This document shows positions 1 to 64,000 of a stretch of 64,000 nucleotides of DNA, piece by piece. The stretch spans positions 143,350 to 207,349 of the forward strand of contig JBNKBE010000003.1 of NCBI GenBank assembly GCA_050287085.1, given 5' to 3'. Positions within the stretch are counted from its first letter, which is position 1; every line of letters begins with the position of its first letter. This DNA is from Polyangiaceae bacterium. Lineage in GTDB: Bacteria > Myxococcota_A > Polyangia > Polyangiales > Polyangiaceae. A program made the translations under genes and the position numbers. The notes beneath the pieces are model-generated. The model was not told the DNA's origin, did not search any database, and saw only the letters and a list, made by a program, of their open reading frames with translations.

Positions 1-566
1 AATCCGATAACGTTGCTGGCCGATCCGTGGAGGGAGGTCACCAGGAAGGCACCGAGCCCCTGAAGCGCGTAGGCACCCGCCTTGTCCAGCCCCTCGCCGG
101 AAGCCGCGTAGGCGCCGAGCTCAGCCGGTGACGCCGGGCGCATGGTCACTTCTGTCACCACTGTGCGCTCCCCCCCCACACCCCTCTCGGGACGACCGAA
201 GGCGTAGCGTGTCATGACCTGATGGCTCCGCCCTGCGATGCGTTGCAGATGCTCAGTCGCCTCCGCCACCCCCCGCGGCTTGCCCAGAATTTGCCCGTCG
301 ACCACAACGATAGTGTCCGCCACCAGGGTGACCGGAGCCGTCATGGCCTCTGGCAATGCAAGAGCTGCTCGGAGCTTGTCCGCGACGACCCGCTCTAGGA
401 AGGTCTGCGGTGTATCGTCGCTCCGCATGGCCTCGACGACCGAAGGAACCCGTACGACAAAGGGCAACTCCAACTGAGCCAGCAAGTCCGCCCGACGGGG
501 CGACCCTGACGCGAGGAGCAAGGGCGACTCGCGATCGATTCGATATTGGACAGGGAACGGCAACAT
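1..566 (-). CDS. maf: Maf-family nucleotide pyrophosphatase (3' end runs off the window)
   Basis: Not in the ORF track. Manual translation from ATG 566 gives LLLASGSPRRADLL...LVADTIVVVDGQILGKP...DKAGAYALQGLG...GSASNVIG, which are Maf/YhdE motifs. Confidence 0.9.
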   Translation of the reverse strand, partial: MLPFPVQYRIDRESPLLLASGSPRRADLLAQLELPFVVRVPSVVEAMRSDDTPQTFLERVVADKLRAALALPEAMTAPVTLVADTIVVVDGQILGKPRGVAEATEHLQRIAGRSHQVMTRYAFGRPERGVGGERTVVTEVTMRPASPAELGAYAASGEGLDKAGAYALQGLGAFLVTSLHGSASNVIG

Positions 567-570
567 GACG

Positions 571-1203
571 CTAAAATACGCGTGCAATGACGTAAATGCG
601 ATCGCCTGCCTGCAACGGCACATCCGCCACCAGGCCCGCGCTGATCGCCTCCAGATCGAGATCTGCGGAGCGGGTGCTTCCGTCGGCCAGCGTTCGCGTA
701 AGACGAACGCGGCTGACATTGGCGATCGCGTTGACTCCGCCGGCCTGGGAGACAGCCTGAACGAGCGTCATGCCCTCCACGAAGGGAAAACTCGCGGGGG
801 CTTTGACCTCTCCGCTCACCACGATGCGCTTACTTCGGTAGAGTTTCACGCGAACCATGACCTGCGGATCGTCCCAGATCCCCCCTCGGGTCAGAGCGTC
901 ATGATACCGGACTGCCACCTGGTGCGGCTCCAACCCTTCCACGACCAGTGGCTGCACATAGGGCAGAGCTAAGCTGCCGTCAGCCTGCACCTCGTACTCG
1001 ATCGGCAGATCCTTCTCGCCAACAATCTCGACGGTCAGAAGATCCCCGGGGCCGACCGCCGTGCTCTCGATCGGCGCGGGCAGGGCGAGCCGCGACGTCG
1101 GCTGCTGCGCGGCACACCCGAGCCCCCCGCCGCCAAACATCACCAGGACCATGCCCATTCGGCGACGAAACCGGGTCGCTAGTGAGCCGCTCAGTTGAAC
1201 CAC
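571..1203 (-). CDS. Short OPX (Wza-like) polysaccharide export lipoprotein, D1+D2 only
   Basis: Lipobox-like GLGC; Poly_export motif GPGDLL..EYEVQADGSLALPYVQPLVVEGL; one SLBB domain (VSGEVKAP...QAVSQAGG...LQAGDRIYV); no C-terminal OM helix. The start may be ATG 1158. Confidence 0.9.
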   Translation of the reverse strand: MVQLSGSLATRFRRRMGMVLVMFGGGGLGCAAQQPTSRLALPAPIESTAVGPGDLLTVEIVGEKDLPIEYEVQADGSLALPYVQPLVVEGLEPHQVAVRYHDALTRGGIWDDPQVMVRVKLYRSKRIVVSGEVKAPASFPFVEGMTLVQAVSQAGGVNAIANVSRVRLTRTLADGSTRSADLDLEAISAGLVADVPLQAGDRIYVIARVF

Positions 1204-2597
1204 CGCACCCCTACGAGGGAAGTCACCCGGGAAAAGCGAAGGTTGTCGCGTCGGGTCGGGCGACGCCCCAGGGTGAGCCGATTGTCGTTCAAGCTCGCTG
1301 AGTAGTCGACGCCAGCCGTCAGAGAAAGCGTCTTGAGGAGTCGATACTCGCCGCGAAGCGACACATCCGGGCGCAACTCATCCACCCCACTACCATCCGG
1401 GGTCATAGGGGCACCTTGCGCATTGCGCGGGGGTGGGTGTTTCACGAAGCTCAAGCCTCCGCCCGCCGTTACTGAAGCAACACCCGCAATAAAATAGGCC
1501 ACCTCGGCGTAGGGCCGGAACAGGTCGTAGTAGTTGCCGAGCCCGCTCACCTGCACGTCTCGGAGCGCGCCAACGCGGATCGTCGACAGGCCGACGAGGT
1601 TGCGTCCACCCTCGTTCTTATCCGGTGCGCCGCCGAGGTACCAAGTGGCCTCCGCGCGCCCCACCGCGCCTTCAAAGTCGTCGCGGGAACCATTGGGCCG
1701 TGACTCGTAGAACATGCCCTTCCACCCCCCCAGGACGAGCAGACCGAAGCGCTCCGTGATCAGGCCGTTGATGCCCAGCTGACTGGAAACGGGCTTCGAC
1801 CCCACCTGACGCGTGCCCGGCTGGAGGTATTCGTTGAAGCCAAGCTCGCCCTGATACAGCAGACTCGTACGCGGCAAGAAGCGAAAGCGTCCCTGCATTT
1901 GCAGGCTGTGCGAAAGACGATTGAGCCCGAACTGCGGCGAATCGAACACGGTCAGTTGTGCTGAATAGCCCAGCCCCCACTCCAAGATGCCCCCTCCCGG
2001 CCGCCACTTGAGCATCAGCGCCCCTTCGGAGACCGTACGATTGAGAGGCGCGTATTCGGGTAGATTGTTGGGCTGGGCGATCCGCGCAACGTCACCGCTC
2101 AGCGTCGCTCCCCACGGACGCGCGGGGAGGATATCAACCACAAGCGCACCCTCTGCGCCCAGGAAAGAGCGCTGCGAAACGCGATCGCTATAACGATCGT
2201 CCAGCGCCACGAGCTGATTGAATTGACCCAGCGCCCGGCCCTCGACCAGGACCTTGGGGGGCAGTGGTTGTTCCGTTGGGTCCGCCCGACGGCTAAGATT
2301 GTTGAATCTGATAGCCGGGGTGAGCTGAAAGCGAAGCGTCGGGACGATCGGCTCGCTCACGCCCCACTCGGGTTCGTCTCCCGAGGCGCGGAAGAAGTTC
2401 GAGTCGTACCCGCCTTCCGCGCTAACGCCTCCGTGCAGTTGCAGCGCCCCCATCTGAAAGCCGTTGCCCTCGCCATACCGACGATCCTGCAGCCAGGGTC
2501 CCCCTTGCTGGGCCATCGCAGCGTGGGAGAAGAACACCGCCGCCAACGCCAGCAGCGCGGACAGAAAGCGGTTGGATGAACGTATCGCTTGGGTCAT
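1191..2597 (-). CDS. Outer-membrane beta-barrel, probable OPX partner (EpsX/Wzp-like)
   Basis: Signal peptide (AMA-Q), early GGYDSN motif, many amphipathic beta-strands, C-terminal beta-signal VGVRWFN; overlaps the OPX gene. Confidence 0.75.
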   Translation of the reverse strand: MTQAIRSSNRFLSALLALAAVFFSHAAMAQQGGPWLQDRRYGEGNGFQMGALQLHGGVSAEGGYDSNFFRASGDEPEWGVSEPIVPTLRFQLTPAIRFNNLSRRADPTEQPLPPKVLVEGRALGQFNQLVALDDRYSDRVSQRSFLGAEGALVVDILPARPWGATLSGDVARIAQPNNLPEYAPLNRTVSEGALMLKWRPGGGILEWGLGYSAQLTVFDSPQFGLNRLSHSLQMQGRFRFLPRTSLLYQGELGFNEYLQPGTRQVGSKPVSSQLGINGLITERFGLLVLGGWKGMFYESRPNGSRDDFEGAVGRAEATWYLGGAPDKNEGGRNLVGLSTIRVGALRDVQVSGLGNYYDLFRPYAEVAYFIAGVASVTAGGGLSFVKHPPPRNAQGAPMTPDGSGVDELRPDVSLRGEYRLLKTLSLTAGVDYSASLNDNRLTLGRRPTRRDNLRFSRVTSLVGVRWFN

Positions 2598-2645
2598 CAG
2601 CCTGGGCGCTCGCCCGACGCGCTTGCCGCGCGTCCAAGTTCGCGA

Positions 2646-3395
2646 TCAGTCCACGGCGCTGTTGACCGATGGTGTCACGAGAACCACCGGCGCCAAGTTA
2701 ACGACGTCGGATTGCACGTCGGGCAGTATGTTGTCGATCGACACGGCAAGCTCGCCATCTTCACCGTCCGATGTGAGCGATGTTTCTTCACCCAGGCACT
2801 GCCCCGCCTCATCCCCCAATGCCGCCACTCGATCCGATAGTACCATCACCAAGCTGTAGTGGTGACGCGCGGCCTGGACCGCGCCCGCAGCGTTGGCTTC
2901 CAGCACGCGGTCACGCCGTTCAGCAATCGACGACTGCGCCGCCTCCACTTCGCTGCGCTTGTCATCCAAGCAAAGAGCCCTAACCACATCACCCGCATCG
3001 CGCGCGTCTCTGAGTTGGGACTTGATTCGCTCCCCGATCGCGGTCGCGCGCGCCAAAGCTTCGTCCACACCACTGGACAACTCCGCAACAGAAAGGGCCC
3101 GCCCGCTCGCTGCCACGGGACTCGGCATCGCGTCACCGGCAGAAGACGTCGGCACCGCCGCTGGCTCCTCCTGGTCACTGGCGGCTTCAGCGTTTGCCTG
3201 CGGGGGCGAACCCGCTTGCGCCAGTGCCACGGACGCCTGACAGGGAACACCCAGCGAAAGGCCCAACACTAATAAGCCCCCCAATGAGTGAGGCCTCCGC
3301 CCGACATTGTGGCGTCGCTCGGCTCGCGGGTCCCCACTCTTGAGGCCTTCAGCCGTGACCTTTGCGCTCACGCGCCACCTTCTCCCATCTGCCAT
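2646..3395 (-). CDS. Secreted helical hypothetical protein with a Cys pair
   Basis: Hydrophobic signal region (LLVLGLSLG..ALA-Q), Ala/Pro linker, helical domain with ALCLDDK and AGQCLGEE. Alternative start GTG 3371 has GGAGAAGG upstream. Confidence 0.7.
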   Translation of the reverse strand: MADGRRWRVSAKVTAEGLKSGDPRAERRHNVGRRPHSLGGLLVLGLSLGVPCQASVALAQAGSPPQANAEAASDQEEPAAVPTSSAGDAMPSPVAASGRALSVAELSSGVDEALARATAIGERIKSQLRDARDAGDVVRALCLDDKRSEVEAAQSSIAERRDRVLEANAAGAVQAARHHYSLVMVLSDRVAALGDEAGQCLGEETSLTSDGEDGELAVSIDNILPDVQSDVVNLAPVVLVTPSVNSAVD

Positions 3396-3403
3396 GAGTC
3401 TAA

Positions 3404-3432
3404 AACATACTTGAGAGGTAACAGGGTGTCTA
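3404..3432 (-). promoter_or_regulatory. Candidate sigma70-type promoter TAGACA-N17-TATGTT
   Basis: Minus strand -35 TAGACA (3432-3427), 17-nt spacer, -10 TATGTT (3409-3404), in an AT-rich patch just upstream of ATG 3395. Confidence 0.55.
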
Positions 3433-3570
3433 AGAGATAAGTGCTGTATGTGGCAGCAAAATCCGTCGAACTCTAGGCCTTGCCCCCGCCCGACGCCACC
3501 GCGGCCCCTGGAAACGCCACCCCATTGGGCCGATCTTGCGGATTGCCCTTGAGCCTATCCAAAGCGAAAC

Positions 3571-4995
3571 TCATTGGGCCACAAAAGCGATCGGGACCGT
3601 GACTACGGCGGTGCCGCCATCCGGGGGCGGAAAGCGCAAGCTCTGCGCACGACGCTTGATGCACCCAACAACGCTGGGCGAGAAGTTGCCCGCGACGTTG
3701 GACGCCACGCTCACTACCTCACCCCCTGCCCCCACCTGGAGTCGCAAGGTTATCTTGCCACCGCTATCTGGATTGTTCGCAAGCCCGCTATTGTAGCAAG
3801 CGCGGAAACCGGCGCTGGCCCGCGCTACGACGCGACCGGCTCCCTGGACGTTGCCCGCGACCTGAGCCCCACCAACGCTCGCTTTGCCCTGGGGCCCAGC
3901 GACCTTGGCCACCGCGCCGCTGCCGGATTCCGTCGTCTTGCCCGTGGTTCCAAGGGCCTTCAGTCCTGGCCCTGCGGCTCCCTGCTCAATCGCTCCGCCC
4001 GCGCTACCTACCTTGAGACCACCCGGCCCCCCCGAGGACACACCCACTCCGGACGCCGCAGCCTGATCGATGCGATCAGTAGAAACCGTATCCATTGTAT
4101 CCAACACGTCGGCGGTGGCGGCCTTGCCGGTGTTCGACGCCAAGATGCCCATATCGAGGGAATCAAGTTCGCTTGCCAGCGCGGCGACCTCGGCAGTTGT
4201 CATTTTCTGCGTCGCCTGCTCCGGCGACTTCTGCGGCTTGGGTTTGGGGGTATTGCGCTTCGCGGGCTGCTTTTCGACTTTCGGCTTCTGGTCCTCCGCC
4301 TTCTTTTCGTCGGCCACGTCGGGTTGTTTCTCCTCGACCGGCGGCGGAGGCGGAAGACTCTTGATGCTCTCGACCAGCGCCTGCGCGTCGATGTTTGCGT
4401 CGACGATAGGGTCCATCCAGTCGGAGTAGATTAGCCCCAGCGCGAGGAAGTGTACGAGCGCCGAAAAGGCCGCAATCGTAGTTGTGCGCCAATCCACCCA
4501 CGAGCCCCCTCGCGTGACGGAAACCGGCAGCTGAGGACGAGGTGGGATCGGGGGCGGAGCGACAAACTGGAACAAGAATGCCGTCTCGCCAATGACCACC
4601 TTGCCGCGCGCGTCTTCGTCGAGCCGCAGGGGTAGCACGCGGGCGCCACCTGCCTCTTCGTACGCCTGGGCGATGTCCGTCGCCCCCCCCGGCGTCTTGA
4701 TGCGACCGCTGAGATGGCGGTCGATATTGAGCACGTAGCCATCGCGGGCGCGCTGGAAAAGCGTGTAGCTCGCCGGAACGGAGTCGTGCGCGATAACAAA
4801 GAGGTTCTTCTCGTTCGAACCGACCGTGACGTCACGGCGTTCTTTGATTATCCGCTCTTCAACGACCCGTCCGCCCCTCACCACGCCGATGCGAAGCACG
4901 CGGGGGCCAGCGGGCTGCGCGGCCGCCCGCATGACGGCGGTCATATGCCCTGGTCGCTCTGAGGGGTGCTCTCCTCGATTGGTCTGTTCCACCAT
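3571..4995 (-). CDS. GltG/PglI-like inner-membrane protein (FHA-like N-terminus, TM, TonB-C/AgmX-PglI C-terminal domain)
   Basis: Cytoplasmic beta-domain; TM helix with SxxxH (FSALVHF) as in TonB/TolA; Pro/Lys/Glu then Gly-rich linker; C-terminal FRACYNSGL..NP..GGKITLRLQV..GEV...GCI....LRFPPP.GG...VTVPIAF. Confidence 0.85.
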   Translation of the reverse strand: MVEQTNRGEHPSERPGHMTAVMRAAAQPAGPRVLRIGVVRGGRVVEERIIKERRDVTVGSNEKNLFVIAHDSVPASYTLFQRARDGYVLNIDRHLSGRIKTPGGATDIAQAYEEAGGARVLPLRLDEDARGKVVIGETAFLFQFVAPPPIPPRPQLPVSVTRGGSWVDWRTTTIAAFSALVHFLALGLIYSDWMDPIVDANIDAQALVESIKSLPPPPPVEEKQPDVADEKKAEDQKPKVEKQPAKRNTPKPKPQKSPEQATQKMTTAEVAALASELDSLDMGILASNTGKAATADVLDTMDTVSTDRIDQAAASGVGVSSGGPGGLKVGSAGGAIEQGAAGPGLKALGTTGKTTESGSGAVAKVAGPQGKASVGGAQVAGNVQGAGRVVARASAGFRACYNSGLANNPDSGGKITLRLQVGAGGEVVSVASNVAGNFSPSVVGCIKRRAQSLRFPPPDGGTAVVTVPIAFVAQ

Positions 4996-5139
4996 AGACG
5001 TTTGGTCGGGCTCCCATTTCCCGCGACGGCATACCCTAGCCGGACCTGCGAGCTGTCGCTATGGGCATTGTCGTTTCTACGCGTGTTGTCTCAATGCGGT
5101 CTGGGGGGATCTGGATTGCTTTGCTTGAAACGGGGGCGC

Positions 5140-5670
5140 TCAGCGCGGGCCACGGCTACGGCGATGCAGGCTCGGCACGCAACGCGCCGAGCGCACGTTG
5201 CTGCTTTCCGGTGTATCCCTATCCGACAACGACGCAAGCTCACGAACAATAAAGCGTTGCCAAACCTTGTGCCGGGCCGAAGCGCCACCTCCGACCCGTC
5301 GGCCGAAGGCAACAGAAAAGGCCGTGCAGATCAATGCCAACGCGCCGGCCAACAGCCAGTGCTGCGCGAACACGAAGCGGCCCACCCACAGGACAAGCAC
5401 GGACCAGGCAGCGCCACAACGCACCGCGTAGCGCGCGACCAACCCCGCCTCCGACGCGGTCCGCTCCACCAGGTGACGGAGGTCCACGAGCGATTCGACG
5501 CGCTCAGCAAAGCTGAGTGCGGCTCCAGCCTCCACCCCAGCGCGCAGCATCGGCCCCGGCTTTTCGGGCTCACCCAGCCGCCTCAATCGCAGCTCAGCCC
5601 GGGCCAGAAAGAGCAGTGGCCCCACACACCCTAGAACCAGGAGCACGATGGCTAGAAGCGCCACCACCAC
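5140..5670 (-). CDS. Hypothetical membrane protein (about 3 TM)
   Basis: Co-oriented ORF starting 7 nt after the GltF-like stop; one N-terminal and two central hydrophobic segments. Confidence 0.55.
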   Translation of the reverse strand: MVVALLAIVLLVLGCVGPLLFLARAELRLRRLGEPEKPGPMLRAGVEAGAALSFAERVESLVDLRHLVERTASEAGLVARYAVRCGAAWSVLVLWVGRFVFAQHWLLAGALALICTAFSVAFGRRVGGGASARHKVWQRFIVRELASLSDRDTPESSNVRSARCVPSLHRRSRGPR

Positions 5671-5676
5671 CCGAGG

Positions 5677-5952
5677 TCAGAAGGGTTCCTTCAAGAGCGC
5701 CTTTTCTATCCGATGAAGAAAAGGCTGTCGCAGCGTGGCGAGCGTCATCTTGGGCTGCAAACGACTGACGTCCACCGACGCGATCGGTTTTTGGACGCGC
5801 CCGACGATAGTCACTTCTCCGACGGTGACGACTTCCTCTTCGGCATGCGCCGGAAGGGCTGTCAGCCCCCAGGCCACCACGAGACTGGCCGCCGCGAAAC
5901 GGCCCAATCCTGCCGCCCACCGGGCGCTCGTTTGTTTACTGGAAGCCATCAT
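5677..5952 (-). CDS. GltF/CglF-like small periplasmic protein
   Basis: Signal peptide (AHA-E); motif EVTIVGRVQKP...RQPFLHRIEKALLKEPF; small size and position after a TPR lipoprotein. ATG 5952 chosen as start. Confidence 0.7.
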   Translation of the reverse strand: MMASSKQTSARWAAGLGRFAAASLVVAWGLTALPAHAEEEVVTVGEVTIVGRVQKPIASVDVSRLQPKMTLATLRQPFLHRIEKALLKEPF

Positions 5953-7204
5953 CCCCTGGAGCACTCATAGCTTGAATGATTGTGAGCTTGTGTCGAGCCC
6001 GTTGCAAGAGCTCATCGACGTCGTCCCCCGAGCCCATGGGACTCCTCGGTCGCATCGACTTATAGCGCTCGAAAGCCGCGATGGCGCGTTCGATAGCGGC
6101 CTGTTCACCGACACCATCGACCTTCGAGAACATGTAGACCAGCCCAATGTTGTAGTAGGGAGCCGGGAGCTTCGGCGCGGCTTGAGTGACCCACTCGAGC
6201 TGCGTCAAGGCCTGCTTCGGGCGTCCGCGCAGGCGATAGGCGTCACCCAAGTTCAAGTGCACGAGCGGGTTGGCGGGCTCGAAAGCGAGCGCGCCCTCGA
6301 GCAGGGGAATCGCTTCCATTGAGTTGCCCGCTTCCAACAGGAAGGCCGCGAGATCAACCCTTGCCTCGACAATGTCCGGGCGCAGCTCCACGACACGCCG
6401 CAAATCGGCAATCGCGCCTCGCCGATTGTTTTGCTCCTTGTAGATGAGCGCACGCAGGAGCAGCGCCTCCGGGTTGTCTCGGTCACGTGGGGGATTCTCC
6501 GGGCCATAGCCATCGAGAATCGCGGTCAAGGCGTAGAGTGCGAGGTCGAGCCGACGATTGCGGTAGTGGTCGCGGGCCAAGACCACCATGGCGCCCCGAT
6601 AGTCCGGATCCTGCTTCAGCGCTTGTTGCGCCAGCTGCTGGGCGGCCTGTGAGTCTTTCGAGGCACTCTTGAGTTCCGCCATCGCGGCCAGGACTGCGGC
6701 GCTCGACGGCGCTCGACTTCGGAGCTGACTCAGATAGCCCAGGGCTTCCGCCATCCGCCCGCTCTGGATGTACAGACGCGTGACGGCCTCGACCGCTGGC
6801 GCATACTCTGGCGCCGAAGAAAGTACCTCCCGGTACTGAGACAACGCGCCGCCAACGTCACCGCGACGCTCGGCCACAGCCCCGAGTCCCACATGCGCTT
6901 GATGGGCGTCGGGCTGCGCCGCGAGCGCCTCGCGAAACGAGCGCTCCGCCGCAGCGAGGTCCCCGGCAGCAAAAGCGCGCTGTCCGGCGCCCAAGGCGGC
7001 ACCCGCTGAAGCGTTCAATTCGATCACCCTGGGCTTCGGCCGCTCTGGCTCGGCCTTGACGACAGGGGGCGGTGGCAAGAGCTCGTCCTTCTGTTCCCCC
7101 GCCGTCGCGACCTGAGCTGTGGGGGCCCCGCCGCCGCACCCCACAAGCATCAGGCTCAGCACCGAGCCGAAGCGCACGAGCGTGCTACCCCACGCGCCGC
7201 TCAC
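5936..7204 (-). CDS. TPR lipoprotein, GltE/AglT-like
   Basis: Lipobox LMLVGC; tandem TPR repeats; GTGA overlap with the upstream gene. Confidence 0.8.
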   Translation of the reverse strand: MSGAWGSTLVRFGSVLSLMLVGCGGGAPTAQVATAGEQKDELLPPPPVVKAEPERPKPRVIELNASAGAALGAGQRAFAAGDLAAAERSFREALAAQPDAHQAHVGLGAVAERRGDVGGALSQYREVLSSAPEYAPAVEAVTRLYIQSGRMAEALGYLSQLRSRAPSSAAVLAAMAELKSASKDSQAAQQLAQQALKQDPDYRGAMVVLARDHYRNRRLDLALYALTAILDGYGPENPPRDRDNPEALLLRALIYKEQNNRRGAIADLRRVVELRPDIVEARVDLAAFLLEAGNSMEAIPLLEGALAFEPANPLVHLNLGDAYRLRGRPKQALTQLEWVTQAAPKLPAPYYNIGLVYMFSKVDGVGEQAAIERAIAAFERYKSMRPRSPMGSGDDVDELLQRARHKLTIIQAMSAPGDDGFQ

Positions 7205-10200
7205 TGCCCCACCTCCACCGCCACCGGAGCTACCGGAGGCAGACCGTTTGGCTCGGGTGAGGTCACCAAGCCGGGTCGGATCCGCAGGAACATCCCCGGT
7301 CGATAGTCGAGCCCCTGCACCCGTGCGGTATAGCTCTGGAGTTTTGCCTCACCAATCACATCGGTGAAGAAGCTCAAGCGCTGTATGGCGCGAACGACAG
7401 CAGGCGTCGAAACGTTGTAGCGGCGCGCCATCGCGATGGCGTTGCCGTAACGAGCCACCATGATCTGGTCGGCTGAGGTCAACTCCCGATCGCGAGCGTC
7501 GCGCCACTGATTCTCGACGCGGACCCGAATGGCGTCCGCTTTTTCCTGCAGCACGGGATTATCACTCTCCTCAGCTAGACGCAGCTTCTTCTCGGTAGCC
7601 GCGTCGAACATCTGCAGCTCAGGAGGTCGCGCATTGAATAGCCCCGTCCGAAGCGAGTCGTACAACGTCCCCTGGCGGGCAACGGCCGCGGTCGCCCACT
7701 CGGGCGCGGCATAGTCGTCGACAACACGCTGCAGTCGGTCGAACCATTGTTTTGCATCGGAGGCCGCGGCCCGATAGGCCGTCAACACCTCTTGCGGGGT
7801 TCCCTTGAAATGGTGATACCCCGCGTCGTAGTCAAACGCCTGCGCGAGTTGGCGATCGAGCATGATGTAGGCCCCCTCGGCGGCCATTGCCGCAACGCGC
7901 CCGCCCAGAGCTGAGCTAGAGCCGTCCGCCGCGCGCGGTGCGGTAGCTTTGTGTTGCGCGAAGGCGTTCATCGCTCGCTGCCACCACACGGAGTCACCGG
8001 ATCCGTCCGCCTGGCGCATCTTCGCAACCCAGTAGGCCGCCTCGACAACGTAGGGAGCCGCGGCCAGATTATCTGCGTTCTGTCGATAGTAGGCGCTCAT
8101 CGCGCTTTCCGCCTCAGCCCGGGCCCGCGCATTGGCTCCCGTGTTTGGGCTGAATTGGTCCCAACGCTTCAAGGGAGCACCTGCCAAGACGAAATCCGCC
8201 TCCGCTCGCGTTGCGGCGTCAGGCCCAAGACCGACAAGTGCGGTGTGGGTACGGCGCATGCCCGCCTTGTCCCCCAGGCTGGCGTAGAGGCTGAGCGCCT
8301 GCTGCGCGGCCTCCTGCCGTGCGGCAGGCGCAAAGTGTTGAACTCCCGCGATCGTATCAAATGTGGAAGCCGCCTTGGGGTAGTCGAAAAACAACACGTT
8401 GGCGCTGGCCAGCGCGTCGTAGGCCAGTTTCAGAAACTTCACCCGAGCAGCGTACTGAGCTGGATCTGCCGCAACGGGCGGAGACGCTGCGGCGTCACCG
8501 TTGACCAGTTGCTGCAACTTCGTTTCGCTGCCGTAGCGAGAAATGAACAGCTCGTACATTTCAATCGCCTTGTCGTACTCACCCACCTGCTTGTAGGCAA
8601 AGGCACCGTTCATTGCCGCCTCGGGAGCTTCGTCCCGATCAGGAGCTGCGTCCAAGGCCTTCTTATACGCGGCCGCCGCCTCCCGCCACTTGGCGTCGCG
8701 GTCGGCTCCTGCAGGCAAGGCCTCAGCCGCATCGTACAACTCGCGGGCATCGAGGTAAGCCACCCCTTGACGAACCGGTTTCCGAATTGCGTCTTCTTTG
8801 GCGCGCGTCTCCTCGTCGAAAGCGCAACTACGACCGTCAGCAAGCTCGCGGCTTCGGGCCGCGTCGCCTTCGAAGTTGCTCATACTCAGGAGCATCTCCC
8901 ACGCTCGATAACCCCACTCATTGCGACCGCAGTGCTGCTCCAGAATCGCTTCGAAACGGGGTCTGGCGTGCTTGAAGTCCCCGTAGACGAAGAATAGCTC
9001 GGCAGCCTGGAACGCGTAGGTCAGGCCATTTTTCTGCGGATCGTTGGCGAGTTCGATGCGACGATTGTAGTCGTCCCGCGCCAGCGCCGCGCGGAGCACC
9101 GCCTTGGGAACAGGCTCCTGCACCACCTGGCGATCAGCACCCGTCCCAGAAAACTCGACGTTGTCGCGTCGCCGAAGCCCCAAAGCACCACCCGTTTGCT
9201 CGTACAGGCGGTACTGATCTTCGAGCACTTGGTCTGCCACGCTGACGACGTAGTAGGCTGCCGGCTGGAGGTAAAGGTCGTCCTCGTTGGAGTCTCGCAC
9301 ATCTTCGGCGGCGGCAATGGCGCGCTCAACCTCTTCAGCAGCAGGTGTCACTCGATTTTCGACCTGCGTCGATACGAGGCCATGTAGGGCATCCGCCAGC
9401 CAGAAGCGACTCTCGTAGGCGTCCACCGCATTCGGATTCTGATCGATATACGCCGCCCACCCCTGCGCTGCCTGTTGATACTCGTCTGTCGCCTTGGCCA
9501 GCAGGGTCCCTTTTGCAGAGGAGCTCTGCACCTCGGCCGCCCGCGCCAGATAGGCGCGAGCAAAGTTCGTGTGATCGGCTGCAGCTCGTTGCAACCCGAC
9601 GCGCACGAGCTCCTCGGCCTCGATCAAAGCCTCAGGATCATCTTCGTTGGCTTTCTTCCAAGGGCTATCGCCGACGAAGGCAGACAGTCTGGTCCGAGCG
9701 GCGAGCGCCAGCGCGTTGAGCTCATCCTGCGCTGCAGAGCCCTCCTTGGCCTGCCGAGCCAGCTCGTCGTAGATGTCTGCAGCCCGAGCTTGCAGCTTAG
9801 GCGCGTCGCGATCCAGCCCAAACTTGGCGAGCGCCAGCTCGAGCGCCTGGACAGCGTTGTGTAGTTGCCCCATCTCGGAGAACTCACGCGCGAGGGCCTT
9901 GTAGATCTCGACGGTCCACTTCTCCTCTTGAGGGATCAGACGCGGATCCTGCAGTCGAGTCAGAGCCACGCTCATCTTGCGCTCGGCAACGATGGGATCT
10001 GGCTCGAGATCCAACACGTCGTTGCGCGGAATGTAGGGGTGAGCGGGCGGCGGCCCCGCAAAATCCACATAGGTCAACGAGGCGGCGATATACGTATAAG
10101 CCTCCTCCCGAAAGTCGGTCCCAGGATCCCCCGTTTCGGCCTCGAGCTCGTCGGCATGCTGCAAGAGCTGAACGAAGGCCTGCACAGTCGGCTGATAGCG

Positions 10201-11376
10201 CTGCTCCCTAAACAGGGTCCAGGCCAACTTGTAGAGGGCTACGCCGTAGAGCGGTGGTTTCCTGTATTGGAGTGAATGCTGATACGCGGAGAGCGCTCGA
10301 TTGAAAGCATATGGCCCGGCCCCCGTATCCAGCTGATCGAAATGGAAATTGCCGAGTTGCCACCAAACCTCCGCAACGTAGCGAGGCTCCTGCCCAGGCA
10401 ATACCTCCTGTACGATCGCCTCGCAATCCTCGTAGGGGTCGACGAAACGCAGTTCTTCATCGCGCGCCGCAACCCCCCCCGCGACGATGCTCGCATCATC
10501 GCTTCCGACCTGGTCGAGCGGCAACGGATGACGCCCGTACCATTCCCCCCAGAACTCTTCATCGTGGTCTTGCGCAAGCGGCTGCGGCTTGAGATCGCGC
10601 GTCACGGTGAAGCGATTCTCACAGACCAGGGCTCGCCAAACCTGCTGAGCCTGCTCCAACTCGGCCACGTCGTTGAGAGCGTGTCCCAGATAGTAGTGCA
10701 CCCCCGCGCGCTCCTTGTAGCCCGGAAACTGGTCGATGATGCCAAGGTACAGAGCTATCGAAGGCCCCAGCGCAGCTGGCAGCTTTTCAGCCGGCCCCAG
10801 CCGCGCTTTCTCCTCTTTGAGCGCCGCCAGCCGATACATAGCATCCGGGGTCGCTTCCGGATGTGAGTTGGCGCCCCCGTAGCGATCAAGGAAAGCTTCC
10901 AGTCGCCGGATTGCCTCATCGCGCGCCGCATCAAGCTGCTCACGTTCTACAGCAATCTGCTTGTCGAGTTCCTCGATCACGCGTCGCCGCCGTTCCTTGA
11001 AGTGATGGCGAACAATGATCGACAACAACTGCTCGTAGTCTTCAGCAGCGGCCACATAGGTCGCCGTCTCCTCTCGCAGCTCAGACAACGCCCGCACTTG
11101 CTCGGGAGAAGGCCCAGCTGGCGGTGGAGTAAGCGCGGCAACACTGCTAGACGCGGCGGGCGGCACGGCGGCTCCCGATTCGCCCCCTTCCTGGGATGAA
11201 GCAGCGCCACCAGAAGCGCTCGCCGCCCCCGCCGCTGGCTCTGAGACGGCGCTGTCGTCCGGCTCAACCGACTCCCCCTGGCCCGACTTCTGCTCCACAG
11301 CTCGGGCTAGATGAACGGCCAAGACAAGCGACGCTGCCAACCCATAGACCGCCACGCCGCGACCTTTGCGGCTCAT
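7201..11376 (-). CDS. Large periplasmic TPR protein (1391 aa), GltD/AgmU-like
   Basis: Signal peptide; TPR/YfiO-like helices (TPDAMYRLA, VALYKLAWTLF, AAMNGAFAYKQVGEYDKAIEMYELFI); ATGA overlap; order D-E-F-G as in glt/nfs clusters. Confidence 0.8.
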   Translation of the reverse strand: MSRKGRGVAVYGLAASLVLAVHLARAVEQKSGQGESVEPDDSAVSEPAAGAASASGGAASSQEGGESGAAVPPAASSSVAALTPPPAGPSPEQVRALSELREETATYVAAAEDYEQLLSIIVRHHFKERRRRVIEELDKQIAVEREQLDAARDEAIRRLEAFLDRYGGANSHPEATPDAMYRLAALKEEKARLGPAEKLPAALGPSIALYLGIIDQFPGYKERAGVHYYLGHALNDVAELEQAQQVWRALVCENRFTVTRDLKPQPLAQDHDEEFWGEWYGRHPLPLDQVGSDDASIVAGGVAARDEELRFVDPYEDCEAIVQEVLPGQEPRYVAEVWWQLGNFHFDQLDTGAGPYAFNRALSAYQHSLQYRKPPLYGVALYKLAWTLFREQRYQPTVQAFVQLLQHADELEAETGDPGTDFREEAYTYIAASLTYVDFAGPPPAHPYIPRNDVLDLEPDPIVAERKMSVALTRLQDPRLIPQEEKWTVEIYKALAREFSEMGQLHNAVQALELALAKFGLDRDAPKLQARAADIYDELARQAKEGSAAQDELNALALAARTRLSAFVGDSPWKKANEDDPEALIEAEELVRVGLQRAAADHTNFARAYLARAAEVQSSSAKGTLLAKATDEYQQAAQGWAAYIDQNPNAVDAYESRFWLADALHGLVSTQVENRVTPAAEEVERAIAAAEDVRDSNEDDLYLQPAAYYVVSVADQVLEDQYRLYEQTGGALGLRRRDNVEFSGTGADRQVVQEPVPKAVLRAALARDDYNRRIELANDPQKNGLTYAFQAAELFFVYGDFKHARPRFEAILEQHCGRNEWGYRAWEMLLSMSNFEGDAARSRELADGRSCAFDEETRAKEDAIRKPVRQGVAYLDARELYDAAEALPAGADRDAKWREAAAAYKKALDAAPDRDEAPEAAMNGAFAYKQVGEYDKAIEMYELFISRYGSETKLQQLVNGDAAASPPVAADPAQYAARVKFLKLAYDALASANVLFFDYPKAASTFDTIAGVQHFAPAARQEAAQQALSLYASLGDKAGMRRTHTALVGLGPDAATRAEADFVLAGAPLKRWDQFSPNTGANARARAEAESAMSAYYRQNADNLAAAPYVVEAAYWVAKMRQADGSGDSVWWQRAMNAFAQHKATAPRAADGSSSALGGRVAAMAAEGAYIMLDRQLAQAFDYDAGYHHFKGTPQEVLTAYRAAASDAKQWFDRLQRVVDDYAAPEWATAAVARQGTLYDSLRTGLFNARPPELQMFDAATEKKLRLAEESDNPVLQEKADAIRVRVENQWRDARDRELTSADQIMVARYGNAIAMARRYNVSTPAVVRAIQRLSFFTDVIGEAKLQSYTARVQGLDYRPGMFLRIRPGLVTSPEPNGLPPVAPVAVEVGQ

Positions 11377-13754
11377 TGTGTGGCCTCCTGCTCCAACACT
11401 TCGCGAAGCTCACCGTCCAAGGCCCGCTCTTCGCGAGCGCGCGCCCGCTGCAAGGTCTGCAAGCGCTCCAAATGGCGTGCCCGAACCTCCCAGGCTTGCT
11501 GGGCAATGCCAATGTCGGCGCGCATCACAATGCTGCGCAGCCGCTTGCCGACGACCGCAAAGCCGTCTTTTGCCGCTTCTCCAATCCAGCGACGACTGCT
11601 GCTTTCCACCCGCTCGAGGCCTTCTTTTTGTGAAGTCATCTGCGCCGCCTCAGCCGCGACTTTCACCCGCAGAGCCCCAACCCCGCTCTCGATCTCGCGT
11701 TCAAGGGCAGCACGCCGCTGCGCCAGCCGCGTATCAGCCGCCTGCAGACGCTGCCAAACAGAGGCCGCAGCCTCCGCAAACGCTCGAGCTTGCGGTCCCG
11801 CCACCCCTGAGGCGGCAAGCTCGAACTCACGCCCAAACGCCTGGCTGAACTCATGCTTGACACGTTCGTCACTCGCGGTCCGAACGTCGCCAAAGCCCAC
11901 CTGAAGCCGACCCAAATCAATCGCCTTGCGCAAGGCGTCCACCCGCGCGCGGTAGTCTGCGAGCTCCTTGTGCGTGCGAACCAGCTCCTGTTCAATGCGC
12001 CCTTGGAGGCCCGGCCGATTCGAGACGCCAAAGCGGTGAGCCTCCCGCAGTACCCGCTCCAAGCCGTTGGCGATGGCACGCAGCTTGTCCGTCTCCAACT
12101 CCACGCGCTGCAACTGCTGCGAGAGGCTCAGCCATTCTTTGCGAGCCGCGCCGTCGCGCTCGGCAAAGTCGCGCCGGGTCAGGGGCAACCATTCGAAGCG
12201 AGACATGAGGGGCGCCCGTTGGGCCCGCAACGCAGCCCCCTCAGCGTTGGGCGCTGCGAGCTCGTCATAGGCCAAAGCCAACGCGTGCCTTCCCCGAGCA
12301 ATGCGGTTTTGCAGGCCCACGGTCAGCATGAGCTTCGCGCGCAGCTCTGGCATAGCGCCCGTGCGGGCAGGCGAGTCAAGCACCGCGTTCATGCGCGCCA
12401 CCATATCTTCGGATTCTGTCACCAAGCGTCGAGAACGGGAGATGTCATCGATCAGAGCAAAGACCGGATCCTCCTGCTCTTGACCCAACCAATCCAGCAA
12501 CAAGGGCGGCAGCGGCTGGTCCGAGGACACCCCCAGACGGCTGTCTAGCAGACGCTCGTAGTACAGCTCGGGCTCGTCGTGCGCGCGCAGGAACTCTTCA
12601 ATCTGCTCCTGCACTGGGGCAAACTCCCGACGGACTTTGCGATAGGCATAGAGCGCATCTTCATACTGCTGAGCACGAAGCATGAGATCTGCCCGCAGGA
12701 GCTCTCCCTCCGCGAACTCCAACTCCTCAGGGGCGACCACGCTGAGCACCTCCAGGGCCCGCTGCGCCTCTTCGTAGTCTTCAAGCGCAATATAGGCCCA
12801 ACCCAGCTCCGACAATGCAGTGGGAAACTCCTTTGAGTCTTCCGGGACGTGACGGTAGGCGTCGACGGCGTCCAATGCGTTGCCGGTTTCGTAGAAAATG
12901 CGAGCCAAGGCGAGCCACGACAACTCGACTACCTGGCGCTGCTCTTCGCTATCCGGCTTCAAGCGCGTGACGTACTGAAACTGCAGAATCGGCCGGGCCA
13001 GGTGTTTGGCGCTGTCTGGAACTGTCGCCGCCTGCTTCGCGTCGGGTGCCACCGGGGGCTCAGCCATGGCGCCGCGTAGATACAACACGCCGAGCAAATA
13101 CTGGGCCTGCGGGTATAACGAAGCGAGCTTCGGAACCGCTCTGACGGCCGCCTCGGCGTCCCCCAACGCGCCAACGGCGTAGTGGGCCTTGGCGCGGGCG
13201 TACGCCCGAATCCCCGTCTTGTCCGGCCCCTGGAGGGTGTCCAATCTGGAGAGCAGCGCGGGAATAGCGTCCGGCCGATCGGTGCGCAGCGCCACGTCGA
13301 CCGCACGCCCCACGGCGCGCCCCAAGTAGGCTGAATACGGGTCGCGGTCCCCAAGACCTACGAGCTGCTCATAGCGATGAAGCGCTGTCAGCAGCTGCCC
13401 ATCGTGAAAGTAGGCCTCGCCGAGCATGAACAACGCATCAGCGTGGGTCGCAGCGCCAACCTGGCCTTGGGCGGCAAGCTCCACCACCTGGTGGAGGATA
13501 TCAATGGCGCGCTCGTAGTTCTTCTGCACCAGGTAGATTTCGGCGCCGGCCAGGCGCTGCTCAGGGGTCGCGCGCGGCGACTTCCACGCCCGCTCAAGCT
13601 CCTTCTCACGCCCCGCTACGACGCTTAGCGCGTCCTGCGCCTGGGACAACGCCTCGGACTCCGACAACGCGGCAGCGGGCGTCGTGAAAAGCGACGCCGT
13701 CGCTATGTACAGCAAAGCGGCGCTGGTGCGCGCAGCCGTGACGGCTTTCCGCAT
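11373..13754 (-). CDS. Periplasmic TPR + coiled-coil protein (GltC-like position)
   Basis: Signal peptide; TPRs (DALFMLGEAYF, QAQYLLGVLY, TALSELGWAY); long C-terminal coiled coil. ATG 13754 follows AAGAGG (ORF track start 13778). Confidence 0.8.
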   Translation of the reverse strand: MRKAVTAARTSAALLYIATASLFTTPAAALSESEALSQAQDALSVVAGREKELERAWKSPRATPEQRLAGAEIYLVQKNYERAIDILHQVVELAAQGQVGAATHADALFMLGEAYFHDGQLLTALHRYEQLVGLGDRDPYSAYLGRAVGRAVDVALRTDRPDAIPALLSRLDTLQGPDKTGIRAYARAKAHYAVGALGDAEAAVRAVPKLASLYPQAQYLLGVLYLRGAMAEPPVAPDAKQAATVPDSAKHLARPILQFQYVTRLKPDSEEQRQVVELSWLALARIFYETGNALDAVDAYRHVPEDSKEFPTALSELGWAYIALEDYEEAQRALEVLSVVAPEELEFAEGELLRADLMLRAQQYEDALYAYRKVRREFAPVQEQIEEFLRAHDEPELYYERLLDSRLGVSSDQPLPPLLLDWLGQEQEDPVFALIDDISRSRRLVTESEDMVARMNAVLDSPARTGAMPELRAKLMLTVGLQNRIARGRHALALAYDELAAPNAEGAALRAQRAPLMSRFEWLPLTRRDFAERDGAARKEWLSLSQQLQRVELETDKLRAIANGLERVLREAHRFGVSNRPGLQGRIEQELVRTHKELADYRARVDALRKAIDLGRLQVGFGDVRTASDERVKHEFSQAFGREFELAASGVAGPQARAFAEAAASVWQRLQAADTRLAQRRAALEREIESGVGALRVKVAAEAAQMTSQKEGLERVESSSRRWIGEAAKDGFAVVGKRLRSIVMRADIGIAQQAWEVRARHLERLQTLQRARAREERALDGELREVLEQEATQ

Positions 13755-13761
13755 GCGCCTC

Positions 13762-14643
13762 TTACTTGACCTCGTCATCGGTCAGCGCTTCGCTGCGGTC
13801 GCGCACTTTCTGCACGAATCGCAACGCGGGACGCTGCTCCACCGGAGTGGTTGCGCTCCCCTTTTCCCAGAGCACAACCTCGACCTTGGCGCTCTTGCCC
13901 TCATCGACGGTAAACGAGTGGGTCCGTTTGGCTTTGGGCTTGTACGCCTTCAGATAAGAGAACACCCCGTAGCCGTGTCCTCGCATCCCTACCACGACCT
14001 GGAGCGTATGATCGCCAGGCGGGACAGGGCCGCTGAAAATTGGGATGAGCTTCTGGGTGGACAACACCCCAGTCGCGTCCTCCTTTTTGTACTGAACAGC
14101 CCCGTCCATAACAAAGAGCAGACTCGTGATGCGAAACGCATTGCCGAGTTCGTTGCGAAAGACGATCTCGGCGTGGGCTCCCCCAAGTCCACCGGACAAG
14201 ATCGTATCGCTCAGCAAGGACAAGCGAGTGTGACTGGCGCGGATCCTCTCTTTCAGCTCGTCCACGCGACTCTCCAGATCGCGAAGTCGGATCCGATAGT
14301 CCGAGTCGGTACCTTTGGGAGCCGCTGAGCCCGGTGCCGCCGCCGTTGGAGTAGCGGGCGGCGGAGACTGAGCCGCAGGCTTCTTCGCCGCCGCTGGAGG
14401 CGGAGGCGGCTTCGTCGCGGACGCCTTCTTGTTGTCAGGCTTAGCGGGCTTTGACTTATCCGAAGGCGCGGCTGCAGGGGGCGCGGGCACGGCGGACTTA
14501 CGCCCGCTTGCGCTCGCGGCTGGAGCCGCCGTCGCCTGGGAGTCTGCGGGAGCTGCCCACGCCCCAACGGCCCCCCAGGACAGCGCGAGCCACACGCTCA
14601 ACACCATCCAGAACTTCCTCGTGCCCACTTCGCCGTTCCTCAT
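13762..14643 (-). CDS. Secreted hypothetical protein: Pro/Ala/Lys linker, coiled coil, beta-sandwich domain
   Basis: Signal peptide (AWA-A); LRDLESRVDELKERI coiled coil; beta-rich C-terminus (IFSGPVPPGDHTLQV..RGHGYGVFSYLK); GTGAGG RBS. Confidence 0.8.
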   Translation of the reverse strand: MRNGEVGTRKFWMVLSVWLALSWGAVGAWAAPADSQATAAPAASASGRKSAVPAPPAAAPSDKSKPAKPDNKKASATKPPPPPAAAKKPAAQSPPPATPTAAAPGSAAPKGTDSDYRIRLRDLESRVDELKERIRASHTRLSLLSDTILSGGLGGAHAEIVFRNELGNAFRITSLLFVMDGAVQYKKEDATGVLSTQKLIPIFSGPVPPGDHTLQVVVGMRGHGYGVFSYLKAYKPKAKRTHSFTVDEGKSAKVEVVLWEKGSATTPVEQRPALRFVQKVRDRSEALTDDEVK

Positions 14644-14711
14644 CGCGTCCTCACCACGCCCGCGCGAACCCCAAAGAGCCTGGAATTCTCTGGTACTCTA
14701 GCGAGAGAGCC

Positions 14712-14835
14712 CATCCAATCGAGGAAAAAAACGCGGAAAGTCCCGACCGCGAGTGGATTCCCCTCGGAATCCGCCGACGACCGGCGATGTCGGCGCCTGG
14801 GAGCCCCAGCGGAGACAAAACGGCTCGATTCGATG
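14712..14835 (-). ncRNA. Candidate structured leader RNA (five-way junction with U7 tract)
   Basis: 11/12-bp closing stem (14712-14723 with 14824-14835) enclosing four hairpins; see findings. Confidence 0.35.
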
Positions 14836-15156
14836 CCATGACTCAAGGCCCGCCCGCCGGTAAGACGGCCGCGCCCCCTCGGGGATGAGGTCTTCTGGTT
14901 GAGTAGCAGCCCCCCCGACATTGGCTCCGACCGGCGACCGCAGCGGTCAACACTTGGGCGGGCGCAGCAGGCGAACAGCGGGGCCTGGGAAGTGGCCCGC
15001 GTCACCGATGGCGTGCATGCACAGCACCCAAGCCAAAAAGCAAGTCCCGCGACGGACGACCAAGCGCCGCGCGGGTGCGGCGTAACGCCCTCCGTCCTAG
15101 ACCTGGTTGAGACCTAGTCAGCGGAGCGCCAGACTCGCGAGGACCCGCCGCGCCAC

Positions 15157-16095
15157 GTGACCACCCTGCTATCCATCAAGTCGTTGGCAAGACTTGGGCT
15201 CGCCGACGAGCACACACTTCTAGTGAGAAAATGTGGCGGCAGCATGCGAATCCCTGTAGAGCCACATGTGAATTGCTTTGCGCCAGAATTGAGGCGCGAG
15301 CAAGAGATCAGCCTGGTACACTTTCACGACGCCAAGTCGTACGGCGCGACCGTCCGGCGGTCGGTCGTCACCTTGTGTTTTCATGTCGCCACGGGACGTG
15401 CTGCCGCGCCCCTCTCACCGTTGCGAAGTCTATTGCCAGCCTCGAGAGCCAAGCCTACGTCCGCGAAGAAGTCCCTGTCGCCCAACGACGCCTCGGGTGT
15501 GGCGGACGAATTGTTGATGGTGCGCTACCAACGCGGCGACCGCAAAGCGTTCGCAACCTTGGTTGAACGTCATCATCGCCCACTGTACAACTTCGTCCTA
15601 AGACTGGTCGCCGATGGCAGCGTCGCCGAGGAGCTGACCCAGGAGACTTTCCTGCGGGTGGTACAAAGGGCTGCCGACTTCAAGCACGAAGCCCGTTTCT
15701 CGACCTGGCTCTACGCCATCGCCCGCAATCTGTCGATCGACCACCTCAGAAAACGCAGGCTGCGTCAGCACCCCTCGCTCGATCAGTCCCGGACTCGTGA
15801 CCCGGAGGGGCCAACCTTGCGCGAAGCCCTGCCAGATCTTCATCCGCGCTCGAACGTCGAACGCACTGCTGTTTCGGGACAGATCGCTGACACGCTGCTG
15901 GAGGCGGTGGCAGCCCTGCCTGAAGATCAGCGGGAAGTGTATTTGCTCCGTGAAATCGCAAACTTGCCATTCAAGGAAATCGCCGAAGCGACCGACAGTG
16001 GCGAAAACACGGTCAAGAGTCGAATGCGCTACGCCCTGGAACGACTGAAGCTGGCCTTGGGGGACTTCGAAGAGTATGCGCGCGAGCTCAAGTAG
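15157..16095 (+). CDS. ECF RNA polymerase sigma factor
   Basis: Region 2 DELLM..GDRKAF...AEELTQETFL...FSTWLYAIARN..IDHLRK; region 4 LPEDQREVYLL...FKEIAE...TVKSRMRYA. The real start is probably downstream (TTG 15421 or GTG 15499). Confidence 0.95.
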   Translation: MTTLLSIKSLARLGLADEHTLLVRKCGGSMRIPVEPHVNCFAPELRREQEISLVHFHDAKSYGATVRRSVVTLCFHVATGRAAAPLSPLRSLLPASRAKPTSAKKSLSPNDASGVADELLMVRYQRGDRKAFATLVERHHRPLYNFVLRLVADGSVAEELTQETFLRVVQRAADFKHEARFSTWLYAIARNLSIDHLRKRRLRQHPSLDQSRTRDPEGPTLREALPDLHPRSNVERTAVSGQIADTLLEAVAALPEDQREVYLLREIANLPFKEIAEATDSGENTVKSRMRYALERLKLALGDFEEYARELK

Positions 16096-16112
16096 CCAAT
16101 ATAAGGTGCCCA

Positions 16113-17237
16113 GTGCCGATGGATTGTGAGAAGTTCGACAACATCGTCATGGATCTGCTCTGCGGCGAGCTGGAGGAGCTGCCTCGTGCCGCGGCCCTGC
16201 GGCACATTCAGCAGTGTAGTCGCTGTCGAACCCAACTTGCTGAATGGCGGGCAACGCGCGAGGTGGCTCAGCTGCCGCTGGTGGATCCGCCCGAGGGGCT
16301 GGCGTTGCGTATCATCAACGCGGAGCGCGAGGTCCGCCGCGAGTTGCCTCTCGGCGCGCGCATCAGCCGAGCGCTGACAATTGCAGCCGGTTACGCGATG
16401 CGACCGCAACTCGCCATGGCGGCGCTGCTGGTGTTGATGGTTGGAACCGGCCTATTGCTGCTTCGCCCGCGCCCAGGGGCCCATTCGGTGGTGCGGGTTA
16501 CCGAGCAGGGAGTGCCCGCTACCGACCAAGAGCTCGTCGTAACCCTCGAGAAGCCTGTAGCGGAGCCGGTGGCCCCAGCGGCCCCGACGGCCCCCACGGC
16601 CGAGCCAACCCACACGCCGGCGGACAAGGCTGCCAGCGCGAGCAGCGACGTCGCCACCCAGCCGGCGTCCCCCCGCATCGCTGTGGCCATTGCCGCCACG
16701 GAGGCCAAAGGCCTAACCCATGAAGAGGACGCGCCCGAGGGTGAGGCTGTCGAGCCAGAGCTGGCACTCGCCGAAGACCAGCTGTATTCGGCCGCGATGG
16801 CGTCCTTTCGAGCCGGCGACTTCACCGGTGCCTTGAATCAGTTCGACGCACTGGCCAAGGGCGGCGGGAAGAACAGCGCCGCCTCCGAGTTTTACGCAGC
16901 GCTGGCCATCGAGCGTGCCGAAAACTGTGCCGCGGCCCTACCCCGCTTCGACGCGGTCTCTGCCCGCAACCCAAGCAACGATCTCGGGCATCAAGCGACG
17001 TGGCATAGCGCCAGCTGCCGCGTCCAGCTTGGGCAGGTGAGACGGGCGACGCTGGATCTGGGCAAGCTCTCCCGAGTCCCGGCTTATGCGCGGCAGGCCA
17101 CTCAAGCCCTGGCACAATTAGGTCAGGGCGCGGGCCCCCAGCAGGCCGCCAAAGCCGCAGCGCCCCGCCCGGCCTCGGCCAAGAAGACCGCGGGCTCCGC
17201 GGAACCGGCTTCAGGCCAGGACCCTGTCGCGCCCTGA
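16113..17237 (+). CDS. Zinc-binding anti-sigma factor with TM and periplasmic TPR/YbgF-like domain
   Basis: ZAS motif HIQQCSRC (Hx3Cx2C); TM AMAALLVLMVGTGLLLL; Pro/Ala linker; TPR-like C-terminus. Confidence 0.9.
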   Translation: MPMDCEKFDNIVMDLLCGELEELPRAAALRHIQQCSRCRTQLAEWRATREVAQLPLVDPPEGLALRIINAEREVRRELPLGARISRALTIAAGYAMRPQLAMAALLVLMVGTGLLLLRPRPGAHSVVRVTEQGVPATDQELVVTLEKPVAEPVAPAAPTAPTAEPTHTPADKAASASSDVATQPASPRIAVAIAATEAKGLTHEEDAPEGEAVEPELALAEDQLYSAAMASFRAGDFTGALNQFDALAKGGGKNSAASEFYAALAIERAENCAAALPRFDAVSARNPSNDLGHQATWHSASCRVQLGQVRRATLDLGKLSRVPAYARQATQALAQLGQGAGPQQAAKAAAPRPASAKKTAGSAEPASGQDPVAP

Positions 17238-17309
17238 GCCGGCTCGCCCGAGCGCCGGCTGGGCTACCGCGACTTCGCCTGGGCGGTTCTGGCCTGGGTC
17301 GCGACCCGC

Positions 17310-19631
17310 TCAGCGCAGCGTTATGTGCCCTCCAAGCACCCGATTGTCGTCGTGCTCGCCGGCGCTGACCTCCATGCGATCGTCTCCGGAAAACAATCCG
17401 AAGTAGACCGCATAGCTCCCCGCGGGGAGATCATCATCAAGGGCGAACTCGTACTCGTCCACGATCACGTCTCCCGGTCGCCAGAGCTTCATGGGATAAC
17501 GCCCGCCCACCGTGTCGTGGTCACCGTTGAAGCGCCGCCCTCGACCGTCGATGTGTATGAAGGTCTTCCACTCTCGGGAGATTCGGCCCTTGACGCGATA
17601 CGCCATCACAAAGCGGTAGCGCTCCCCCGCCGAAAGGGTTTCGATCGGCCCGCCCTGGCTACCGTGCTCCCGAATCTCCCACCCGACCAGGTCCAGCGCC
17701 GTCCCGAAGGTTCGCGCCGTGGGATGAGCCAACGTCGGCGGCTCATCCCGCACGCAAGTGGCGAGCGGGTTATCGTTCACCATTCCCGGAGGAAGGGTAC
17801 TCACGGCCAGCAGAAGCTCCGGTGAATCTGCATCCACGACGGGTAGGAGCCGCCCCGTCTGAGACCTAAACTTGGACGTGATCTGGGCCAGGCGCTCGGA
17901 GGTGATGGCAAGCCAGCGTCGCTCCTTGTCGGGCGCTGCGAGCCAAGCGACCGCGTCGCGCTCCTGTTCGAAGCGCTGGGCGTCGCCGGCACCGTGAAAT
18001 GCGGCCAAGCTGCCACGATCTCCCATCGTGCCAAGCGGCTCTCCGGGAGCCGCGTAGCGCCGGTAGCTCTCAAATACTCCGGTCGGGGAAAGCGCCAAAG
18101 ACAACGAGGGGTACAACCCCAGATTCAGCAGACAGCCGGCGAGAAAGAAGCCCGAAGCGAATCCGAAATGGCGCTCGAAGCGACGGGCCCAAGAGCGCAC
18201 CCAAGCCACCCCATCCAGCGTGTGCCCCGCGATGGAGAGCAAAAGCGGCAACCCAACGAGGAGGGCGGCCACGAGCCACCAGCCAAACCCCTGACCACGA
18301 AGCGACTCAGGAACCTCCGCGGCAATGGTCCCAAAGGAGGAAAACGCCTTCTCCGGAAAGTTTCGGAAGTCAACCAGCAACAGCACCAGGAGCGCACTCG
18401 CGCTCAAGCCCCCCGAAAGCGAGAGGCCATGGCTCTGCTGCCAACGCTCAAGTTGTAGGGCTAATAAGATCGCAACGGCAAATCCGAAAGCGAAGGGCTG
18501 CAGCCCAGACCGCTCCCCCAACAACGAATAGACGGCCATGCCAAGCAACACGGCATACACAACCGCTCGTTCGGCGCCCTCACCCCCCGGATGCGACGCA
18601 ACCGTCTCCTCGTCTGGGCCTCGCAGGTTCCCACGCCCCGAGGAGAGGGCGGCGCCAAGCGCGGCCGGCAGCAGAAGGCTCCACGGAAAGAAGCCATGGC
18701 CGAGATAGTGCATCACCTGATCATGGGTCCAGAACTTCTTCCCCAACGACACGCTTGCCCCCGCTAGACGAGACATGCGCTCCCCATCTCCCCACAGCGG
18801 CATTAGGCCTGCAATCCCCCATAGGCAGGCCATCACGAGCAAGCCCCCGCCCAGCCGTTTTTGCCAAGCAGCGGGCTCCCGCAGTGCCGCGAGTCCAACC
18901 GGAGCCAGGGGCAAGAAGATCCCCACACAAGTCCCGCGCGTGCCGGATGCGCAGGCGAGCGCAAGGAGCGCGCAACCGAGGATTGCCCCACGGGCCCGCC
19001 TCGAAGGGGGCGGAGCAAAACACAGAACCGCCAGCGAGAGAAACCCGGCACTGCACCCCAAGAAGGCGAAGGCATCGCCAAAAACGCCCCGGAACGGCAA
19101 GACCAGAGCGGGAGTCGACAGGACTACCGCCACCACTAGCCGCGCTGCCCGCTCGCCCCATAGCGCCCGGGCGCCAAGGTAGTTGACGACCACAAACGCG
19201 ATCCCAACCAATACGAAGGACGCCCGGATCGCCCCCACGCTGAGGCCCAACACCCTGAGCACCACCGCAGCAACCATCACGGGCAGATCCCCCCGCCCCC
19301 ACTCTTCCAAGGTGGGAAGCTCGTTGTCAGCCCCCTCCAAGCGAAACGCCTCCCCCGCCCCGAGCCAGTTCAAGGCAACACGGCGCGCGGCATCCGCCAG
19401 CGGTAGTTCTTGAGCCTCCCAAAGGCCTCCTAGCAATGCCGGCAGCATCACGACCAGCGCCGCTAGCCCCACCAAGAGCCCAGGTGGGAGCCGGCCCAGA
19501 CCAGTGCCTCGCTCTTTTCTAGGGGCGCTCGCCCGGTGAACGTCTACGTCTTGACCCATTCGAGGCGCGGACCCTAGCAGAGGGACCCCGCCCGCAACAG
19601 CCCTGGCCTGCGCCTGCCAGAACCAGGGCAA
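17310..19631 (-). CDS. GT-C (ArnT/PMT-like) membrane glycosyltransferase with C-terminal periplasmic domain
   Basis: More than 10 TM segments; LWEAQE..ADAARR loop after TM1; GFFPWSLLLP motif; C-terminal FIHID..FNGDH..GGRYP..WRPGDVIVD domain. Likely start ATG 19559. Confidence 0.75.
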   Translation of the reverse strand: MPWFWQAQARAVAGGVPLLGSAPRMGQDVDVHRASAPRKERGTGLGRLPPGLLVGLAALVVMLPALLGGLWEAQELPLADAARRVALNWLGAGEAFRLEGADNELPTLEEWGRGDLPVMVAAVVLRVLGLSVGAIRASFVLVGIAFVVVNYLGARALWGERAARLVVAVVLSTPALVLPFRGVFGDAFAFLGCSAGFLSLAVLCFAPPPSRRARGAILGCALLALACASGTRGTCVGIFLPLAPVGLAALREPAAWQKRLGGGLLVMACLWGIAGLMPLWGDGERMSRLAGASVSLGKKFWTHDQVMHYLGHGFFPWSLLLPAALGAALSSGRGNLRGPDEETVASHPGGEGAERAVVYAVLLGMAVYSLLGERSGLQPFAFGFAVAILLALQLERWQQSHGLSLSGGLSASALLVLLLVDFRNFPEKAFSSFGTIAAEVPESLRGQGFGWWLVAALLVGLPLLLSIAGHTLDGVAWVRSWARRFERHFGFASGFFLAGCLLNLGLYPSLSLALSPTGVFESYRRYAAPGEPLGTMGDRGSLAAFHGAGDAQRFEQERDAVAWLAAPDKERRWLAITSERLAQITSKFRSQTGRLLPVVDADSPELLLAVSTLPPGMVNDNPLATCVRDEPPTLAHPTARTFGTALDLVGWEIREHGSQGGPIETLSAGERYRFVMAYRVKGRISREWKTFIHIDGRGRRFNGDHDTVGGRYPMKLWRPGDVIVDEYEFALDDDLPAGSYAVYFGLFSGDDRMEVSAGEHDDNRVLGGHITLR

Positions 19632-19634
19632 GAC

Positions 19635-19961
19635 CTACACGCGCGGAAAACCGAAGGATAGCAGGCCCGTTGCCTCGTCGTAGCGAACGCCCCACATCAG
19701 CGCCTGAGGGAATAGCGTCACGTCCTCAGCCGCAAGATCGGTGGCCAAAGCGGCGGGTTCGGGACGCGCCGCCCGCCAAGTCAAACGTCCCACGCGTCTC
19801 GGGCGGGCCGAAATAAAGTACAACTCCTCGCTGCGGGGCACCGCCGCGTACATTGCGCGAGCCAAAGCGTTGTCGGTCTCCCAGCGAAACTCGGCTATCA
19901 CCTGCTCCCACGCCTCTCGGCGCGTCGCCCACAGACGGTCAGAAAGCAGTTCGATACTCAT
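19635..19961 (-). CDS. Small hypothetical protein
   Basis: 108 aa; GGAG upstream; co-oriented with and directly upstream of the GT-C gene. Confidence 0.55.
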   Translation of the reverse strand: MSIELLSDRLWATRREAWEQVIAEFRWETDNALARAMYAAVPRSEELYFISARPRRVGRLTWRAARPEPAALATDLAAEDVTLFPQALMWGVRYDEATGLLSFGFPRV

Positions 19962-20220
19962 CGCAATGGCTCCAGCTTAACTGGCCGGCTCCGGCATCGG
20001 AGACCCCAAATGGGGTCGCTATTGCTCACACTTTCTCCGGAAACGGGGCCCGCCTGTTTGTGAACGGCGCAAAACGCTTGCTCCAAAGTTAGATTGTCGC
20101 TATCCACCCGCAGCTAGGCAGTCTGACCGGCCTCCGTGCCAAGCGCTGGCTCTCTCGCCGCGACAGGACCGTCGCGGGGCGTTCTCAACTGTCGGGCGTT
20201 CTAATAAAGCCAGTAAAATT

Positions 20221-21492
20221 ATGCATTTTGGCACCGTTGCACTGGTAGGGCGCACCAACGTCGGCAAGTCGACTTTTCTCAATGCGGCCCTTGGGGAAAA
20301 GCTGACCATCGTCTCTCCTTTGCCTCAAACCACCCGGGATGAGGTGCTTGGAGTGGTGCACCGCGCAAACAGTCAGATCGCATTCACCGATACACCCGGA
20401 CTGCACCGCCCCAAAACGGAGCTCGGCCGACGGATGAATGCACGCGCGCTCGATACGGCGCGCAGCCACGACGTGGTCGTCTTCATGACCGATGTCTCCT
20501 CCCTCCAGCGTCGCGGCCAGGAGCACCGTCCCGACGCAGATCCCATTGCGCCCGACGACCGACGACTGCTCCAGGCGCTGCGGCCCGACATCCCGGTTCT
20601 GCTGGTGATCAACAAAGTCGACCAGATCAAGGACAAGCCTCGCTTGCTGCCTTTGTTGGAAGCGTTTTCGAAGCTCTTTCCGTTCCGTGCGGTCATTCCT
20701 ACCAGCGTGCGTCGGCAAGTAGGGGTCGAGCAGGTATTGCAGGAGATCGAGAAGCTACTTCCGGAGGCGGAAGCCCCGTTTGGCCCCGACGACGTCACCG
20801 ATCGCCCGGCGCATTTCTTCGTGCGCGAGTACGTGCGCGAGCAAGTGCTGCTGCAAACCGCCCGCGAAGTACCTCATGCGGTGGCGGTCACCGTCGACCG
20901 ATTCGAAGAATCACCGCGGGTCGCGGTCATCGCAGCCACCATTCACGTCGAGAAAGAAGGGCAGCGGGCGATCCTGATCGGTAAGGGTGGACAAAAGATC
21001 AAGGAGATCGGCACCGCCGCCCGCGTCGAGCTGGAAGCGCTGCTCGGAAAGACCCTGCACCTCGAGCTCTTTGTGCGGGTCACAGAGCGCTGGAAGGACG
21101 TGCCTAGGCAGCTGAGTGAAATGGGGTATGAGGCCAGCGGCAGCCGCGAGCTCTCACACCTCTTGCCCAAAGGGCTTCCGCGCAAACGCACGGCCCGATC
21201 GCGGGCCGGAGGCCGCGTTCCGGCCCGCGGCGCTCACGGCTCGACCCGCTCAGCGTCCTCGCCAACGGGACAAGCGCCCCGCGCCAAAACAAGCGCTACG
21301 CCCGCGAAAGCCGCACCCCCGGGAGGGAAGTCCTCGCCGAAGAACGCCGCTGAGCGCGCAACCCCCAAGGCCGGTGGCGCTAGCGCCAAGGGCCCGGCGC
21401 GCAGAAGCCCGGGTAGGCCTCCCCAAGGGTCTCAACGTTCGGGCCGACCAGGGCGCAAAGCGAACCAAGTCCAGAAGGGGCGCAAGCGATGA
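20221..21492 (+). CDS. era: GTPase Era with long basic C-terminal extension
   Basis: GRTNVGKST, PQTTR, DTPG, NKVD, KH domain (ILIGKGGQKIKEIG). Confidence 0.97.
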   Translation: MHFGTVALVGRTNVGKSTFLNAALGEKLTIVSPLPQTTRDEVLGVVHRANSQIAFTDTPGLHRPKTELGRRMNARALDTARSHDVVVFMTDVSSLQRRGQEHRPDADPIAPDDRRLLQALRPDIPVLLVINKVDQIKDKPRLLPLLEAFSKLFPFRAVIPTSVRRQVGVEQVLQEIEKLLPEAEAPFGPDDVTDRPAHFFVREYVREQVLLQTAREVPHAVAVTVDRFEESPRVAVIAATIHVEKEGQRAILIGKGGQKIKEIGTAARVELEALLGKTLHLELFVRVTERWKDVPRQLSEMGYEASGSRELSHLLPKGLPRKRTARSRAGGRVPARGAHGSTRSASSPTGQAPRAKTSATPAKAAPPGGKSSPKNAAERATPKAGGASAKGPARRSPGRPPQGSQRSGRPGRKANQVQKGRKR

Positions 21493-22832
21493 CGCCGCTG
21501 CCACTCTTGGCTCTCGTCGGACGTCCCAACGTCGGCAAGAGCACATTGTTCAATCGACTGGTTGGGAAAAAGCTCGCCATCGTTCACGACGAGCCGGGAG
21601 TCACCCGCGATCGTCACTACGCGGACGCCAGCATTTTGGGGCGCGAAGTGACCGTGATCGACACCGGCGGTTTCGACCCAACCGACATCGATCCGATGCG
21701 ACAGGGCATCGCGCGCCACGTGGAGGCCGCCATCGCCGAGGCCGACGTCATCGTCTGTGTCCTCGATGCCCTGGGACAGCCGACAGAAGCGGATCGACAG
21801 GCCGTTGGCTTGCTGCGACGAGCAGACAAACCTGTGATCTATCTGGCCAACCGGGCCGACAACGAACAGGCGGAACTCGACGCCGCGGACCTGCATCGCC
21901 TCGGGATCGACCCTTTGATCTGCGGTTCGGCGCTGCACGGGCGGCGCATGGCGCAACTTCAAGCCGCCATCGCGGACGCCTTGCCGCCAGCGAGCGAGCC
22001 AAGCGAAGAAGAAAGTGAGAAGTGGCCTCGGGTCGCCCTTCTCGGCCGCCCCAACGCGGGCAAATCTTCACTGCTCAATCATCTCTGTGGCGCTGAGCGT
22101 TCGCTGGTAGACGACCGACCCGGCACCACCCGCGATCCCATCGACGCGCGTGTCGAGTTCGATGGCCAAACCTACTCGCTGCTGGATACCGCTGGGGTGC
22201 GGCGCCGTTCAAAGGTGCGCGAGGAAATCGAGCTCAAGAGCGTGATGCGCTCGCTCCGGTGCATCCACCGAGCTGATGTAGTGGTGTTGATGTGTGATGC
22301 GACGCGCGGCGTCGAAGACCAAGACGCCAAACTGCTGTCGCTGGCGGAGGCCCGTGGTCGCGCCCTGGTCGTGGGTCTCAACAAGAGCGACCTCCTCAGT
22401 CGCGCCGAGCTCCGCGCGGCAACCCAACAAGCCCGGGACGCGCTCCACTTTGCGCCCTGGGTGCCCGTCGTCGGTCTGAGTGCCAAGACCGGGCGGGGAG
22501 TAAAAGCATTGATGACGCAGGTCCGTCAGAGCTACGGGGAATTCACCCAGCGCGTGACGACCTCGACGCTCAATCGCTTCTTTGAAGAAGTACTAGAACA
22601 CCACCCACCGCCAACCCAAGGTGGTAAGGCGCCGCGCTTGTACTACATGACGCAGGCTCAAACGGCTCCGCCCGTATTCGTAGCGATGAGCTCTGCGCCA
22701 GACGCCATCGGTCACGCTTACAATCGCTTTGTAGTCAATCAGCTACGCGCGGCCTTTGGCTTTACATCCGTACCCGTTCGCCTCAAATTCAGAGCCCGAA
22801 GGCGTCGCGGTGACGCGGACGCAGGCGACTGA
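21489..22832 (+). CDS. der: Ribosome biogenesis GTPase Der (EngA)
   Basis: Two G domains (GRPNVGKST/DTGG; GRPNAGKSS/DTAG/NKSD) plus KH-like C-terminus; ATGA overlap with era. Confidence 0.97.
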   Translation: MTPLPLLALVGRPNVGKSTLFNRLVGKKLAIVHDEPGVTRDRHYADASILGREVTVIDTGGFDPTDIDPMRQGIARHVEAAIAEADVIVCVLDALGQPTEADRQAVGLLRRADKPVIYLANRADNEQAELDAADLHRLGIDPLICGSALHGRRMAQLQAAIADALPPASEPSEEESEKWPRVALLGRPNAGKSSLLNHLCGAERSLVDDRPGTTRDPIDARVEFDGQTYSLLDTAGVRRRSKVREEIELKSVMRSLRCIHRADVVVLMCDATRGVEDQDAKLLSLAEARGRALVVGLNKSDLLSRAELRAATQQARDALHFAPWVPVVGLSAKTGRGVKALMTQVRQSYGEFTQRVTTSTLNRFFEEVLEHHPPPTQGGKAPRLYYMTQAQTAPPVFVAMSSAPDAIGHAYNRFVVNQLRAAFGFTSVPVRLKFRARRRRGDADAGD

Positions 22833-22848
22833 CCTAGCGCCCTTCCCT

Positions 22849-24009
22849 TCAGTGCACCGCTGTCTGCCGGTCCTCAAAACGGGCCAGCTCCCCTTCGACC
22901 ACCGACGCGAGTTGACGCAGAGCGCTGAGCTCCCCGACCCCCGATAGCAAAGGCGGGATCAGCAGCACCGGCATCTGGCTTAGGAATGTCGTCAAGCCCC
23001 TGAGCGAAGCCGCTTCCACGCCCTCAGCTTGGCGCTCAACCTCTAGCGCAGACGCCAGCTTGTCGGACAACGGGGTTCCGAGCGCGGCAGCCAGTGCGCG
23101 CCCCTCGGACTGTCCAATCGTACGCGTCGGGCCGTGAGCAAGACGACAGCGATTGACCACCACCGCCGCCGCGTGAAGGCCCTGCTTCGATAAGGCGCTC
23201 AGGAAGTGCTCTGTGTCGGCAATGGCTGCGCGATTGGGACGCGTGACGAGCACGAAGGCAACATCAGGTTGCAAGAATCCACGGCGCAAACGCTCCGCGC
23301 GCTCACCCAATCCGCCGAAAAGCTGATTCAGTAGAGCGATCAGAGTGGCCAGTTGCTGCAGAAAGATCCCCCCGCTCAAGCGCCCCATGGCGCTGACGAC
23401 AAATGACGCGCCGCGGGCCGCAAGCCCCACCCCGGCGCGCCGCTGCCTGCGCCCCGCGGCGACGAGCGCGCTGATGAGGGGGGTGTCCAAGGCCCCTTGA
23501 AGGCGCGCCGGCCCCCGAAGAAAATCCAGAGCGTGACGACTCGGCGGAGTATCGAGCACGATCAGCGTGGCGGGGGGGAGGGCGTCGAGAAGACCCAACA
23601 CCGTCTCCATAGCCATGTAGTCTTGTGCGCCCGCCAGGTGGGTCCGCAATGCTCGAAACAATGGATGTCGCAAGAGGTCCATCGCCGCTTCGGGTGATGC
23701 CGACAAGGCTCGAACGGTGTCGTCCCAAACCTGCCCCGGCTCCATCATCTTGACCCGCAGACTCCCCCTCAGCCCCAGTTGCGCGGCGCGCTCCGGCGCT
23801 AGCGCCTGCAGCTGCGAACCGTTGGGATCCACCCCCAGGGCTTCCGCTAGCCGTTTGGCCGGATCGACGGTAAGCACCACGACGTCGCGTCCGGTCCGGG
23901 CCGCTGCGACGCTGAGGGCAGCGGCCATGCTGGTCTTGCCAACGCCCCCCGCCCCCGCGCACACGATGACTCGGCGCTTCTGCACGAGCTCAGCGAGTTG
24001 GGACATCAC
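22849..24009 (-). CDS. ArsA/Get3-family ATPase (single domain)
   Basis: GAGGVGKT, TVDPAKRLA, LDTPPSRHALDFL, VVVNR. Confidence 0.9.
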   Translation of the reverse strand: MMSQLAELVQKRRVIVCAGAGGVGKTSMAAALSVAAARTGRDVVVLTVDPAKRLAEALGVDPNGSQLQALAPERAAQLGLRGSLRVKMMEPGQVWDDTVRALSASPEAAMDLLRHPLFRALRTHLAGAQDYMAMETVLGLLDALPPATLIVLDTPPSRHALDFLRGPARLQGALDTPLISALVAAGRRQRRAGVGLAARGASFVVSAMGRLSGGIFLQQLATLIALLNQLFGGLGERAERLRRGFLQPDVAFVLVTRPNRAAIADTEHFLSALSKQGLHAAAVVVNRCRLAHGPTRTIGQSEGRALAAALGTPLSDKLASALEVERQAEGVEAASLRGLTTFLSQMPVLLIPPLLSGVGELSALRQLASVVEGELARFEDRQTAVH

Positions 24010-24143
24010 CCAGGATCATAGGGCACCTGCCCCACAGTCACCAGGCAGGAAGCCGCTCCCAAGCTTTGCCCGGGCCGTTGGTCGACGAGACGCCCCCAAG
24101 CGCGCCTGGCGGCCGCGGCCAAGGCAGGTATGCTCGCCGAACC

Positions 24144-24905
24144 ATGACGTCCGCTCCCTCGCCGCAGCCGCCGCCGAATGGGGTGCAGACTGGATACATC
24201 GATCTGCATTGCCATTGCGTTCCCGGCGTCGACGATGGCGTGCGCACTCACGAGGAGGCCTCTGAACTGCTGCTGGGCCTCGCGAGCCTGGGCTTCGGCC
24301 AGGTCGTGGCTACGCCCCATATGCGGCCCGGGCTTTTCGACAACACCCGTGTTCAGCTGGAAGCCGCCTTCTCTGAACTGCACCCAAGCGCCCGCTGGCC
24401 GGCGCTGACCCTCGCCTGCGAACACTACTTCGATGGTGTCGTTTTTGAACGGCTACTGCAGGGCAACGGTCTGCCCTACCCCGGAGCGCGCGCGGTGCTG
24501 CTGGAGTTCTACGACTGCACCTTCGAAACCACGGTGCAGCACAGGCTGGCGCAACTGAATCGCCGCCGAATGCGCCCGGTCATCGCCCACCCTGAGCGCT
24601 ATCCCAAGCTGGCCGCATCACCCCAACACGTTGAGCGACTGCTCGACGTCGGCGCGGTATTGCTGCTCGACATCGCTAGCCTGGTCGGCCACTACGGACG
24701 GGCACCACGACGCGCCGCGGAGCGTCTGCTCGATGCCGGCTTCTACGCAGCCGCGTGCAGCGACGCACACCGTCCCCGGGACCTTCCGGTCATCGCTCAA
24801 GCGCTCGATCTGCTGGCCGCGCGCTACGGCGCCGAAGAGCAGCAGCGTCTGCTCTGTGATGGGCCCCGAGCAATTCTCGATGGCAACGACAAGGCACTGA
24901 TGTAA
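24144..24905 (+). CDS. PHP-family tyrosine phosphatase (CpsB/CapC/Wzb-type)
   Basis: IDLHCHCVPGVDDG, VATPH, VIAHPERY, SDAH. Confidence 0.9.
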   Translation: MTSAPSPQPPPNGVQTGYIDLHCHCVPGVDDGVRTHEEASELLLGLASLGFGQVVATPHMRPGLFDNTRVQLEAAFSELHPSARWPALTLACEHYFDGVVFERLLQGNGLPYPGARAVLLEFYDCTFETTVQHRLAQLNRRRMRPVIAHPERYPKLAASPQHVERLLDVGAVLLLDIASLVGHYGRAPRRAAERLLDAGFYAAACSDAHRPRDLPVIAQALDLLAARYGAEEQQRLLCDGPRAILDGNDKALM

Positions 24906-25964
24906 ATGACCCACCTTCGTAAGCATGGAGTTAAGCTGCTCGCATCGTGCGTTGTGGCCGCCGCTTTTGGCTGGTTGCTCGACCGCGGAGCCCTCCCGTG
25001 GCTGCCCGAGACCCAGGTGCTGCAGCAGGCCAGCGGCTGGGCGCTGCCCGCCTACCTCTCGCTCTGGACGGCTGTGCACGTGCTGCGGGCGCTCCGCTGG
25101 CACTACCTGCTACGCCCGCTGGGCCCCGTGCCCATCAAAGACATCTTGGGGACCTCTTTCATCGGCTTTGCAGCCATAGTGCTGCTGCCGCTGCGTGCCG
25201 GCGAAGTGGTGCGCCCGGCCCTCTTGCGCCGCAAGGACGGCTTGTCGGGTTGGAGCGTCATGGGCACCATCGGCGCGGAGCGGATATTTGACGGCCTCTT
25301 CTTGAGCTTGATGCTGCTGGTCGGGCTCGCCCTAAGCGAACAACTCGATCCGCTTCCCACCCGCATCGGGCAGCTGGCAATCTCGCCTGCGATAGTGCCG
25401 AGAGCCGCCACGGTCGCCTTGCTGCTCTTTGGCGCCGCCTTCGCGACCATGGCGGTATTCTTTGTCGCCCGGGCCCAAGCGTGCCGACTGGTCGCGGGTC
25501 TCATTGGCTGGGCGTCGCCCAGACTGGCGAAGTGGGTTAGCGACCGTATTGCCAAAGTCACGGACGGCCTCAACTTCCTTCCGAGCGCACGTCTCACCCT
25601 TGCCTTCACGGTCGCGACCGGCTGCTACTGGTTTCTCAATGCATGGGCAACCTGGGTGCTGGCACGCGGCGTTGGGCTGGACGCGATCACCCTCGCTCAG
25701 TGTTGTGTGGTGACGGGTGTCCTCGCTCTCGGCGTGATGGTCCCCAACAGTCCGGGCTTCTTCGGTGCCTTTCAATTCTCCGTCTACGCGGCGCTTTCTC
25801 TCTACTTTCCGGAAGACATGCTGCTGCATCGGGGTAGCGTCTTGGTCTTCTTCCTCTACGTCGGTCAAATGGTGGTGACCTTCGCGGCCGCAGCCCTTGG
25901 CCCCCTCCTGCTCAGACAGCGGTGGCGGGTGCTCACGGCCTCCCCCGCGCGGGACTCACCGTAG
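24906..25964 (+). CDS. Lysylphosphatidylglycerol synthase TM / flippase-like membrane protein (UPF0104)
   Basis: RALRW..LL, LPLRAGEVVR, ERIFDG, VPNSPGFFGAFQ; about 8 TM. Confidence 0.85.
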   Translation: MTHLRKHGVKLLASCVVAAAFGWLLDRGALPWLPETQVLQQASGWALPAYLSLWTAVHVLRALRWHYLLRPLGPVPIKDILGTSFIGFAAIVLLPLRAGEVVRPALLRRKDGLSGWSVMGTIGAERIFDGLFLSLMLLVGLALSEQLDPLPTRIGQLAISPAIVPRAATVALLLFGAAFATMAVFFVARAQACRLVAGLIGWASPRLAKWVSDRIAKVTDGLNFLPSARLTLAFTVATGCYWFLNAWATWVLARGVGLDAITLAQCCVVTGVLALGVMVPNSPGFFGAFQFSVYAALSLYFPEDMLLHRGSVLVFFLYVGQMVVTFAAAALGPLLLRQRWRVLTASPARDSP

Positions 25965-26043
25965 ACCACGGGTGGAGGCGCTGAGCTCGGCCCATCGTGC
26001 GAATATTTGGGCCCGAAGCCACGACCATGCTAGCGCAGTCGGT

Positions 26044-26505
26044 ATGCGACTGCGCTCCTACGTCTCGGTAGCCTGGATAGCGAGCTTGTTGCTTGTACCG
26101 AGTGCTCCCGCCCAGGCCAAGAGTAGCACGTGGCTCGCCTACTCCCGCACGCAGGTCTACAGCAGCGCCTTGCGCTACCTGCGGGTGGATCTCGGACTCG
26201 AGGTGGTCGAGCGCGATAGCGACGCCGCTTATCTACTATTCCGCTACGATGCGCCCCAAAACGCAGAACACTTGGGTGCGTTCGAGATCGTCGAGCAAGA
26301 GGAAGGAGTGCGCATTTCTGTCCAGCTCCCCAAAGCTCCCAACTACCGAGAAGCGATGCTGCGGGACGGCTTGGTCAAGAAGATCCGTGGGGACTACGGC
26401 CAACCTCCGAACAAGTCCAAACCTCCAGAGCCCGACGCAGACTCAGACTCCGAGGATAAAGATCAGGAAAAGACCACTGACGACGGAAAATCCACCGCAA
26501 GCTAG
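26044..26505 (+). CDS. Secreted hypothetical protein
   Basis: Signal peptide (AQA-K), compact alpha/beta domain, acidic tail; ATG 26044. Confidence 0.7.
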   Translation: MRLRSYVSVAWIASLLLVPSAPAQAKSSTWLAYSRTQVYSSALRYLRVDLGLEVVERDSDAAYLLFRYDAPQNAEHLGAFEIVEQEEGVRISVQLPKAPNYREAMLRDGLVKKIRGDYGQPPNKSKPPEPDADSDSEDKDQEKTTDDGKSTAS

Positions 26506-26630
26506 GACGGCTGAGAGCGCGTCTTGGCCACTGGCCTCACGACCCGTCGTTTGAGCCGCACTCCGTCCCGCAAACAGCGTCCGTTTCCCTAGCGGTCGCC
26601 GCCAGCGGCAGCTAGACCACAAGGGCCGCC

Positions 26631-27803
26631 ATGGTGGACCCTGAGCAAACGCTGCCCCAAAGCATCGGCCGCTACCAGGTCGTACGCGAGTTGGGCAAAG
26701 GGGCTATGGGACGTGTGCTGCTGGCACACGATCCGGTGTTGGAACGCCACGTCGCCATCAAACACCTGCGCGCGGATCTCAACATTGCGCCGGAGCAAAA
26801 AGCACCACTCCTCGAGCGCATGCGCCAGGAGGCCCGGGCTTCGGCGCGCATCAGTCACCCCAACCTGATCGTATTGCACGACATGGGTGAAGCCCAGGAG
26901 GTGGAGCTCTATCTCGTATTTGAATACGTGGCGGGCCCCACCCTGAAGGAGCGCTTATCCCGGGGGCCACTTGGCGCGAGTGAAGCTGCACGCCTGGCCA
27001 AACAACTCGGACGAGCACTGAGCTACGCGCACCGCGCCGGGATCGTGCACCGTGACGTCAAACCCGAAAACGTGATTCTTGCCGAGACCGGCGCGAAGGT
27101 CGCAGACTTCGGCATCGCGCGGGTCCCTGATTCGACGCTGACGCTTGGCGGGGGAGTGCTCGGCACGCCAGCCTACAGCGCTCCGGAAGCTCTTCGAGGG
27201 AGCAAGTTTTCCCCTCGCAGCGACCAATTCTCGATGGCAGCAACCCTGTACGAGGCCATCTCTGGACACCGGGCCTTCCCGGGCGACGACGCCATGGCCG
27301 TAGCGTCTCTGATCACAACGGATGAACCGCCTCCGATCGCGGCCCTGTGCAACCTCCCAGTACAGGTCGACGTCGTGCTCGCCCGAGCCCTGTCCAAGCA
27401 CCCGAAGTCACGCTTCGACGACTGCGGGCGCTTCGGTCACGCGCTGGCTGAGGCGCTGGACGGCAATCCGCGCGCGCCAATGCCCACGGTCCCGGACTTC
27501 TACCACCAGCCGCGCTCGCGTGTCCCCACGCTGCTGATGGGCGCAAGTGCAGGATTGCTCTGCGCCGCGGGCACATGGTTCGCCCTCCAGACATTTCAGA
27601 CACCCCTGGGTGGCACGCAGAGCGCAGGGCGCGAGCGTGCCACCCCCTTTGACGAGGAGGACCCCGCCGCGGTCGCTTGGCTTCGTGAGAGCCCAGCGCG
27701 CAAGACCCGGGATCCGGCTGGTGCCGATCCGAGTGAAGACGATGAGCGCCCGGCGCGGCCGGACGTGCCCGCCGCGCCTTCAACGGACAAGGCCAATCGG
27801 TGA
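26631..27803 (+). CDS. Hanks-type Ser/Thr protein kinase with TM
   Basis: GKGAMG, VAIK, HRDVKPEN, DFG, GTPAYSAPE; C-terminal hydrophobic segment. Confidence 0.95.
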   Translation: MVDPEQTLPQSIGRYQVVRELGKGAMGRVLLAHDPVLERHVAIKHLRADLNIAPEQKAPLLERMRQEARASARISHPNLIVLHDMGEAQEVELYLVFEYVAGPTLKERLSRGPLGASEAARLAKQLGRALSYAHRAGIVHRDVKPENVILAETGAKVADFGIARVPDSTLTLGGGVLGTPAYSAPEALRGSKFSPRSDQFSMAATLYEAISGHRAFPGDDAMAVASLITTDEPPPIAALCNLPVQVDVVLARALSKHPKSRFDDCGRFGHALAEALDGNPRAPMPTVPDFYHQPRSRVPTLLMGASAGLLCAAGTWFALQTFQTPLGGTQSAGRERATPFDEEDPAAVAWLRESPARKTRDPAGADPSEDDERPARPDVPAAPSTDKANR

Positions 27804-28768
27804 CTTCGAGCACACCCCGCAAGGTCGCGGCGGTGCCGTCGTGTGTCCGGCCTCCGTCTGCTGGAGCGCACGCGGCCTGGCTGCTCGTGGCCGCAGCAGC
27901 CTTGGTGGTGACCGTGACAAGCCCGCACCCCGTCGCACGGGCCCAGATTGGCAACCTGCACTCAGTGCCGACCAGCGAGCGGTGGCTCAGACTCCCGGCG
28001 CCCGCACTACACGACACGGCACGTTTTGCCGCCGGCACCTTCAAGATGGGCTCAACCCCCGATGACGTCATCGCGGCCTACGCCGACTGCACGCGCGAAC
28101 CCCTCAAGCAGTGGTGCGATCCGAGTCAATTCACCGATGAAACGCCGGTGCGACACATCCGACTGAGCGCCTTCGAACTCCAACTCTTCGAGGTTTCCGC
28201 CGAGCTCTATGATCGCTGCGTGCGCGCCGGACGTTGCCGCCCTCAGCTTTACACAGCCCACACGCGCGCCGCCAACCCGCTATGGCCCGCCACCGGGGTG
28301 AGTTGGTACGACGCCCGGGACTACTGCGCCTTTCATGGCATGCGACTCCCCACCGAGGCGGAATTTGAGCGGGCCGCACGCGGGACCGCAGGCCGCAAGT
28401 ATCCGTGGGGCGAGCTCTACAACCAGCGGGTCGTCAATCACGGGCGACTCGCCACCGAGACAAGAAGCGACAGCGACGGCTATCTCACTCTCGCCCCCAT
28501 TGACGCGTTGCCCGAGGGCAGATCCCCTGAAGGCCTCCACCACTTGGTCGGCAACGTCGCGGAGTGGACCTGGGATCGCTACGCTGCCACGTACGCCCGC
28601 GAGGACGTCACCGACCCCCAGGGCCCTCACGGACCGAATGCCCCCGAGGAGCGCACGTTGCGAGGCGGTCACTACGAAAGCCCCGCCAGCGATCTGCGCG
28701 CCGCCACGCGCTTTTCGGCCAAGCCAGACGAGCGACGTCCCACGTTTGGCTTTCGCTGCGCGCGTTGA
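27800..28768 (+). CDS. Secreted FGE-sulfatase (SUMF1/C-type lectin fold) domain protein
   Basis: FKMGS, DETP, VSWYDA..YC, RLPTEAEFERAARG, GNVAEW, RGG, GFRC. Confidence 0.9.
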   Translation: MTSSTPRKVAAVPSCVRPPSAGAHAAWLLVAAAALVVTVTSPHPVARAQIGNLHSVPTSERWLRLPAPALHDTARFAAGTFKMGSTPDDVIAAYADCTREPLKQWCDPSQFTDETPVRHIRLSAFELQLFEVSAELYDRCVRAGRCRPQLYTAHTRAANPLWPATGVSWYDARDYCAFHGMRLPTEAEFERAARGTAGRKYPWGELYNQRVVNHGRLATETRSDSDGYLTLAPIDALPEGRSPEGLHHLVGNVAEWTWDRYAATYAREDVTDPQGPHGPNAPEERTLRGGHYESPASDLRAATRFSAKPDERRPTFGFRCAR

Positions 28769-28783
28769 GTATGCTGCCGCGTC

Positions 28784-29371
28784 ATGCTCGAGCTCCCCGT
28801 TTGCCGGGCCACGCGCTTCGTGTTGGTTGGCCCCCACTACCCGGAAAACGTCGGCGCCGCGGCCCGCGCTATGAAGACGATGGGGCTCAGGCATCTGATT
28901 CTAGTGCAGCCCGGGCGCCTAGCGCGACCCGAGCATCCGATGGCTAGAAAGATGGCCGTAAAGGCCTGGGACGTCCTCGAAAATGCAACTCTGCTGCCCA
29001 GCGTCTCGGAAGCCCTGCGCGGCGTTGACGTCACCTTCGCCACAACCTCCCGCCGTGGCCAGCGCGGGACGTACAGTTGCCGGGAGGCTGCCACCATCGC
29101 CCAGCGGGAGGCCGCCGCGGGAAAGCAGCTCGCGGTCCTCTTTGGCAATGAGAAGACAGGCCTGACCCGTCACGATCTGGCGCTCGTACAATACGGCCTG
29201 CGCATTCCCATGGCGGCACAGCAGCCATCGCTGAACCTGGCGCAATGCTGCCAGGTGGTCGGCTACGAGTGGTTCTCGGTCGGTCTGGAACAACGCAGAA
29301 GTGGCACAAGCCAAGACGCAGCCCCCAACCCAGGACTCGCCGCGACACACCCCCCGAGCCGTTCGCCATGA
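28784..29371 (+). CDS. trmJ: TrmJ/LasT-family SPOUT RNA methyltransferase (short form)
   Basis: VLVGPHYPENVGAAARAMKTMG, LFGNEKTGL, SLNLAQ. Confidence 0.8.
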   Translation: MLELPVCRATRFVLVGPHYPENVGAAARAMKTMGLRHLILVQPGRLARPEHPMARKMAVKAWDVLENATLLPSVSEALRGVDVTFATTSRRGQRGTYSCREAATIAQREAAAGKQLAVLFGNEKTGLTRHDLALVQYGLRIPMAAQQPSLNLAQCCQVVGYEWFSVGLEQRRSGTSQDAAPNPGLAATHPPSRSP

Positions 29372-30564
29372 AACACCAGGGACCAGAAGCGCCCGCGCGA
29401 TCGCCTGCAGCGCGGCGCGGAACTCGCCTTGGGCGCCGCTGGATAGGGTGGGCGTTTGCCTTGCAAGCGCTGGCCTGCATGGCCGCGCCCCCCGCCGAAT
29501 TCACGGCAGCCACGCGCGCCGCCGAAGCAGCCCGACTCCGAGGTTACCCGCGCCTCGCGGCCGAGCAGTGGGACCGGGCAGCTCAGAGCGCGGACGCGCC
29601 GAATGATCGCGACGAAGCCCGCTATCGCGCTGCCCAGATGTACCTCAAGGCGGGAGACACCCCGCGGGCCCGGAGCCGCCTACGCGCCCTAGCCCAGAAG
29701 CCGGCCGGGGCTCGCACCGCGCGCGCCGCCTTTGAGCTCGCCTACCTCGAACGCGCGCAGGGCCACCGAGCTGGCATTGCAGAGCTGGAAGCCTGCGTGA
29801 AGCGCTTTCCGGACTCCGGTCTGACGACACGAGCCTTGCGCGAACTCGCCCGGCACTATCGCGAAGAAGGCGATCCGCTGCAAGCCGCCGAGCGGCTCAA
29901 GCAGTTCAGCACCGGGCGCAACCGAGCGGACGAATTGTCTCGTTTCTTGCGGGCTGAGCTGCTCGAAGCAGCTGGACAGACGGAAGCGGCGCTGACGACC
30001 TACCTGGAACTCGCCCGACGCTACCCCTACCCGCGGGGCGCCTATTGGGACGACGCGATGCTGAACGCCGCTGCCGTGGCGCAACAGACGCACCAGTACA
30101 AGCGAGCTCTCTCCGTGCTTGATGAGCTTCTGGCCCGACGCGAAAGCGCAACCTGGGTGGGAAGCTATGAACGGCGGTACGCCGAAGCCGAGTTGGCACG
30201 CGCCAAGCTACTGCTAGGCGGAAGCCCCGGCGACCAACAACATGCCCTGGAACGACTCGAAGCCATACCGAGTCAATATCCGACGAGCCGTCTGCGGGAC
30301 GACGCGCTGTGGCTGGCGGCGCGCGTTGGGCGAGCTCGCGGTGAATCGGAGCGAGCTTGTCGCTCGCTCCGCCGCATTGCTGAACTCACCCCGGAGTCGC
30401 GTTACCTCAGCTGCTTCTCTTGGCTTTGCCCCTGTCAAGGAGCCGCCAACTCAGCCACCCATTGCTGGGTGCCTGCTGTCAAACCGTGCTCGAACGCCAT
30501 CGTTCACGAGCTCAGCCAGCCACTGGTTTCAGCCAGCCGCCAGCCGGACTCCGCTGCTCGTTGA
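29368..30564 (+). CDS. TPR lipoprotein (YfiO/BamD-like repeats)
   Basis: ATGA overlap; lipobox-like ALAC; repeats EARYRAA, RFPDS, YPTSRLRDDALWLAA; Cys-rich C-terminus. Confidence 0.75.
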   Translation: MKHQGPEAPARSPAARRGTRLGRRWIGWAFALQALACMAAPPAEFTAATRAAEAARLRGYPRLAAEQWDRAAQSADAPNDRDEARYRAAQMYLKAGDTPRARSRLRALAQKPAGARTARAAFELAYLERAQGHRAGIAELEACVKRFPDSGLTTRALRELARHYREEGDPLQAAERLKQFSTGRNRADELSRFLRAELLEAAGQTEAALTTYLELARRYPYPRGAYWDDAMLNAAAVAQQTHQYKRALSVLDELLARRESATWVGSYERRYAEAELARAKLLLGGSPGDQQHALERLEAIPSQYPTSRLRDDALWLAARVGRARGESERACRSLRRIAELTPESRYLSCFSWLCPCQGAANSATHCWVPAVKPCSNAIVHELSQPLVSASRQPDSAAR

Positions 30565-30658
30565 CACGAGCCATCGCTTCGACCCAACCGACGCCCACGG
30601 CTTCAACCAAGCGCCCGTCGGTGCAAACGCCCAGCGCCCCGACGCGCCCAGCGCGGGC

Positions 30659-31066
30659 TCAGTCGTCGTCATCGTCGAGTACCGGGTCATCGAACTCTAC
30701 GTCCGGATCACCCGTCTCGTCGATATCCTCTTCTTCTTCCTCTTCCTCTTCTTCCTCGTCGTCCTCGTCGTCGTCGTCCCCCATCTCTTTGAGGTCGAAC
30801 TTGAGGTCGATCCGCAACTCAGCAAGCTGAGTTTCGAGCAACTCCAAGAGCTCATCAACGTCGTCGCCACTCCACTCGTCGAGGACGTCCGTTAAATGCT
30901 CATAGAAATCAGCGCTGTCCAGGCGACGCTCGATCTCTTCGACCTGCTCCTCGCCGAACGCCTCGTAGATTTCCTCACGGAGGGCGTCCATGTCGCCCTC
31001 CTCAACCGCCTCCTGGGCGGCGACCCGAATCTGCCGGGTGGCGCGCCGATCGAGGTATATTTCCAT
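30659..31066 (-). CDS. Highly acidic hypothetical protein
   Basis: GAGGAG RBS; about 45% Asp+Glu by hand count; poly-D/E tail. Confidence 0.8.
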   Translation of the reverse strand: MEIYLDRRATRQIRVAAQEAVEEGDMDALREEIYEAFGEEQVEEIERRLDSADFYEHLTDVLDEWSGDDVDELLELLETQLAELRIDLKFDLKEMGDDDDEDDEEEEEEEEEEDIDETGDPDVEFDDPVLDDDDD

Positions 31067-31193
31067 CTTCGTCGGTACTCCTCGAGAATCCTGATGGCGT
31101 TTAGACAGACGGTGATTGCGGCGTCAAGAGCCGTTGCAGCCGTCGCGCTGAGCCTCGGGCGACCGGCAGGACTGGAGTGAAGTGGCGAGCATT

Positions 31194-31211
31194 GGTATTC
31201 GCACGAATACC
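31194..31211. promoter_or_regulatory. Palindrome GGTATTCG-CA-CGAATACC, candidate operator
   Basis: Perfect 8-bp inverted repeat in a divergent intergenic region. Confidence 0.4.
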
Positions 31212-31282
31212 CAGCTTTAATGCGTTGAGGGACTGTCGAGGGCAATCCCGAGGCGAGGCCTCATACCCGAAAGCATCAAACC

Positions 31283-32383
31283 GTGAACTGCGAGCGCTGC
31301 GGCGGGGACAACCCGGACCAAATCACTTTCTGTCGGCATTGTGGCAATCGTCTAGCGGCGGGAGCGTTGTCATCGCGTCCTAACCCCGCGCCGCCCGCGG
31401 CGACGACGCTTTGCCTGCGCTGTGGAGCGGAAAACGCAGCGAAGCTGCGCTACTGCGGCACCTGCGGCACAACCCTAGAGCGCAGCGCTGAGGGTGGCGC
31501 CCAAGCACCGGCCGCCACCGCGGCGGAAGTGCTCCGCGCGCCTGCGGGTGGAGCTAGCACCGAAGCCAATAGAACAGCGCTCTCGGCTCAGAAGCGACCG
31601 AGCCCGGCGGGCGCTGTGCCCGCCGCGCAGGTGGCCAATCGAAGCTGCTGGCGCTGCCACGCGGAAGTTGGGTCCCGCGCAGCGTTCTGTCAGGAATGCG
31701 GAGCCGACTTGCGAAGTGGTTCCGCCACCGCGCCGCCGCCCGCGAGACTGATCGTCATCGCCCAGGACGGAACACCAGGAAGAGAGTACCCGATCGAAGG
31801 CGGAACACTCGAAATCGGTCGCGAGAGTGGACACATCGTCCTCAGAGAAGACCCCTATGTCTGCCCCAACCATGCACGCATCTTCTTTGACGCAGGGCGC
31901 TTTCAGCTCCGCAATCAAAGCGCCGTCAACGGTGTGTATGTGCGTCTGACCGCCACGACGCCACTGCAGGACGGGGATCTGGTTCTGGCGGGTTTACAGG
32001 TGCTAAGATTCGAGACCGTGCCCACCAACGAGCAAAACCTGGGCCAGGCCGTCGAAAATGGGACCCGCGTCTTCGGCTCCCCTGCCGCCCCGCGACTTGC
32101 AAGGCTGGTCCAGCGCACCGTTGAGGGTGGAAGTCGCAACATATTCTACATCCATAAGACCGAAACGACGGTCGGCCGTGAAACAGGAGATATCGTATTC
32201 ACGGAGGATCCGTTCATGAGTCGGCAACACGCCATGATCAGTCAGGTCAGCCAGGGCGCCTTCACCCTCAGCGATCTAAACTCGTCCAATGGCACATTCC
32301 TCGGCCTCCGAGGAGACCGCACGCTAAACGATGGCGACCAGTTGCGCATCGGGCAGCATCTATTTCAACTCCGCATTGGCTAG
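31283..32383 (+). CDS. Zinc-ribbon (3x C4) + two FHA domains
   Basis: CERC/CRHC, CLRC/CGTC, CWRC/CQEC; FHA motifs IGRES..VCPNHA..VNG and VGRET..MSRQHA..SSNGT. Confidence 0.9.
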   Translation: MNCERCGGDNPDQITFCRHCGNRLAAGALSSRPNPAPPAATTLCLRCGAENAAKLRYCGTCGTTLERSAEGGAQAPAATAAEVLRAPAGGASTEANRTALSAQKRPSPAGAVPAAQVANRSCWRCHAEVGSRAAFCQECGADLRSGSATAPPPARLIVIAQDGTPGREYPIEGGTLEIGRESGHIVLREDPYVCPNHARIFFDAGRFQLRNQSAVNGVYVRLTATTPLQDGDLVLAGLQVLRFETVPTNEQNLGQAVENGTRVFGSPAAPRLARLVQRTVEGGSRNIFYIHKTETTVGRETGDIVFTEDPFMSRQHAMISQVSQGAFTLSDLNSSNGTFLGLRGDRTLNDGDQLRIGQHLFQLRIG

Positions 32384-32440
32384 CCCATGACAAGCTCGCC
32401 TATGATGCACTCTACCGCGGGCCCCTCCCGCTAGGCCCAC

Positions 32441-33613
32441 ATGAGTGAAAGCAGCGACACAGCGACCGCCGGCGGTCAGATCCGCGCACTTCTGTTTGGT
32501 CGTACTGACGTTGGGCAAATCCGCGAGCACAACGAAGACAACTTCCTGATAGCGGATCTCACGGAACAGAGCCGAAAACTACGGCTTGAGGACCGCGATC
32601 GTCTCATCAGCGCCAAGGGCAACGTATTCGGTGTCTGCGATGGTATGGGAGGAGCGGCAGCGGGCGAGGTCGCCAGTCAGATGGCTGTCGATCTCATCTA
32701 TGAGCACTTGATCGCTCAGCCAGCGCCGGAAAGCGCTGACGTATTCGCCGCAAGCGTGGTCCGGGCGGTAGAGGAAGCCGGACTGAAGATCTACCACGAA
32801 GCGCGCGCGGACCGCTCGCGCCGTGGCATGGGCACAACGGCCACAATCGCAGCGGTGCTTGGCCCACGCCTGTTTGTGGCTCAGGTAGGCGACAGTCGCG
32901 CCTACCTGCTGCGCGGGAACAACCTGGTGCAGGTCACGCGGGATCAAAGTCTCGTCAACCAACTGATCGAAGCCGGCCAACTGACGGAAGAAGAGGCCGA
33001 GACCTTCGAGCACAACAACATCATTCTGCAGGCACTCGGCACGGCCGAAACAGTCCAGGTCGACGTGACTACAGTCGAACTCCGACGGGACGATGTCCTG
33101 ATGGTGTGCTCCGACGGTCTGAGTGGCATGGTGCGAAGCCCAGATCTCCGCGAGGTATTGCTTCGCGTGCCCGATCCGGTCGAAGCCTGCAAGGAGCTCA
33201 CGGCGCTGGCCAACGCAGCTGGCGGCCACGACAACATCACCGTCATCGTCGTACGCTTCTCAGGTGACGGGTTGGCCGAGTCCGCGCCCACCGAAGGAGT
33301 GCCCTTCGAGAAGTATGCTCCGGGCAGGGAGCGGCTCACAGAAACGGTTCGTTACCGGGTCGGTGCCGACGCGGAGACGCTGCAAGCCGCTCCCCCGAGC
33401 GAAGAAGCGGCCCGAGAGACACGCGAGCTCAGAGTGAGTCATACAATGGTTGGAACGCTGACTCCCGACCTGAGCGAGCTAGAGCTTTCTTCGCTACCAG
33501 GGAGTCGCGATGAGACGACGCCGCGCGGCGGGCTCCCGCCTTGGGCGGTCCTGGCGGTTGTCATCACCGGTCTGACGCTGATCGGAGTACTCGCGGTCGT
33601 GCTGCTACGCTAA
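32441..33613 (+). CDS. PP2C (Stp1/PrpC-type) Ser/Thr phosphatase with C-terminal TM
   Basis: TDVG.IREHNED, VCDGMGG, GMGTT, VGDSRAY, CSDGL, GGHDNIT. Confidence 0.95.
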   Translation: MSESSDTATAGGQIRALLFGRTDVGQIREHNEDNFLIADLTEQSRKLRLEDRDRLISAKGNVFGVCDGMGGAAAGEVASQMAVDLIYEHLIAQPAPESADVFAASVVRAVEEAGLKIYHEARADRSRRGMGTTATIAAVLGPRLFVAQVGDSRAYLLRGNNLVQVTRDQSLVNQLIEAGQLTEEEAETFEHNNIILQALGTAETVQVDVTTVELRRDDVLMVCSDGLSGMVRSPDLREVLLRVPDPVEACKELTALANAAGGHDNITVIVVRFSGDGLAESAPTEGVPFEKYAPGRERLTETVRYRVGADAETLQAAPPSEEAARETRELRVSHTMVGTLTPDLSELELSSLPGSRDETTPRGGLPPWAVLAVVITGLTLIGVLAVVLLR

Positions 33614-33673
33614 CTAACGCCCGGTGCGCAACAGCCGCGCCGATCCGACGGTATCTGCAAAGGGCCCAAACGC

Positions 33674-35107
33674 TTGGCGCGCCGCATCCTCTGGTTTCTC
33701 CCGACGCTTCTCGCTGTCACCGTCATCGCCTTCGCAGGGATCAGTGCGGCTTTCGGAGCCGCTCAGAAGCAGCTCCCGCTGTTTCTCAATCTGCACCCCG
33801 AGGACGTCGATACCAAGAGCTGGGCCCTCGCACGGCAGCTTGCTGAAGGAGAGTCGTCCCGCGCGCGTGACGAACTAAACCGGCTGGGTGCGGCTGCACT
33901 CCCCACCTTATTACCCCGCCTCGACCAACTCTCCCCGCGAAGCCGGCGGCGGGTGGCTCTGGCCCTGGCGCCGATGGCGAAGCGCATGGAGCTCGAGCTC
34001 CCAAGTGATCTTGGTGAGGAAAACGCCCTCCGCTATTGGCGCAGCTTCTGGGACCAGCACGCGGTCGACTTCGAATCCGTGGCGATCCGTCGCCTCGTGA
34101 CCCGCTTCGTAGAGCGCAGCAGCCCCCAACGCGAGCACGAGCTCTACCAGCTGGACACCGCCGCGTTGCCGGAACTCATGACGCAGCTCGATGCGAGAAG
34201 CACGAGCTACGCTGCAATCGCGGCCATATCACGGGTGCTCACCCACATCACAGGTACAAGCCCCCAGGCGACGACGATGGACGAGGACGGCGCAGCGCGG
34301 ACCGTAGCCTTCTGGCAGATGTGGTGGGGAGCCCACGGCAGCAACTACACCAACCCGCAGGGTTTCGAACGCCTGCTCGCCCCGCTGCTCAACACCCAAT
34401 ACGCGCATTGGGCCCGAGACGCCGCGCGCACGCGCTTTGGGACCACGCGAAGCGGCGAGCCAGCGTTGAGTGCGTTCGCCCGCGTGGTGCCGACGTCGCT
34501 CATGCTGTTTCTCTTCGCAACGCTATTTGGTCCCCTCGTGGCTGCACTGCTCCTAGTGGTGGAGTCAGCGCTTGCGGAGCGAACCCGCCTACACCTCCCG
34601 GGCGTTGCGGGTCTGGGGTTCGCCATGGCGACGCTGGCGCTGTGGTCCCTTTCGCGCGGAGCAGCAGCCACCGCGCAATCCCCCTTGCTCCGAATAGCAA
34701 TCGCCCAACTTGTCGTCCTCACGGTAGCGACCGCTCTGTCACTGCGCGAGCAACGCGTGCAGCTCGCGATTCTGTCCCGAAGCCCCTTCGTCAGCACCTA
34801 CCGCCTGCTAGGCATTGGGCGCACTGGGTTAACCTGGATCCGTCTACGCCACGCGCGAGCCTTCATAGTGTCCGCCGCCACCCGTAGCGCAGCGACCTCG
34901 TTGAGCGCTGTGATGGTAGTGGAAGCAACGTTGGGAATCGACGGGCTGGGGTTTCGCTCGGTGCTCGCACTGCACCACCGCGATACCAACTGGTTGATGC
35001 TCGCGACCCTTGCGACAACAACGTTGATGGGCGTTTTGTTCTTGGCAGCCGACGCTTTCAAGCGCGCCACGGGGCTGTCACGCCTGGAAGAGCAAGACGA
35101 TTGGTGA
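33674..35107 (+). CDS. Divergent DppB/OppB-like ABC permease with large helical insertion
   Basis: RRILWFLPTLLAVTVIAF start; QYAHW..FGTT; EAA-like PFVSTYRLLGIG; VVEATLGIDGLG; RDTN. Confidence 0.65.
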   Translation: MARRILWFLPTLLAVTVIAFAGISAAFGAAQKQLPLFLNLHPEDVDTKSWALARQLAEGESSRARDELNRLGAAALPTLLPRLDQLSPRSRRRVALALAPMAKRMELELPSDLGEENALRYWRSFWDQHAVDFESVAIRRLVTRFVERSSPQREHELYQLDTAALPELMTQLDARSTSYAAIAAISRVLTHITGTSPQATTMDEDGAARTVAFWQMWWGAHGSNYTNPQGFERLLAPLLNTQYAHWARDAARTRFGTTRSGEPALSAFARVVPTSLMLFLFATLFGPLVAALLLVVESALAERTRLHLPGVAGLGFAMATLALWSLSRGAAATAQSPLLRIAIAQLVVLTVATALSLREQRVQLAILSRSPFVSTYRLLGIGRTGLTWIRLRHARAFIVSAATRSAATSLSAVMVVEATLGIDGLGFRSVLALHHRDTNWLMLATLATTTLMGVLFLAADAFKRATGLSRLEEQDDW

Positions 35108-35874
35108 CCTACCGGCGCACGCAACTGGCCTGGGCAGGCGGCGCGCTCTTGATCTGGGGGCTAGCACGCAGCGAGCTATTGCCTGTGGAGCATTGGCTCG
35201 GTCGCGTGCTGATGCAGAGCGCTCACACGCTCGAGCTTCTCGCCACTTCCGTTGGCCTGGCACTGGGTCTCGGGTGGACGCTCGGCACCGCCGCTGCACT
35301 AGGTCCAAGCGGTCTGGGAAGGGCTGTTCGACGTCTACACGAGCTTTCCGCGGTAGCCCCCGTCGTGCTCGTCCTGGGGTTGCTGAGCGAAGCCGCACCG
35401 GAGTTGTCAATGGCGCAACTCGGAGCGCTGTTCGGCCTACTGAAGGCTTTCGCCGCAGCAAGGCTTTGCCTGTCCCTCACCTCGCGAGCCAGGGAGCGCC
35501 CCTACGCGCAAGCCGCAGTGCGGCTTGGCGTCTCCAACGCACGTGCCTATGCCCGTCACGTGTGGCCGAGCGTGAGCCCCTCGCTGTCTCATACCGCCAT
35601 GGAGATCGCGATGCAGGCCCTCGCCCTGGACGGATGCCTACGATTGCTTGCCTTGGGCGCTCCTGGATCGGCGTCCTGGGGCGGCGCGGTAGGTGCTCTG
35701 CTGCGGGAGCCGAACGCGAGTTTTGGCCAATGGCTCTTGCCCCTCGCCGGAGTCGCGCTGACTGCTTACGCCGTTGCTATCCTGACTCAAGGCAAGTCTC
35801 CCAGGGGCTACCGGAGACTCGTCGGCGCGCAGCAACACGTTTCTATCCTCGCACTGCCCACAAAGTTCCAATAG
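35101..35874 (+). CDS. Divergent DppC/OppC-like ABC permease
   Basis: EAA-like RPYAQAAVRLGVS..RHVWP; LGAPGSASWG; several TM. Confidence 0.7.
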   Translation: MVTYRRTQLAWAGGALLIWGLARSELLPVEHWLGRVLMQSAHTLELLATSVGLALGLGWTLGTAAALGPSGLGRAVRRLHELSAVAPVVLVLGLLSEAAPELSMAQLGALFGLLKAFAAARLCLSLTSRARERPYAQAAVRLGVSNARAYARHVWPSVSPSLSHTAMEIAMQALALDGCLRLLALGAPGSASWGGAVGALLREPNASFGQWLLPLAGVALTAYAVAILTQGKSPRGYRRLVGAQQHVSILALPTKFQ

Positions 35875-35883
35875 GATTGGCTC

Positions 35884-36528
35884 ATGGCAGCACTTCTCCA
35901 GGTCAATGAACAGAACTTCGAGCGGGAGGTCCTCAACAGTGAGACCCCGGTCTTGCTCGAGTTCGGCGCCGAATGGTGTGGCCCTTGCAAGACCGTTGCC
36001 CCGGAGCTCGAAGCCCTCGCGAGGGAGCTAGACGGCAAACTGCGCGTGGTGACGGTCGACATCGATCGCGCCCCCATGCTGACGCAGCAATTTGGTGTTC
36101 AGTCGGTACCGGCATTTGCCGTATTTGTCGGCGGGCGCCCCGTGGCCGCGAAAATGGGTGCCCTGTCCCGAATCCAGCTCCGCCAACTAGTAGAGCCATT
36201 CTTGCCCCGAGCTGCCGGCTCTCTGAAACCCGAAGAAGTGAAGAAACTCATCGCCGCCGGACAGGTTGTCCCCGTGGATACCCGCGACGCGGCGGCATTT
36301 GGTCGCGCTCGCCTCCCCCAGGCCGTGCACATGCCGCTAGACGAGATTCAGACGCGTCTGGCAGAGCTCAGCACGCTCGGCGGAGTGCCCGTGTTGTATT
36401 GCCGCGGTGGGGACAAGAGCTCCGAGCTGGCGACGAAGCTGACCGCAGCAGGGGCACCCGTCGCCTTCATGGAAGGTGGGTTGTTGGGCTGGGAAGGCGC
36501 AGGGCTCGAAGTCGAGCGCCCCGATTGA
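35884..36528 (+). CDS. Thioredoxin-rhodanese fusion protein
   Basis: WCGPC thioredoxin domain; rhodanese DTR....F...RLPQA, YCRGGDKS, MEGGLLGW. Confidence 0.9.
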   Translation: MAALLQVNEQNFEREVLNSETPVLLEFGAEWCGPCKTVAPELEALARELDGKLRVVTVDIDRAPMLTQQFGVQSVPAFAVFVGGRPVAAKMGALSRIQLRQLVEPFLPRAAGSLKPEEVKKLIAAGQVVPVDTRDAAAFGRARLPQAVHMPLDEIQTRLAELSTLGGVPVLYCRGGDKSSELATKLTAAGAPVAFMEGGLLGWEGAGLEVERPD

Positions 36529-36546
36529 GTCGCTGTGGACCGTCGT

Positions 36547-36613
36547 GGAGCGCCGTGAGCCGTGGGGCGCTGTGGGCCGCGGAGCGCTGTGAGCCGTGGG
36601 GCGCTGTGGGCCG
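36547..36613. repeat. Tandem duplication, 33-nt unit x2 (period 34)
   Basis: GGAGCGCYGTGAGCCGTGGGGCGCTGTGGGCCG at 36547 and 36581, one mismatch. Confidence 0.9.
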
Positions 36614-37309
36614 TTAGCCAGCTTGCCCGCGCGCGACTCGTACTAGTTCGTCTCGCTTGCCCGCTAGGCGAAGTAGCAGCTCCCCCTGAGACTTGACCCC
36701 GGTCTTGCGGAAGATGCGCTTGAGATGGTTGCGGACGGTATAGGGACTAAGACTCAAACACTCCGCAATACCGCCGACGCGCAGACCCGAACGAAGCAAG
36801 CGGACCACCTCGTGTTCGCGACGGGTCAAAGTGCGCAGCACGGGCTCGCTACCTGAGGCCGGGGCTGGAGGGATGACCGAACCTGTTTCGCGCGTACCGA
36901 TGTGGCGCTCAATCTCCGTAAAGGGGATCACAACGGCCCGGCCCCCCACGAAGATCTGTGACGCTCCAAAATCGCCGAGGGACGATTGCACCACCGTGGG
37001 TGCGGCGAAGAACAAACACAACACGGCCTCGTCACACCGCGAGCGCAACGAGAGAGCAAATGAGCTTCCGGGCGGCCCAGACTCCTGTCGCCACTCGCGC
37101 TCGAACAACACCCGATCGGCGTCCTCGTAGAGGAGGTGCGAAAGGGGACGGCCTAGCAGCTCAGCCGGTGCATACCCCAACATCACCGCAAAGTACCTGT
37201 TGACCAACCCCATGGTGCCGTCCGCTGTCCACTGCAAGTGTCCAACAGGTAGCGAGTCCAACGCGGCAGAGTCGGGAAGATACGGAGCTATCGAAGCGCC
37301 GATCGTCAT
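36614..37309 (-). CDS. PAS + LuxR-type HTH transcriptional regulator
   Basis: PAS (VNRYFAVMLGYAPAELLG); LuxR LTRREHEVVRLL..G..IAECLSLSPYTVRNHLKRIFRK. ATG 37309. Confidence 0.88.
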   Translation of the reverse strand: MTIGASIAPYLPDSAALDSLPVGHLQWTADGTMGLVNRYFAVMLGYAPAELLGRPLSHLLYEDADRVLFEREWRQESGPPGSSFALSLRSRCDEAVLCLFFAAPTVVQSSLGDFGASQIFVGGRAVVIPFTEIERHIGTRETGSVIPPAPASGSEPVLRTLTRREHEVVRLLRSGLRVGGIAECLSLSPYTVRNHLKRIFRKTGVKSQGELLLRLAGKRDELVRVARGQAG

Positions 37310-37912
37310 GCCCGGATTGCTCCGAGCTGCTCGGCATACTTCGCGCTGAAACAATTGGCACCACGACTTCTTGCAAAAGTGCAGCGCAGCCTAACAAGGT
37401 TGAATCCTAACAGCATGACAACCACGAGCACCCGTCCAGGGCACAGTCCTTCATCGCGGCCCTTCACTGCGGCTGCAGTGTTACCGTCAGCCAACGATCC
37501 CATCGACAACAGGTGTCGCCCGACATCGGACCAACCAGAGCCAAGCAAACACGCCACGCCAGCATGGCTGCCGTAGAAAACTCCACCACCGCGGCTTTTC
37601 CGCGGTCACGCCGTCGTAGCGCTTATCTAACGCGTCTAGCTTTTACCGAAACCGGAGCAGGTGTACACCCTCTTTCGGCTTCAGAGCGACGCCGAGGCAC
37701 TCGCCTCCGCCGTTGGCTCGATTTGGGTCTCCTAAGAATCTACTCATGCCCAATTTTTGAGCGTGCTTCCGAAAAGCACCGTGGCGTCCGTCAAAGCAGC
37801 CTCCTGGTGAAACGCCACGGGCCGGCCGCGGCATGCACGCCCTCGCCCACAAGGTGGCATTGTTTGTCCGAGCTCGGCGCGCGGAGCTGGCCATGACGGT
37901 GCCCGCAGTTGC

Positions 37913-38389
37913 ATGTCACAACCCATGACTCCAGATGGTTTGTGGTTGTGGCTCGCGGCGAGCGTAGCGCTAGTGCTCTCGGTGCTCGCCGCGGGCCTCC
38001 GTGTCGGCTTGTGGTGGGCCGCCCTGCAACGGCGGCGCCAGGTTGAGCGCCGCGTACGCGGCGCTCAACTGAAGGAGCTCGAGGCTACGTCACTGCTCAC
38101 TCGTCTCGGCTACGAGGTGCTCGCCGAACAGGCGGTGGTGGACTGGGTGATCGAGGCGGACGACCAGCCCTTGAGGATTCGCTTGCGAGCTGACTACATC
38201 ATCACGCGCAACGGAAAGGTGTTCGTCGCAGATGCCAAGTTTGGAGACGTAGCCACCTCGCTTCGCAGCGGCGCTACGCGTCGCCAGCTGCTCGAGTATC
38301 GCCTGGCCTACGACGTCGACGGGGTGGTGCTTCTCGACATGACCCGCGAGCGTGCGGTCAGGGTATCGTTTCCAGCACTAGCCGCTTGA
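37913..38389 (+). CDS. Membrane-anchored PD-(D/E)xK nuclease-fold protein (YraN/Mrr-like)
   Basis: N-terminal TM; E.EA..LL..LGYEVL; RADYII...VADAKFG; RRQLLEY. Confidence 0.6.
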   Translation: MSQPMTPDGLWLWLAASVALVLSVLAAGLRVGLWWAALQRRRQVERRVRGAQLKELEATSLLTRLGYEVLAEQAVVDWVIEADDQPLRIRLRADYIITRNGKVFVADAKFGDVATSLRSGATRRQLLEYRLAYDVDGVVLLDMTRERAVRVSFPALAA

Positions 38390-38466
38390 GAACACCCACA
38401 AATACGCAACGACCCGGGATGCTCACGAGAGCCCCCGGGTCGTTGCGCCACGAACGCCGAAAGGCC

Positions 38467-41868
<3,402 letters not shown>

Positions 41869-42214
41869 AGCCCTTTCGCCCGAGCCCCGCCTCCCAGTCT
41901 GGCCGCGCAGAGGGCACGCTGCCTCTTGTGCCCCCGCCTCTCTGGTGGGGCTCGGCCACATCACCCACATCGAGCCCCGACGAGCGCTCGCCGGCCGCCA
42001 CATCAAGCGCGTGTTTCACAACGCGCCCGAGCACACCGCTCCAGAAAAAAACTTCAGCCAACGTGCAAGGCGTCTTTACAGCGCGCCCTTGGGATGCCAA
42101 GCCGTCCCACAATCCGGGGGTGTGCCTCGACCTGGCTCGCCCTTGCGGTCTACACTGCTACATGCGCCTACCTTGGTCGCGTTCGCCTGTTTGCTTATCT
42201 CTAAGGACTCGACG

Positions 42215-44302
42215 ATGAAAAAGTTCTCCCCGCTAATGCTGCTGGGACTAGTTGCAGCCCTCCTATCCGGCTGTACTTCAGACGCCAAACCCGACACAGA
42301 GGAACCCGGTGGCGGTGGTAGTTGCCCCCCGAGTGCCCCGAGCTTGTGTCCGGCGACTACCTCATTCCCGCAAGGCTACTGCGCCGATATCCAACAAGAC
42401 ACGCAGAATTGCGGGTCCTGCGGCAACCACTGCCCTGACGGCCTTGCTTGCTCCAATGGACAATGCGCATGTCCCGGCGGAAAGACCCTGTGCCAAGGAG
42501 TCTGCGTCGATCTGCAAAGCGACCCGCAGAACTGCGGGATGTGCGCTCAGGACTGCGGCGGGCTCTTCTGCAATGTGGGCAGCTGCAGCGCAACCTGTTC
42601 ACAGACGACCTGCGCCAGTGGCGCAGGGCAAGTCTGTGTCGATCCCACTTCGAGCCCAGATCATTGCGGCGAATGTGGCAACGCGTGCGGGGCTGGACAG
42701 GCCTGCACCGGCGGAAGCTGCACATGCCCTGGAGGCGCAGCCGCCTGCAACGGCATGTGCTGCTCAGCAGGCGCCACCTGTGACGGCACCCAATGCGTCG
42801 CTGTCACGCCTGGCGGAGGAGGCAACGCCAACGGCGGCGCTGGCAACGGCGACAACGCCGGCGCTGGCGGCATGAGTGGCGGTGCCAACAACGACAACGG
42901 GGGCGCGAGCAACGGTGGGGCCACCGACAACAACGGCGGCGATCCTCCCGGCTACTGGCGGTACGGCGACTGGAAGGGCTGCGTCTGGACCGGAGTAGAC
43001 GTCGAGGATGTCGGAACCACAGCCACCCCGGAGGATTTTCGTGACCGGGCACCTACCGATGCGTACTGCCTCAGCGGCACCGTTGGAGCTGATGAAGACT
43101 ACGCGTCGGTCGCCCTGCTCGGCTTCAACCTCAACGAGGATCCAGCCGGCGCCGACTGTGCCTACGATCCCACAGACGCAACCGCCAAAGGTCCCCCAGG
43201 CGTCACGCTCACAGCTGAAGGCATTGCCGCCGACTTCGTAAAGCAGGGGGCTGACACCAGCTTTGTCCTGCGCGTTCAGCTTCAGGGTCCAGACGGGGCC
43301 ACCGACGAGAACGACCGCTGGTGCGCCACCATTGACGCTGTCCAGGGCAAGGTATTCGTCCCGTATAGCGACTTCAACACGGCTTGCTGGGATGGTACAG
43401 GCGACGCCTACGCAGGTCAGCCGGTTTCAGCCGTAGTCTTTCTCGTTCCGGGCAGCCAGGAACCAACCCCCTACGACTTCTGTGTAAACGGATTTGCCGC
43501 TGGCACCAGCGCCTCCGACGCCCCCGATGGCCCCGCCCAAGCCGGGGATCTAACGGGGCGAGTGGGAAGCGACGGCGCCGAGGGCGACTTCGAACGCGCC
43601 AAGGTCGTGGCCGATGGCGAAGAATACATCATCCAGAACAACAACTGGGGCAACCCCGACAGCACGAACCTGATCCTCGAGTACAAGAACAACAGCTTCA
43701 AGGTCGTCGAGGGCCGCGGTGAAGGGGGCAACGGGCAGGGCGTACCGTCGTCATTCCCCTCTATCTACATCGGTGCCAACGGCTTCACGCAGAACGGCGT
43801 GCTCGCAACCTCCGGCACCGACAACCTGCCGAAGCAAGTCTCCCAGATCAACAGCATCCAAACCACGTTCGAGTGGTCCGGGACCACCGACTCGTTCAAC
43901 GCGACCTACGATGTGTGGTTTGCCAATAGCCCTCCCGCGACGGAGTACAAGGACGGCATCGACGGCTTCCTCATGGTTTGGCTCCACGATCCGGCGGACG
44001 CCCAGCCGATCGGCGGCCAAACGCGGTCTGCTAACATCGCCGGGACTAGCTGGCAGGTCTGGACTGGTGAGCGTGGACCCGGGCCCGACGGCTACAACGA
44101 CGCACCGGTCGTGTCGTACGTCGCCAATCAGTCGATGAATGCCCTCACGTTCGATCTAAAAGACTTCATCGACGACGCGGTGCAGAACAACAACCTCAGT
44201 GGCAGCATGTACTTGACCGACGTGTTCGCTGGCTTCGAGATCTGGCGCGGCGGCGCTGGCGGCAATCTCGGCGTCGACAAGTTCACTTGCAAGGTTGAAT
44301 GA
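42215..44302 (+). CDS. Lipoprotein: Cys-rich repeats + Gly/Asn linker + putative carbohydrate-binding domain + GH12-like domain
   Basis: AAGGA RBS; lipobox LLSGC; C..D..(N/H)CG.C repeats; GH12-like YIIQNNNWG, SFPSIYIG, NATYDVWF, LMVWL, AGFEIW. Confidence 0.85.
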   Translation: MKKFSPLMLLGLVAALLSGCTSDAKPDTEEPGGGGSCPPSAPSLCPATTSFPQGYCADIQQDTQNCGSCGNHCPDGLACSNGQCACPGGKTLCQGVCVDLQSDPQNCGMCAQDCGGLFCNVGSCSATCSQTTCASGAGQVCVDPTSSPDHCGECGNACGAGQACTGGSCTCPGGAAACNGMCCSAGATCDGTQCVAVTPGGGGNANGGAGNGDNAGAGGMSGGANNDNGGASNGGATDNNGGDPPGYWRYGDWKGCVWTGVDVEDVGTTATPEDFRDRAPTDAYCLSGTVGADEDYASVALLGFNLNEDPAGADCAYDPTDATAKGPPGVTLTAEGIAADFVKQGADTSFVLRVQLQGPDGATDENDRWCATIDAVQGKVFVPYSDFNTACWDGTGDAYAGQPVSAVVFLVPGSQEPTPYDFCVNGFAAGTSASDAPDGPAQAGDLTGRVGSDGAEGDFERAKVVADGEEYIIQNNNWGNPDSTNLILEYKNNSFKVVEGRGEGGNGQGVPSSFPSIYIGANGFTQNGVLATSGTDNLPKQVSQINSIQTTFEWSGTTDSFNATYDVWFANSPPATEYKDGIDGFLMVWLHDPADAQPIGGQTRSANIAGTSWQVWTGERGPGPDGYNDAPVVSYVANQSMNALTFDLKDFIDDAVQNNNLSGSMYLTDVFAGFEIWRGGAGGNLGVDKFTCKVE

Positions 44303-44337
44303 GCCAATCGGGCGAAACCGACGCCCGAGCCACCAAG

Positions 44338-44376
44338 ACGCCTCATCCGCAAATCGCGGCTGAGGCGTTTTCATTT
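44338..44376 (+). terminator. Intrinsic terminator after the GH12-like gene
   Basis: ACGCCTCA-TCCGC-AAATC-GCGGC-TGAGGCGT followed by TTTCATTT. Confidence 0.65.
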
Positions 44377-44448
44377 CTGTTGGCTGAACCCAGCGCCTTC
44401 CATGACGGCACGCGCAAAGCCCCCAGGCCCCCCTTCACACCCTGGCCC

Positions 44449-45456
44449 TCAGTATGAGTAGCGCAGACCGCCGACGAAGCCCGCGCCGTCGATCTGCGCC
44501 GTGGGCACCCAAGGCTGCTCTTCGGGCCATAGCGCCCAGGTGATGAGCATGGCCGCCGCACTCGCCCCCGCCACACTGAACCCGACCCAGCTCCGAGAGC
44601 CCGCCGCTAGCGCTTTCGTTTCGTACTCCGCCCGATCGTGGCAAATGTCGAGCTGTGACGAGAGAGTGCAATCCAGGGTCGTCTGCTTTTCGAGCTTAGC
44701 AAGTTGGCTCTCATACCCGCGCTGCTTCACCAAGAACCCCACGCCAAGCCCTACCCCCCCGAGCGCCAAGACGCCTTGCACACCCAGAGCGATGTAGAAG
44801 GCTGGCTCCGCAGAGTCTATGGGGCCTGCTGGGCCAGCAACGGGTGCAGCCGCCGAGGTGGTGCGTCTGCGCGGAATCAGCGCGATATCGATCACCTTGT
44901 CATCGCCTGGCCTGGCCTCAAATCGCAGGATGAAGTCTTCATAGCCGGGAGCAGAGACCAGCACTTCGCGCATGCCGGGATCGATCTGTATCGCATCCCG
45001 CGTTTCACCCAACCCACGCTCCTGGCCGTCCAGATACCAACGCATCTTCGGTGGTTGTCTGGCCAGAACCAGCCGCATCTGCGGGAAATTGGCCCTAAGA
45101 TTGGCGATGGACGCGCCCACGACATCCGCCACGTCAGGCGCACTGGCCCCACCGTCCAGCAAGGCTTGAACCCGGTGATACTCGGCCATGGCGTCGTGCC
45201 AGCGCGACTGCTGCTCGATGCAGAACGCCAGATGAAAACGAAGCCCCGGAGTCTCCTTCAGTTCCGTAGCGCGCAGCAGAAGTCGCTCGCACTCACGCCA
45301 CTGCCCCGCGGCCTGAGCTGCCTCCGCTTGCTCAAAAAGGCGCTGCGCCTCGATGATATGGGCCGGCACGCTCGGCTCCGCCGCAGATAGCGTCGCATAG
45401 CCATTGAGACCCGCGACGAGGGCTATCGTTGATGGGAATCGTGCTCTCAGCTTCAT
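44449..45456 (-). CDS. TPR + PEGA-like protein with C-terminal membrane/beta segment
   Basis: Signal peptide; TPGLRFHLAFC; YLDGQ..IDPG.REVLVSAPGY; hydrophobic C-terminus ending in LRYSY. Confidence 0.8.
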   Translation of the reverse strand: MKLRARFPSTIALVAGLNGYATLSAAEPSVPAHIIEAQRLFEQAEAAQAAGQWRECERLLLRATELKETPGLRFHLAFCIEQQSRWHDAMAEYHRVQALLDGGASAPDVADVVGASIANLRANFPQMRLVLARQPPKMRWYLDGQERGLGETRDAIQIDPGMREVLVSAPGYEDFILRFEARPGDDKVIDIALIPRRRTTSAAAPVAGPAGPIDSAEPAFYIALGVQGVLALGGVGLGVGFLVKQRGYESQLAKLEKQTTLDCTLSSQLDICHDRAEYETKALAAGSRSWVGFSVAGASAAAMLITWALWPEEQPWVPTAQIDGAGFVGGLRYSY

Positions 45457-45459
45457 CTG

Positions 45460-46575
45460 TCAGAATCTCCCTCGGAGCGACACGCCCGCGCCGCTGAGTA
45501 ATGCTAGCTCAGGCGCAAGTGCTGCTTCCGAATCATCACCAAGAGGAAGAAGCAGAAGCAGACTTGCGGTTCCTAACACGGCCAGCCCAGCCGCACCGTA
45601 TCCGAGATAGGCCTCCTTCTGACGCGATCGGGACCAAGCTTCAAGCAGCTTCGCGTTCAAGCAGTCAAATGGCGTAGACCGCCCGCAAACGCCCTTTCCA
45701 TATCGCTCCTCCGCCGCCCGGCTCGCGTCCTGCGCGGAACGCTCAAACGCCCAGGCATCGGTCTGCATCTTGCCAGCGTACGCGGCGGACGCCACGAGCA
45801 ACGTAGCCCCGGTCGCAAGGACGGCAGCCCGCCAATGTGTTTCGCGACGTCCCTGCTCCGGAGCAACGCCGGCTCCCAGCGGCCGCAGCACAGCGCGTAG
45901 CACCTGCCGCTGACCGGCTGCACAGGGTGCTGTTCCAACGTAGTCGGCATAGCCGGCACTGGTGACTCGAAAAGAGTGTGCCCCCGGCGACAGGAAGAAC
46001 ATGCCGTCCGCGGCGACCGCGACAACGGCGCGCCCGTCCACCTCCACATGAGCCGGCCTGACGGAGCTGTCTACCGTCCAACTGCAGACGTGCAAGCGGG
46101 CCTCGCTCAACCCGGCTTCAACCTTGGAGCGAAGCGGCTTGTCCGAGGCCGGCGGCATCCGAGCCAACGCCTCAGCCAGGTGCTCAGCGGCATCGCGGTA
46201 GGCCCCCACATACAACTCCACCTGGCCCAGCAAAGTCGCCGTCCGATAACTTGGCGCGGCGTGGTGTGCGTCCTCTAGTTTGGAACGTGCCAGGGGGTAG
46301 CGGCCCGCTTCGAAGTCTTCAACGGCTCCAATGACCAGCCCGTCAACGACGCTACCGTTCACGTCGCTGCCGCTCGCGTCCCCGGCAGCGGTGGCCTCCG
46401 AAGCGTATGCGGACCGGCTGCCCTCCAACAACAGCAGACAAGACGGCAGGACCACCCCACCGCCTCGCAGTAGACTGCAGCAGACAACCGCGGCCCACGA
46501 GAGCCGGTCAAAACGCAACTTCCAGACGAGGGCACTCCGCCAGCGTCGCTCCGCACCCCTACAAGAAACCTTCAT
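45460..46575 (-). CDS. TPR + PEGA-like protein
   Basis: LLGQVELYVG.YRDAAEHL; VEVDGR..LSPGAHSFRVTSAGY; ends in SLRGRF. Start uncertain. Confidence 0.75.
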   Translation of the reverse strand: MKVSCRGAERRWRSALVWKLRFDRLSWAAVVCCSLLRGGGVVLPSCLLLLEGSRSAYASEATAAGDASGSDVNGSVVDGLVIGAVEDFEAGRYPLARSKLEDAHHAAPSYRTATLLGQVELYVGAYRDAAEHLAEALARMPPASDKPLRSKVEAGLSEARLHVCSWTVDSSVRPAHVEVDGRAVVAVAADGMFFLSPGAHSFRVTSAGYADYVGTAPCAAGQRQVLRAVLRPLGAGVAPEQGRRETHWRAAVLATGATLLVASAAYAGKMQTDAWAFERSAQDASRAAEERYGKGVCGRSTPFDCLNAKLLEAWSRSRQKEAYLGYGAAGLAVLGTASLLLLLPLGDDSEAALAPELALLSGAGVSLRGRF

Positions 46576-46659
46576 CCCACAAGCACCGATACCACGCTTT
46601 CCATTCTTCGAGCCACGAAGACAAGCCCAATCGCCGCAACAAAGGCCCGCGAAGCTGCG

Positions 46660-47094
46660 CTATCCAGCTCGTCCGAGAGGAGCGGGCGCCCCCGCCTCGG
46701 GGAGATGGTCGAGAGAGGCAAGAAGCCCCTCTCCTTCTTCCCATTCCCCCCAGATGTCGACCGCGGTCCAATACTTTTCCAGAAGCAACCAGCTGACGAG
46801 GCCCCCCAGCAGCACGGCGACAAACGCCACGGCAAAAACCCCAAACACAGGTTTGGGTGCAGGAGCCCCGACTGCGCGCATAGACAAGAGCGTCGGTTGC
46901 CGCCTGGGATCGATCGTCGGAGCCAAGCGGACTCGAGCGTCGTCGAGGGTCCGGTAGTCGCTCTCAGCGGGGACGGACACCCTGACCGAGCGCGGAGCTG
47001 ACGCAACGACCGGTGCCGAGCCATCTCCTAGCTCACCCTCGCTTCTGCCACCAGCGCCCTGTTCTTCCACGACCGCTTCCGAGTACCTCACCAC
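46660..47094 (-). CDS. Hypothetical single-TM protein
   Basis: Co-oriented with the PEGA pair; TM VFGVFAVAFVAVLLGGLVSWLLL. Confidence 0.5.
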   Translation of the reverse strand: MVRYSEAVVEEQGAGGRSEGELGDGSAPVVASAPRSVRVSVPAESDYRTLDDARVRLAPTIDPRRQPTLLSMRAVGAPAPKPVFGVFAVAFVAVLLGGLVSWLLLEKYWTAVDIWGEWEEGEGLLASLDHLPEAGAPAPLGRAG

Positions 47095-47294
47095 TCTACC
47101 CCCGTCTCAACCCTGGTCGAGTGTATCTTGCCCGCATTGGAACGTCCCGCCTGACCGAACGACGCGTTCCAATACGGCCCGGAAGTCGAGCGCCCGATCG
47201 GAGCTGAATGCCACGGCATTTCCGGACCTTTTTCGGTCGCAGCGGACCTCCATTTGATACGGTCCGCCGCCACGTCCAGCCCCTCGGAGTCCCC

Positions 47295-48914
47295 ATGCTG
47301 ACCGCCACCGGTATCTCAATGAATTTCGGCACGAAAGTGCTCTTCGACAACGTCAACGTCACCTTCAACGACAATGAGCGCTACGGCCTCACGGGTCCCA
47401 ACGGGGCGGGCAAGTCGACCTTCATGAAGATCCTGGCCGGTGAACTGGAGTCGCTCGGCGGACACATCACGGCGCAGGGGCGGCTTGGAGTGCTCAAGCA
47501 GGATCACACTCTATTCGAGGGGGAGCGAATCCTCGACGTCGTGCTGAGGGGGAACCAGAAGCTCTGGGAAGCACTGAGCGAAAAAGACCGACTGCTGGCT
47601 TTGGGCGACCAGCTCAGCGACGACGACGGGATGCGACTCGGGGAGTTGGAAGTCGTGATCGCGGAGGAAGACGGCTACACGGCCGAGCAGGAGGCCATTG
47701 AGCTACTCGAAGGCCTGGGGATCCCCAAAGACTCTCACCACGAGTTGCTCGACACGCTCCAGGGGGGCGACCGCGTCCGTGTGCTCCTGGCTCAAGCCCT
47801 TTTCGGCTCGCCAGACACACTCCTGCTCGACGAGCCCACCAACAGTCTCGACATCGCCAGCATTCGTTGGCTGGAGAGCTTCCTGCACAATTATGAAGGC
47901 GCACTCCTCGTCATCAGCCACGACCGCCACTTCCTGAACGAGGTGTGCACGAAGATCGCAGACATCGACTACGAGACCATCATCATCTACCCGGGCAACT
48001 ACGACGACATGGTGTCCGCCAAGGCGGAAGCCCGCGGCTCGGTCGAACTCGCCAATGCGGCCAAGCAGAAGAAGATCGAGCACCTGCAGGAATTCGTGCA
48101 GCGCTTCAAAGCTGGCTCACGCGCAAGTCAGGTCAAGTCGCGGCAACGTCAGGTGGAGCGCGAAAAGGAGGCTTTGTCCAACCTCAAGCGCTCAAACATC
48201 CAGCGCCCCTTCATCCGCTTCACGCAGCGGCGGCCGAGCGGCAAGAACGTGCTCAACGTAGTCAATCTCAGCAAGAGCTTCGACGAGCAGCGCATCTGCC
48301 GCAACTTCAATATCAGCATCGCTCGGGGACAGAAGATCGCCATTGTTGGACCCAACGGCATCGGCAAGACGAGCATGCTGCGATTGCTGATGGAAGAACT
48401 GCCTGCCGACAGCGGCAGCGTAGAGTGGGGTTATGAAGCCCAGCTAGGCTACATGCCGCAGGACCATCATGAAATGGTCGAGAAGTCCGACCAAACCGCG
48501 CGGGATTGGCTGTGGCAGTTCAACAACAAGATAGACGAAGAGAACCTACGCGCCCTTTTCGGCCGACTGCTCTTCAAGAAGGACGAACCGCTAAAGGCCA
48601 CCAAGGTCCTATCGGGTGGTGAGACCGTCCGGTTGCTCCTGGCTCGCTTGATGTTGCTGGAACCCAATGTGCTCCTGCTCGACGAGCCGACGAATCATCT
48701 CGACCTCGAGGCCATTCGCTCGCTAACCGAAGCAATGGAGAAGTTTGAAGGGACCTGCATCTTCGTGACGCACGATCGGCAGATGGTTTCGCAGGTTGCA
48801 GACCGCGTGCTGGAAATGTCCAAAGAGGGGATCCGTGAGCTGACGCCCGACGAGTTCTCAGAGGGACAGTTCTTGCTCCAGCACAAGACCTACGAAAAGC
48901 CTACCGAATGGTAG
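47295..48914 (+). CDS. ABC-F family ATPase (YbiT-like, ribosome-associated)
   Basis: Two NBDs (GPNGAGKST/LLDEPTN; GPNGIGKT/LSGGE/LLDEPTNHLD), helical linker, no TM; GGAG RBS before ATG 47295. Confidence 0.95.
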   Translation: MLTATGISMNFGTKVLFDNVNVTFNDNERYGLTGPNGAGKSTFMKILAGELESLGGHITAQGRLGVLKQDHTLFEGERILDVVLRGNQKLWEALSEKDRLLALGDQLSDDDGMRLGELEVVIAEEDGYTAEQEAIELLEGLGIPKDSHHELLDTLQGGDRVRVLLAQALFGSPDTLLLDEPTNSLDIASIRWLESFLHNYEGALLVISHDRHFLNEVCTKIADIDYETIIIYPGNYDDMVSAKAEARGSVELANAAKQKKIEHLQEFVQRFKAGSRASQVKSRQRQVEREKEALSNLKRSNIQRPFIRFTQRRPSGKNVLNVVNLSKSFDEQRICRNFNISIARGQKIAIVGPNGIGKTSMLRLLMEELPADSGSVEWGYEAQLGYMPQDHHEMVEKSDQTARDWLWQFNNKIDEENLRALFGRLLFKKDEPLKATKVLSGGETVRLLLARLMLLEPNVLLLDEPTNHLDLEAIRSLTEAMEKFEGTCIFVTHDRQMVSQVADRVLEMSKEGIRELTPDEFSEGQFLLQHKTYEKPTEW

Positions 48915-49015
48915 CAGCTCCGATATCGGGCAAGGACGTCTAACCACGGCGCTCTTGTCCTCGATTGAGGCGTGACCCGCGGGTCAGAATACCCGCGGGG
49001 AATTGGAGCCCGGAG

Positions 49016-49225
49016 CTAGCGCGCCGCTTCGGTGTCTACGCCCACCATGCACAAGACGCGGTTGCCCCGCTTGAGGCGCAATTCGTACTGCCCCACACCA
49101 TAGCTGTCACGCAGCCACTCGGGTGTTGGGCATACCCCAGTCCGTCCCGCCTCTCGCCAGACACTGCCCTGCATCTTCTTCAGGATGATGACAGTCGGGT
49201 CGAGGGGTAGTTCTCGCTGTAGCAT
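49016..49225 (-). CDS. Small hypothetical protein (69 aa)
   Basis: TAGGAG RBS 4 nt before ATG 49225; globular-looking sequence (WLRDSYGVGQYELRLKRG). Confidence 0.55.
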   Translation of the reverse strand: MLQRELPLDPTVIILKKMQGSVWREAGRTGVCPTPEWLRDSYGVGQYELRLKRGNRVLCMVGVDTEAAR

Positions 49226-49550
49226 GGGACTCCTATCTTGAGTGCAATCGTTTGACACAACAGCCTTGGCACAAGCGCTAAGCTATTACTTGCGGCCTGA
49301 GCTGAGCTCGGCAGCGCAATGCGCCAGCGCGCTGACTGTTCAGTCATCTATCCAGATTCGACGGTGGTACAGCTCTGCGTCAGGCTGACCTCTAAACTGG
49401 ATCGGCGAAGACTCCGCCTCGCTGGGCAGTCAGAGTACCCATTGCAGCCGTGATCTCAAGCGCCAAAATGCTCGTCGTCGCAAACTGAAACCCATCCCGG
49501 AACCATTTTGGCTCGTGCAACGCCGCCGCGCCGCGCGAGCGCAGCGATCA

Positions 49551-49610
49551 CGCTGCGCTCGGAAACGCTGCGCTCGGAAACGCTGCGCTCGGAAACGCTG
49601 CGCTCGGAAA
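49551..49610. repeat. Perfect 15-bp tandem repeat x4 (CGCTGCGCTCGGAAA)
   Basis: Read directly; abuts the prfC stop; one inverted arm GAGCGCAGCG at 49537-49546. Confidence 0.95.
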
Positions 49611-49612
49611 CG

Positions 49613-51190
49613 CTACTGTTCACGCGTCGCCAGAAAGCGGACCTTTGGGAAGTCTTTGGCCGTGCGCTCCAAGTGCCAGTCGTTGCGCGCCAAAAACACC
49701 GGATTGCCCACGTGATCATCGGCCATCGATCCGCCATTTTCTCGCGCAAGGTCTTTCAGGTCTTGTTCCGAGTCCGCCTCGAGCCAGCGTGCGGTGTGAA
49801 GCGACGTCCCCTCGAATCGCGCCTCGATGCCAAACTCCGTCCGAATTCGATCGGAAAGGACGTCAAACTGCAGCGGCCCCACGACACCGACGATCCAGGT
49901 CGACCCCATTCTCGATTTGAAACACGACGCCGCTCCCTCTTCGGCCAGTTGCACGAGAGCGCGTTCGAGGTGTTTGGTCTTCATCGGATCCTTGGACCGC
50001 ACGGTCTGCAGCAATTCGGGCGCGAAGCTGGGAATGCCCGCGAAGTGCAAGTTCTCCCCTTCGCTCAAGGTGTCTCCAACCCGGAGCTTTCCGTGGTTGG
50101 GAATGCCGATGATATCACCCGCCCAAGCCTCTTCCGCGAGCTCTCTGTCCTGGGCGAGGAATAGTACTGGGTTGTGAACTCGCAGAATGCTCCCGCTCGG
50201 AACGTGCTTCAGCTTCGCCCCTCGTTCAAAGTGCCCCGAGATTAGACGCACAAAGGCAATTCTATCGCGGTGCTTTGGATCCATATTTGCCTGGATCTTG
50301 AAAACGAAGCCCGTAACTGGACGCTCCGAAGCTGCAACAACTCTCTCCTGCGCCTTTCGAGACTGCGGAGGCGGTGCGTATTCTGCCAGTCCGTCCAGAA
50401 GCTCCCTCACTCCAAAGTTGTTGATCGCGCTCCCGAAGAAGGCGGGAGTCATATGTCCCTCGAGATAGCTCTGGTGCTGAAATTCGGGACATAGCCCGCG
50501 CGCCATTTCCACTTCCTCGCGAAGCGTTTCGAGCTCATCCTTCGTCAAGTGCTGGGCGAGCGTTTCGTCGTCGAGACCACGGCACGTTATCCCCTCACTG
50601 ATAGTGTCCTTCTGGGCGCGGTCCATCAGGATCAGCTGATCCTTGAACAAGTCATAACAACCTCGGAAGCGCGCGCCCATTCCGATTGGCCAGCTTGCGG
50701 GCACTACGTCGAGCGCCAACTTCTGTTCGATTTCGTCGATGAGCTCGAACGGGTCTCTCGCCTCGCGGTCCATCTTGTTGATGAACGTAATGACCGGAAC
50801 GTCCCGCATGCGACACACCTCAAAGAGCTTGAGCGTTTGCGGCTCAATTCCCTTGGCGGCATCGAGCACCATGACGGCAGAATCGACCGCCGTCAGCGTG
50901 CGATACGTATCTTCGCTGAAGTCCTCGTGCCCGGGTGTGTCCAACAGATTGAAGACCCGCCCGCCATACTGGTAGGTCATCGCGGACGCACTTACGCTGA
51001 TGCCGCGCTCTTGTTCGACTTTCATCCAATCGGACGTTGCTCTCCGCCGTTCACCCCGTGCTTTCACTTCACCTGCAAGCTGAATAGCTCCGCCGAAGAG
51101 CAATAGCTTCTCGGTAAGCGTCGTCTTTCCGGCGTCGGGATGCGAAATGATGGCGAACGTACGCCTACGCGAAATCGTGTTGTCGCTCAT
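49613..51190 (-). CDS. prfC: Peptide chain release factor 3
   Basis: RRRTFAIISHPDAGKTTLTEK, ERGIS, DTPGHEDFSEDTYRTL, FKIQANMDPKHRDR. Confidence 0.98.
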   Translation of the reverse strand: MSDNTISRRRTFAIISHPDAGKTTLTEKLLLFGGAIQLAGEVKARGERRRATSDWMKVEQERGISVSASAMTYQYGGRVFNLLDTPGHEDFSEDTYRTLTAVDSAVMVLDAAKGIEPQTLKLFEVCRMRDVPVITFINKMDREARDPFELIDEIEQKLALDVVPASWPIGMGARFRGCYDLFKDQLILMDRAQKDTISEGITCRGLDDETLAQHLTKDELETLREEVEMARGLCPEFQHQSYLEGHMTPAFFGSAINNFGVRELLDGLAEYAPPPQSRKAQERVVAASERPVTGFVFKIQANMDPKHRDRIAFVRLISGHFERGAKLKHVPSGSILRVHNPVLFLAQDRELAEEAWAGDIIGIPNHGKLRVGDTLSEGENLHFAGIPSFAPELLQTVRSKDPMKTKHLERALVQLAEEGAASCFKSRMGSTWIVGVVGPLQFDVLSDRIRTEFGIEARFEGTSLHTARWLEADSEQDLKDLARENGGSMADDHVGNPVFLARNDWHLERTAKDFPKVRFLATREQ

Positions 51191-51208
51191 GATTTTACTG
51201 AAATCGCC

Positions 51209-52033
51209 TCAGGCGATTTGAACGGACATGGTCTCTCGCGCGACAAACGCGCCACTCCACATGGCCTTCGCGTCGGCTTCGACCTGTCGCATGAAGTCAT
51301 CTTCATGGTCGGGATCGTGGTGGAAGATAGCCAGGCTCTTTGCGCCCGCCGCCAAACACAGGCGTACACCTTCCTGCCACGTTGAATGACCCCAGCCCAC
51401 TCTGGATGGAAATTCTTCATCGGTGTAGGAGCAATCGTAGACGACCAAATCGGCGTCCTCGATCAGGCGAAGCACAGCCTGATCCGGCTTGCCCGGGATG
51501 TGTTCCGTGTCGGTGACGTAACACAGTGAACTGCCCTGATACTCAATGCGATAGCCGGTAGCTCCACTTGGATGATTCAGGCGCGCGGTAACAACCCGCA
51601 CGTCATCGCCGATCTCAAAGGTATCGCCGGCATCGAAGTCAACGAACTCAAGCTTCGCACTCATTGTCTCGAGCGGGATTGGGAACGTGGGATGCGCCAT
51701 GTGCCCCGCAAAGACAGCCTTGACGCCCCCGTCCTCGTTGAGATGACCGGCCATCACCCGGAATTCGCGATGCGGATGAAACGCCGGTTTGAAGAACGGG
51801 AAGCCATTGATGTGATCCCAATGCGTATGGCTGAGCAAGATATGGGCGCGTCGAACGTCATCGGCAACGAATTGGTGCCCGAGCGGCCGAATCCCGGTTC
51901 CCGCATCGAGAACAATACGCTCGGAGCCCGCACATACCTCTAGGCAGCTTGTATTGCCCCCGTAGCGTACATGTGCGGGTGAAGGGCAGGCGATACTACC
52001 CCGCACTCCCCAAAACTTAACGGAAAAACTCAT
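51209..52033 (-). CDS. MBL-fold metallo-hydrolase (RNase Z/phosphodiesterase-like)
   Basis: FWGVRGSI, YGGNTSC, DAGTG, SHTHWDHING, TDTEH, WGHS, FHHDP; ATG 52033. Confidence 0.92.
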   Translation of the reverse strand: MSFSVKFWGVRGSIACPSPAHVRYGGNTSCLEVCAGSERIVLDAGTGIRPLGHQFVADDVRRAHILLSHTHWDHINGFPFFKPAFHPHREFRVMAGHLNEDGGVKAVFAGHMAHPTFPIPLETMSAKLEFVDFDAGDTFEIGDDVRVVTARLNHPSGATGYRIEYQGSSLCYVTDTEHIPGKPDQAVLRLIEDADLVVYDCSYTDEEFPSRVGWGHSTWQEGVRLCLAAGAKSLAIFHHDPDHEDDFMRQVEADAKAMWSGAFVARETMSVQIA

Positions 52034-52151
52034 TGCCTCGCGCGCCTCAATAACATGCACCCGACTTGTGTGCGCCTCATTCACTTGACGCGCTGACGAT
52101 TGCGTTTGGGTCGATGCACCGCGATCTAGAATCGTTGCGATTCGGAGCCGC

Positions 52152-52237
52152 TCACTGGCGCGAAAAAACTAAGCCACAGTCCGGCGAGCCTTTCAAGGGA
52201 CTCGCGTCGAGACGTCGACAGCGCGGCTTTCCAGTGA
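52152..52237 (-). ncRNA. Candidate structured leader/attenuator
   Basis: Nested stems plus a U6 tract on the minus strand; see findings. Confidence 0.3.
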
Positions 52238-52428
52238 CACGAGCCTCTCAGACAAACCGACGCCCCAAGGCGTCCGGACACAGACGCTGACCGAAGAGTC
52301 GTTGACCCCGGGAACCGTGTCAGGACGGGACCCGGCCGCCCGGGATCGGCCGAGGGGTAAGTGGACCGACCTCCGCACTCGACTTCCGCCAAGTCACCGC
52401 GCATAGTCGCTGCTCACAAGGAGAGTCA

Positions 52429-54192
52429 GTGGGCGACGGCCGGGAGTGGTCCTGGGTAGGTGAAGACGGAGTGGAGCACGTTGTGAGCGAAGACCAGCTC
52501 ACGTTTGCCCTTTCCGCTGAAGAACTGCCCGCCTATACACTGGTCTGCCGTGATGGGTGGGCGGAGTGGCTGCCGGCCATGCAGGTCGCGGAGTTGCGTT
52601 GGGCACTTCCCCCTGGCCAAGCCGACACGCCGCGCAAACCAGCGCGCAGTGAAGGCAGCCCGCGGCAAGCGCCCCCTCTGGCCACGTACAAGACGTTACG
52701 CTTTCGAGCCGGTGAGATCGCCGCCGGACGGATCAATCCAGATTTCGAAGCGCAGCTCGCGCTTTCCCCCGTCGCGCCGCGCACCGGTCAACTCGCTGGG
52801 CTTTCTCGCTACTCCGACAACGATCCGGAGGAACCGACGGTACAGCTGGAGTCCGAGGCACTCTTCGAAGGCAAGCGCGGGACCGACTCGGGAACCGAAT
52901 CGTTGCCCCCGCCTGCCCCGCCCAGCAGCCCGAGTCAGCCGGACGGGATCTTGGACGCCGCTACGAGCCCAGCTAGCTCACCGCCTGACGCTCCACACGC
53001 CTCGCCCAAAGCCGGGCCTACTCTGCCGCCTCGCTCCCGCCGGAGCGGGCCTGCCGCGCGTCCGCACTTGGGCCTGTGGGCGGCCGGCGCGGCGCTTGTA
53101 ATCTTGCTCGTCGGAGTTGTGGTTTGGCTCAAGTCCCGCGCGTCAGCTCCCGCACCAGTGACCCCCGCGCCGGCCCTCCCCACCCTCCCGGACGCTCCGG
53201 TTCAGAGTCACATTTCCGATTGCAGCATCACCCAAGGCCCTCGCCGGCTCGGGGAGTTTGCCAAAGCAGACCTGCGCCCCGGAATCGCGGAGTTGAGTTC
53301 AGGAAAGCTCGCGATCGGCTACGGACAAACAAGTCGCTACGCCGTGGGTTTGGTCGTGGACCCCAAGACCCTGGTAGCAAGTCGGGTCTTCTCCGACTAC
53401 TCGAAGAGCCCGCTTGTGAGTGTTACCCCGATGGCCGCCGAGGGCGAGCCGCAGTTCCTATTTGAACGAGCCGCGTCCGCGTTGCAAAGCGCACGTACCA
53501 TCGCCGCAACACCTCCGTTCACCCTTGGTCTGCTCCACGGGAAGCTGGCCGTGCGCAGTGAGGAAAACCCGATTGCGGAAACAATCTGGAATTCTCCCTT
53601 TGAGAGCTTCACGGTACCGCAATCGGTACGCCTGGACGCGAAACGTCACGCCGTTGCCCTCCGCGGCGGAGGGGAACGGGGCTCCGTCTTGGTAGGCACG
53701 CTGCAGGAAAGCGCAAAACCTCTGGGGGCGCTTGTGGCAGTAGAAGCCGGCGTGGCCAGGGTGAGTGAACCGTACATCGCGGTTGCCACACCAGGCAGCG
53801 ACGTAGCGCGAGTGGCCGTCGTATTTGCCGGCGGAGAGGAGTCAGCGACGGAGCAGCTGTGGCTCGCTCAAGCAACGCCCCCGGAACTACCGGCCCGGGC
53901 AGAACGCCTATCGGTCGGCAGTGCACCGCTGTACGAGCCATCAGTGGGAGCCCTCACCGATGGCAGCTTTCTCGTGCAATGGGCCGAGGGTTCCCCTGGA
54001 GCTCAAACGATACGGCTCGCACATGTTTCCCCCGAGCTCGAAGCTCGAGGTGAGGTTCTGCAAATCTCGGGGCCAGGGGTGGACGCACGCGACGGGGTGC
54101 TCTTTGTCAGCAAGCGCGGCGTGCTGAGCGTGTACATGGTGCGCAACGGGCAGAACCATGAAATGTGGGGCGCCTCATTGCTCTGCAGATAG
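52429..54192 (+). CDS. GYF_2-like domain + Pro-rich linker + TM + periplasmic beta-rich domain
   Basis: AAGGAG RBS; WSWV...L...L...TLVCRDGWAEWLPA.QVAEL; TM GLWAAGAALVILLVGVVVWL. Confidence 0.75.
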   Translation: MGDGREWSWVGEDGVEHVVSEDQLTFALSAEELPAYTLVCRDGWAEWLPAMQVAELRWALPPGQADTPRKPARSEGSPRQAPPLATYKTLRFRAGEIAAGRINPDFEAQLALSPVAPRTGQLAGLSRYSDNDPEEPTVQLESEALFEGKRGTDSGTESLPPPAPPSSPSQPDGILDAATSPASSPPDAPHASPKAGPTLPPRSRRSGPAARPHLGLWAAGAALVILLVGVVVWLKSRASAPAPVTPAPALPTLPDAPVQSHISDCSITQGPRRLGEFAKADLRPGIAELSSGKLAIGYGQTSRYAVGLVVDPKTLVASRVFSDYSKSPLVSVTPMAAEGEPQFLFERAASALQSARTIAATPPFTLGLLHGKLAVRSEENPIAETIWNSPFESFTVPQSVRLDAKRHAVALRGGGERGSVLVGTLQESAKPLGALVAVEAGVARVSEPYIAVATPGSDVARVAVVFAGGEESATEQLWLAQATPPELPARAERLSVGSAPLYEPSVGALTDGSFLVQWAEGSPGAQTIRLAHVSPELEARGEVLQISGPGVDARDGVLFVSKRGVLSVYMVRNGQNHEMWGASLLCR

Positions 54193-54245
54193 AAGAGCCC
54201 TGCAGATAGAAGACCCGTAGCTGGAACGGCCCGTAGCTGGAACGG
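54183..54245. repeat. Two adjacent short tandem duplications
   Basis: CTGCAGATAGAAGA at 54183 and 54200; CCCGTAGCTGGAACGG at 54214 and 54230. Confidence 0.9.
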
Positions 54246-54335
54246 TCCTTCGGCGCGGCTTCGAACCTCGTGACCCTTCGCGCCAACCGCGACCTCCAAC
54301 GCCGGCTGCCTCGAGCCGCCACCCACAGCGCGACG

Positions 54336-55766
54336 CTAGAGGATCGCCCCGGGGGTGTACTCAACAGCATTCGGATGTCGCTCGACCCAAGCTCCAACCT
54401 GGGCGGCGAAGGTCTCGATCTGTTGCTCTGCGGTTCCCACGAAAGACAAGGGCGCCGCTAGCACATTTTCAATGTCCGCGCGCTGCAAACCGAGCCTAGC
54501 ATCCTGGGCCAAGCGCTCCACGAGGTCGTTTTCCGTTTGCCCATGTTCCCGCATGGCAAGTGCAACCGCCACCGCGTGCTCCTTGATGACTTCGTGAGCC
54601 ACCTCACGACCGACTCCGCGCTGCACCGCTGCCATCAACACCTTGGTCGTCGCAAGAAAGGGAAGGTAGCGCTGCAGCTCGCGCTCTACCACCGCCGGAT
54701 AAGCCCCGAACTCGGTGAGTACAGCAAAAAACGTCTGGAACAAGCCGTCAATGGCGAACAGGGCGTCAGGCAGGGCTACGCGCCGCACGACGGAGCAACT
54801 CACGTCACCCTCATTCCACTGATCGCCGGCCAGGGCCTGAACCATGCTCAAATGTCCACCGAGAATTGCCACGAAGCCACCGATCCGCTCGCAAGAGCGA
54901 GAGTTCATCTTGTGTGGCATAGCGGACGACCCGACCTGCCCTGGCTTGAAGCCCTCCGTGGCCAACTCCTGTCCCGCCATGAGTCGAATGGTCTTCGCTA
55001 GACTTGCAGGCCCGGCCGCAAGTTGGAACAGGGCGCTAACAACCTCGAAGTCCAGAGAACGGGGATATACCTGTCCCACGCTGCCAAGCGTGCGTCGAAA
55101 ACCCAAGTGCTCCGCGACACGCGCCTCCAGGGCTGCCAGCTTGGAGCGATCGCCGCCCAAGAGATCCAGCTGGTCTTGTTGGGTTCCGACGGGTCCCTTG
55201 ATGCCCCTTAGCGGGTAGCGCTCGAGCAGCGAATCCAAGCGCTCACAGGCGACCAAGAGCTCCTGTCCGGCATTGGCAAAACGTTTGCCCAACGTGGTTG
55301 CCTGCGCGGGCACGTTGTGACTGCGCCCACTGATGACCAATGATGAGTGCAGGACCGCCTTGTCCGCGAGCATTGACAGAGCCTTGACGACCCGCAAACG
55401 AACCAGTTCAAGCGAACGCCGCACCTGCATCTGCTCTACATTCTCCGTCAGGTCGCGGGAGGTCATGCCTTTATGAACATGTTCGTGGCCGGCGAGCGCA
55501 CAAAACTCCTCGATCCGCGCCTTGACATCGTGGCGTGTCACCAGCTCTCGGCGTCGGATCGATTCGAGATCCACCCGTTCGACGACCGCTTCGTAATCGT
55601 CCAACACGGCGGTCGGAACATCGAGGCCAAGCTCCTTTTGCGCGCGTAGCACCACAAGCCACAAGCGGCGTTCGAGGACGATCTTGCTCTCCTGGGACCA
55701 CAGGGCAACCATCTCCGGGCTCGCGTAACGACTCGCAAGGACGTTGGGCGGGGCAGCTGTAGACAT
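54336..55766 (-). CDS. purB: Adenylosuccinate lyase
   Basis: SRYAS, TRHDVKA, HKGMTSRD, GSSAMPHKMN signature; ATG 55766. Confidence 0.96.
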   Translation of the reverse strand: MSTAAPPNVLASRYASPEMVALWSQESKIVLERRLWLVVLRAQKELGLDVPTAVLDDYEAVVERVDLESIRRRELVTRHDVKARIEEFCALAGHEHVHKGMTSRDLTENVEQMQVRRSLELVRLRVVKALSMLADKAVLHSSLVISGRSHNVPAQATTLGKRFANAGQELLVACERLDSLLERYPLRGIKGPVGTQQDQLDLLGGDRSKLAALEARVAEHLGFRRTLGSVGQVYPRSLDFEVVSALFQLAAGPASLAKTIRLMAGQELATEGFKPGQVGSSAMPHKMNSRSCERIGGFVAILGGHLSMVQALAGDQWNEGDVSCSVVRRVALPDALFAIDGLFQTFFAVLTEFGAYPAVVERELQRYLPFLATTKVLMAAVQRGVGREVAHEVIKEHAVAVALAMREHGQTENDLVERLAQDARLGLQRADIENVLAAPLSFVGTAEQQIETFAAQVGAWVERHPNAVEYTPGAIL

Positions 55767-55884
55767 GAAGCCGCCATAGCGCAGAGCCACAGGAGCGTCA
55801 CTAGCGAGCTACGCCAGCGCCTGGCGCCCTACAGCCGAGTGGCCGCTCAGCGCAAAAGGCCGCTGGCTTCAGAACTCATCCGGG

Positions 55885-56421
55885 CTACCCAGTGGTCGCC
55901 TCCAGCAGGACATCGAGATTCTCCTCGTCTGCCAGCAGTGAAAGTCGGTCTCGTAGCCCCTGAATCCCCAGCTCAACGGGCACCTGCAGTCTGGCCCGTA
56001 GGTAGAACATTGGCGTTCCCGTAAGGGGGGCATGGACGACCTCGGACTCAAGAGCCGCGACGTTGATACCCGATGCAGAGAGCACGGTCGAAACCCGCGC
56101 CACGATCCCCGTGCGGTCCACTCCGGAAAGCCGCAGCAGATAGGGGCGATTGGCCGCGGGGATGCCGCGCGCGGCCGTGGAACGGAAATGGACGAGCAGG
56201 CCCAGTTCTTCCGATAGTTGGTCGCTGCTCGCCGCCACCTGAGCCACCGCGCTTTCAGACCCCGATATGAGCAGGATCGCAGCAAACTCGCCCCCTAGGA
56301 TCGCCATACGGCTGTCCTCCAGATTGCCTCCGGCGCGGTGGATAATGGTGCTGATACGCTCGACCAGGCCGGGCCGGTCTTTGCCCACCGCGGTGAGTAC
56401 ACGATACTGTTTGTCGGTCAT
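55885..56421 (-). CDS. gcvR: GcvR-like double-ACT-domain protein
   Basis: VLTAVGKDRPGLV...NLEDSRMAILGGEFA; second ACT GVDRTGIV. Confidence 0.85.
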   Translation of the reverse strand: MTDKQYRVLTAVGKDRPGLVERISTIIHRAGGNLEDSRMAILGGEFAAILLISGSESAVAQVAASSDQLSEELGLLVHFRSTAARGIPAANRPYLLRLSGVDRTGIVARVSTVLSASGINVAALESEVVHAPLTGTPMFYLRARLQVPVELGIQGLRDRLSLLADEENLDVLLEATTG

Positions 56422-56530
56422 GGCGTCGAGGAAGCCTATTGCGAACCCAGAGGGCGCGCAACCGCAACCCCCGACTGACCTGAGCTCGACACGTTTGCCC
56501 GATCCGCAGCCCGACGTGTAAGGTGAGCGA

Positions 56531-57706
56531 ATGCGGACTCATCCTCTCGCAGTACTCTGGTTGGTTGCCTGCATCGCTTGTACCGCCCGAGGCCAGTCGC
56601 CCGCGCCTGCAGCGAGTTCGGCGCTCACGCCCGCCACGGCGCCGACCTTAGCGCCCCAGGCGGCCACTCCCGGCATGGGGATCCAAGCGCCGCCGGCCCG
56701 TAGCAGACTCGACAACGTCGATGAGCAAGCGCTCCAGACCGAAGACGAGCGCAACACGATTGCAGTATTTCAACAGGCCGCGGCGTCGACGGTGTTCGTC
56801 ACCCAAAAGAAAGTCGTTCTAGACTACTACCGCGGGACTGCGATGGAAGTGCCGGCAGGCTCTGGCTCTGGATTCATCTGGGACCGTCAGGGCCACGTGG
56901 TGACCAACTATCACGTGGTGCAAGGCGCCGAGCGACTCAGCGTAACACTGCACAACCAGGAAACCCATGAGGCGACGGTCGTTGGGACAGAAAGGCGCAA
57001 GGACATCGCAGTCCTCCGGCTACAAGACCCTCCCCCCGACCTTGTGCCCATCGTGGTCCACGGCAAGGGCCCTCCCCTGGTCGTGGGGCAAAAGACGATC
57101 GCGATCGGCAATCCCTTTGGGCTCGATCAGACCCTCACGACCGGAGTGATCAGCGCCTTGGGCCGCGAAGTCCCCGGGATCGGTGACGTGCGTATTCGAG
57201 ACATGGTCCAGACCGACGCCGCCATCAATCCTGGTAACTCGGGAGGCCCACTTCTCGACTCGTCGGGTAGGTTGATCGGGATGAACACCATGATCTTCAG
57301 TCGGAGCGGCTCTTCCGCTGGCATCGGCTTCGCTGTGCCCGCCTCGAGCATACAGCGGGTCGTTCCGCAGATCATTCGCACCGGGAAAGCGGAGCAGGTC
57401 GGCCTTGGCGTCGAGATAGATCCAGCGGGACGCTTGGAGCGCCGATTCAAGCTCAAAGGAGTGGTGGTGCTGCGCGTAATGGCCAACACGCCCGCGGCCC
57501 GTGCCGGGCTCGTCGGGATACAACGTGTCGGGCGTAGCCTTCGCCTCGGCGACATCATCATCGCCATCAACGGTGAACGCATCACCGACTATGACGACCT
57601 CTACAACGAGCTGGACCGGCTGCAGGCAGGCTCCAAAGCACGCATCACACTGCTACGCGAACAACAGGAACTCAACGTTGACCTCGAGTTGATACTGCTG
57701 CCTTAA
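56531..57706 (+). CDS. HtrA/DegP-family serine protease, one PDZ domain
   Basis: GSGSGF, TNYHVV, DIAVL, QTDAAINPGNSGGPL; C-terminal PDZ; signal/lipoprotein N-terminus. Confidence 0.95.
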   Translation: MRTHPLAVLWLVACIACTARGQSPAPAASSALTPATAPTLAPQAATPGMGIQAPPARSRLDNVDEQALQTEDERNTIAVFQQAAASTVFVTQKKVVLDYYRGTAMEVPAGSGSGFIWDRQGHVVTNYHVVQGAERLSVTLHNQETHEATVVGTERRKDIAVLRLQDPPPDLVPIVVHGKGPPLVVGQKTIAIGNPFGLDQTLTTGVISALGREVPGIGDVRIRDMVQTDAAINPGNSGGPLLDSSGRLIGMNTMIFSRSGSSAGIGFAVPASSIQRVVPQIIRTGKAEQVGLGVEIDPAGRLERRFKLKGVVVLRVMANTPAARAGLVGIQRVGRSLRLGDIIIAINGERITDYDDLYNELDRLQAGSKARITLLREQQELNVDLELILLP

Positions 57707-57748
57707 TCAAAATGTCCTGGAGGCCCGTGCGCGCAGCTTGCTCCAGCA

Positions 57749-58249
57749 CTAGGCCCCCACAGCGTGTTGCCGACAGGGCTCGCTCATGTCGCAGAGCCAA
57801 GCGCCCAGCAACTCGAGCCCGCTCTGCCTCCCGAGCACGGGGACCTCGTGACTCAGCCGGGCAGAGTCCAATGCCGCCCTCGCCGCTTGGGGCGCGCCCG
57901 TGAATACCACCGCGGGAACGCGCCGGAAGCGGCGACAGGACACTATGAAGTCAACCCCGGTTTCCGGAGTTTGGAGCTCGAAGTCGGTCACGATTGCGGA
58001 AGGAGGCGGCCCGAAGCGGAGCAGGCATTGCGCCTGGTGCAGCGTGCGCGCCACGACAACCTCGATGCCGCAGCGCCCGCGAATGTAGCGCGCGGTTCCT
58101 CGCCCCGAGAGACGATCGTCATCGAGTAGCAGCACGGGCCCGTGGTTGACTGAAGCCGCGCTCGGCCGCGCTGGGGTCAAGTCGGAAACAGGTGAGAGAC
58201 GACTGGCAACCGATTGAAGGGATAAGCGGACTGAAGCGGTCGGAATCAT
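57749..58249 (-). CDS. Single-domain response regulator (atypical receiver)
   Basis: VLLLDDD, AIVTDFEL...GVDF, VVFTG; the conserved Lys appears as Arg (VLGRQ). Confidence 0.65.
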   Translation of the reverse strand: MIPTASVRLSLQSVASRLSPVSDLTPARPSAASVNHGPVLLLDDDRLSGRGTARYIRGRCGIEVVVARTLHQAQCLLRFGPPPSAIVTDFELQTPETGVDFIVSCRRFRRVPAVVFTGAPQAARAALDSARLSHEVPVLGRQSGLELLGAWLCDMSEPCRQHAVGA

Positions 58250-58321
58250 GCGAACTGGTCCTTTGCACAGATACACCTGAGCAGTGCAACGACCATGCCG
58301 CCCGCTCCGAAAAGGGGCAGC

Positions 58322-58330
58322 TGTGGATAA
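58322..58330 (-). promoter_or_regulatory. Perfect DnaA box TTATCCACA (single)
   Basis: TGTGGATAA on the plus strand, between the prmA stop and the receiver gene start. Confidence 0.35.
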
Positions 58331-58401
58331 CCTGGGGTTTGCTCGCAGTAGGCGCTCGGCGGCGTCAAGCTTCTGACGCACAAGCGTCAGCCTGGTGTCG
58401 G

Positions 58402-59250
58402 CTAGGGCCTTTTTCCCGCCAGGAGCACCCAGCCGTCACGAATTGCTGCAAGGGTGAGCGCGATCCCAAGCTCTAGGAACCTGGCGACGACCTCCTCCAC
58501 CTGGTCTTCCAGTAGCCCGGTCACCAGGACGCGGCCGCCCTGAGCCAGCGCGGAGCAAGACAGCTCGGCCGTGGCCAACACACCAGGAAGCTCGATGTTG
58601 ACGACCACAAGTTCAAAACTCTCTCCCGGAGGCAGCTCGCGCGTGAACACGACGCGGCCACCCAAACCGTTTAGCCCCGCATTCTCGCGCGCATTGGCGA
58701 GGGCTTTGGGGTCGATCTCCAGACCGACCGCCCGCGAACACCCCGCCTCCAGCGCAACAAAAGACAAGACCCCGGTTCCGGCGCCCACGTCCAGCAGCGC
58801 GTGGGGTCGCCGCTCACGACAGGCCGCCGCGATTCCCGCGGCGGCAAGCAGTGTGGTCGGATGGTCGCCAAACCCAAAAGCCAACGCGGGTCGCATCAGC
58901 AGTTGCCCAGGCTTCCGCTCCGGCACCTCGCCCCACACCGGTATCAAGACCAGGCCTTCGGTCAGACGTACCGGCTTGACGTGAGCACAAGCCGCACTTT
59001 CCCAGTCGTCGGTGAAGAGCTCGCACTCGACCCGCCGCAGCGCTCCCGATGGCCCAATCCGCTCTCGCACAACCGCGACGAATTGCGCCGCGGCTTCTTC
59101 GTCAGGCGCATAAGCCGTAAGCAGCAGCTCCCCTTCTTCTGCACTCTCGAGAACGCCACTTGCCCCCGCCCGGATCAAAGCCTCACTGACCGCCCGCGAC
59201 CAGGAAGGCTCGACCCAGAGCTTCAGGCACTGCGTCACGATGCAAACCAT
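58402..59250 (-). CDS. prmA: Ribosomal protein L11 methyltransferase
   Basis: DDWE, PALAFGFGDHPTT, LDVGAGTGVL, VVVNI, VTGLL. Confidence 0.88.
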   Translation of the reverse strand: MVCIVTQCLKLWVEPSWSRAVSEALIRAGASGVLESAEEGELLLTAYAPDEEAAAQFVAVVRERIGPSGALRRVECELFTDDWESAACAHVKPVRLTEGLVLIPVWGEVPERKPGQLLMRPALAFGFGDHPTTLLAAAGIAAACRERRPHALLDVGAGTGVLSFVALEAGCSRAVGLEIDPKALANARENAGLNGLGGRVVFTRELPPGESFELVVVNIELPGVLATAELSCSALAQGGRVLVTGLLEDQVEEVVARFLELGIALTLAAIRDGWVLLAGKRP

Positions 59251-59606
59251 TCGCCAAGTCGCAGCCCACAGTAGACTAACAACGTACCCAGAATATTCTG
59301 ACCCAGTAGACTCACCAACGCGACAGCGCCACGCCCTTGCTCGACCAACCGTACGCTTTCAAAAGCGAAGGTTGAAAAGGTTGTGAAGGCCCCCAGGAAA
59401 CCCGACAACAAGAGCAGCTTCAGCCCTTCGTGAGGCCGCGCCTCCAGCAGCGCCCACAAGCAACCAAATAGAAATGCCCCCAATAGGTTAACGGCCGCCG
59501 TAGCTACTGGCAGCGGCTCGCTCAGCCGCTCGGCAATCCACTTGCCCACCATGTACCGACACCATGCGCCGGTGGCGCCCCCAACAGCGACCCATAGCGA
59601 GGCCAT
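59235..59606 (-). CDS. crcB: Fluoride channel Fluc/CrcB
   Basis: GGATGAWCRY, TAAVNLLGAF, GFLGAFTTFSTF; TGATG coupling to the upstream gene. Confidence 0.93.
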   Translation of the reverse strand: MASLWVAVGGATGAWCRYMVGKWIAERLSEPLPVATAAVNLLGAFLFGCLWALLEARPHEGLKLLLLSGFLGAFTTFSTFAFESVRLVEQGRGAVALVSLLGQNILGTLLVYCGLRLGEWFAS

Positions 59607-60514
59607 CACTTCCGCTCTCCCAAACCGCCACGCGCCTCTAGTTCGTCCAAGGTGCGCGGCCAATCGCCGCGCAACAAGCGCGACAAGGAGCGGTCCGCAT
59701 AGACCTTTCCTTCAGTCTGGCAGGCAGCGCAGTAGTTCAGCTCACTGTCCGCGTAACGCACCCGGCAGATCGGCGCGCCGCAGTCTGGACAAGGCAGGCG
59801 ATACCGACCGTGAACGCGCATCGGACCGCGCTCGTCGGCGGTGGCCCGCGGTAGTCCCTGTGGACAGCGCGCCAGCAGCGCGTCGGTCCACTCTTGCAGG
59901 ACCCGCCGCGCGGACTCGTGCAGGCTACGTAGCTCCTCGCGCGTGCAATCGTGGGTACGCTTGAAAGGAGACAGGCGCGCGGCATGCAGAATGTCATCGG
60001 AGTAGGCGTTTCCGATGCCGCTAACCATCCGCGGATCGGTTAGGGCGCGCTTGAGCGTCCGATTTTCCGTTCGCAAAGACGTCTCGAACTCATCGAAGGA
60101 AGCTGTCATCGGCTCCACGCCCGCGGGACGAAACGCCTCGAGCGCGCGTGGGTCTTGAAACCAATGCACGCTGGCCCGCTTCTTTTTGGCGGCCTCAGTC
60201 AAGTCGACAACCCACTCGCCGAAATGCCAGCTGGCCACCGCGATACGCCGGCGCGCCTGGGCAACGCCGCGCAGATACAAGCGGCCTGAACGCATGAGGT
60301 GAATCAGCGAATACCAGTCGTCTTCGAAAGCAAAAACCAAGCGCTTGCCAAGACGTTCCACCCGCTCGAGGCGCAGGCCTGCAATCGCCGATGCGGCCGG
60401 AGCGAGCGTGCGCAGGGTGAAGGGTAAGTGTGCTTCGAAGCCAGACAACCTGCTTCCCGCCAGCGCCTGGTTCAAGCGCAGCGCGTAGACGACCAGCTCC
60501 GGCAGCTCAGGCAT
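59606..60514 (-). CDS. Fpg/Nei-family DNA glycosylase
   Basis: MPELPE, RLGK, HLMRSG, H2TH GIGNAYSDDILH, zinc finger CPDC...CAAC, tail ADRSLSRLL. Confidence 0.92.
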   Translation of the reverse strand: MPELPELVVYALRLNQALAGSRLSGFEAHLPFTLRTLAPAASAIAGLRLERVERLGKRLVFAFEDDWYSLIHLMRSGRLYLRGVAQARRRIAVASWHFGEWVVDLTEAAKKKRASVHWFQDPRALEAFRPAGVEPMTASFDEFETSLRTENRTLKRALTDPRMVSGIGNAYSDDILHAARLSPFKRTHDCTREELRSLHESARRVLQEWTDALLARCPQGLPRATADERGPMRVHGRYRLPCPDCGAPICRVRYADSELNYCAACQTEGKVYADRSLSRLLRGDWPRTLDELEARGGLGERK

Positions 60515-60625
60515 GGCGCTAGTGTCGGACAACCCCCGCCGTTTGCCAACCGAGACGTCGAAAGCACCCTCAATACGAAGCGCAGCGGCTCGTTGCGCCT
60601 CGCGTGCGAGCGTTTCGAACGCCTT

Positions 60626-61405
60626 TCAGCCTGCCGGCTTGACGCTCTTCATGAACTCCAAGAAGGCGGTCCGCGCGGCCGCGACGGTCTTGGCTGGGCC
60701 CGTCATCTTGAAGAAGTAGTCGCCATGGGGTGATTCAACGATGCCACCGAGCAAGCCGAACTCCGGCTTGTCCACTGGCGGCGCCCCCATCATCATGCCA
60801 CCCGAGGCAAACGTTCCCGTCTTGATCTCAACCGTGTGCTGCTTGAGACCATTGGCTTCAGTCGTGTCTCGCACCACAGCCTCGGGGGGCAGACCCTTGA
60901 ACTGGCCTACCCAGCGATTGACATTGGCTTCAATCGCATCGCCCCCGCCCGGTCGTCTCGGTCCGAAGTAGAAGACGTTCAGCTCTGCGCCTTCGTTGTC
61001 TCCCTCGGCGGCAGGGATCTCGAAGCTTGCCTGGCGCATCGCGTTGCTCGGAGTCACGCGCTTCCACGTCGGCGGGTCCGTCCACGAGATGGCGAGCGCC
61101 GCCCCTTGGTGGCGCGCCGGAGTCGCAGCGGGCGTCACAGCTGGGGGCGTCACAGCTGGGGGCGTCACAGCTGGGGACACCATGCCAGCACCACCTTTGC
61201 CCTCCGCGGTGGAGAGGGCCTGCGGCTTGGCCGTGGGCTCAGGAGCTGATTGAGACTTGCAGGCCACCACGAATGCGAGCGCAAGCGCTGGCCCCAGGGT
61301 ACGCGCCAATACGCGCGGGTGGTGCAGCTTCGCTACGCGGGGCAGCGGAACCCAACGGGAGATGGATGCGACACGGGCGAGGCGGTGGCTCAGGGTGGTA
61401 TTCAC
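60626..61405 (-). CDS. Hypothetical lipoprotein
   Basis: Lipobox VVAC; conserved-looking W..P..W...MR.A, EANVNRWVGQF, YFFKMTGP..TV. Confidence 0.75.
   Translation of the reverse strand: MNTTLSHRLARVASISRWVPLPRVAKLHHPRVLARTLGPALALAFVVACKSQSAPEPTAKPQALSTAEGKGGAGMVSPAVTPPAVTPPAVTPAATPARHQGAALAISWTDPPTWKRVTPSNAMRQASFEIPAAEGDNEGAELNVFYFGPRRPGGGDAIEANVNRWVGQFKGLPPEAVVRDTTEANGLKQHTVEIKTGTFASGGMMMGAPPVDKPEFGLLGGIVESPHGDYFFKMTGPAKTVAAARTAFLEFMKSVKPAG
61131..61175. repeat. In-frame 15-bp tandem repeat x3 (encodes PAVTP)
   Basis: GGCGTCACAGCTGGG x3 in the lipoprotein linker. Confidence 0.9.
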
Positions 61406-61440
61406 GGCACGAAGTCTGCGGGCCGAGCGACGGGACTACA

Positions 61441-61529
61441 AGCCCCAATCGGACGGGTCGGCCTTCATCCCGAAGGCACGGGCTTCCGACCGACGGTACG
61501 GGTCGGAGCCTCCCCGTCCAGCGAGGGCT
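61441..61529. other. Multibranch inverted-repeat structure in a divergent intergenic region
   Basis: Four nested stems; see findings. Confidence 0.4.
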
Positions 61530-61779
61530 GCATCGCGCTTCTGTGAGCCTCCGTCCGCGCATACACTGCTGCCCTGTCTGAATTCCGCTCGGGAGTTATC
61601 GCACGGCGGGCCAAGAAGCGGTGGCTTGCACTCCACTCGCAGCGTGGATTTTGAGGCCCATCACCTTGCCCAGCCGTCTGAAAGGTTTGGGCATCCCTTT
61701 GACCCAAGGCAATCCATCCCCTCGCCCCAGCGTTCGACGACGATCGCATAACTCCAGTCGGGTCGCCCCTCTCCTTCTC

Positions 61780-63303
61780 ATGCCCTCACCTCCATTGTGC
61801 CTGCGTCGCTCCCTGGTGGCCTTGCTGCTCACTGCCGGGCCCGCCTTGGGAGCCGGTCCCACCCCCGTGGCACTTCAGACCGCGGTGAGCCCGATCAAAG
61901 GCGTCGCCCCCAGTGCCTCAGAAGCGCGACTTCCGCTACGCTATGTGCTCGACCGGGTGGTGATTCACGGCAACGACCACACGAGCTCGGAGGTCATTCT
62001 GCGCTACGTCCCGTTCCATCCGGGCGAGCTCTTGGATCCGGACGACCCCAAGCTGCGTGCGGTACGCTACAGCTTGCTCGGAACGGGCTTCTTTCGCGAC
62101 GTAAGTCTGAGCTTAACAAAGAGCGAGAGCACCAATCACGTCGTGCTCAACATCACCGTAGGAGAGCGCAACACGCTCGTCGTGAGCGACCTGTGGATGG
62201 GCCTTGCTGCCAGCGCGGACAGCGACGGTAAACGTCCCCCACAAATGCTCTCCCCCTTTGCTGGGCTGTCGGTTGCCGAGAACAATCTGTTCGGCAGCGG
62301 CGCTTCACTTGGCGCCGCCACGGTATTCTCAAACGACCAACGGGCGCTCTCAGTTCGCTTCCTCAATCCGTCGCCGCTTGGTTCGAGATGGATGCTCAGC
62401 ACCCAAGCTCTGTTCGCAGATGGTCTGGGCTTCTTCGGCAATTCAGCGGTCAAGTGGGATAACCCACGTCTGATCGACCAAGTACCGAGGCAGGCCGTTA
62501 CGCAGTTTCGGCGCATCAGCGGCGAATTGGGTATCGGCACGCACCTATCGCTATCGACTGAAATCTGGTTCCACTATCGCGCAGAGAACCTCCTGGCTTG
62601 GCCCCCTGACGCCGCCGCCCACGAGTACGGCGGCACTCTAGAACCCATCGACTTCAGCATCCACCGCGGAAGAAGCTTGCTGTCGACCCTGGGCACCTCG
62701 CTCAAGCACGACACGCGAGATCAACCCGTGCTGACGAGCCGCGGAGTAAAAGCCAGCGCCAGCATTCTCTCCAGTCTCGCGCCTCTGGGCAGCGACTACT
62801 CGTATCAGCGGCTCGACCTAACAGCTCAAGGCTGGTGGTCGCTTGGCGCAGGCCACGTCGTAAGCCTATCGACCGCAGCGGCAGCCATCGCGGGCTATGC
62901 ACCATTCTTCGAACGGCTGCACATCTCGGACTTCAGTGACCTCCGCCCGGGGCGCATTCTAGGACTCAACTTCGACGACCGCCCGGCTCCGAACTTCCTC
63001 GGCACCAGCATCAGCGAAGTTCGCTACGGGGATTTCGGAGCGAGTGTGCAAGGCACGTATCGCATGCCCTTGTACCGCGGCTCTCGCGCCATCTTCGGCA
63101 TCGACGCTTTCGTCAGCGGTGGGCTTTTTGTCCTCGCGTCACATCGGGACATCGTTCGGCCCCCAAAGAATCGTTCCGGCCTTGAGCTCATCCCGATGGA
63201 CCTGACCGGCAATATCGGCCTGCAGCTGGACACGAATCTTGGAGGCATCACTATCTCCTTTGCCAATGCATTGGGGTTTCTGCGAAACGGGGGCGTGCGG
63301 TGA
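61780..63303 (+). CDS. Omp85 (BamA/TamA-family) protein with a single POTRA
   Basis: Signal peptide; POTRA VVIHGNDHT...LLGTGFFRDV...LNITVGER; ENNLFGSG; HDTRD....SRG barrel motifs; ATG 61780. Confidence 0.85.
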   Translation: MPSPPLCLRRSLVALLLTAGPALGAGPTPVALQTAVSPIKGVAPSASEARLPLRYVLDRVVIHGNDHTSSEVILRYVPFHPGELLDPDDPKLRAVRYSLLGTGFFRDVSLSLTKSESTNHVVLNITVGERNTLVVSDLWMGLAASADSDGKRPPQMLSPFAGLSVAENNLFGSGASLGAATVFSNDQRALSVRFLNPSPLGSRWMLSTQALFADGLGFFGNSAVKWDNPRLIDQVPRQAVTQFRRISGELGIGTHLSLSTEIWFHYRAENLLAWPPDAAAHEYGGTLEPIDFSIHRGRSLLSTLGTSLKHDTRDQPVLTSRGVKASASILSSLAPLGSDYSYQRLDLTAQGWWSLGAGHVVSLSTAAAAIAGYAPFFERLHISDFSDLRPGRILGLNFDDRPAPNFLGTSISEVRYGDFGASVQGTYRMPLYRGSRAIFGIDAFVSGGLFVLASHRDIVRPPKNRSGLELIPMDLTGNIGLQLDTNLGGITISFANALGFLRNGGVR

Positions 63304-63980
63304 AAGCGCTCCTGGCCGCACTGCTAGCGCTGGGAGCCCTCGCATTGACGGTCCCGGCCGAAGCACAGACGCAGAATGCCGACCTCCCCCCGCGCGCCGC
63401 AACTTTCACTTGGAACGACGCGCAAACGGAGCTCACAAGCGACTTCTCTTTCCGAGACGTCCTAACGACCCCGATTCGCGCCAAGCTGACACGGGGCCTT
63501 CCCGCTCGGATCTTGTTGACCGGTGTGCTCTACGCAGCGGCCACCCACGCTCCGATCGCGACTACGTACCAGGCGTGCAAAGTGACCTGGCACGTTTGGG
63601 AAGAGATGTATCACGTGGAGGTGCAGCGCACCAATCACGCTAGTCCGGAGACCCACTGGATCCCAACGGTGGGGGGGGTTGAACGGCGCTGTACCCAGGC
63701 AAACGGGCTGCTGGTCGCCAATCGCCTTCAGTTCGAACCGGCGCGAGCGGTCTATCTGCGGGTACGCATTGTGGTCAATCCGGTAAGCGACGAGATGCTG
63801 GAGAAGCTTAGGCATTGGATCACACGACCCGCTGAAGGTCTTGAGGTGGCGCCCGGAGGGGCACTTCTAAGCACCTTCACAGGACTCTTCATGCGACGGG
63901 TTGAGCCTTCGGACCAGACGCTCAGCTTCCAGACGCGCGCTTCGGTTCCGGGAGTCGCGCGCGCGTCTGCATCACCCTAG
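63300..63980 (+). CDS. DUF4390-like secreted protein
   Basis: Signal peptide; IRAKLTRGLP, VTWHVWEEMYHV, VVNPVS; GTGA overlap with the Omp85 gene. Confidence 0.65.
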   Translation: MKALLAALLALGALALTVPAEAQTQNADLPPRAATFTWNDAQTELTSDFSFRDVLTTPIRAKLTRGLPARILLTGVLYAAATHAPIATTYQACKVTWHVWEEMYHVEVQRTNHASPETHWIPTVGGVERRCTQANGLLVANRLQFEPARAVYLRVRIVVNPVSDEMLEKLRHWITRPAEGLEVAPGGALLSTFTGLFMRRVEPSDQTLSFQTRASVPGVARASASP

Positions 63981-64000
63981 GCTCTCCCCCCCCGGGGCCC

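Follow-up and report, generated by a model that had tools for sequence, protein, structure and literature searches.

A likely Polyangiaceae counterpart of the Myxococcus xanthus G4 cluster beside a WzpB/WzaB-type pore, and its possible proton motor

Does a Glt-type envelope machine that is encoded next to a polysaccharide pore serve that pore, and what would drive it? The question is raised by an operon in a Polyangiaceae genome, which was analysed within a stretch of 64,000 nucleotides (the window) and which extends, together with a divergent sigma/anti-sigma pair, over positions 571..17237. The initial annotation saw in it a further paralogous machine with two extra subunits.

Gene content and identity of the operon

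The co-oriented minus-strand run was recovered in the order and orientation originally described, with every open reading frame in place, and the homologues of gltC, D, E, F and G form one run in that order. Neighbouring genes share four-base stop/start overlaps (11373-11376 and 7201-7204) or longer ones (13762-13778, 5936-5964 and 1191-1203). The first gene (13762..14643) encodes a secreted protein of 293 aa with a coiled coil and a C-terminal beta domain. It has no Pfam match and belongs to no named family, and an Atlas search led to Myxococcota hypothetical clusters only; it sits ahead of gltC in 16/20 and 18/20 loci of two locus samples. The GltC-like TPR protein of 801 aa (11373..13778; NF033756, E 1e-14) scores 54 bits with that model versus 277 bits for the gliding-type GltC of the same genome, and 401 versus 115 bits with a GltC profile from outside Polyangiales; it is likely of the G4 type, of which MXAN_1923 (809 aa) is the M. 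xanthus member. The GltD-like TPR scaffold of 1391 aa (7201..11376) matched no named family in the family-model searches and is recognized by a non-Polyangiales profile of this position, which gives it 353 bits and the GltD of the gliding cluster 211 bits. The GltE-like TPR lipoprotein (422 aa, 5936..7204) carries an LVGC lipobox-like motif and matches NF033758 at E 2e-28, below the cut-off of that model. The small secreted protein of 95 aa at 5677..5964 matches no family model and is called GltF-like on the basis of its position, its size (MXAN_1920 has 91 aa) and Table S3 of PMC3169522; it combines beta-strands with a C-terminal helix and has PF at its end (alignment A9, 21 loci). The GltG-like TonB-type transducer of 474 aa (3571..4995; NF033760, E 7e-20) consists of a cytoplasmic domain, a transmembrane (TM) segment, a Pro/Gly-rich linker and a TonB-C domain. 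It aligns to positions 187-645 of NF033760, without the first FHA domain of gliding GltG, and its profile matches TonB structures. The SxxxH motif described for its TM segment is indeed present (SALVH), but is no hallmark of the family, as it occurs in 86/99 Polyangiales GltG-like proteins versus 1/13 others among the sequences with a locatable TM segment.

Downstream lie the Cys-helical gene and the pore genes. The Cys-helical secreted protein (249 aa, 2646..3395) has two conserved cysteines, with Cys142, His178 and Cys200 each at least 90% conserved, and its true start is probably downstream of the called one; the Atlas searches gave no name for this protein. Its gene adjoins the barrel gene even where the remaining operon is missing (L017, L115). 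The WzpB-type outer-membrane barrel (468 aa, 1191..2597) is single-copy in the genome and is predicted by AlphaFold to have 18 long strands (pLDDT 89); in fold it comes closest to porins, AlgE and Wzi, a sequence profile of the barrel retrieved no relative of solved structure, and a homologue search returned 11 proteins with uninformative names. A complex prediction of the barrel with the Cys-helical protein gave a score of 0.02 and a mark of 0.32, with the controls not folded, and weighs neither for nor against contact. The OPX lipoprotein of 210 aa (571..1203; PF02563 and SLBB) is of class 3, with D1-D2 only, a Cys30 that is at least 90% conserved and a C-terminus, RVF, with an aromatic end. 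A profile of operon OPXs places it in the WzaB subfamily, matching WzaB (9N9A) at 223.6 bits versus 138.8 for Wza, a preference that the second OPX of the genome does not share (61.7 versus 58.6 bits). The run continues with maf; a Wzb-like phosphatase lies within the window at 24066-24905, and the genome encodes one full-length kinase-fused Wzc (PCP-2a type) at C4:220132-222258. The WzaB-WzpB and EpsY-EpsX systems (PMC9603273, PMC12819527) are alike in pairing a Phe-ending D1-D2 lipoprotein with an 18-strand barrel (here predicted) and in having a kinase-fused Wzc in the genome. Unlike in WzaB, the positions aligned to Arg106-Arg107, the motif by which it binds WzcB, are DD here, a site that varies across the family, and the polymer need not be the biosurfactant polysaccharide (BPS).

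The plus strand carries an ECF sigma factor (15157..16095) with regions 2 and 4 only. Its match to PRK12513 (218 bits, cut-off 206) starts at residue 114, and the true start is probably near 15499, as judged from the sequence. The adjoining ZAS-type anti-sigma (16113..17237) has an HxxxCxxC motif, a TM segment and a periplasmic TPR-like end, and matches anti-sigma and TPR models weakly. The divergent pair is thus present as described, but control of the operon by it is unsupported: the pair is found at 13/20 Polyangiales loci versus 0/20 loci outside, and was rejected as part of the conserved unit.

In M. xanthus, cluster G4 comprises MXAN_1919-1923, whose function was unknown in the 2011 paper (PMC3169522), which treats G4 without mention of wza. 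MXAN_1916 and MXAN_1915 are WzpB and WzaB, the BPS pore (PMC9603273, PMC12819527); MXAN_1915 is not part of a polysaccharide cluster according to PMC7484181. The two loci share the order C-D-E-F-G followed by barrel and OPX, with lengths of 809/1111/490/91/447/421/204 aa in M. xanthus versus 801/1391/422/95/474/468/210 aa here, the G4 list likewise has no GltA/B/H, and motor and wzc are located elsewhere. Order and lengths also match sce5945-5940, where sce5941 is unlisted and lies at the gltF-gltG position (PMC3169522 Table S3). The M. xanthus locus and the present one differ in that MXAN_1920 and MXAN_1919 have consecutive tags, whereas here a putatively decayed aglR lies between F and G, and in the divergent ECF/anti-sigma pair of the present locus. 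In Polyangiaceae this locus most probably represents M. xanthus G4 plus wzpB/wzaB, an identity indirectly supported by order, lengths, the WzaB match and the tree labels of PMC3169522 Fig S4. A stricter first look with the gliding GltG model (E 1e-170) passed none of 401 genomes, and among GltG-like proteins 444-450 aa long (150 in total) the 10 looked up included no M. xanthus accession. The M. xanthus neighbourhood suggested in the initial annotation is real, and since G4 was already published beside WzpB/WzaB the operon is not a further unknown paralogue.

A probably decayed AglR and the candidate motors

The slot between gltF and gltG holds aglR/Q/S-type motor genes in 17 of the 18 loci outside Polyangiales, four of the non-Polyangiales loci also having wzc just downstream. 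This arrangement resembles the gltC-D-E-(x)-aglR-Q-S-gltG order published for Geobacter, Gammaproteobacteria and Plesiocystis as the Agl-Glt core complex (PMC3169522), where the Plesiocystis accessions EDM80280-80286 are consecutive across the C, D, E, R, Q, S and G trees. What sets the Myxococcota version apart is a leading gene for a secreted protein, together with the Cys-helical gene, the barrel and, as a rule, the OPX; in the genome studied here Q and S have disappeared from the operon.

In 84/89 Polyangiales loci the slot is instead occupied by a single, fast-evolving gene that derives from AglR/TolQ and lacks channel motifs. The family aligns with intact slot AglR (hhalign, E 4.6e-5 over 175 columns), a homology over the three-TM body for which two members give E 1e-12 to 1e-13. 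GLLGT is absent from 32/32 decayed members and present in 16/16 intact AglR, TTxxGL is missing in 29/32, and mean column identity is 23% versus 63% in intact AglR. The local member, a 3-TM protein of 176 aa (5140..5670), is not among the 3/32 that match PF01618. A leave-out profile gave it a weak 15.3 bits in an unfiltered search only, the default filter missing it, and 500 shuffles reached a maximum of 4.0. Foldseek listed PomA/ExbB/TolQ at E 0.3-1.5, and a wide fold search returned generic helical bundles. By its slot-family homology the gene most likely represents an aglR that has decayed, with no aglQ or aglS in the slot. Hence the claim that the window lacks aglRQS is half right, in that no intact motor is present, and one of the two supposed extra subunits, the 3-TM protein, is most likely this AglR remnant.

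Most distant relatives have a three-gene motor where a single, probably decayed gene is found here, which makes it likely that the machine draws on a motor encoded at another site. Contig C8 carries two intact aglRQS sets, one on each strand, and Wzc lies on C4, which supports the expectation that both would act in trans. Profile scores favour a candidate motor at C8:82119-83976: in-operon Q/S profiles give 61/127 bits for the minus set versus 35/51 for the plus set, and the leave-out decayed-R profile ranks the minus AglR first (24.9 versus 9.2 bits). The motor groups form a polytomy in both the AglR and the R+Q+S tree, with neither grouping rejected by AU tests on the latter (p 0.39, 0.20). 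Two AglR copies are kept in 5/5 Polyangiales genomes examined (the own genome, G468, G037, G031 and G040), and a genome of only 1.8 Mb (G126) retains the operon in full, along with Wzc and two copies of AglR.

Linkage of machine and pore

Throughout the phylum sample the linkage to the barrel and OPX genes has been conserved. At most 3 kb separate the GltG-like gene from the barrel in 90/98 sampled genomes with both (68 of them outside the order), and the Cys-helical, barrel and OPX genes follow the GltG-like gene in 62/63 Polyangiaceae loci whose downstream sequence spans at least 4 kb, an order far beyond chance; the counts include related genomes and are not independent. The OPX does not come next after the barrel in 7/20 distant loci, and in 16 genomes the barrel occurs with no G4-type G listed. 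Wzc directly follows the OPX in G060, G072 and G073 and comes after a UDP-sugar dehydrogenase in G137, and sugar-nucleotide genes are inserted within the operon in L015 and L016. In G064 an inversion parts gltF from the pore; as the first gene and C-D-E-F are kept there, inverted and 12 kb away, a simple loss of G4 in family f27 was rejected. This linkage, the in-slot motor outside Polyangiales and the decayed slot gene were not found in published work.

A possible motor-assisted route and its alternatives

Our favoured reading, which we hold to be somewhat more probable than its negation, is that the operon is the G4 plus wzpB/wzaB orthologue and that a proton motor acting in trans helps to move a Wzx/Wzy polysaccharide via or from the pore; for the functional coupling of machine and pore itself the chances seem about even. 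On the Glt model of PMC11761067, the GltG-like arm would be driven by an AglR5QS channel, putatively the C8 minus-strand set (sce2991-2993/M2 type); the TonB-C end of the arm would bind GltF/GltD, with GltC facing the outer membrane. As G4 has no GltA/B/H barrels, the WzpB-type barrel would be its outer-membrane end, to which OPX and Wzc would feed the polymer, and the decayed AglR may be a non-conducting partner that selection has retained. The Agl-Nfs spore-coat machine offers a precedent of an Agl-driven, polysaccharide-moving paralogue (PMC3858216) which, as proposed here, is energized in trans and linked to a Wzx/Wzy polymer; it differs in its GltA/B/H-type barrels and FHA-bearing NfsG of 682 aa, and its genes lie apart from their pore, whereas here the run includes the pore genes.

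That the genes would be an ordinary gliding GltC-G or Nfs set is suggested by the weak NCBIfam matches to GltC, GltE and GltG, but is largely refuted and very improbable. A better gliding-type cluster, whose FHA-GltG scores 315 bits with the GltG model versus 71 for the operon protein and which includes a 3352-aa GltI-like gene, is present on another contig at C4:11341-33077, supporting a paralogue set distinct from that for gliding. Moreover, gliding GltG (G1/G2) bears FHA and has about 650-720 aa, the operon has no GltA/B/H/I/J/K-like ORF, and with each ORF accounted for the run holds no nfsA/B/H-type barrel, its sole barrel being of another type. A more serious contender, though clearly less probable than the coupled reading, regards G4 and the pore as old neighbours with shared expression and separate work, G4 being a Tol-Pal/TonB-like machine for outer-membrane upkeep or protein or lipid cargo. 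A polar MXAN_1922 insertion and an MXAN_3004 deletion left motility unaffected (PMC3169522), while deletions of wzaB and wzpB are published to impair swarm spreading severely, and WzcB-WzaB-WzpB has been published as a complete conduit with Glt not mentioned. The distant loci lacking the OPX after the barrel, the splits of machine and pore in G064 and L017, the function-unknown core complex of Gammaproteobacteria and Geobacter and the retention in a 1.8-Mb genome, which fits housekeeping too, point the same way. Against it, the adjacency of GltG-like gene and barrel outlived the loss of motor genes and large divergence, and wzc and sugar genes turn up repeatedly next to or within the operon.

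The Polyangiales machine might also have lost its energy input and now serve the pore passively, as a scaffold or an assembly factor, with the decayed AglR capping the GltG-like helix. The absence of aglQ/S from the slot and the motif loss and low conservation of the R remnant fit this idea; the retention of two AglR copies in the five Polyangiales genomes and G126, the resemblance of one AglR set to the in-operon motor and the good conservation of the GltG-like protein (51% column identity) make it improbable. Returning to the motor-assisted reading, the normal motility of the published G4 mutant argues against G4 being strictly required for polysaccharide movement, and the role of the machine is probably accessory (release, spreading or certain conditions) rather than obligatory.

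More speculatively, and with less than even odds, G4-aglRQS-barrel-OPX-wzc could be an ancestral, self-contained proton-driven polysaccharide exporter of Myxococcota, TonB-like but directed outward, from which the gliding and spore-coat motors were borrowed; G4 and M2 of M. xanthus would be its halves and the Polyangiales AglR a dead pseudo-stator. As a dead stator subunit maintained throughout an order, the retained decayed AglR would be unusual. The motor-assisted hypothesis ties G4, M2 and the 'orphan' wzaB/wzpB of M. xanthus together and is testable with existing M. xanthus strains and assays. Gliding has reportedly been proposed to originate from capsule assembly (Agrebi et al. 2015), a proposal on which the hypothesis bears. 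If true, a proton motor would assist polysaccharide export via a class-3 OPX pore, a component absent from the current published model.

Gene content and relation to the M. xanthus G4 cluster

The eleven minus-strand ORFs, ten at 571-14643 followed by maf, and the divergent ECF sigma/anti-sigma pair (15157-17237, plus strand) were all found as described in the initial annotation. Family scans of the window ORFs yielded an ECF sigma match that exceeds its cut-off and matches to TPRs, Poly_export plus SLBB and Maf; the matches to GltC, GltE and GltG were weak and under the cut-off. The genome (6.2 Mb, 96.8% complete) has its nearest named relatives mainly within the Polyangiaceae, Sorangium among them, as judged from the 80 closest named loci.

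The reading of the operon as a Glt paralogue set was in line with a comparison to the family models of GltC and GltG, which separates it from the gliding-type cluster on contig C4 (C4:11341-33077). The GltC of this second Glt-like cluster scores 277 bits versus 54 for that of the operon, and its FHA-type GltG 315 versus 71; the cluster also contains a 3352-aa TPR gene. Moreover, a gene-by-gene search of the genome revealed no close paralogue of any operon gene. Searched with profiles from non-Polyangiales loci only, the genome returned the window genes at the top rank for eight of nine operon positions, the window gene being tied with the long TPR gene for GltE, although this test is not fully independent because those loci were chosen with Polyangiales-built profiles.

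The accessible part of PMC3169522 lists the M. xanthus cluster G4 as MXAN_1923, 1922, 1921, 1920 and 1919 (809, 1111, 490, 91 and 447 aa) and gives the function of G4, of G5 and of the motor cluster M2 as unknown. The Sorangium equivalents listed are sce5945-5942 and sce5940, skipping sce5941. By label order, which is not topology, Sorangium CAN96109 stands beside MXAN_1923 and CAN96107 beside MXAN_1921 in its trees, and CAN96104 does not stand beside MXAN_1919; we infer that these accessions correspond to sce tags of the Sorangium G4 list. WzpB and WzaB of the biosurfactant polysaccharide pathway are MXAN_1916 and MXAN_1915 (PMC9603273, PMC7310880, PMC12819527), so that the similar M. xanthus neighbourhood suggested in the initial annotation indeed exists. 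With a profile made from 22 OPXs of the operon, WzaB (PDB 9N9A) reaches 223.6 bits and the best Wza 138.8, a preference not seen for the second OPX of the genome. The predicted barrel has 18 long strands, with fold matches to porins, AlgE and Wzi. Considering the G4 listing, the identity of WzpB/WzaB, the OPX preference and the 18-strand barrel, the operon is very probably orthologous to G4-wzpB-wzaB, as far as an indirect comparison reaches.

The GltF-like protein (5677-5964) and many members of the Cys-helical family (2646-3395 in the window) end in a Pro-aromatic C-terminus (PF, SPF/SPY) that follows a short stretch of beta-like character; this ending may be a docking signal common to both. 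Three GltG-like proteins (P0029, P0035 and P0036; 922-937 aa) hold a full G4-type GltG in their C-terminal half and more matching stretches upstream, and are probable duplications or fusions.

Conservation of the machine-pore linkage

On the Polyangiales side, 20 of the 37 relatives with a barrel match were examined. The series from the first gene through G is complete in 16 of these 20 loci; three end at a contig or locus edge and one (L017) is broken. Among the 80 closest named loci, the Cys-helical, barrel and OPX genes are found in 62 of the 63 with enough downstream DNA, C, D and E in all 54 with enough upstream DNA, and F in 53.

Synteny across the Myxococcota, which the initial annotation had left to be checked, is borne out. 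The barrel is present in 115 of 151 genomes and a GltG-like match in 123, and several families have neither. Comparing the best barrel match of 114 genomes with the best listed G match of 101 (from the best 150 of 478), G and barrel lie at most 3 kb apart on the same strand in 90 of the 98 genomes that have both, on different contigs in seven and 7 kb apart in one, and 16 genomes have a barrel without a G4-type G, all among the matches listed. In distant loci the C-to-G run precedes the barrel in 18 of 20 and the OPX directly follows it in 13.

Single loci show rearrangements. In G064 (L154/L155, C1:282000-306000) an inversion has left barrel-OPX-wzc on the strand opposite to the first gene and C-D-E-F, 12 kb away from them, and neither G nor a motor was seen in the 28 kb fetched. 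Nucleotide-sugar genes are inserted between the GltG-like and Cys-helical genes in L015 (5700-14800, with a glycosyltransferase) and L016 (11900-14400). The 1.8-Mb single-contig genome G126, of the same family, retains the whole operon with the decayed aglR (L156, C1:1240000-1259900); it also encodes Wzc, a GltC of the gliding type and two copies of AglR.

The motor slot, motors elsewhere and Wzc

Outside the Polyangiales the gap between F and G measures 2.1-2.8 kb, and in 17 of 18 loci it is occupied by one TolQ-like gene and a pair of ExbD-like genes. In the Polyangiales the gap is mostly below 1.1 kb, with a single membrane ORF in 84 of 89 loci (56 of the 84 outside the set that built the slot profile) and none in five. 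The alignment of this slot family with the intact slot AglR spans 175 columns (probability 68%, E 4.6e-5); PF01618 is matched by 3 of 32 members, two members that belong to other families within the order reach E 1e-12 to 1e-13 against the AglR profile, and the channel motifs are gone. The window slot protein (5140-5670, 176 aa) is among the most eroded: with a leave-out profile it scores 15.3 bits, exceeding all 500 shuffles, and ranks 7th of 30,749 ORFs, the six above it overlapping AglR-profile matches in the same genome. The statement that the window lacks aglRQS thus holds for an intact set, the slot gene being most likely a decayed aglR. The Plesiocystis accessions in the 2011 trees, as far as accessible (PMC3169522), run consecutively, which implies that the data of that study included one such operon in complete form, so that a motor inside the operon is not without precedent.

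The motor and wzc had been proposed to act in trans, and candidates for both are encoded elsewhere in the genome. Two complete aglRQS-type sets lie head to head at C8:82119-86978, resembling sce2991-2996, as also in all four other Polyangiales checked and in G126; G041 and G106 have one AglR each and no barrel match. By profile scores the C8 minus set is nearer to the in-operon motors than the other. In the label lists of the 2011 trees (PMC3169522), the Sorangium counterparts of the minus set stand next to Plesiocystis and MXAN_3003-3005; our own trees did not separate the motor groups. MXAN_3003 is reported to bind neither GltG nor NfsG (PMC3858216). In G167, G060 and G157 a gliding-type GltC is present and the in-operon AglR is the only high-scoring one, so that this motor may serve several machines.

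The single full-length kinase-fused Wzc is on C4 beside sugar genes, and the second OPX, on C10, is accompanied by a flippase and Wzy-like genes of its own. In G060, G072, G073 and L109 Wzc immediately follows the operon, in G137 one gene later. A CpsB/CapC-family (Wzb-like) tyrosine phosphatase is encoded roughly 7 kb away from the ECF pair (24066-24905, plus strand; PF19567, E 1e-37) and could serve the Wzc of the genome. Convergent on the anti-sigma gene, a 773-aa multi-TM protein (17310-19631, minus strand), without a Pfam or NCBIfam match at E 0.01, looks by eye like a membrane-bound glycosyltransferase that has a tail in the periplasm. The plus strand further encodes a 785-aa protein whose C-terminal domain is a GH12 glucanase (41945-44302) and, in one run (26631-33613), a Ser/Thr kinase, an FGE-sulfatase, a TPR protein, a zinc-ribbon/FHA protein and a PP2C phosphatase, a likely signalling module.

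Novelty and proposed role

The operon genes have been described before in M. xanthus and Sorangium. A search of the open literature found no printed account of the G4-pore link, of the synteny across the phylum or of the decayed AglR. By tag, MXAN_3003/3004 do occur in the literature and no papers were found for MXAN_1917, 1918, 1919, 1921, 1923 and 1924; the link was not found in the accessible parts of PMC7484181, PMC3858216, PMC4880591 and bioRxiv 10.64898/2026.09.26.754727, and the tags from the accessible part of one supplement of PMC7484181. Part of the synteny may already be shown in PMC3169522 Figures S1, S2, S3 and S5, PMC7484181 Fig 3B or Agrebi 2015. The operon belongs, on this view, to a previously described system of which the G4-pore link, the synteny and the decayed AglR are apparently new features.

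If the machine works like the predicted Glt model (PMC11761067), the TM of the GltG-like protein would be the point at which the motor acts, the TonB-C end of this protein would take hold of GltF and GltD, and GltC would face the outer membrane. As GltA/B/H are lacking, the WzpB-type barrel would be the natural outer-membrane partner of the machine. Motility was normal in G4 and M2 mutants according to the accessible part of PMC3169522, whereas poor spreading is reported for pore mutants (PMC12819527); this difference, and the fact that pore and machine part in some lineages, counts against an obligatory role. On balance, we give a functional coupling of machine and pore an even chance, and the role of the machine is expected to be accessory rather than obligatory.
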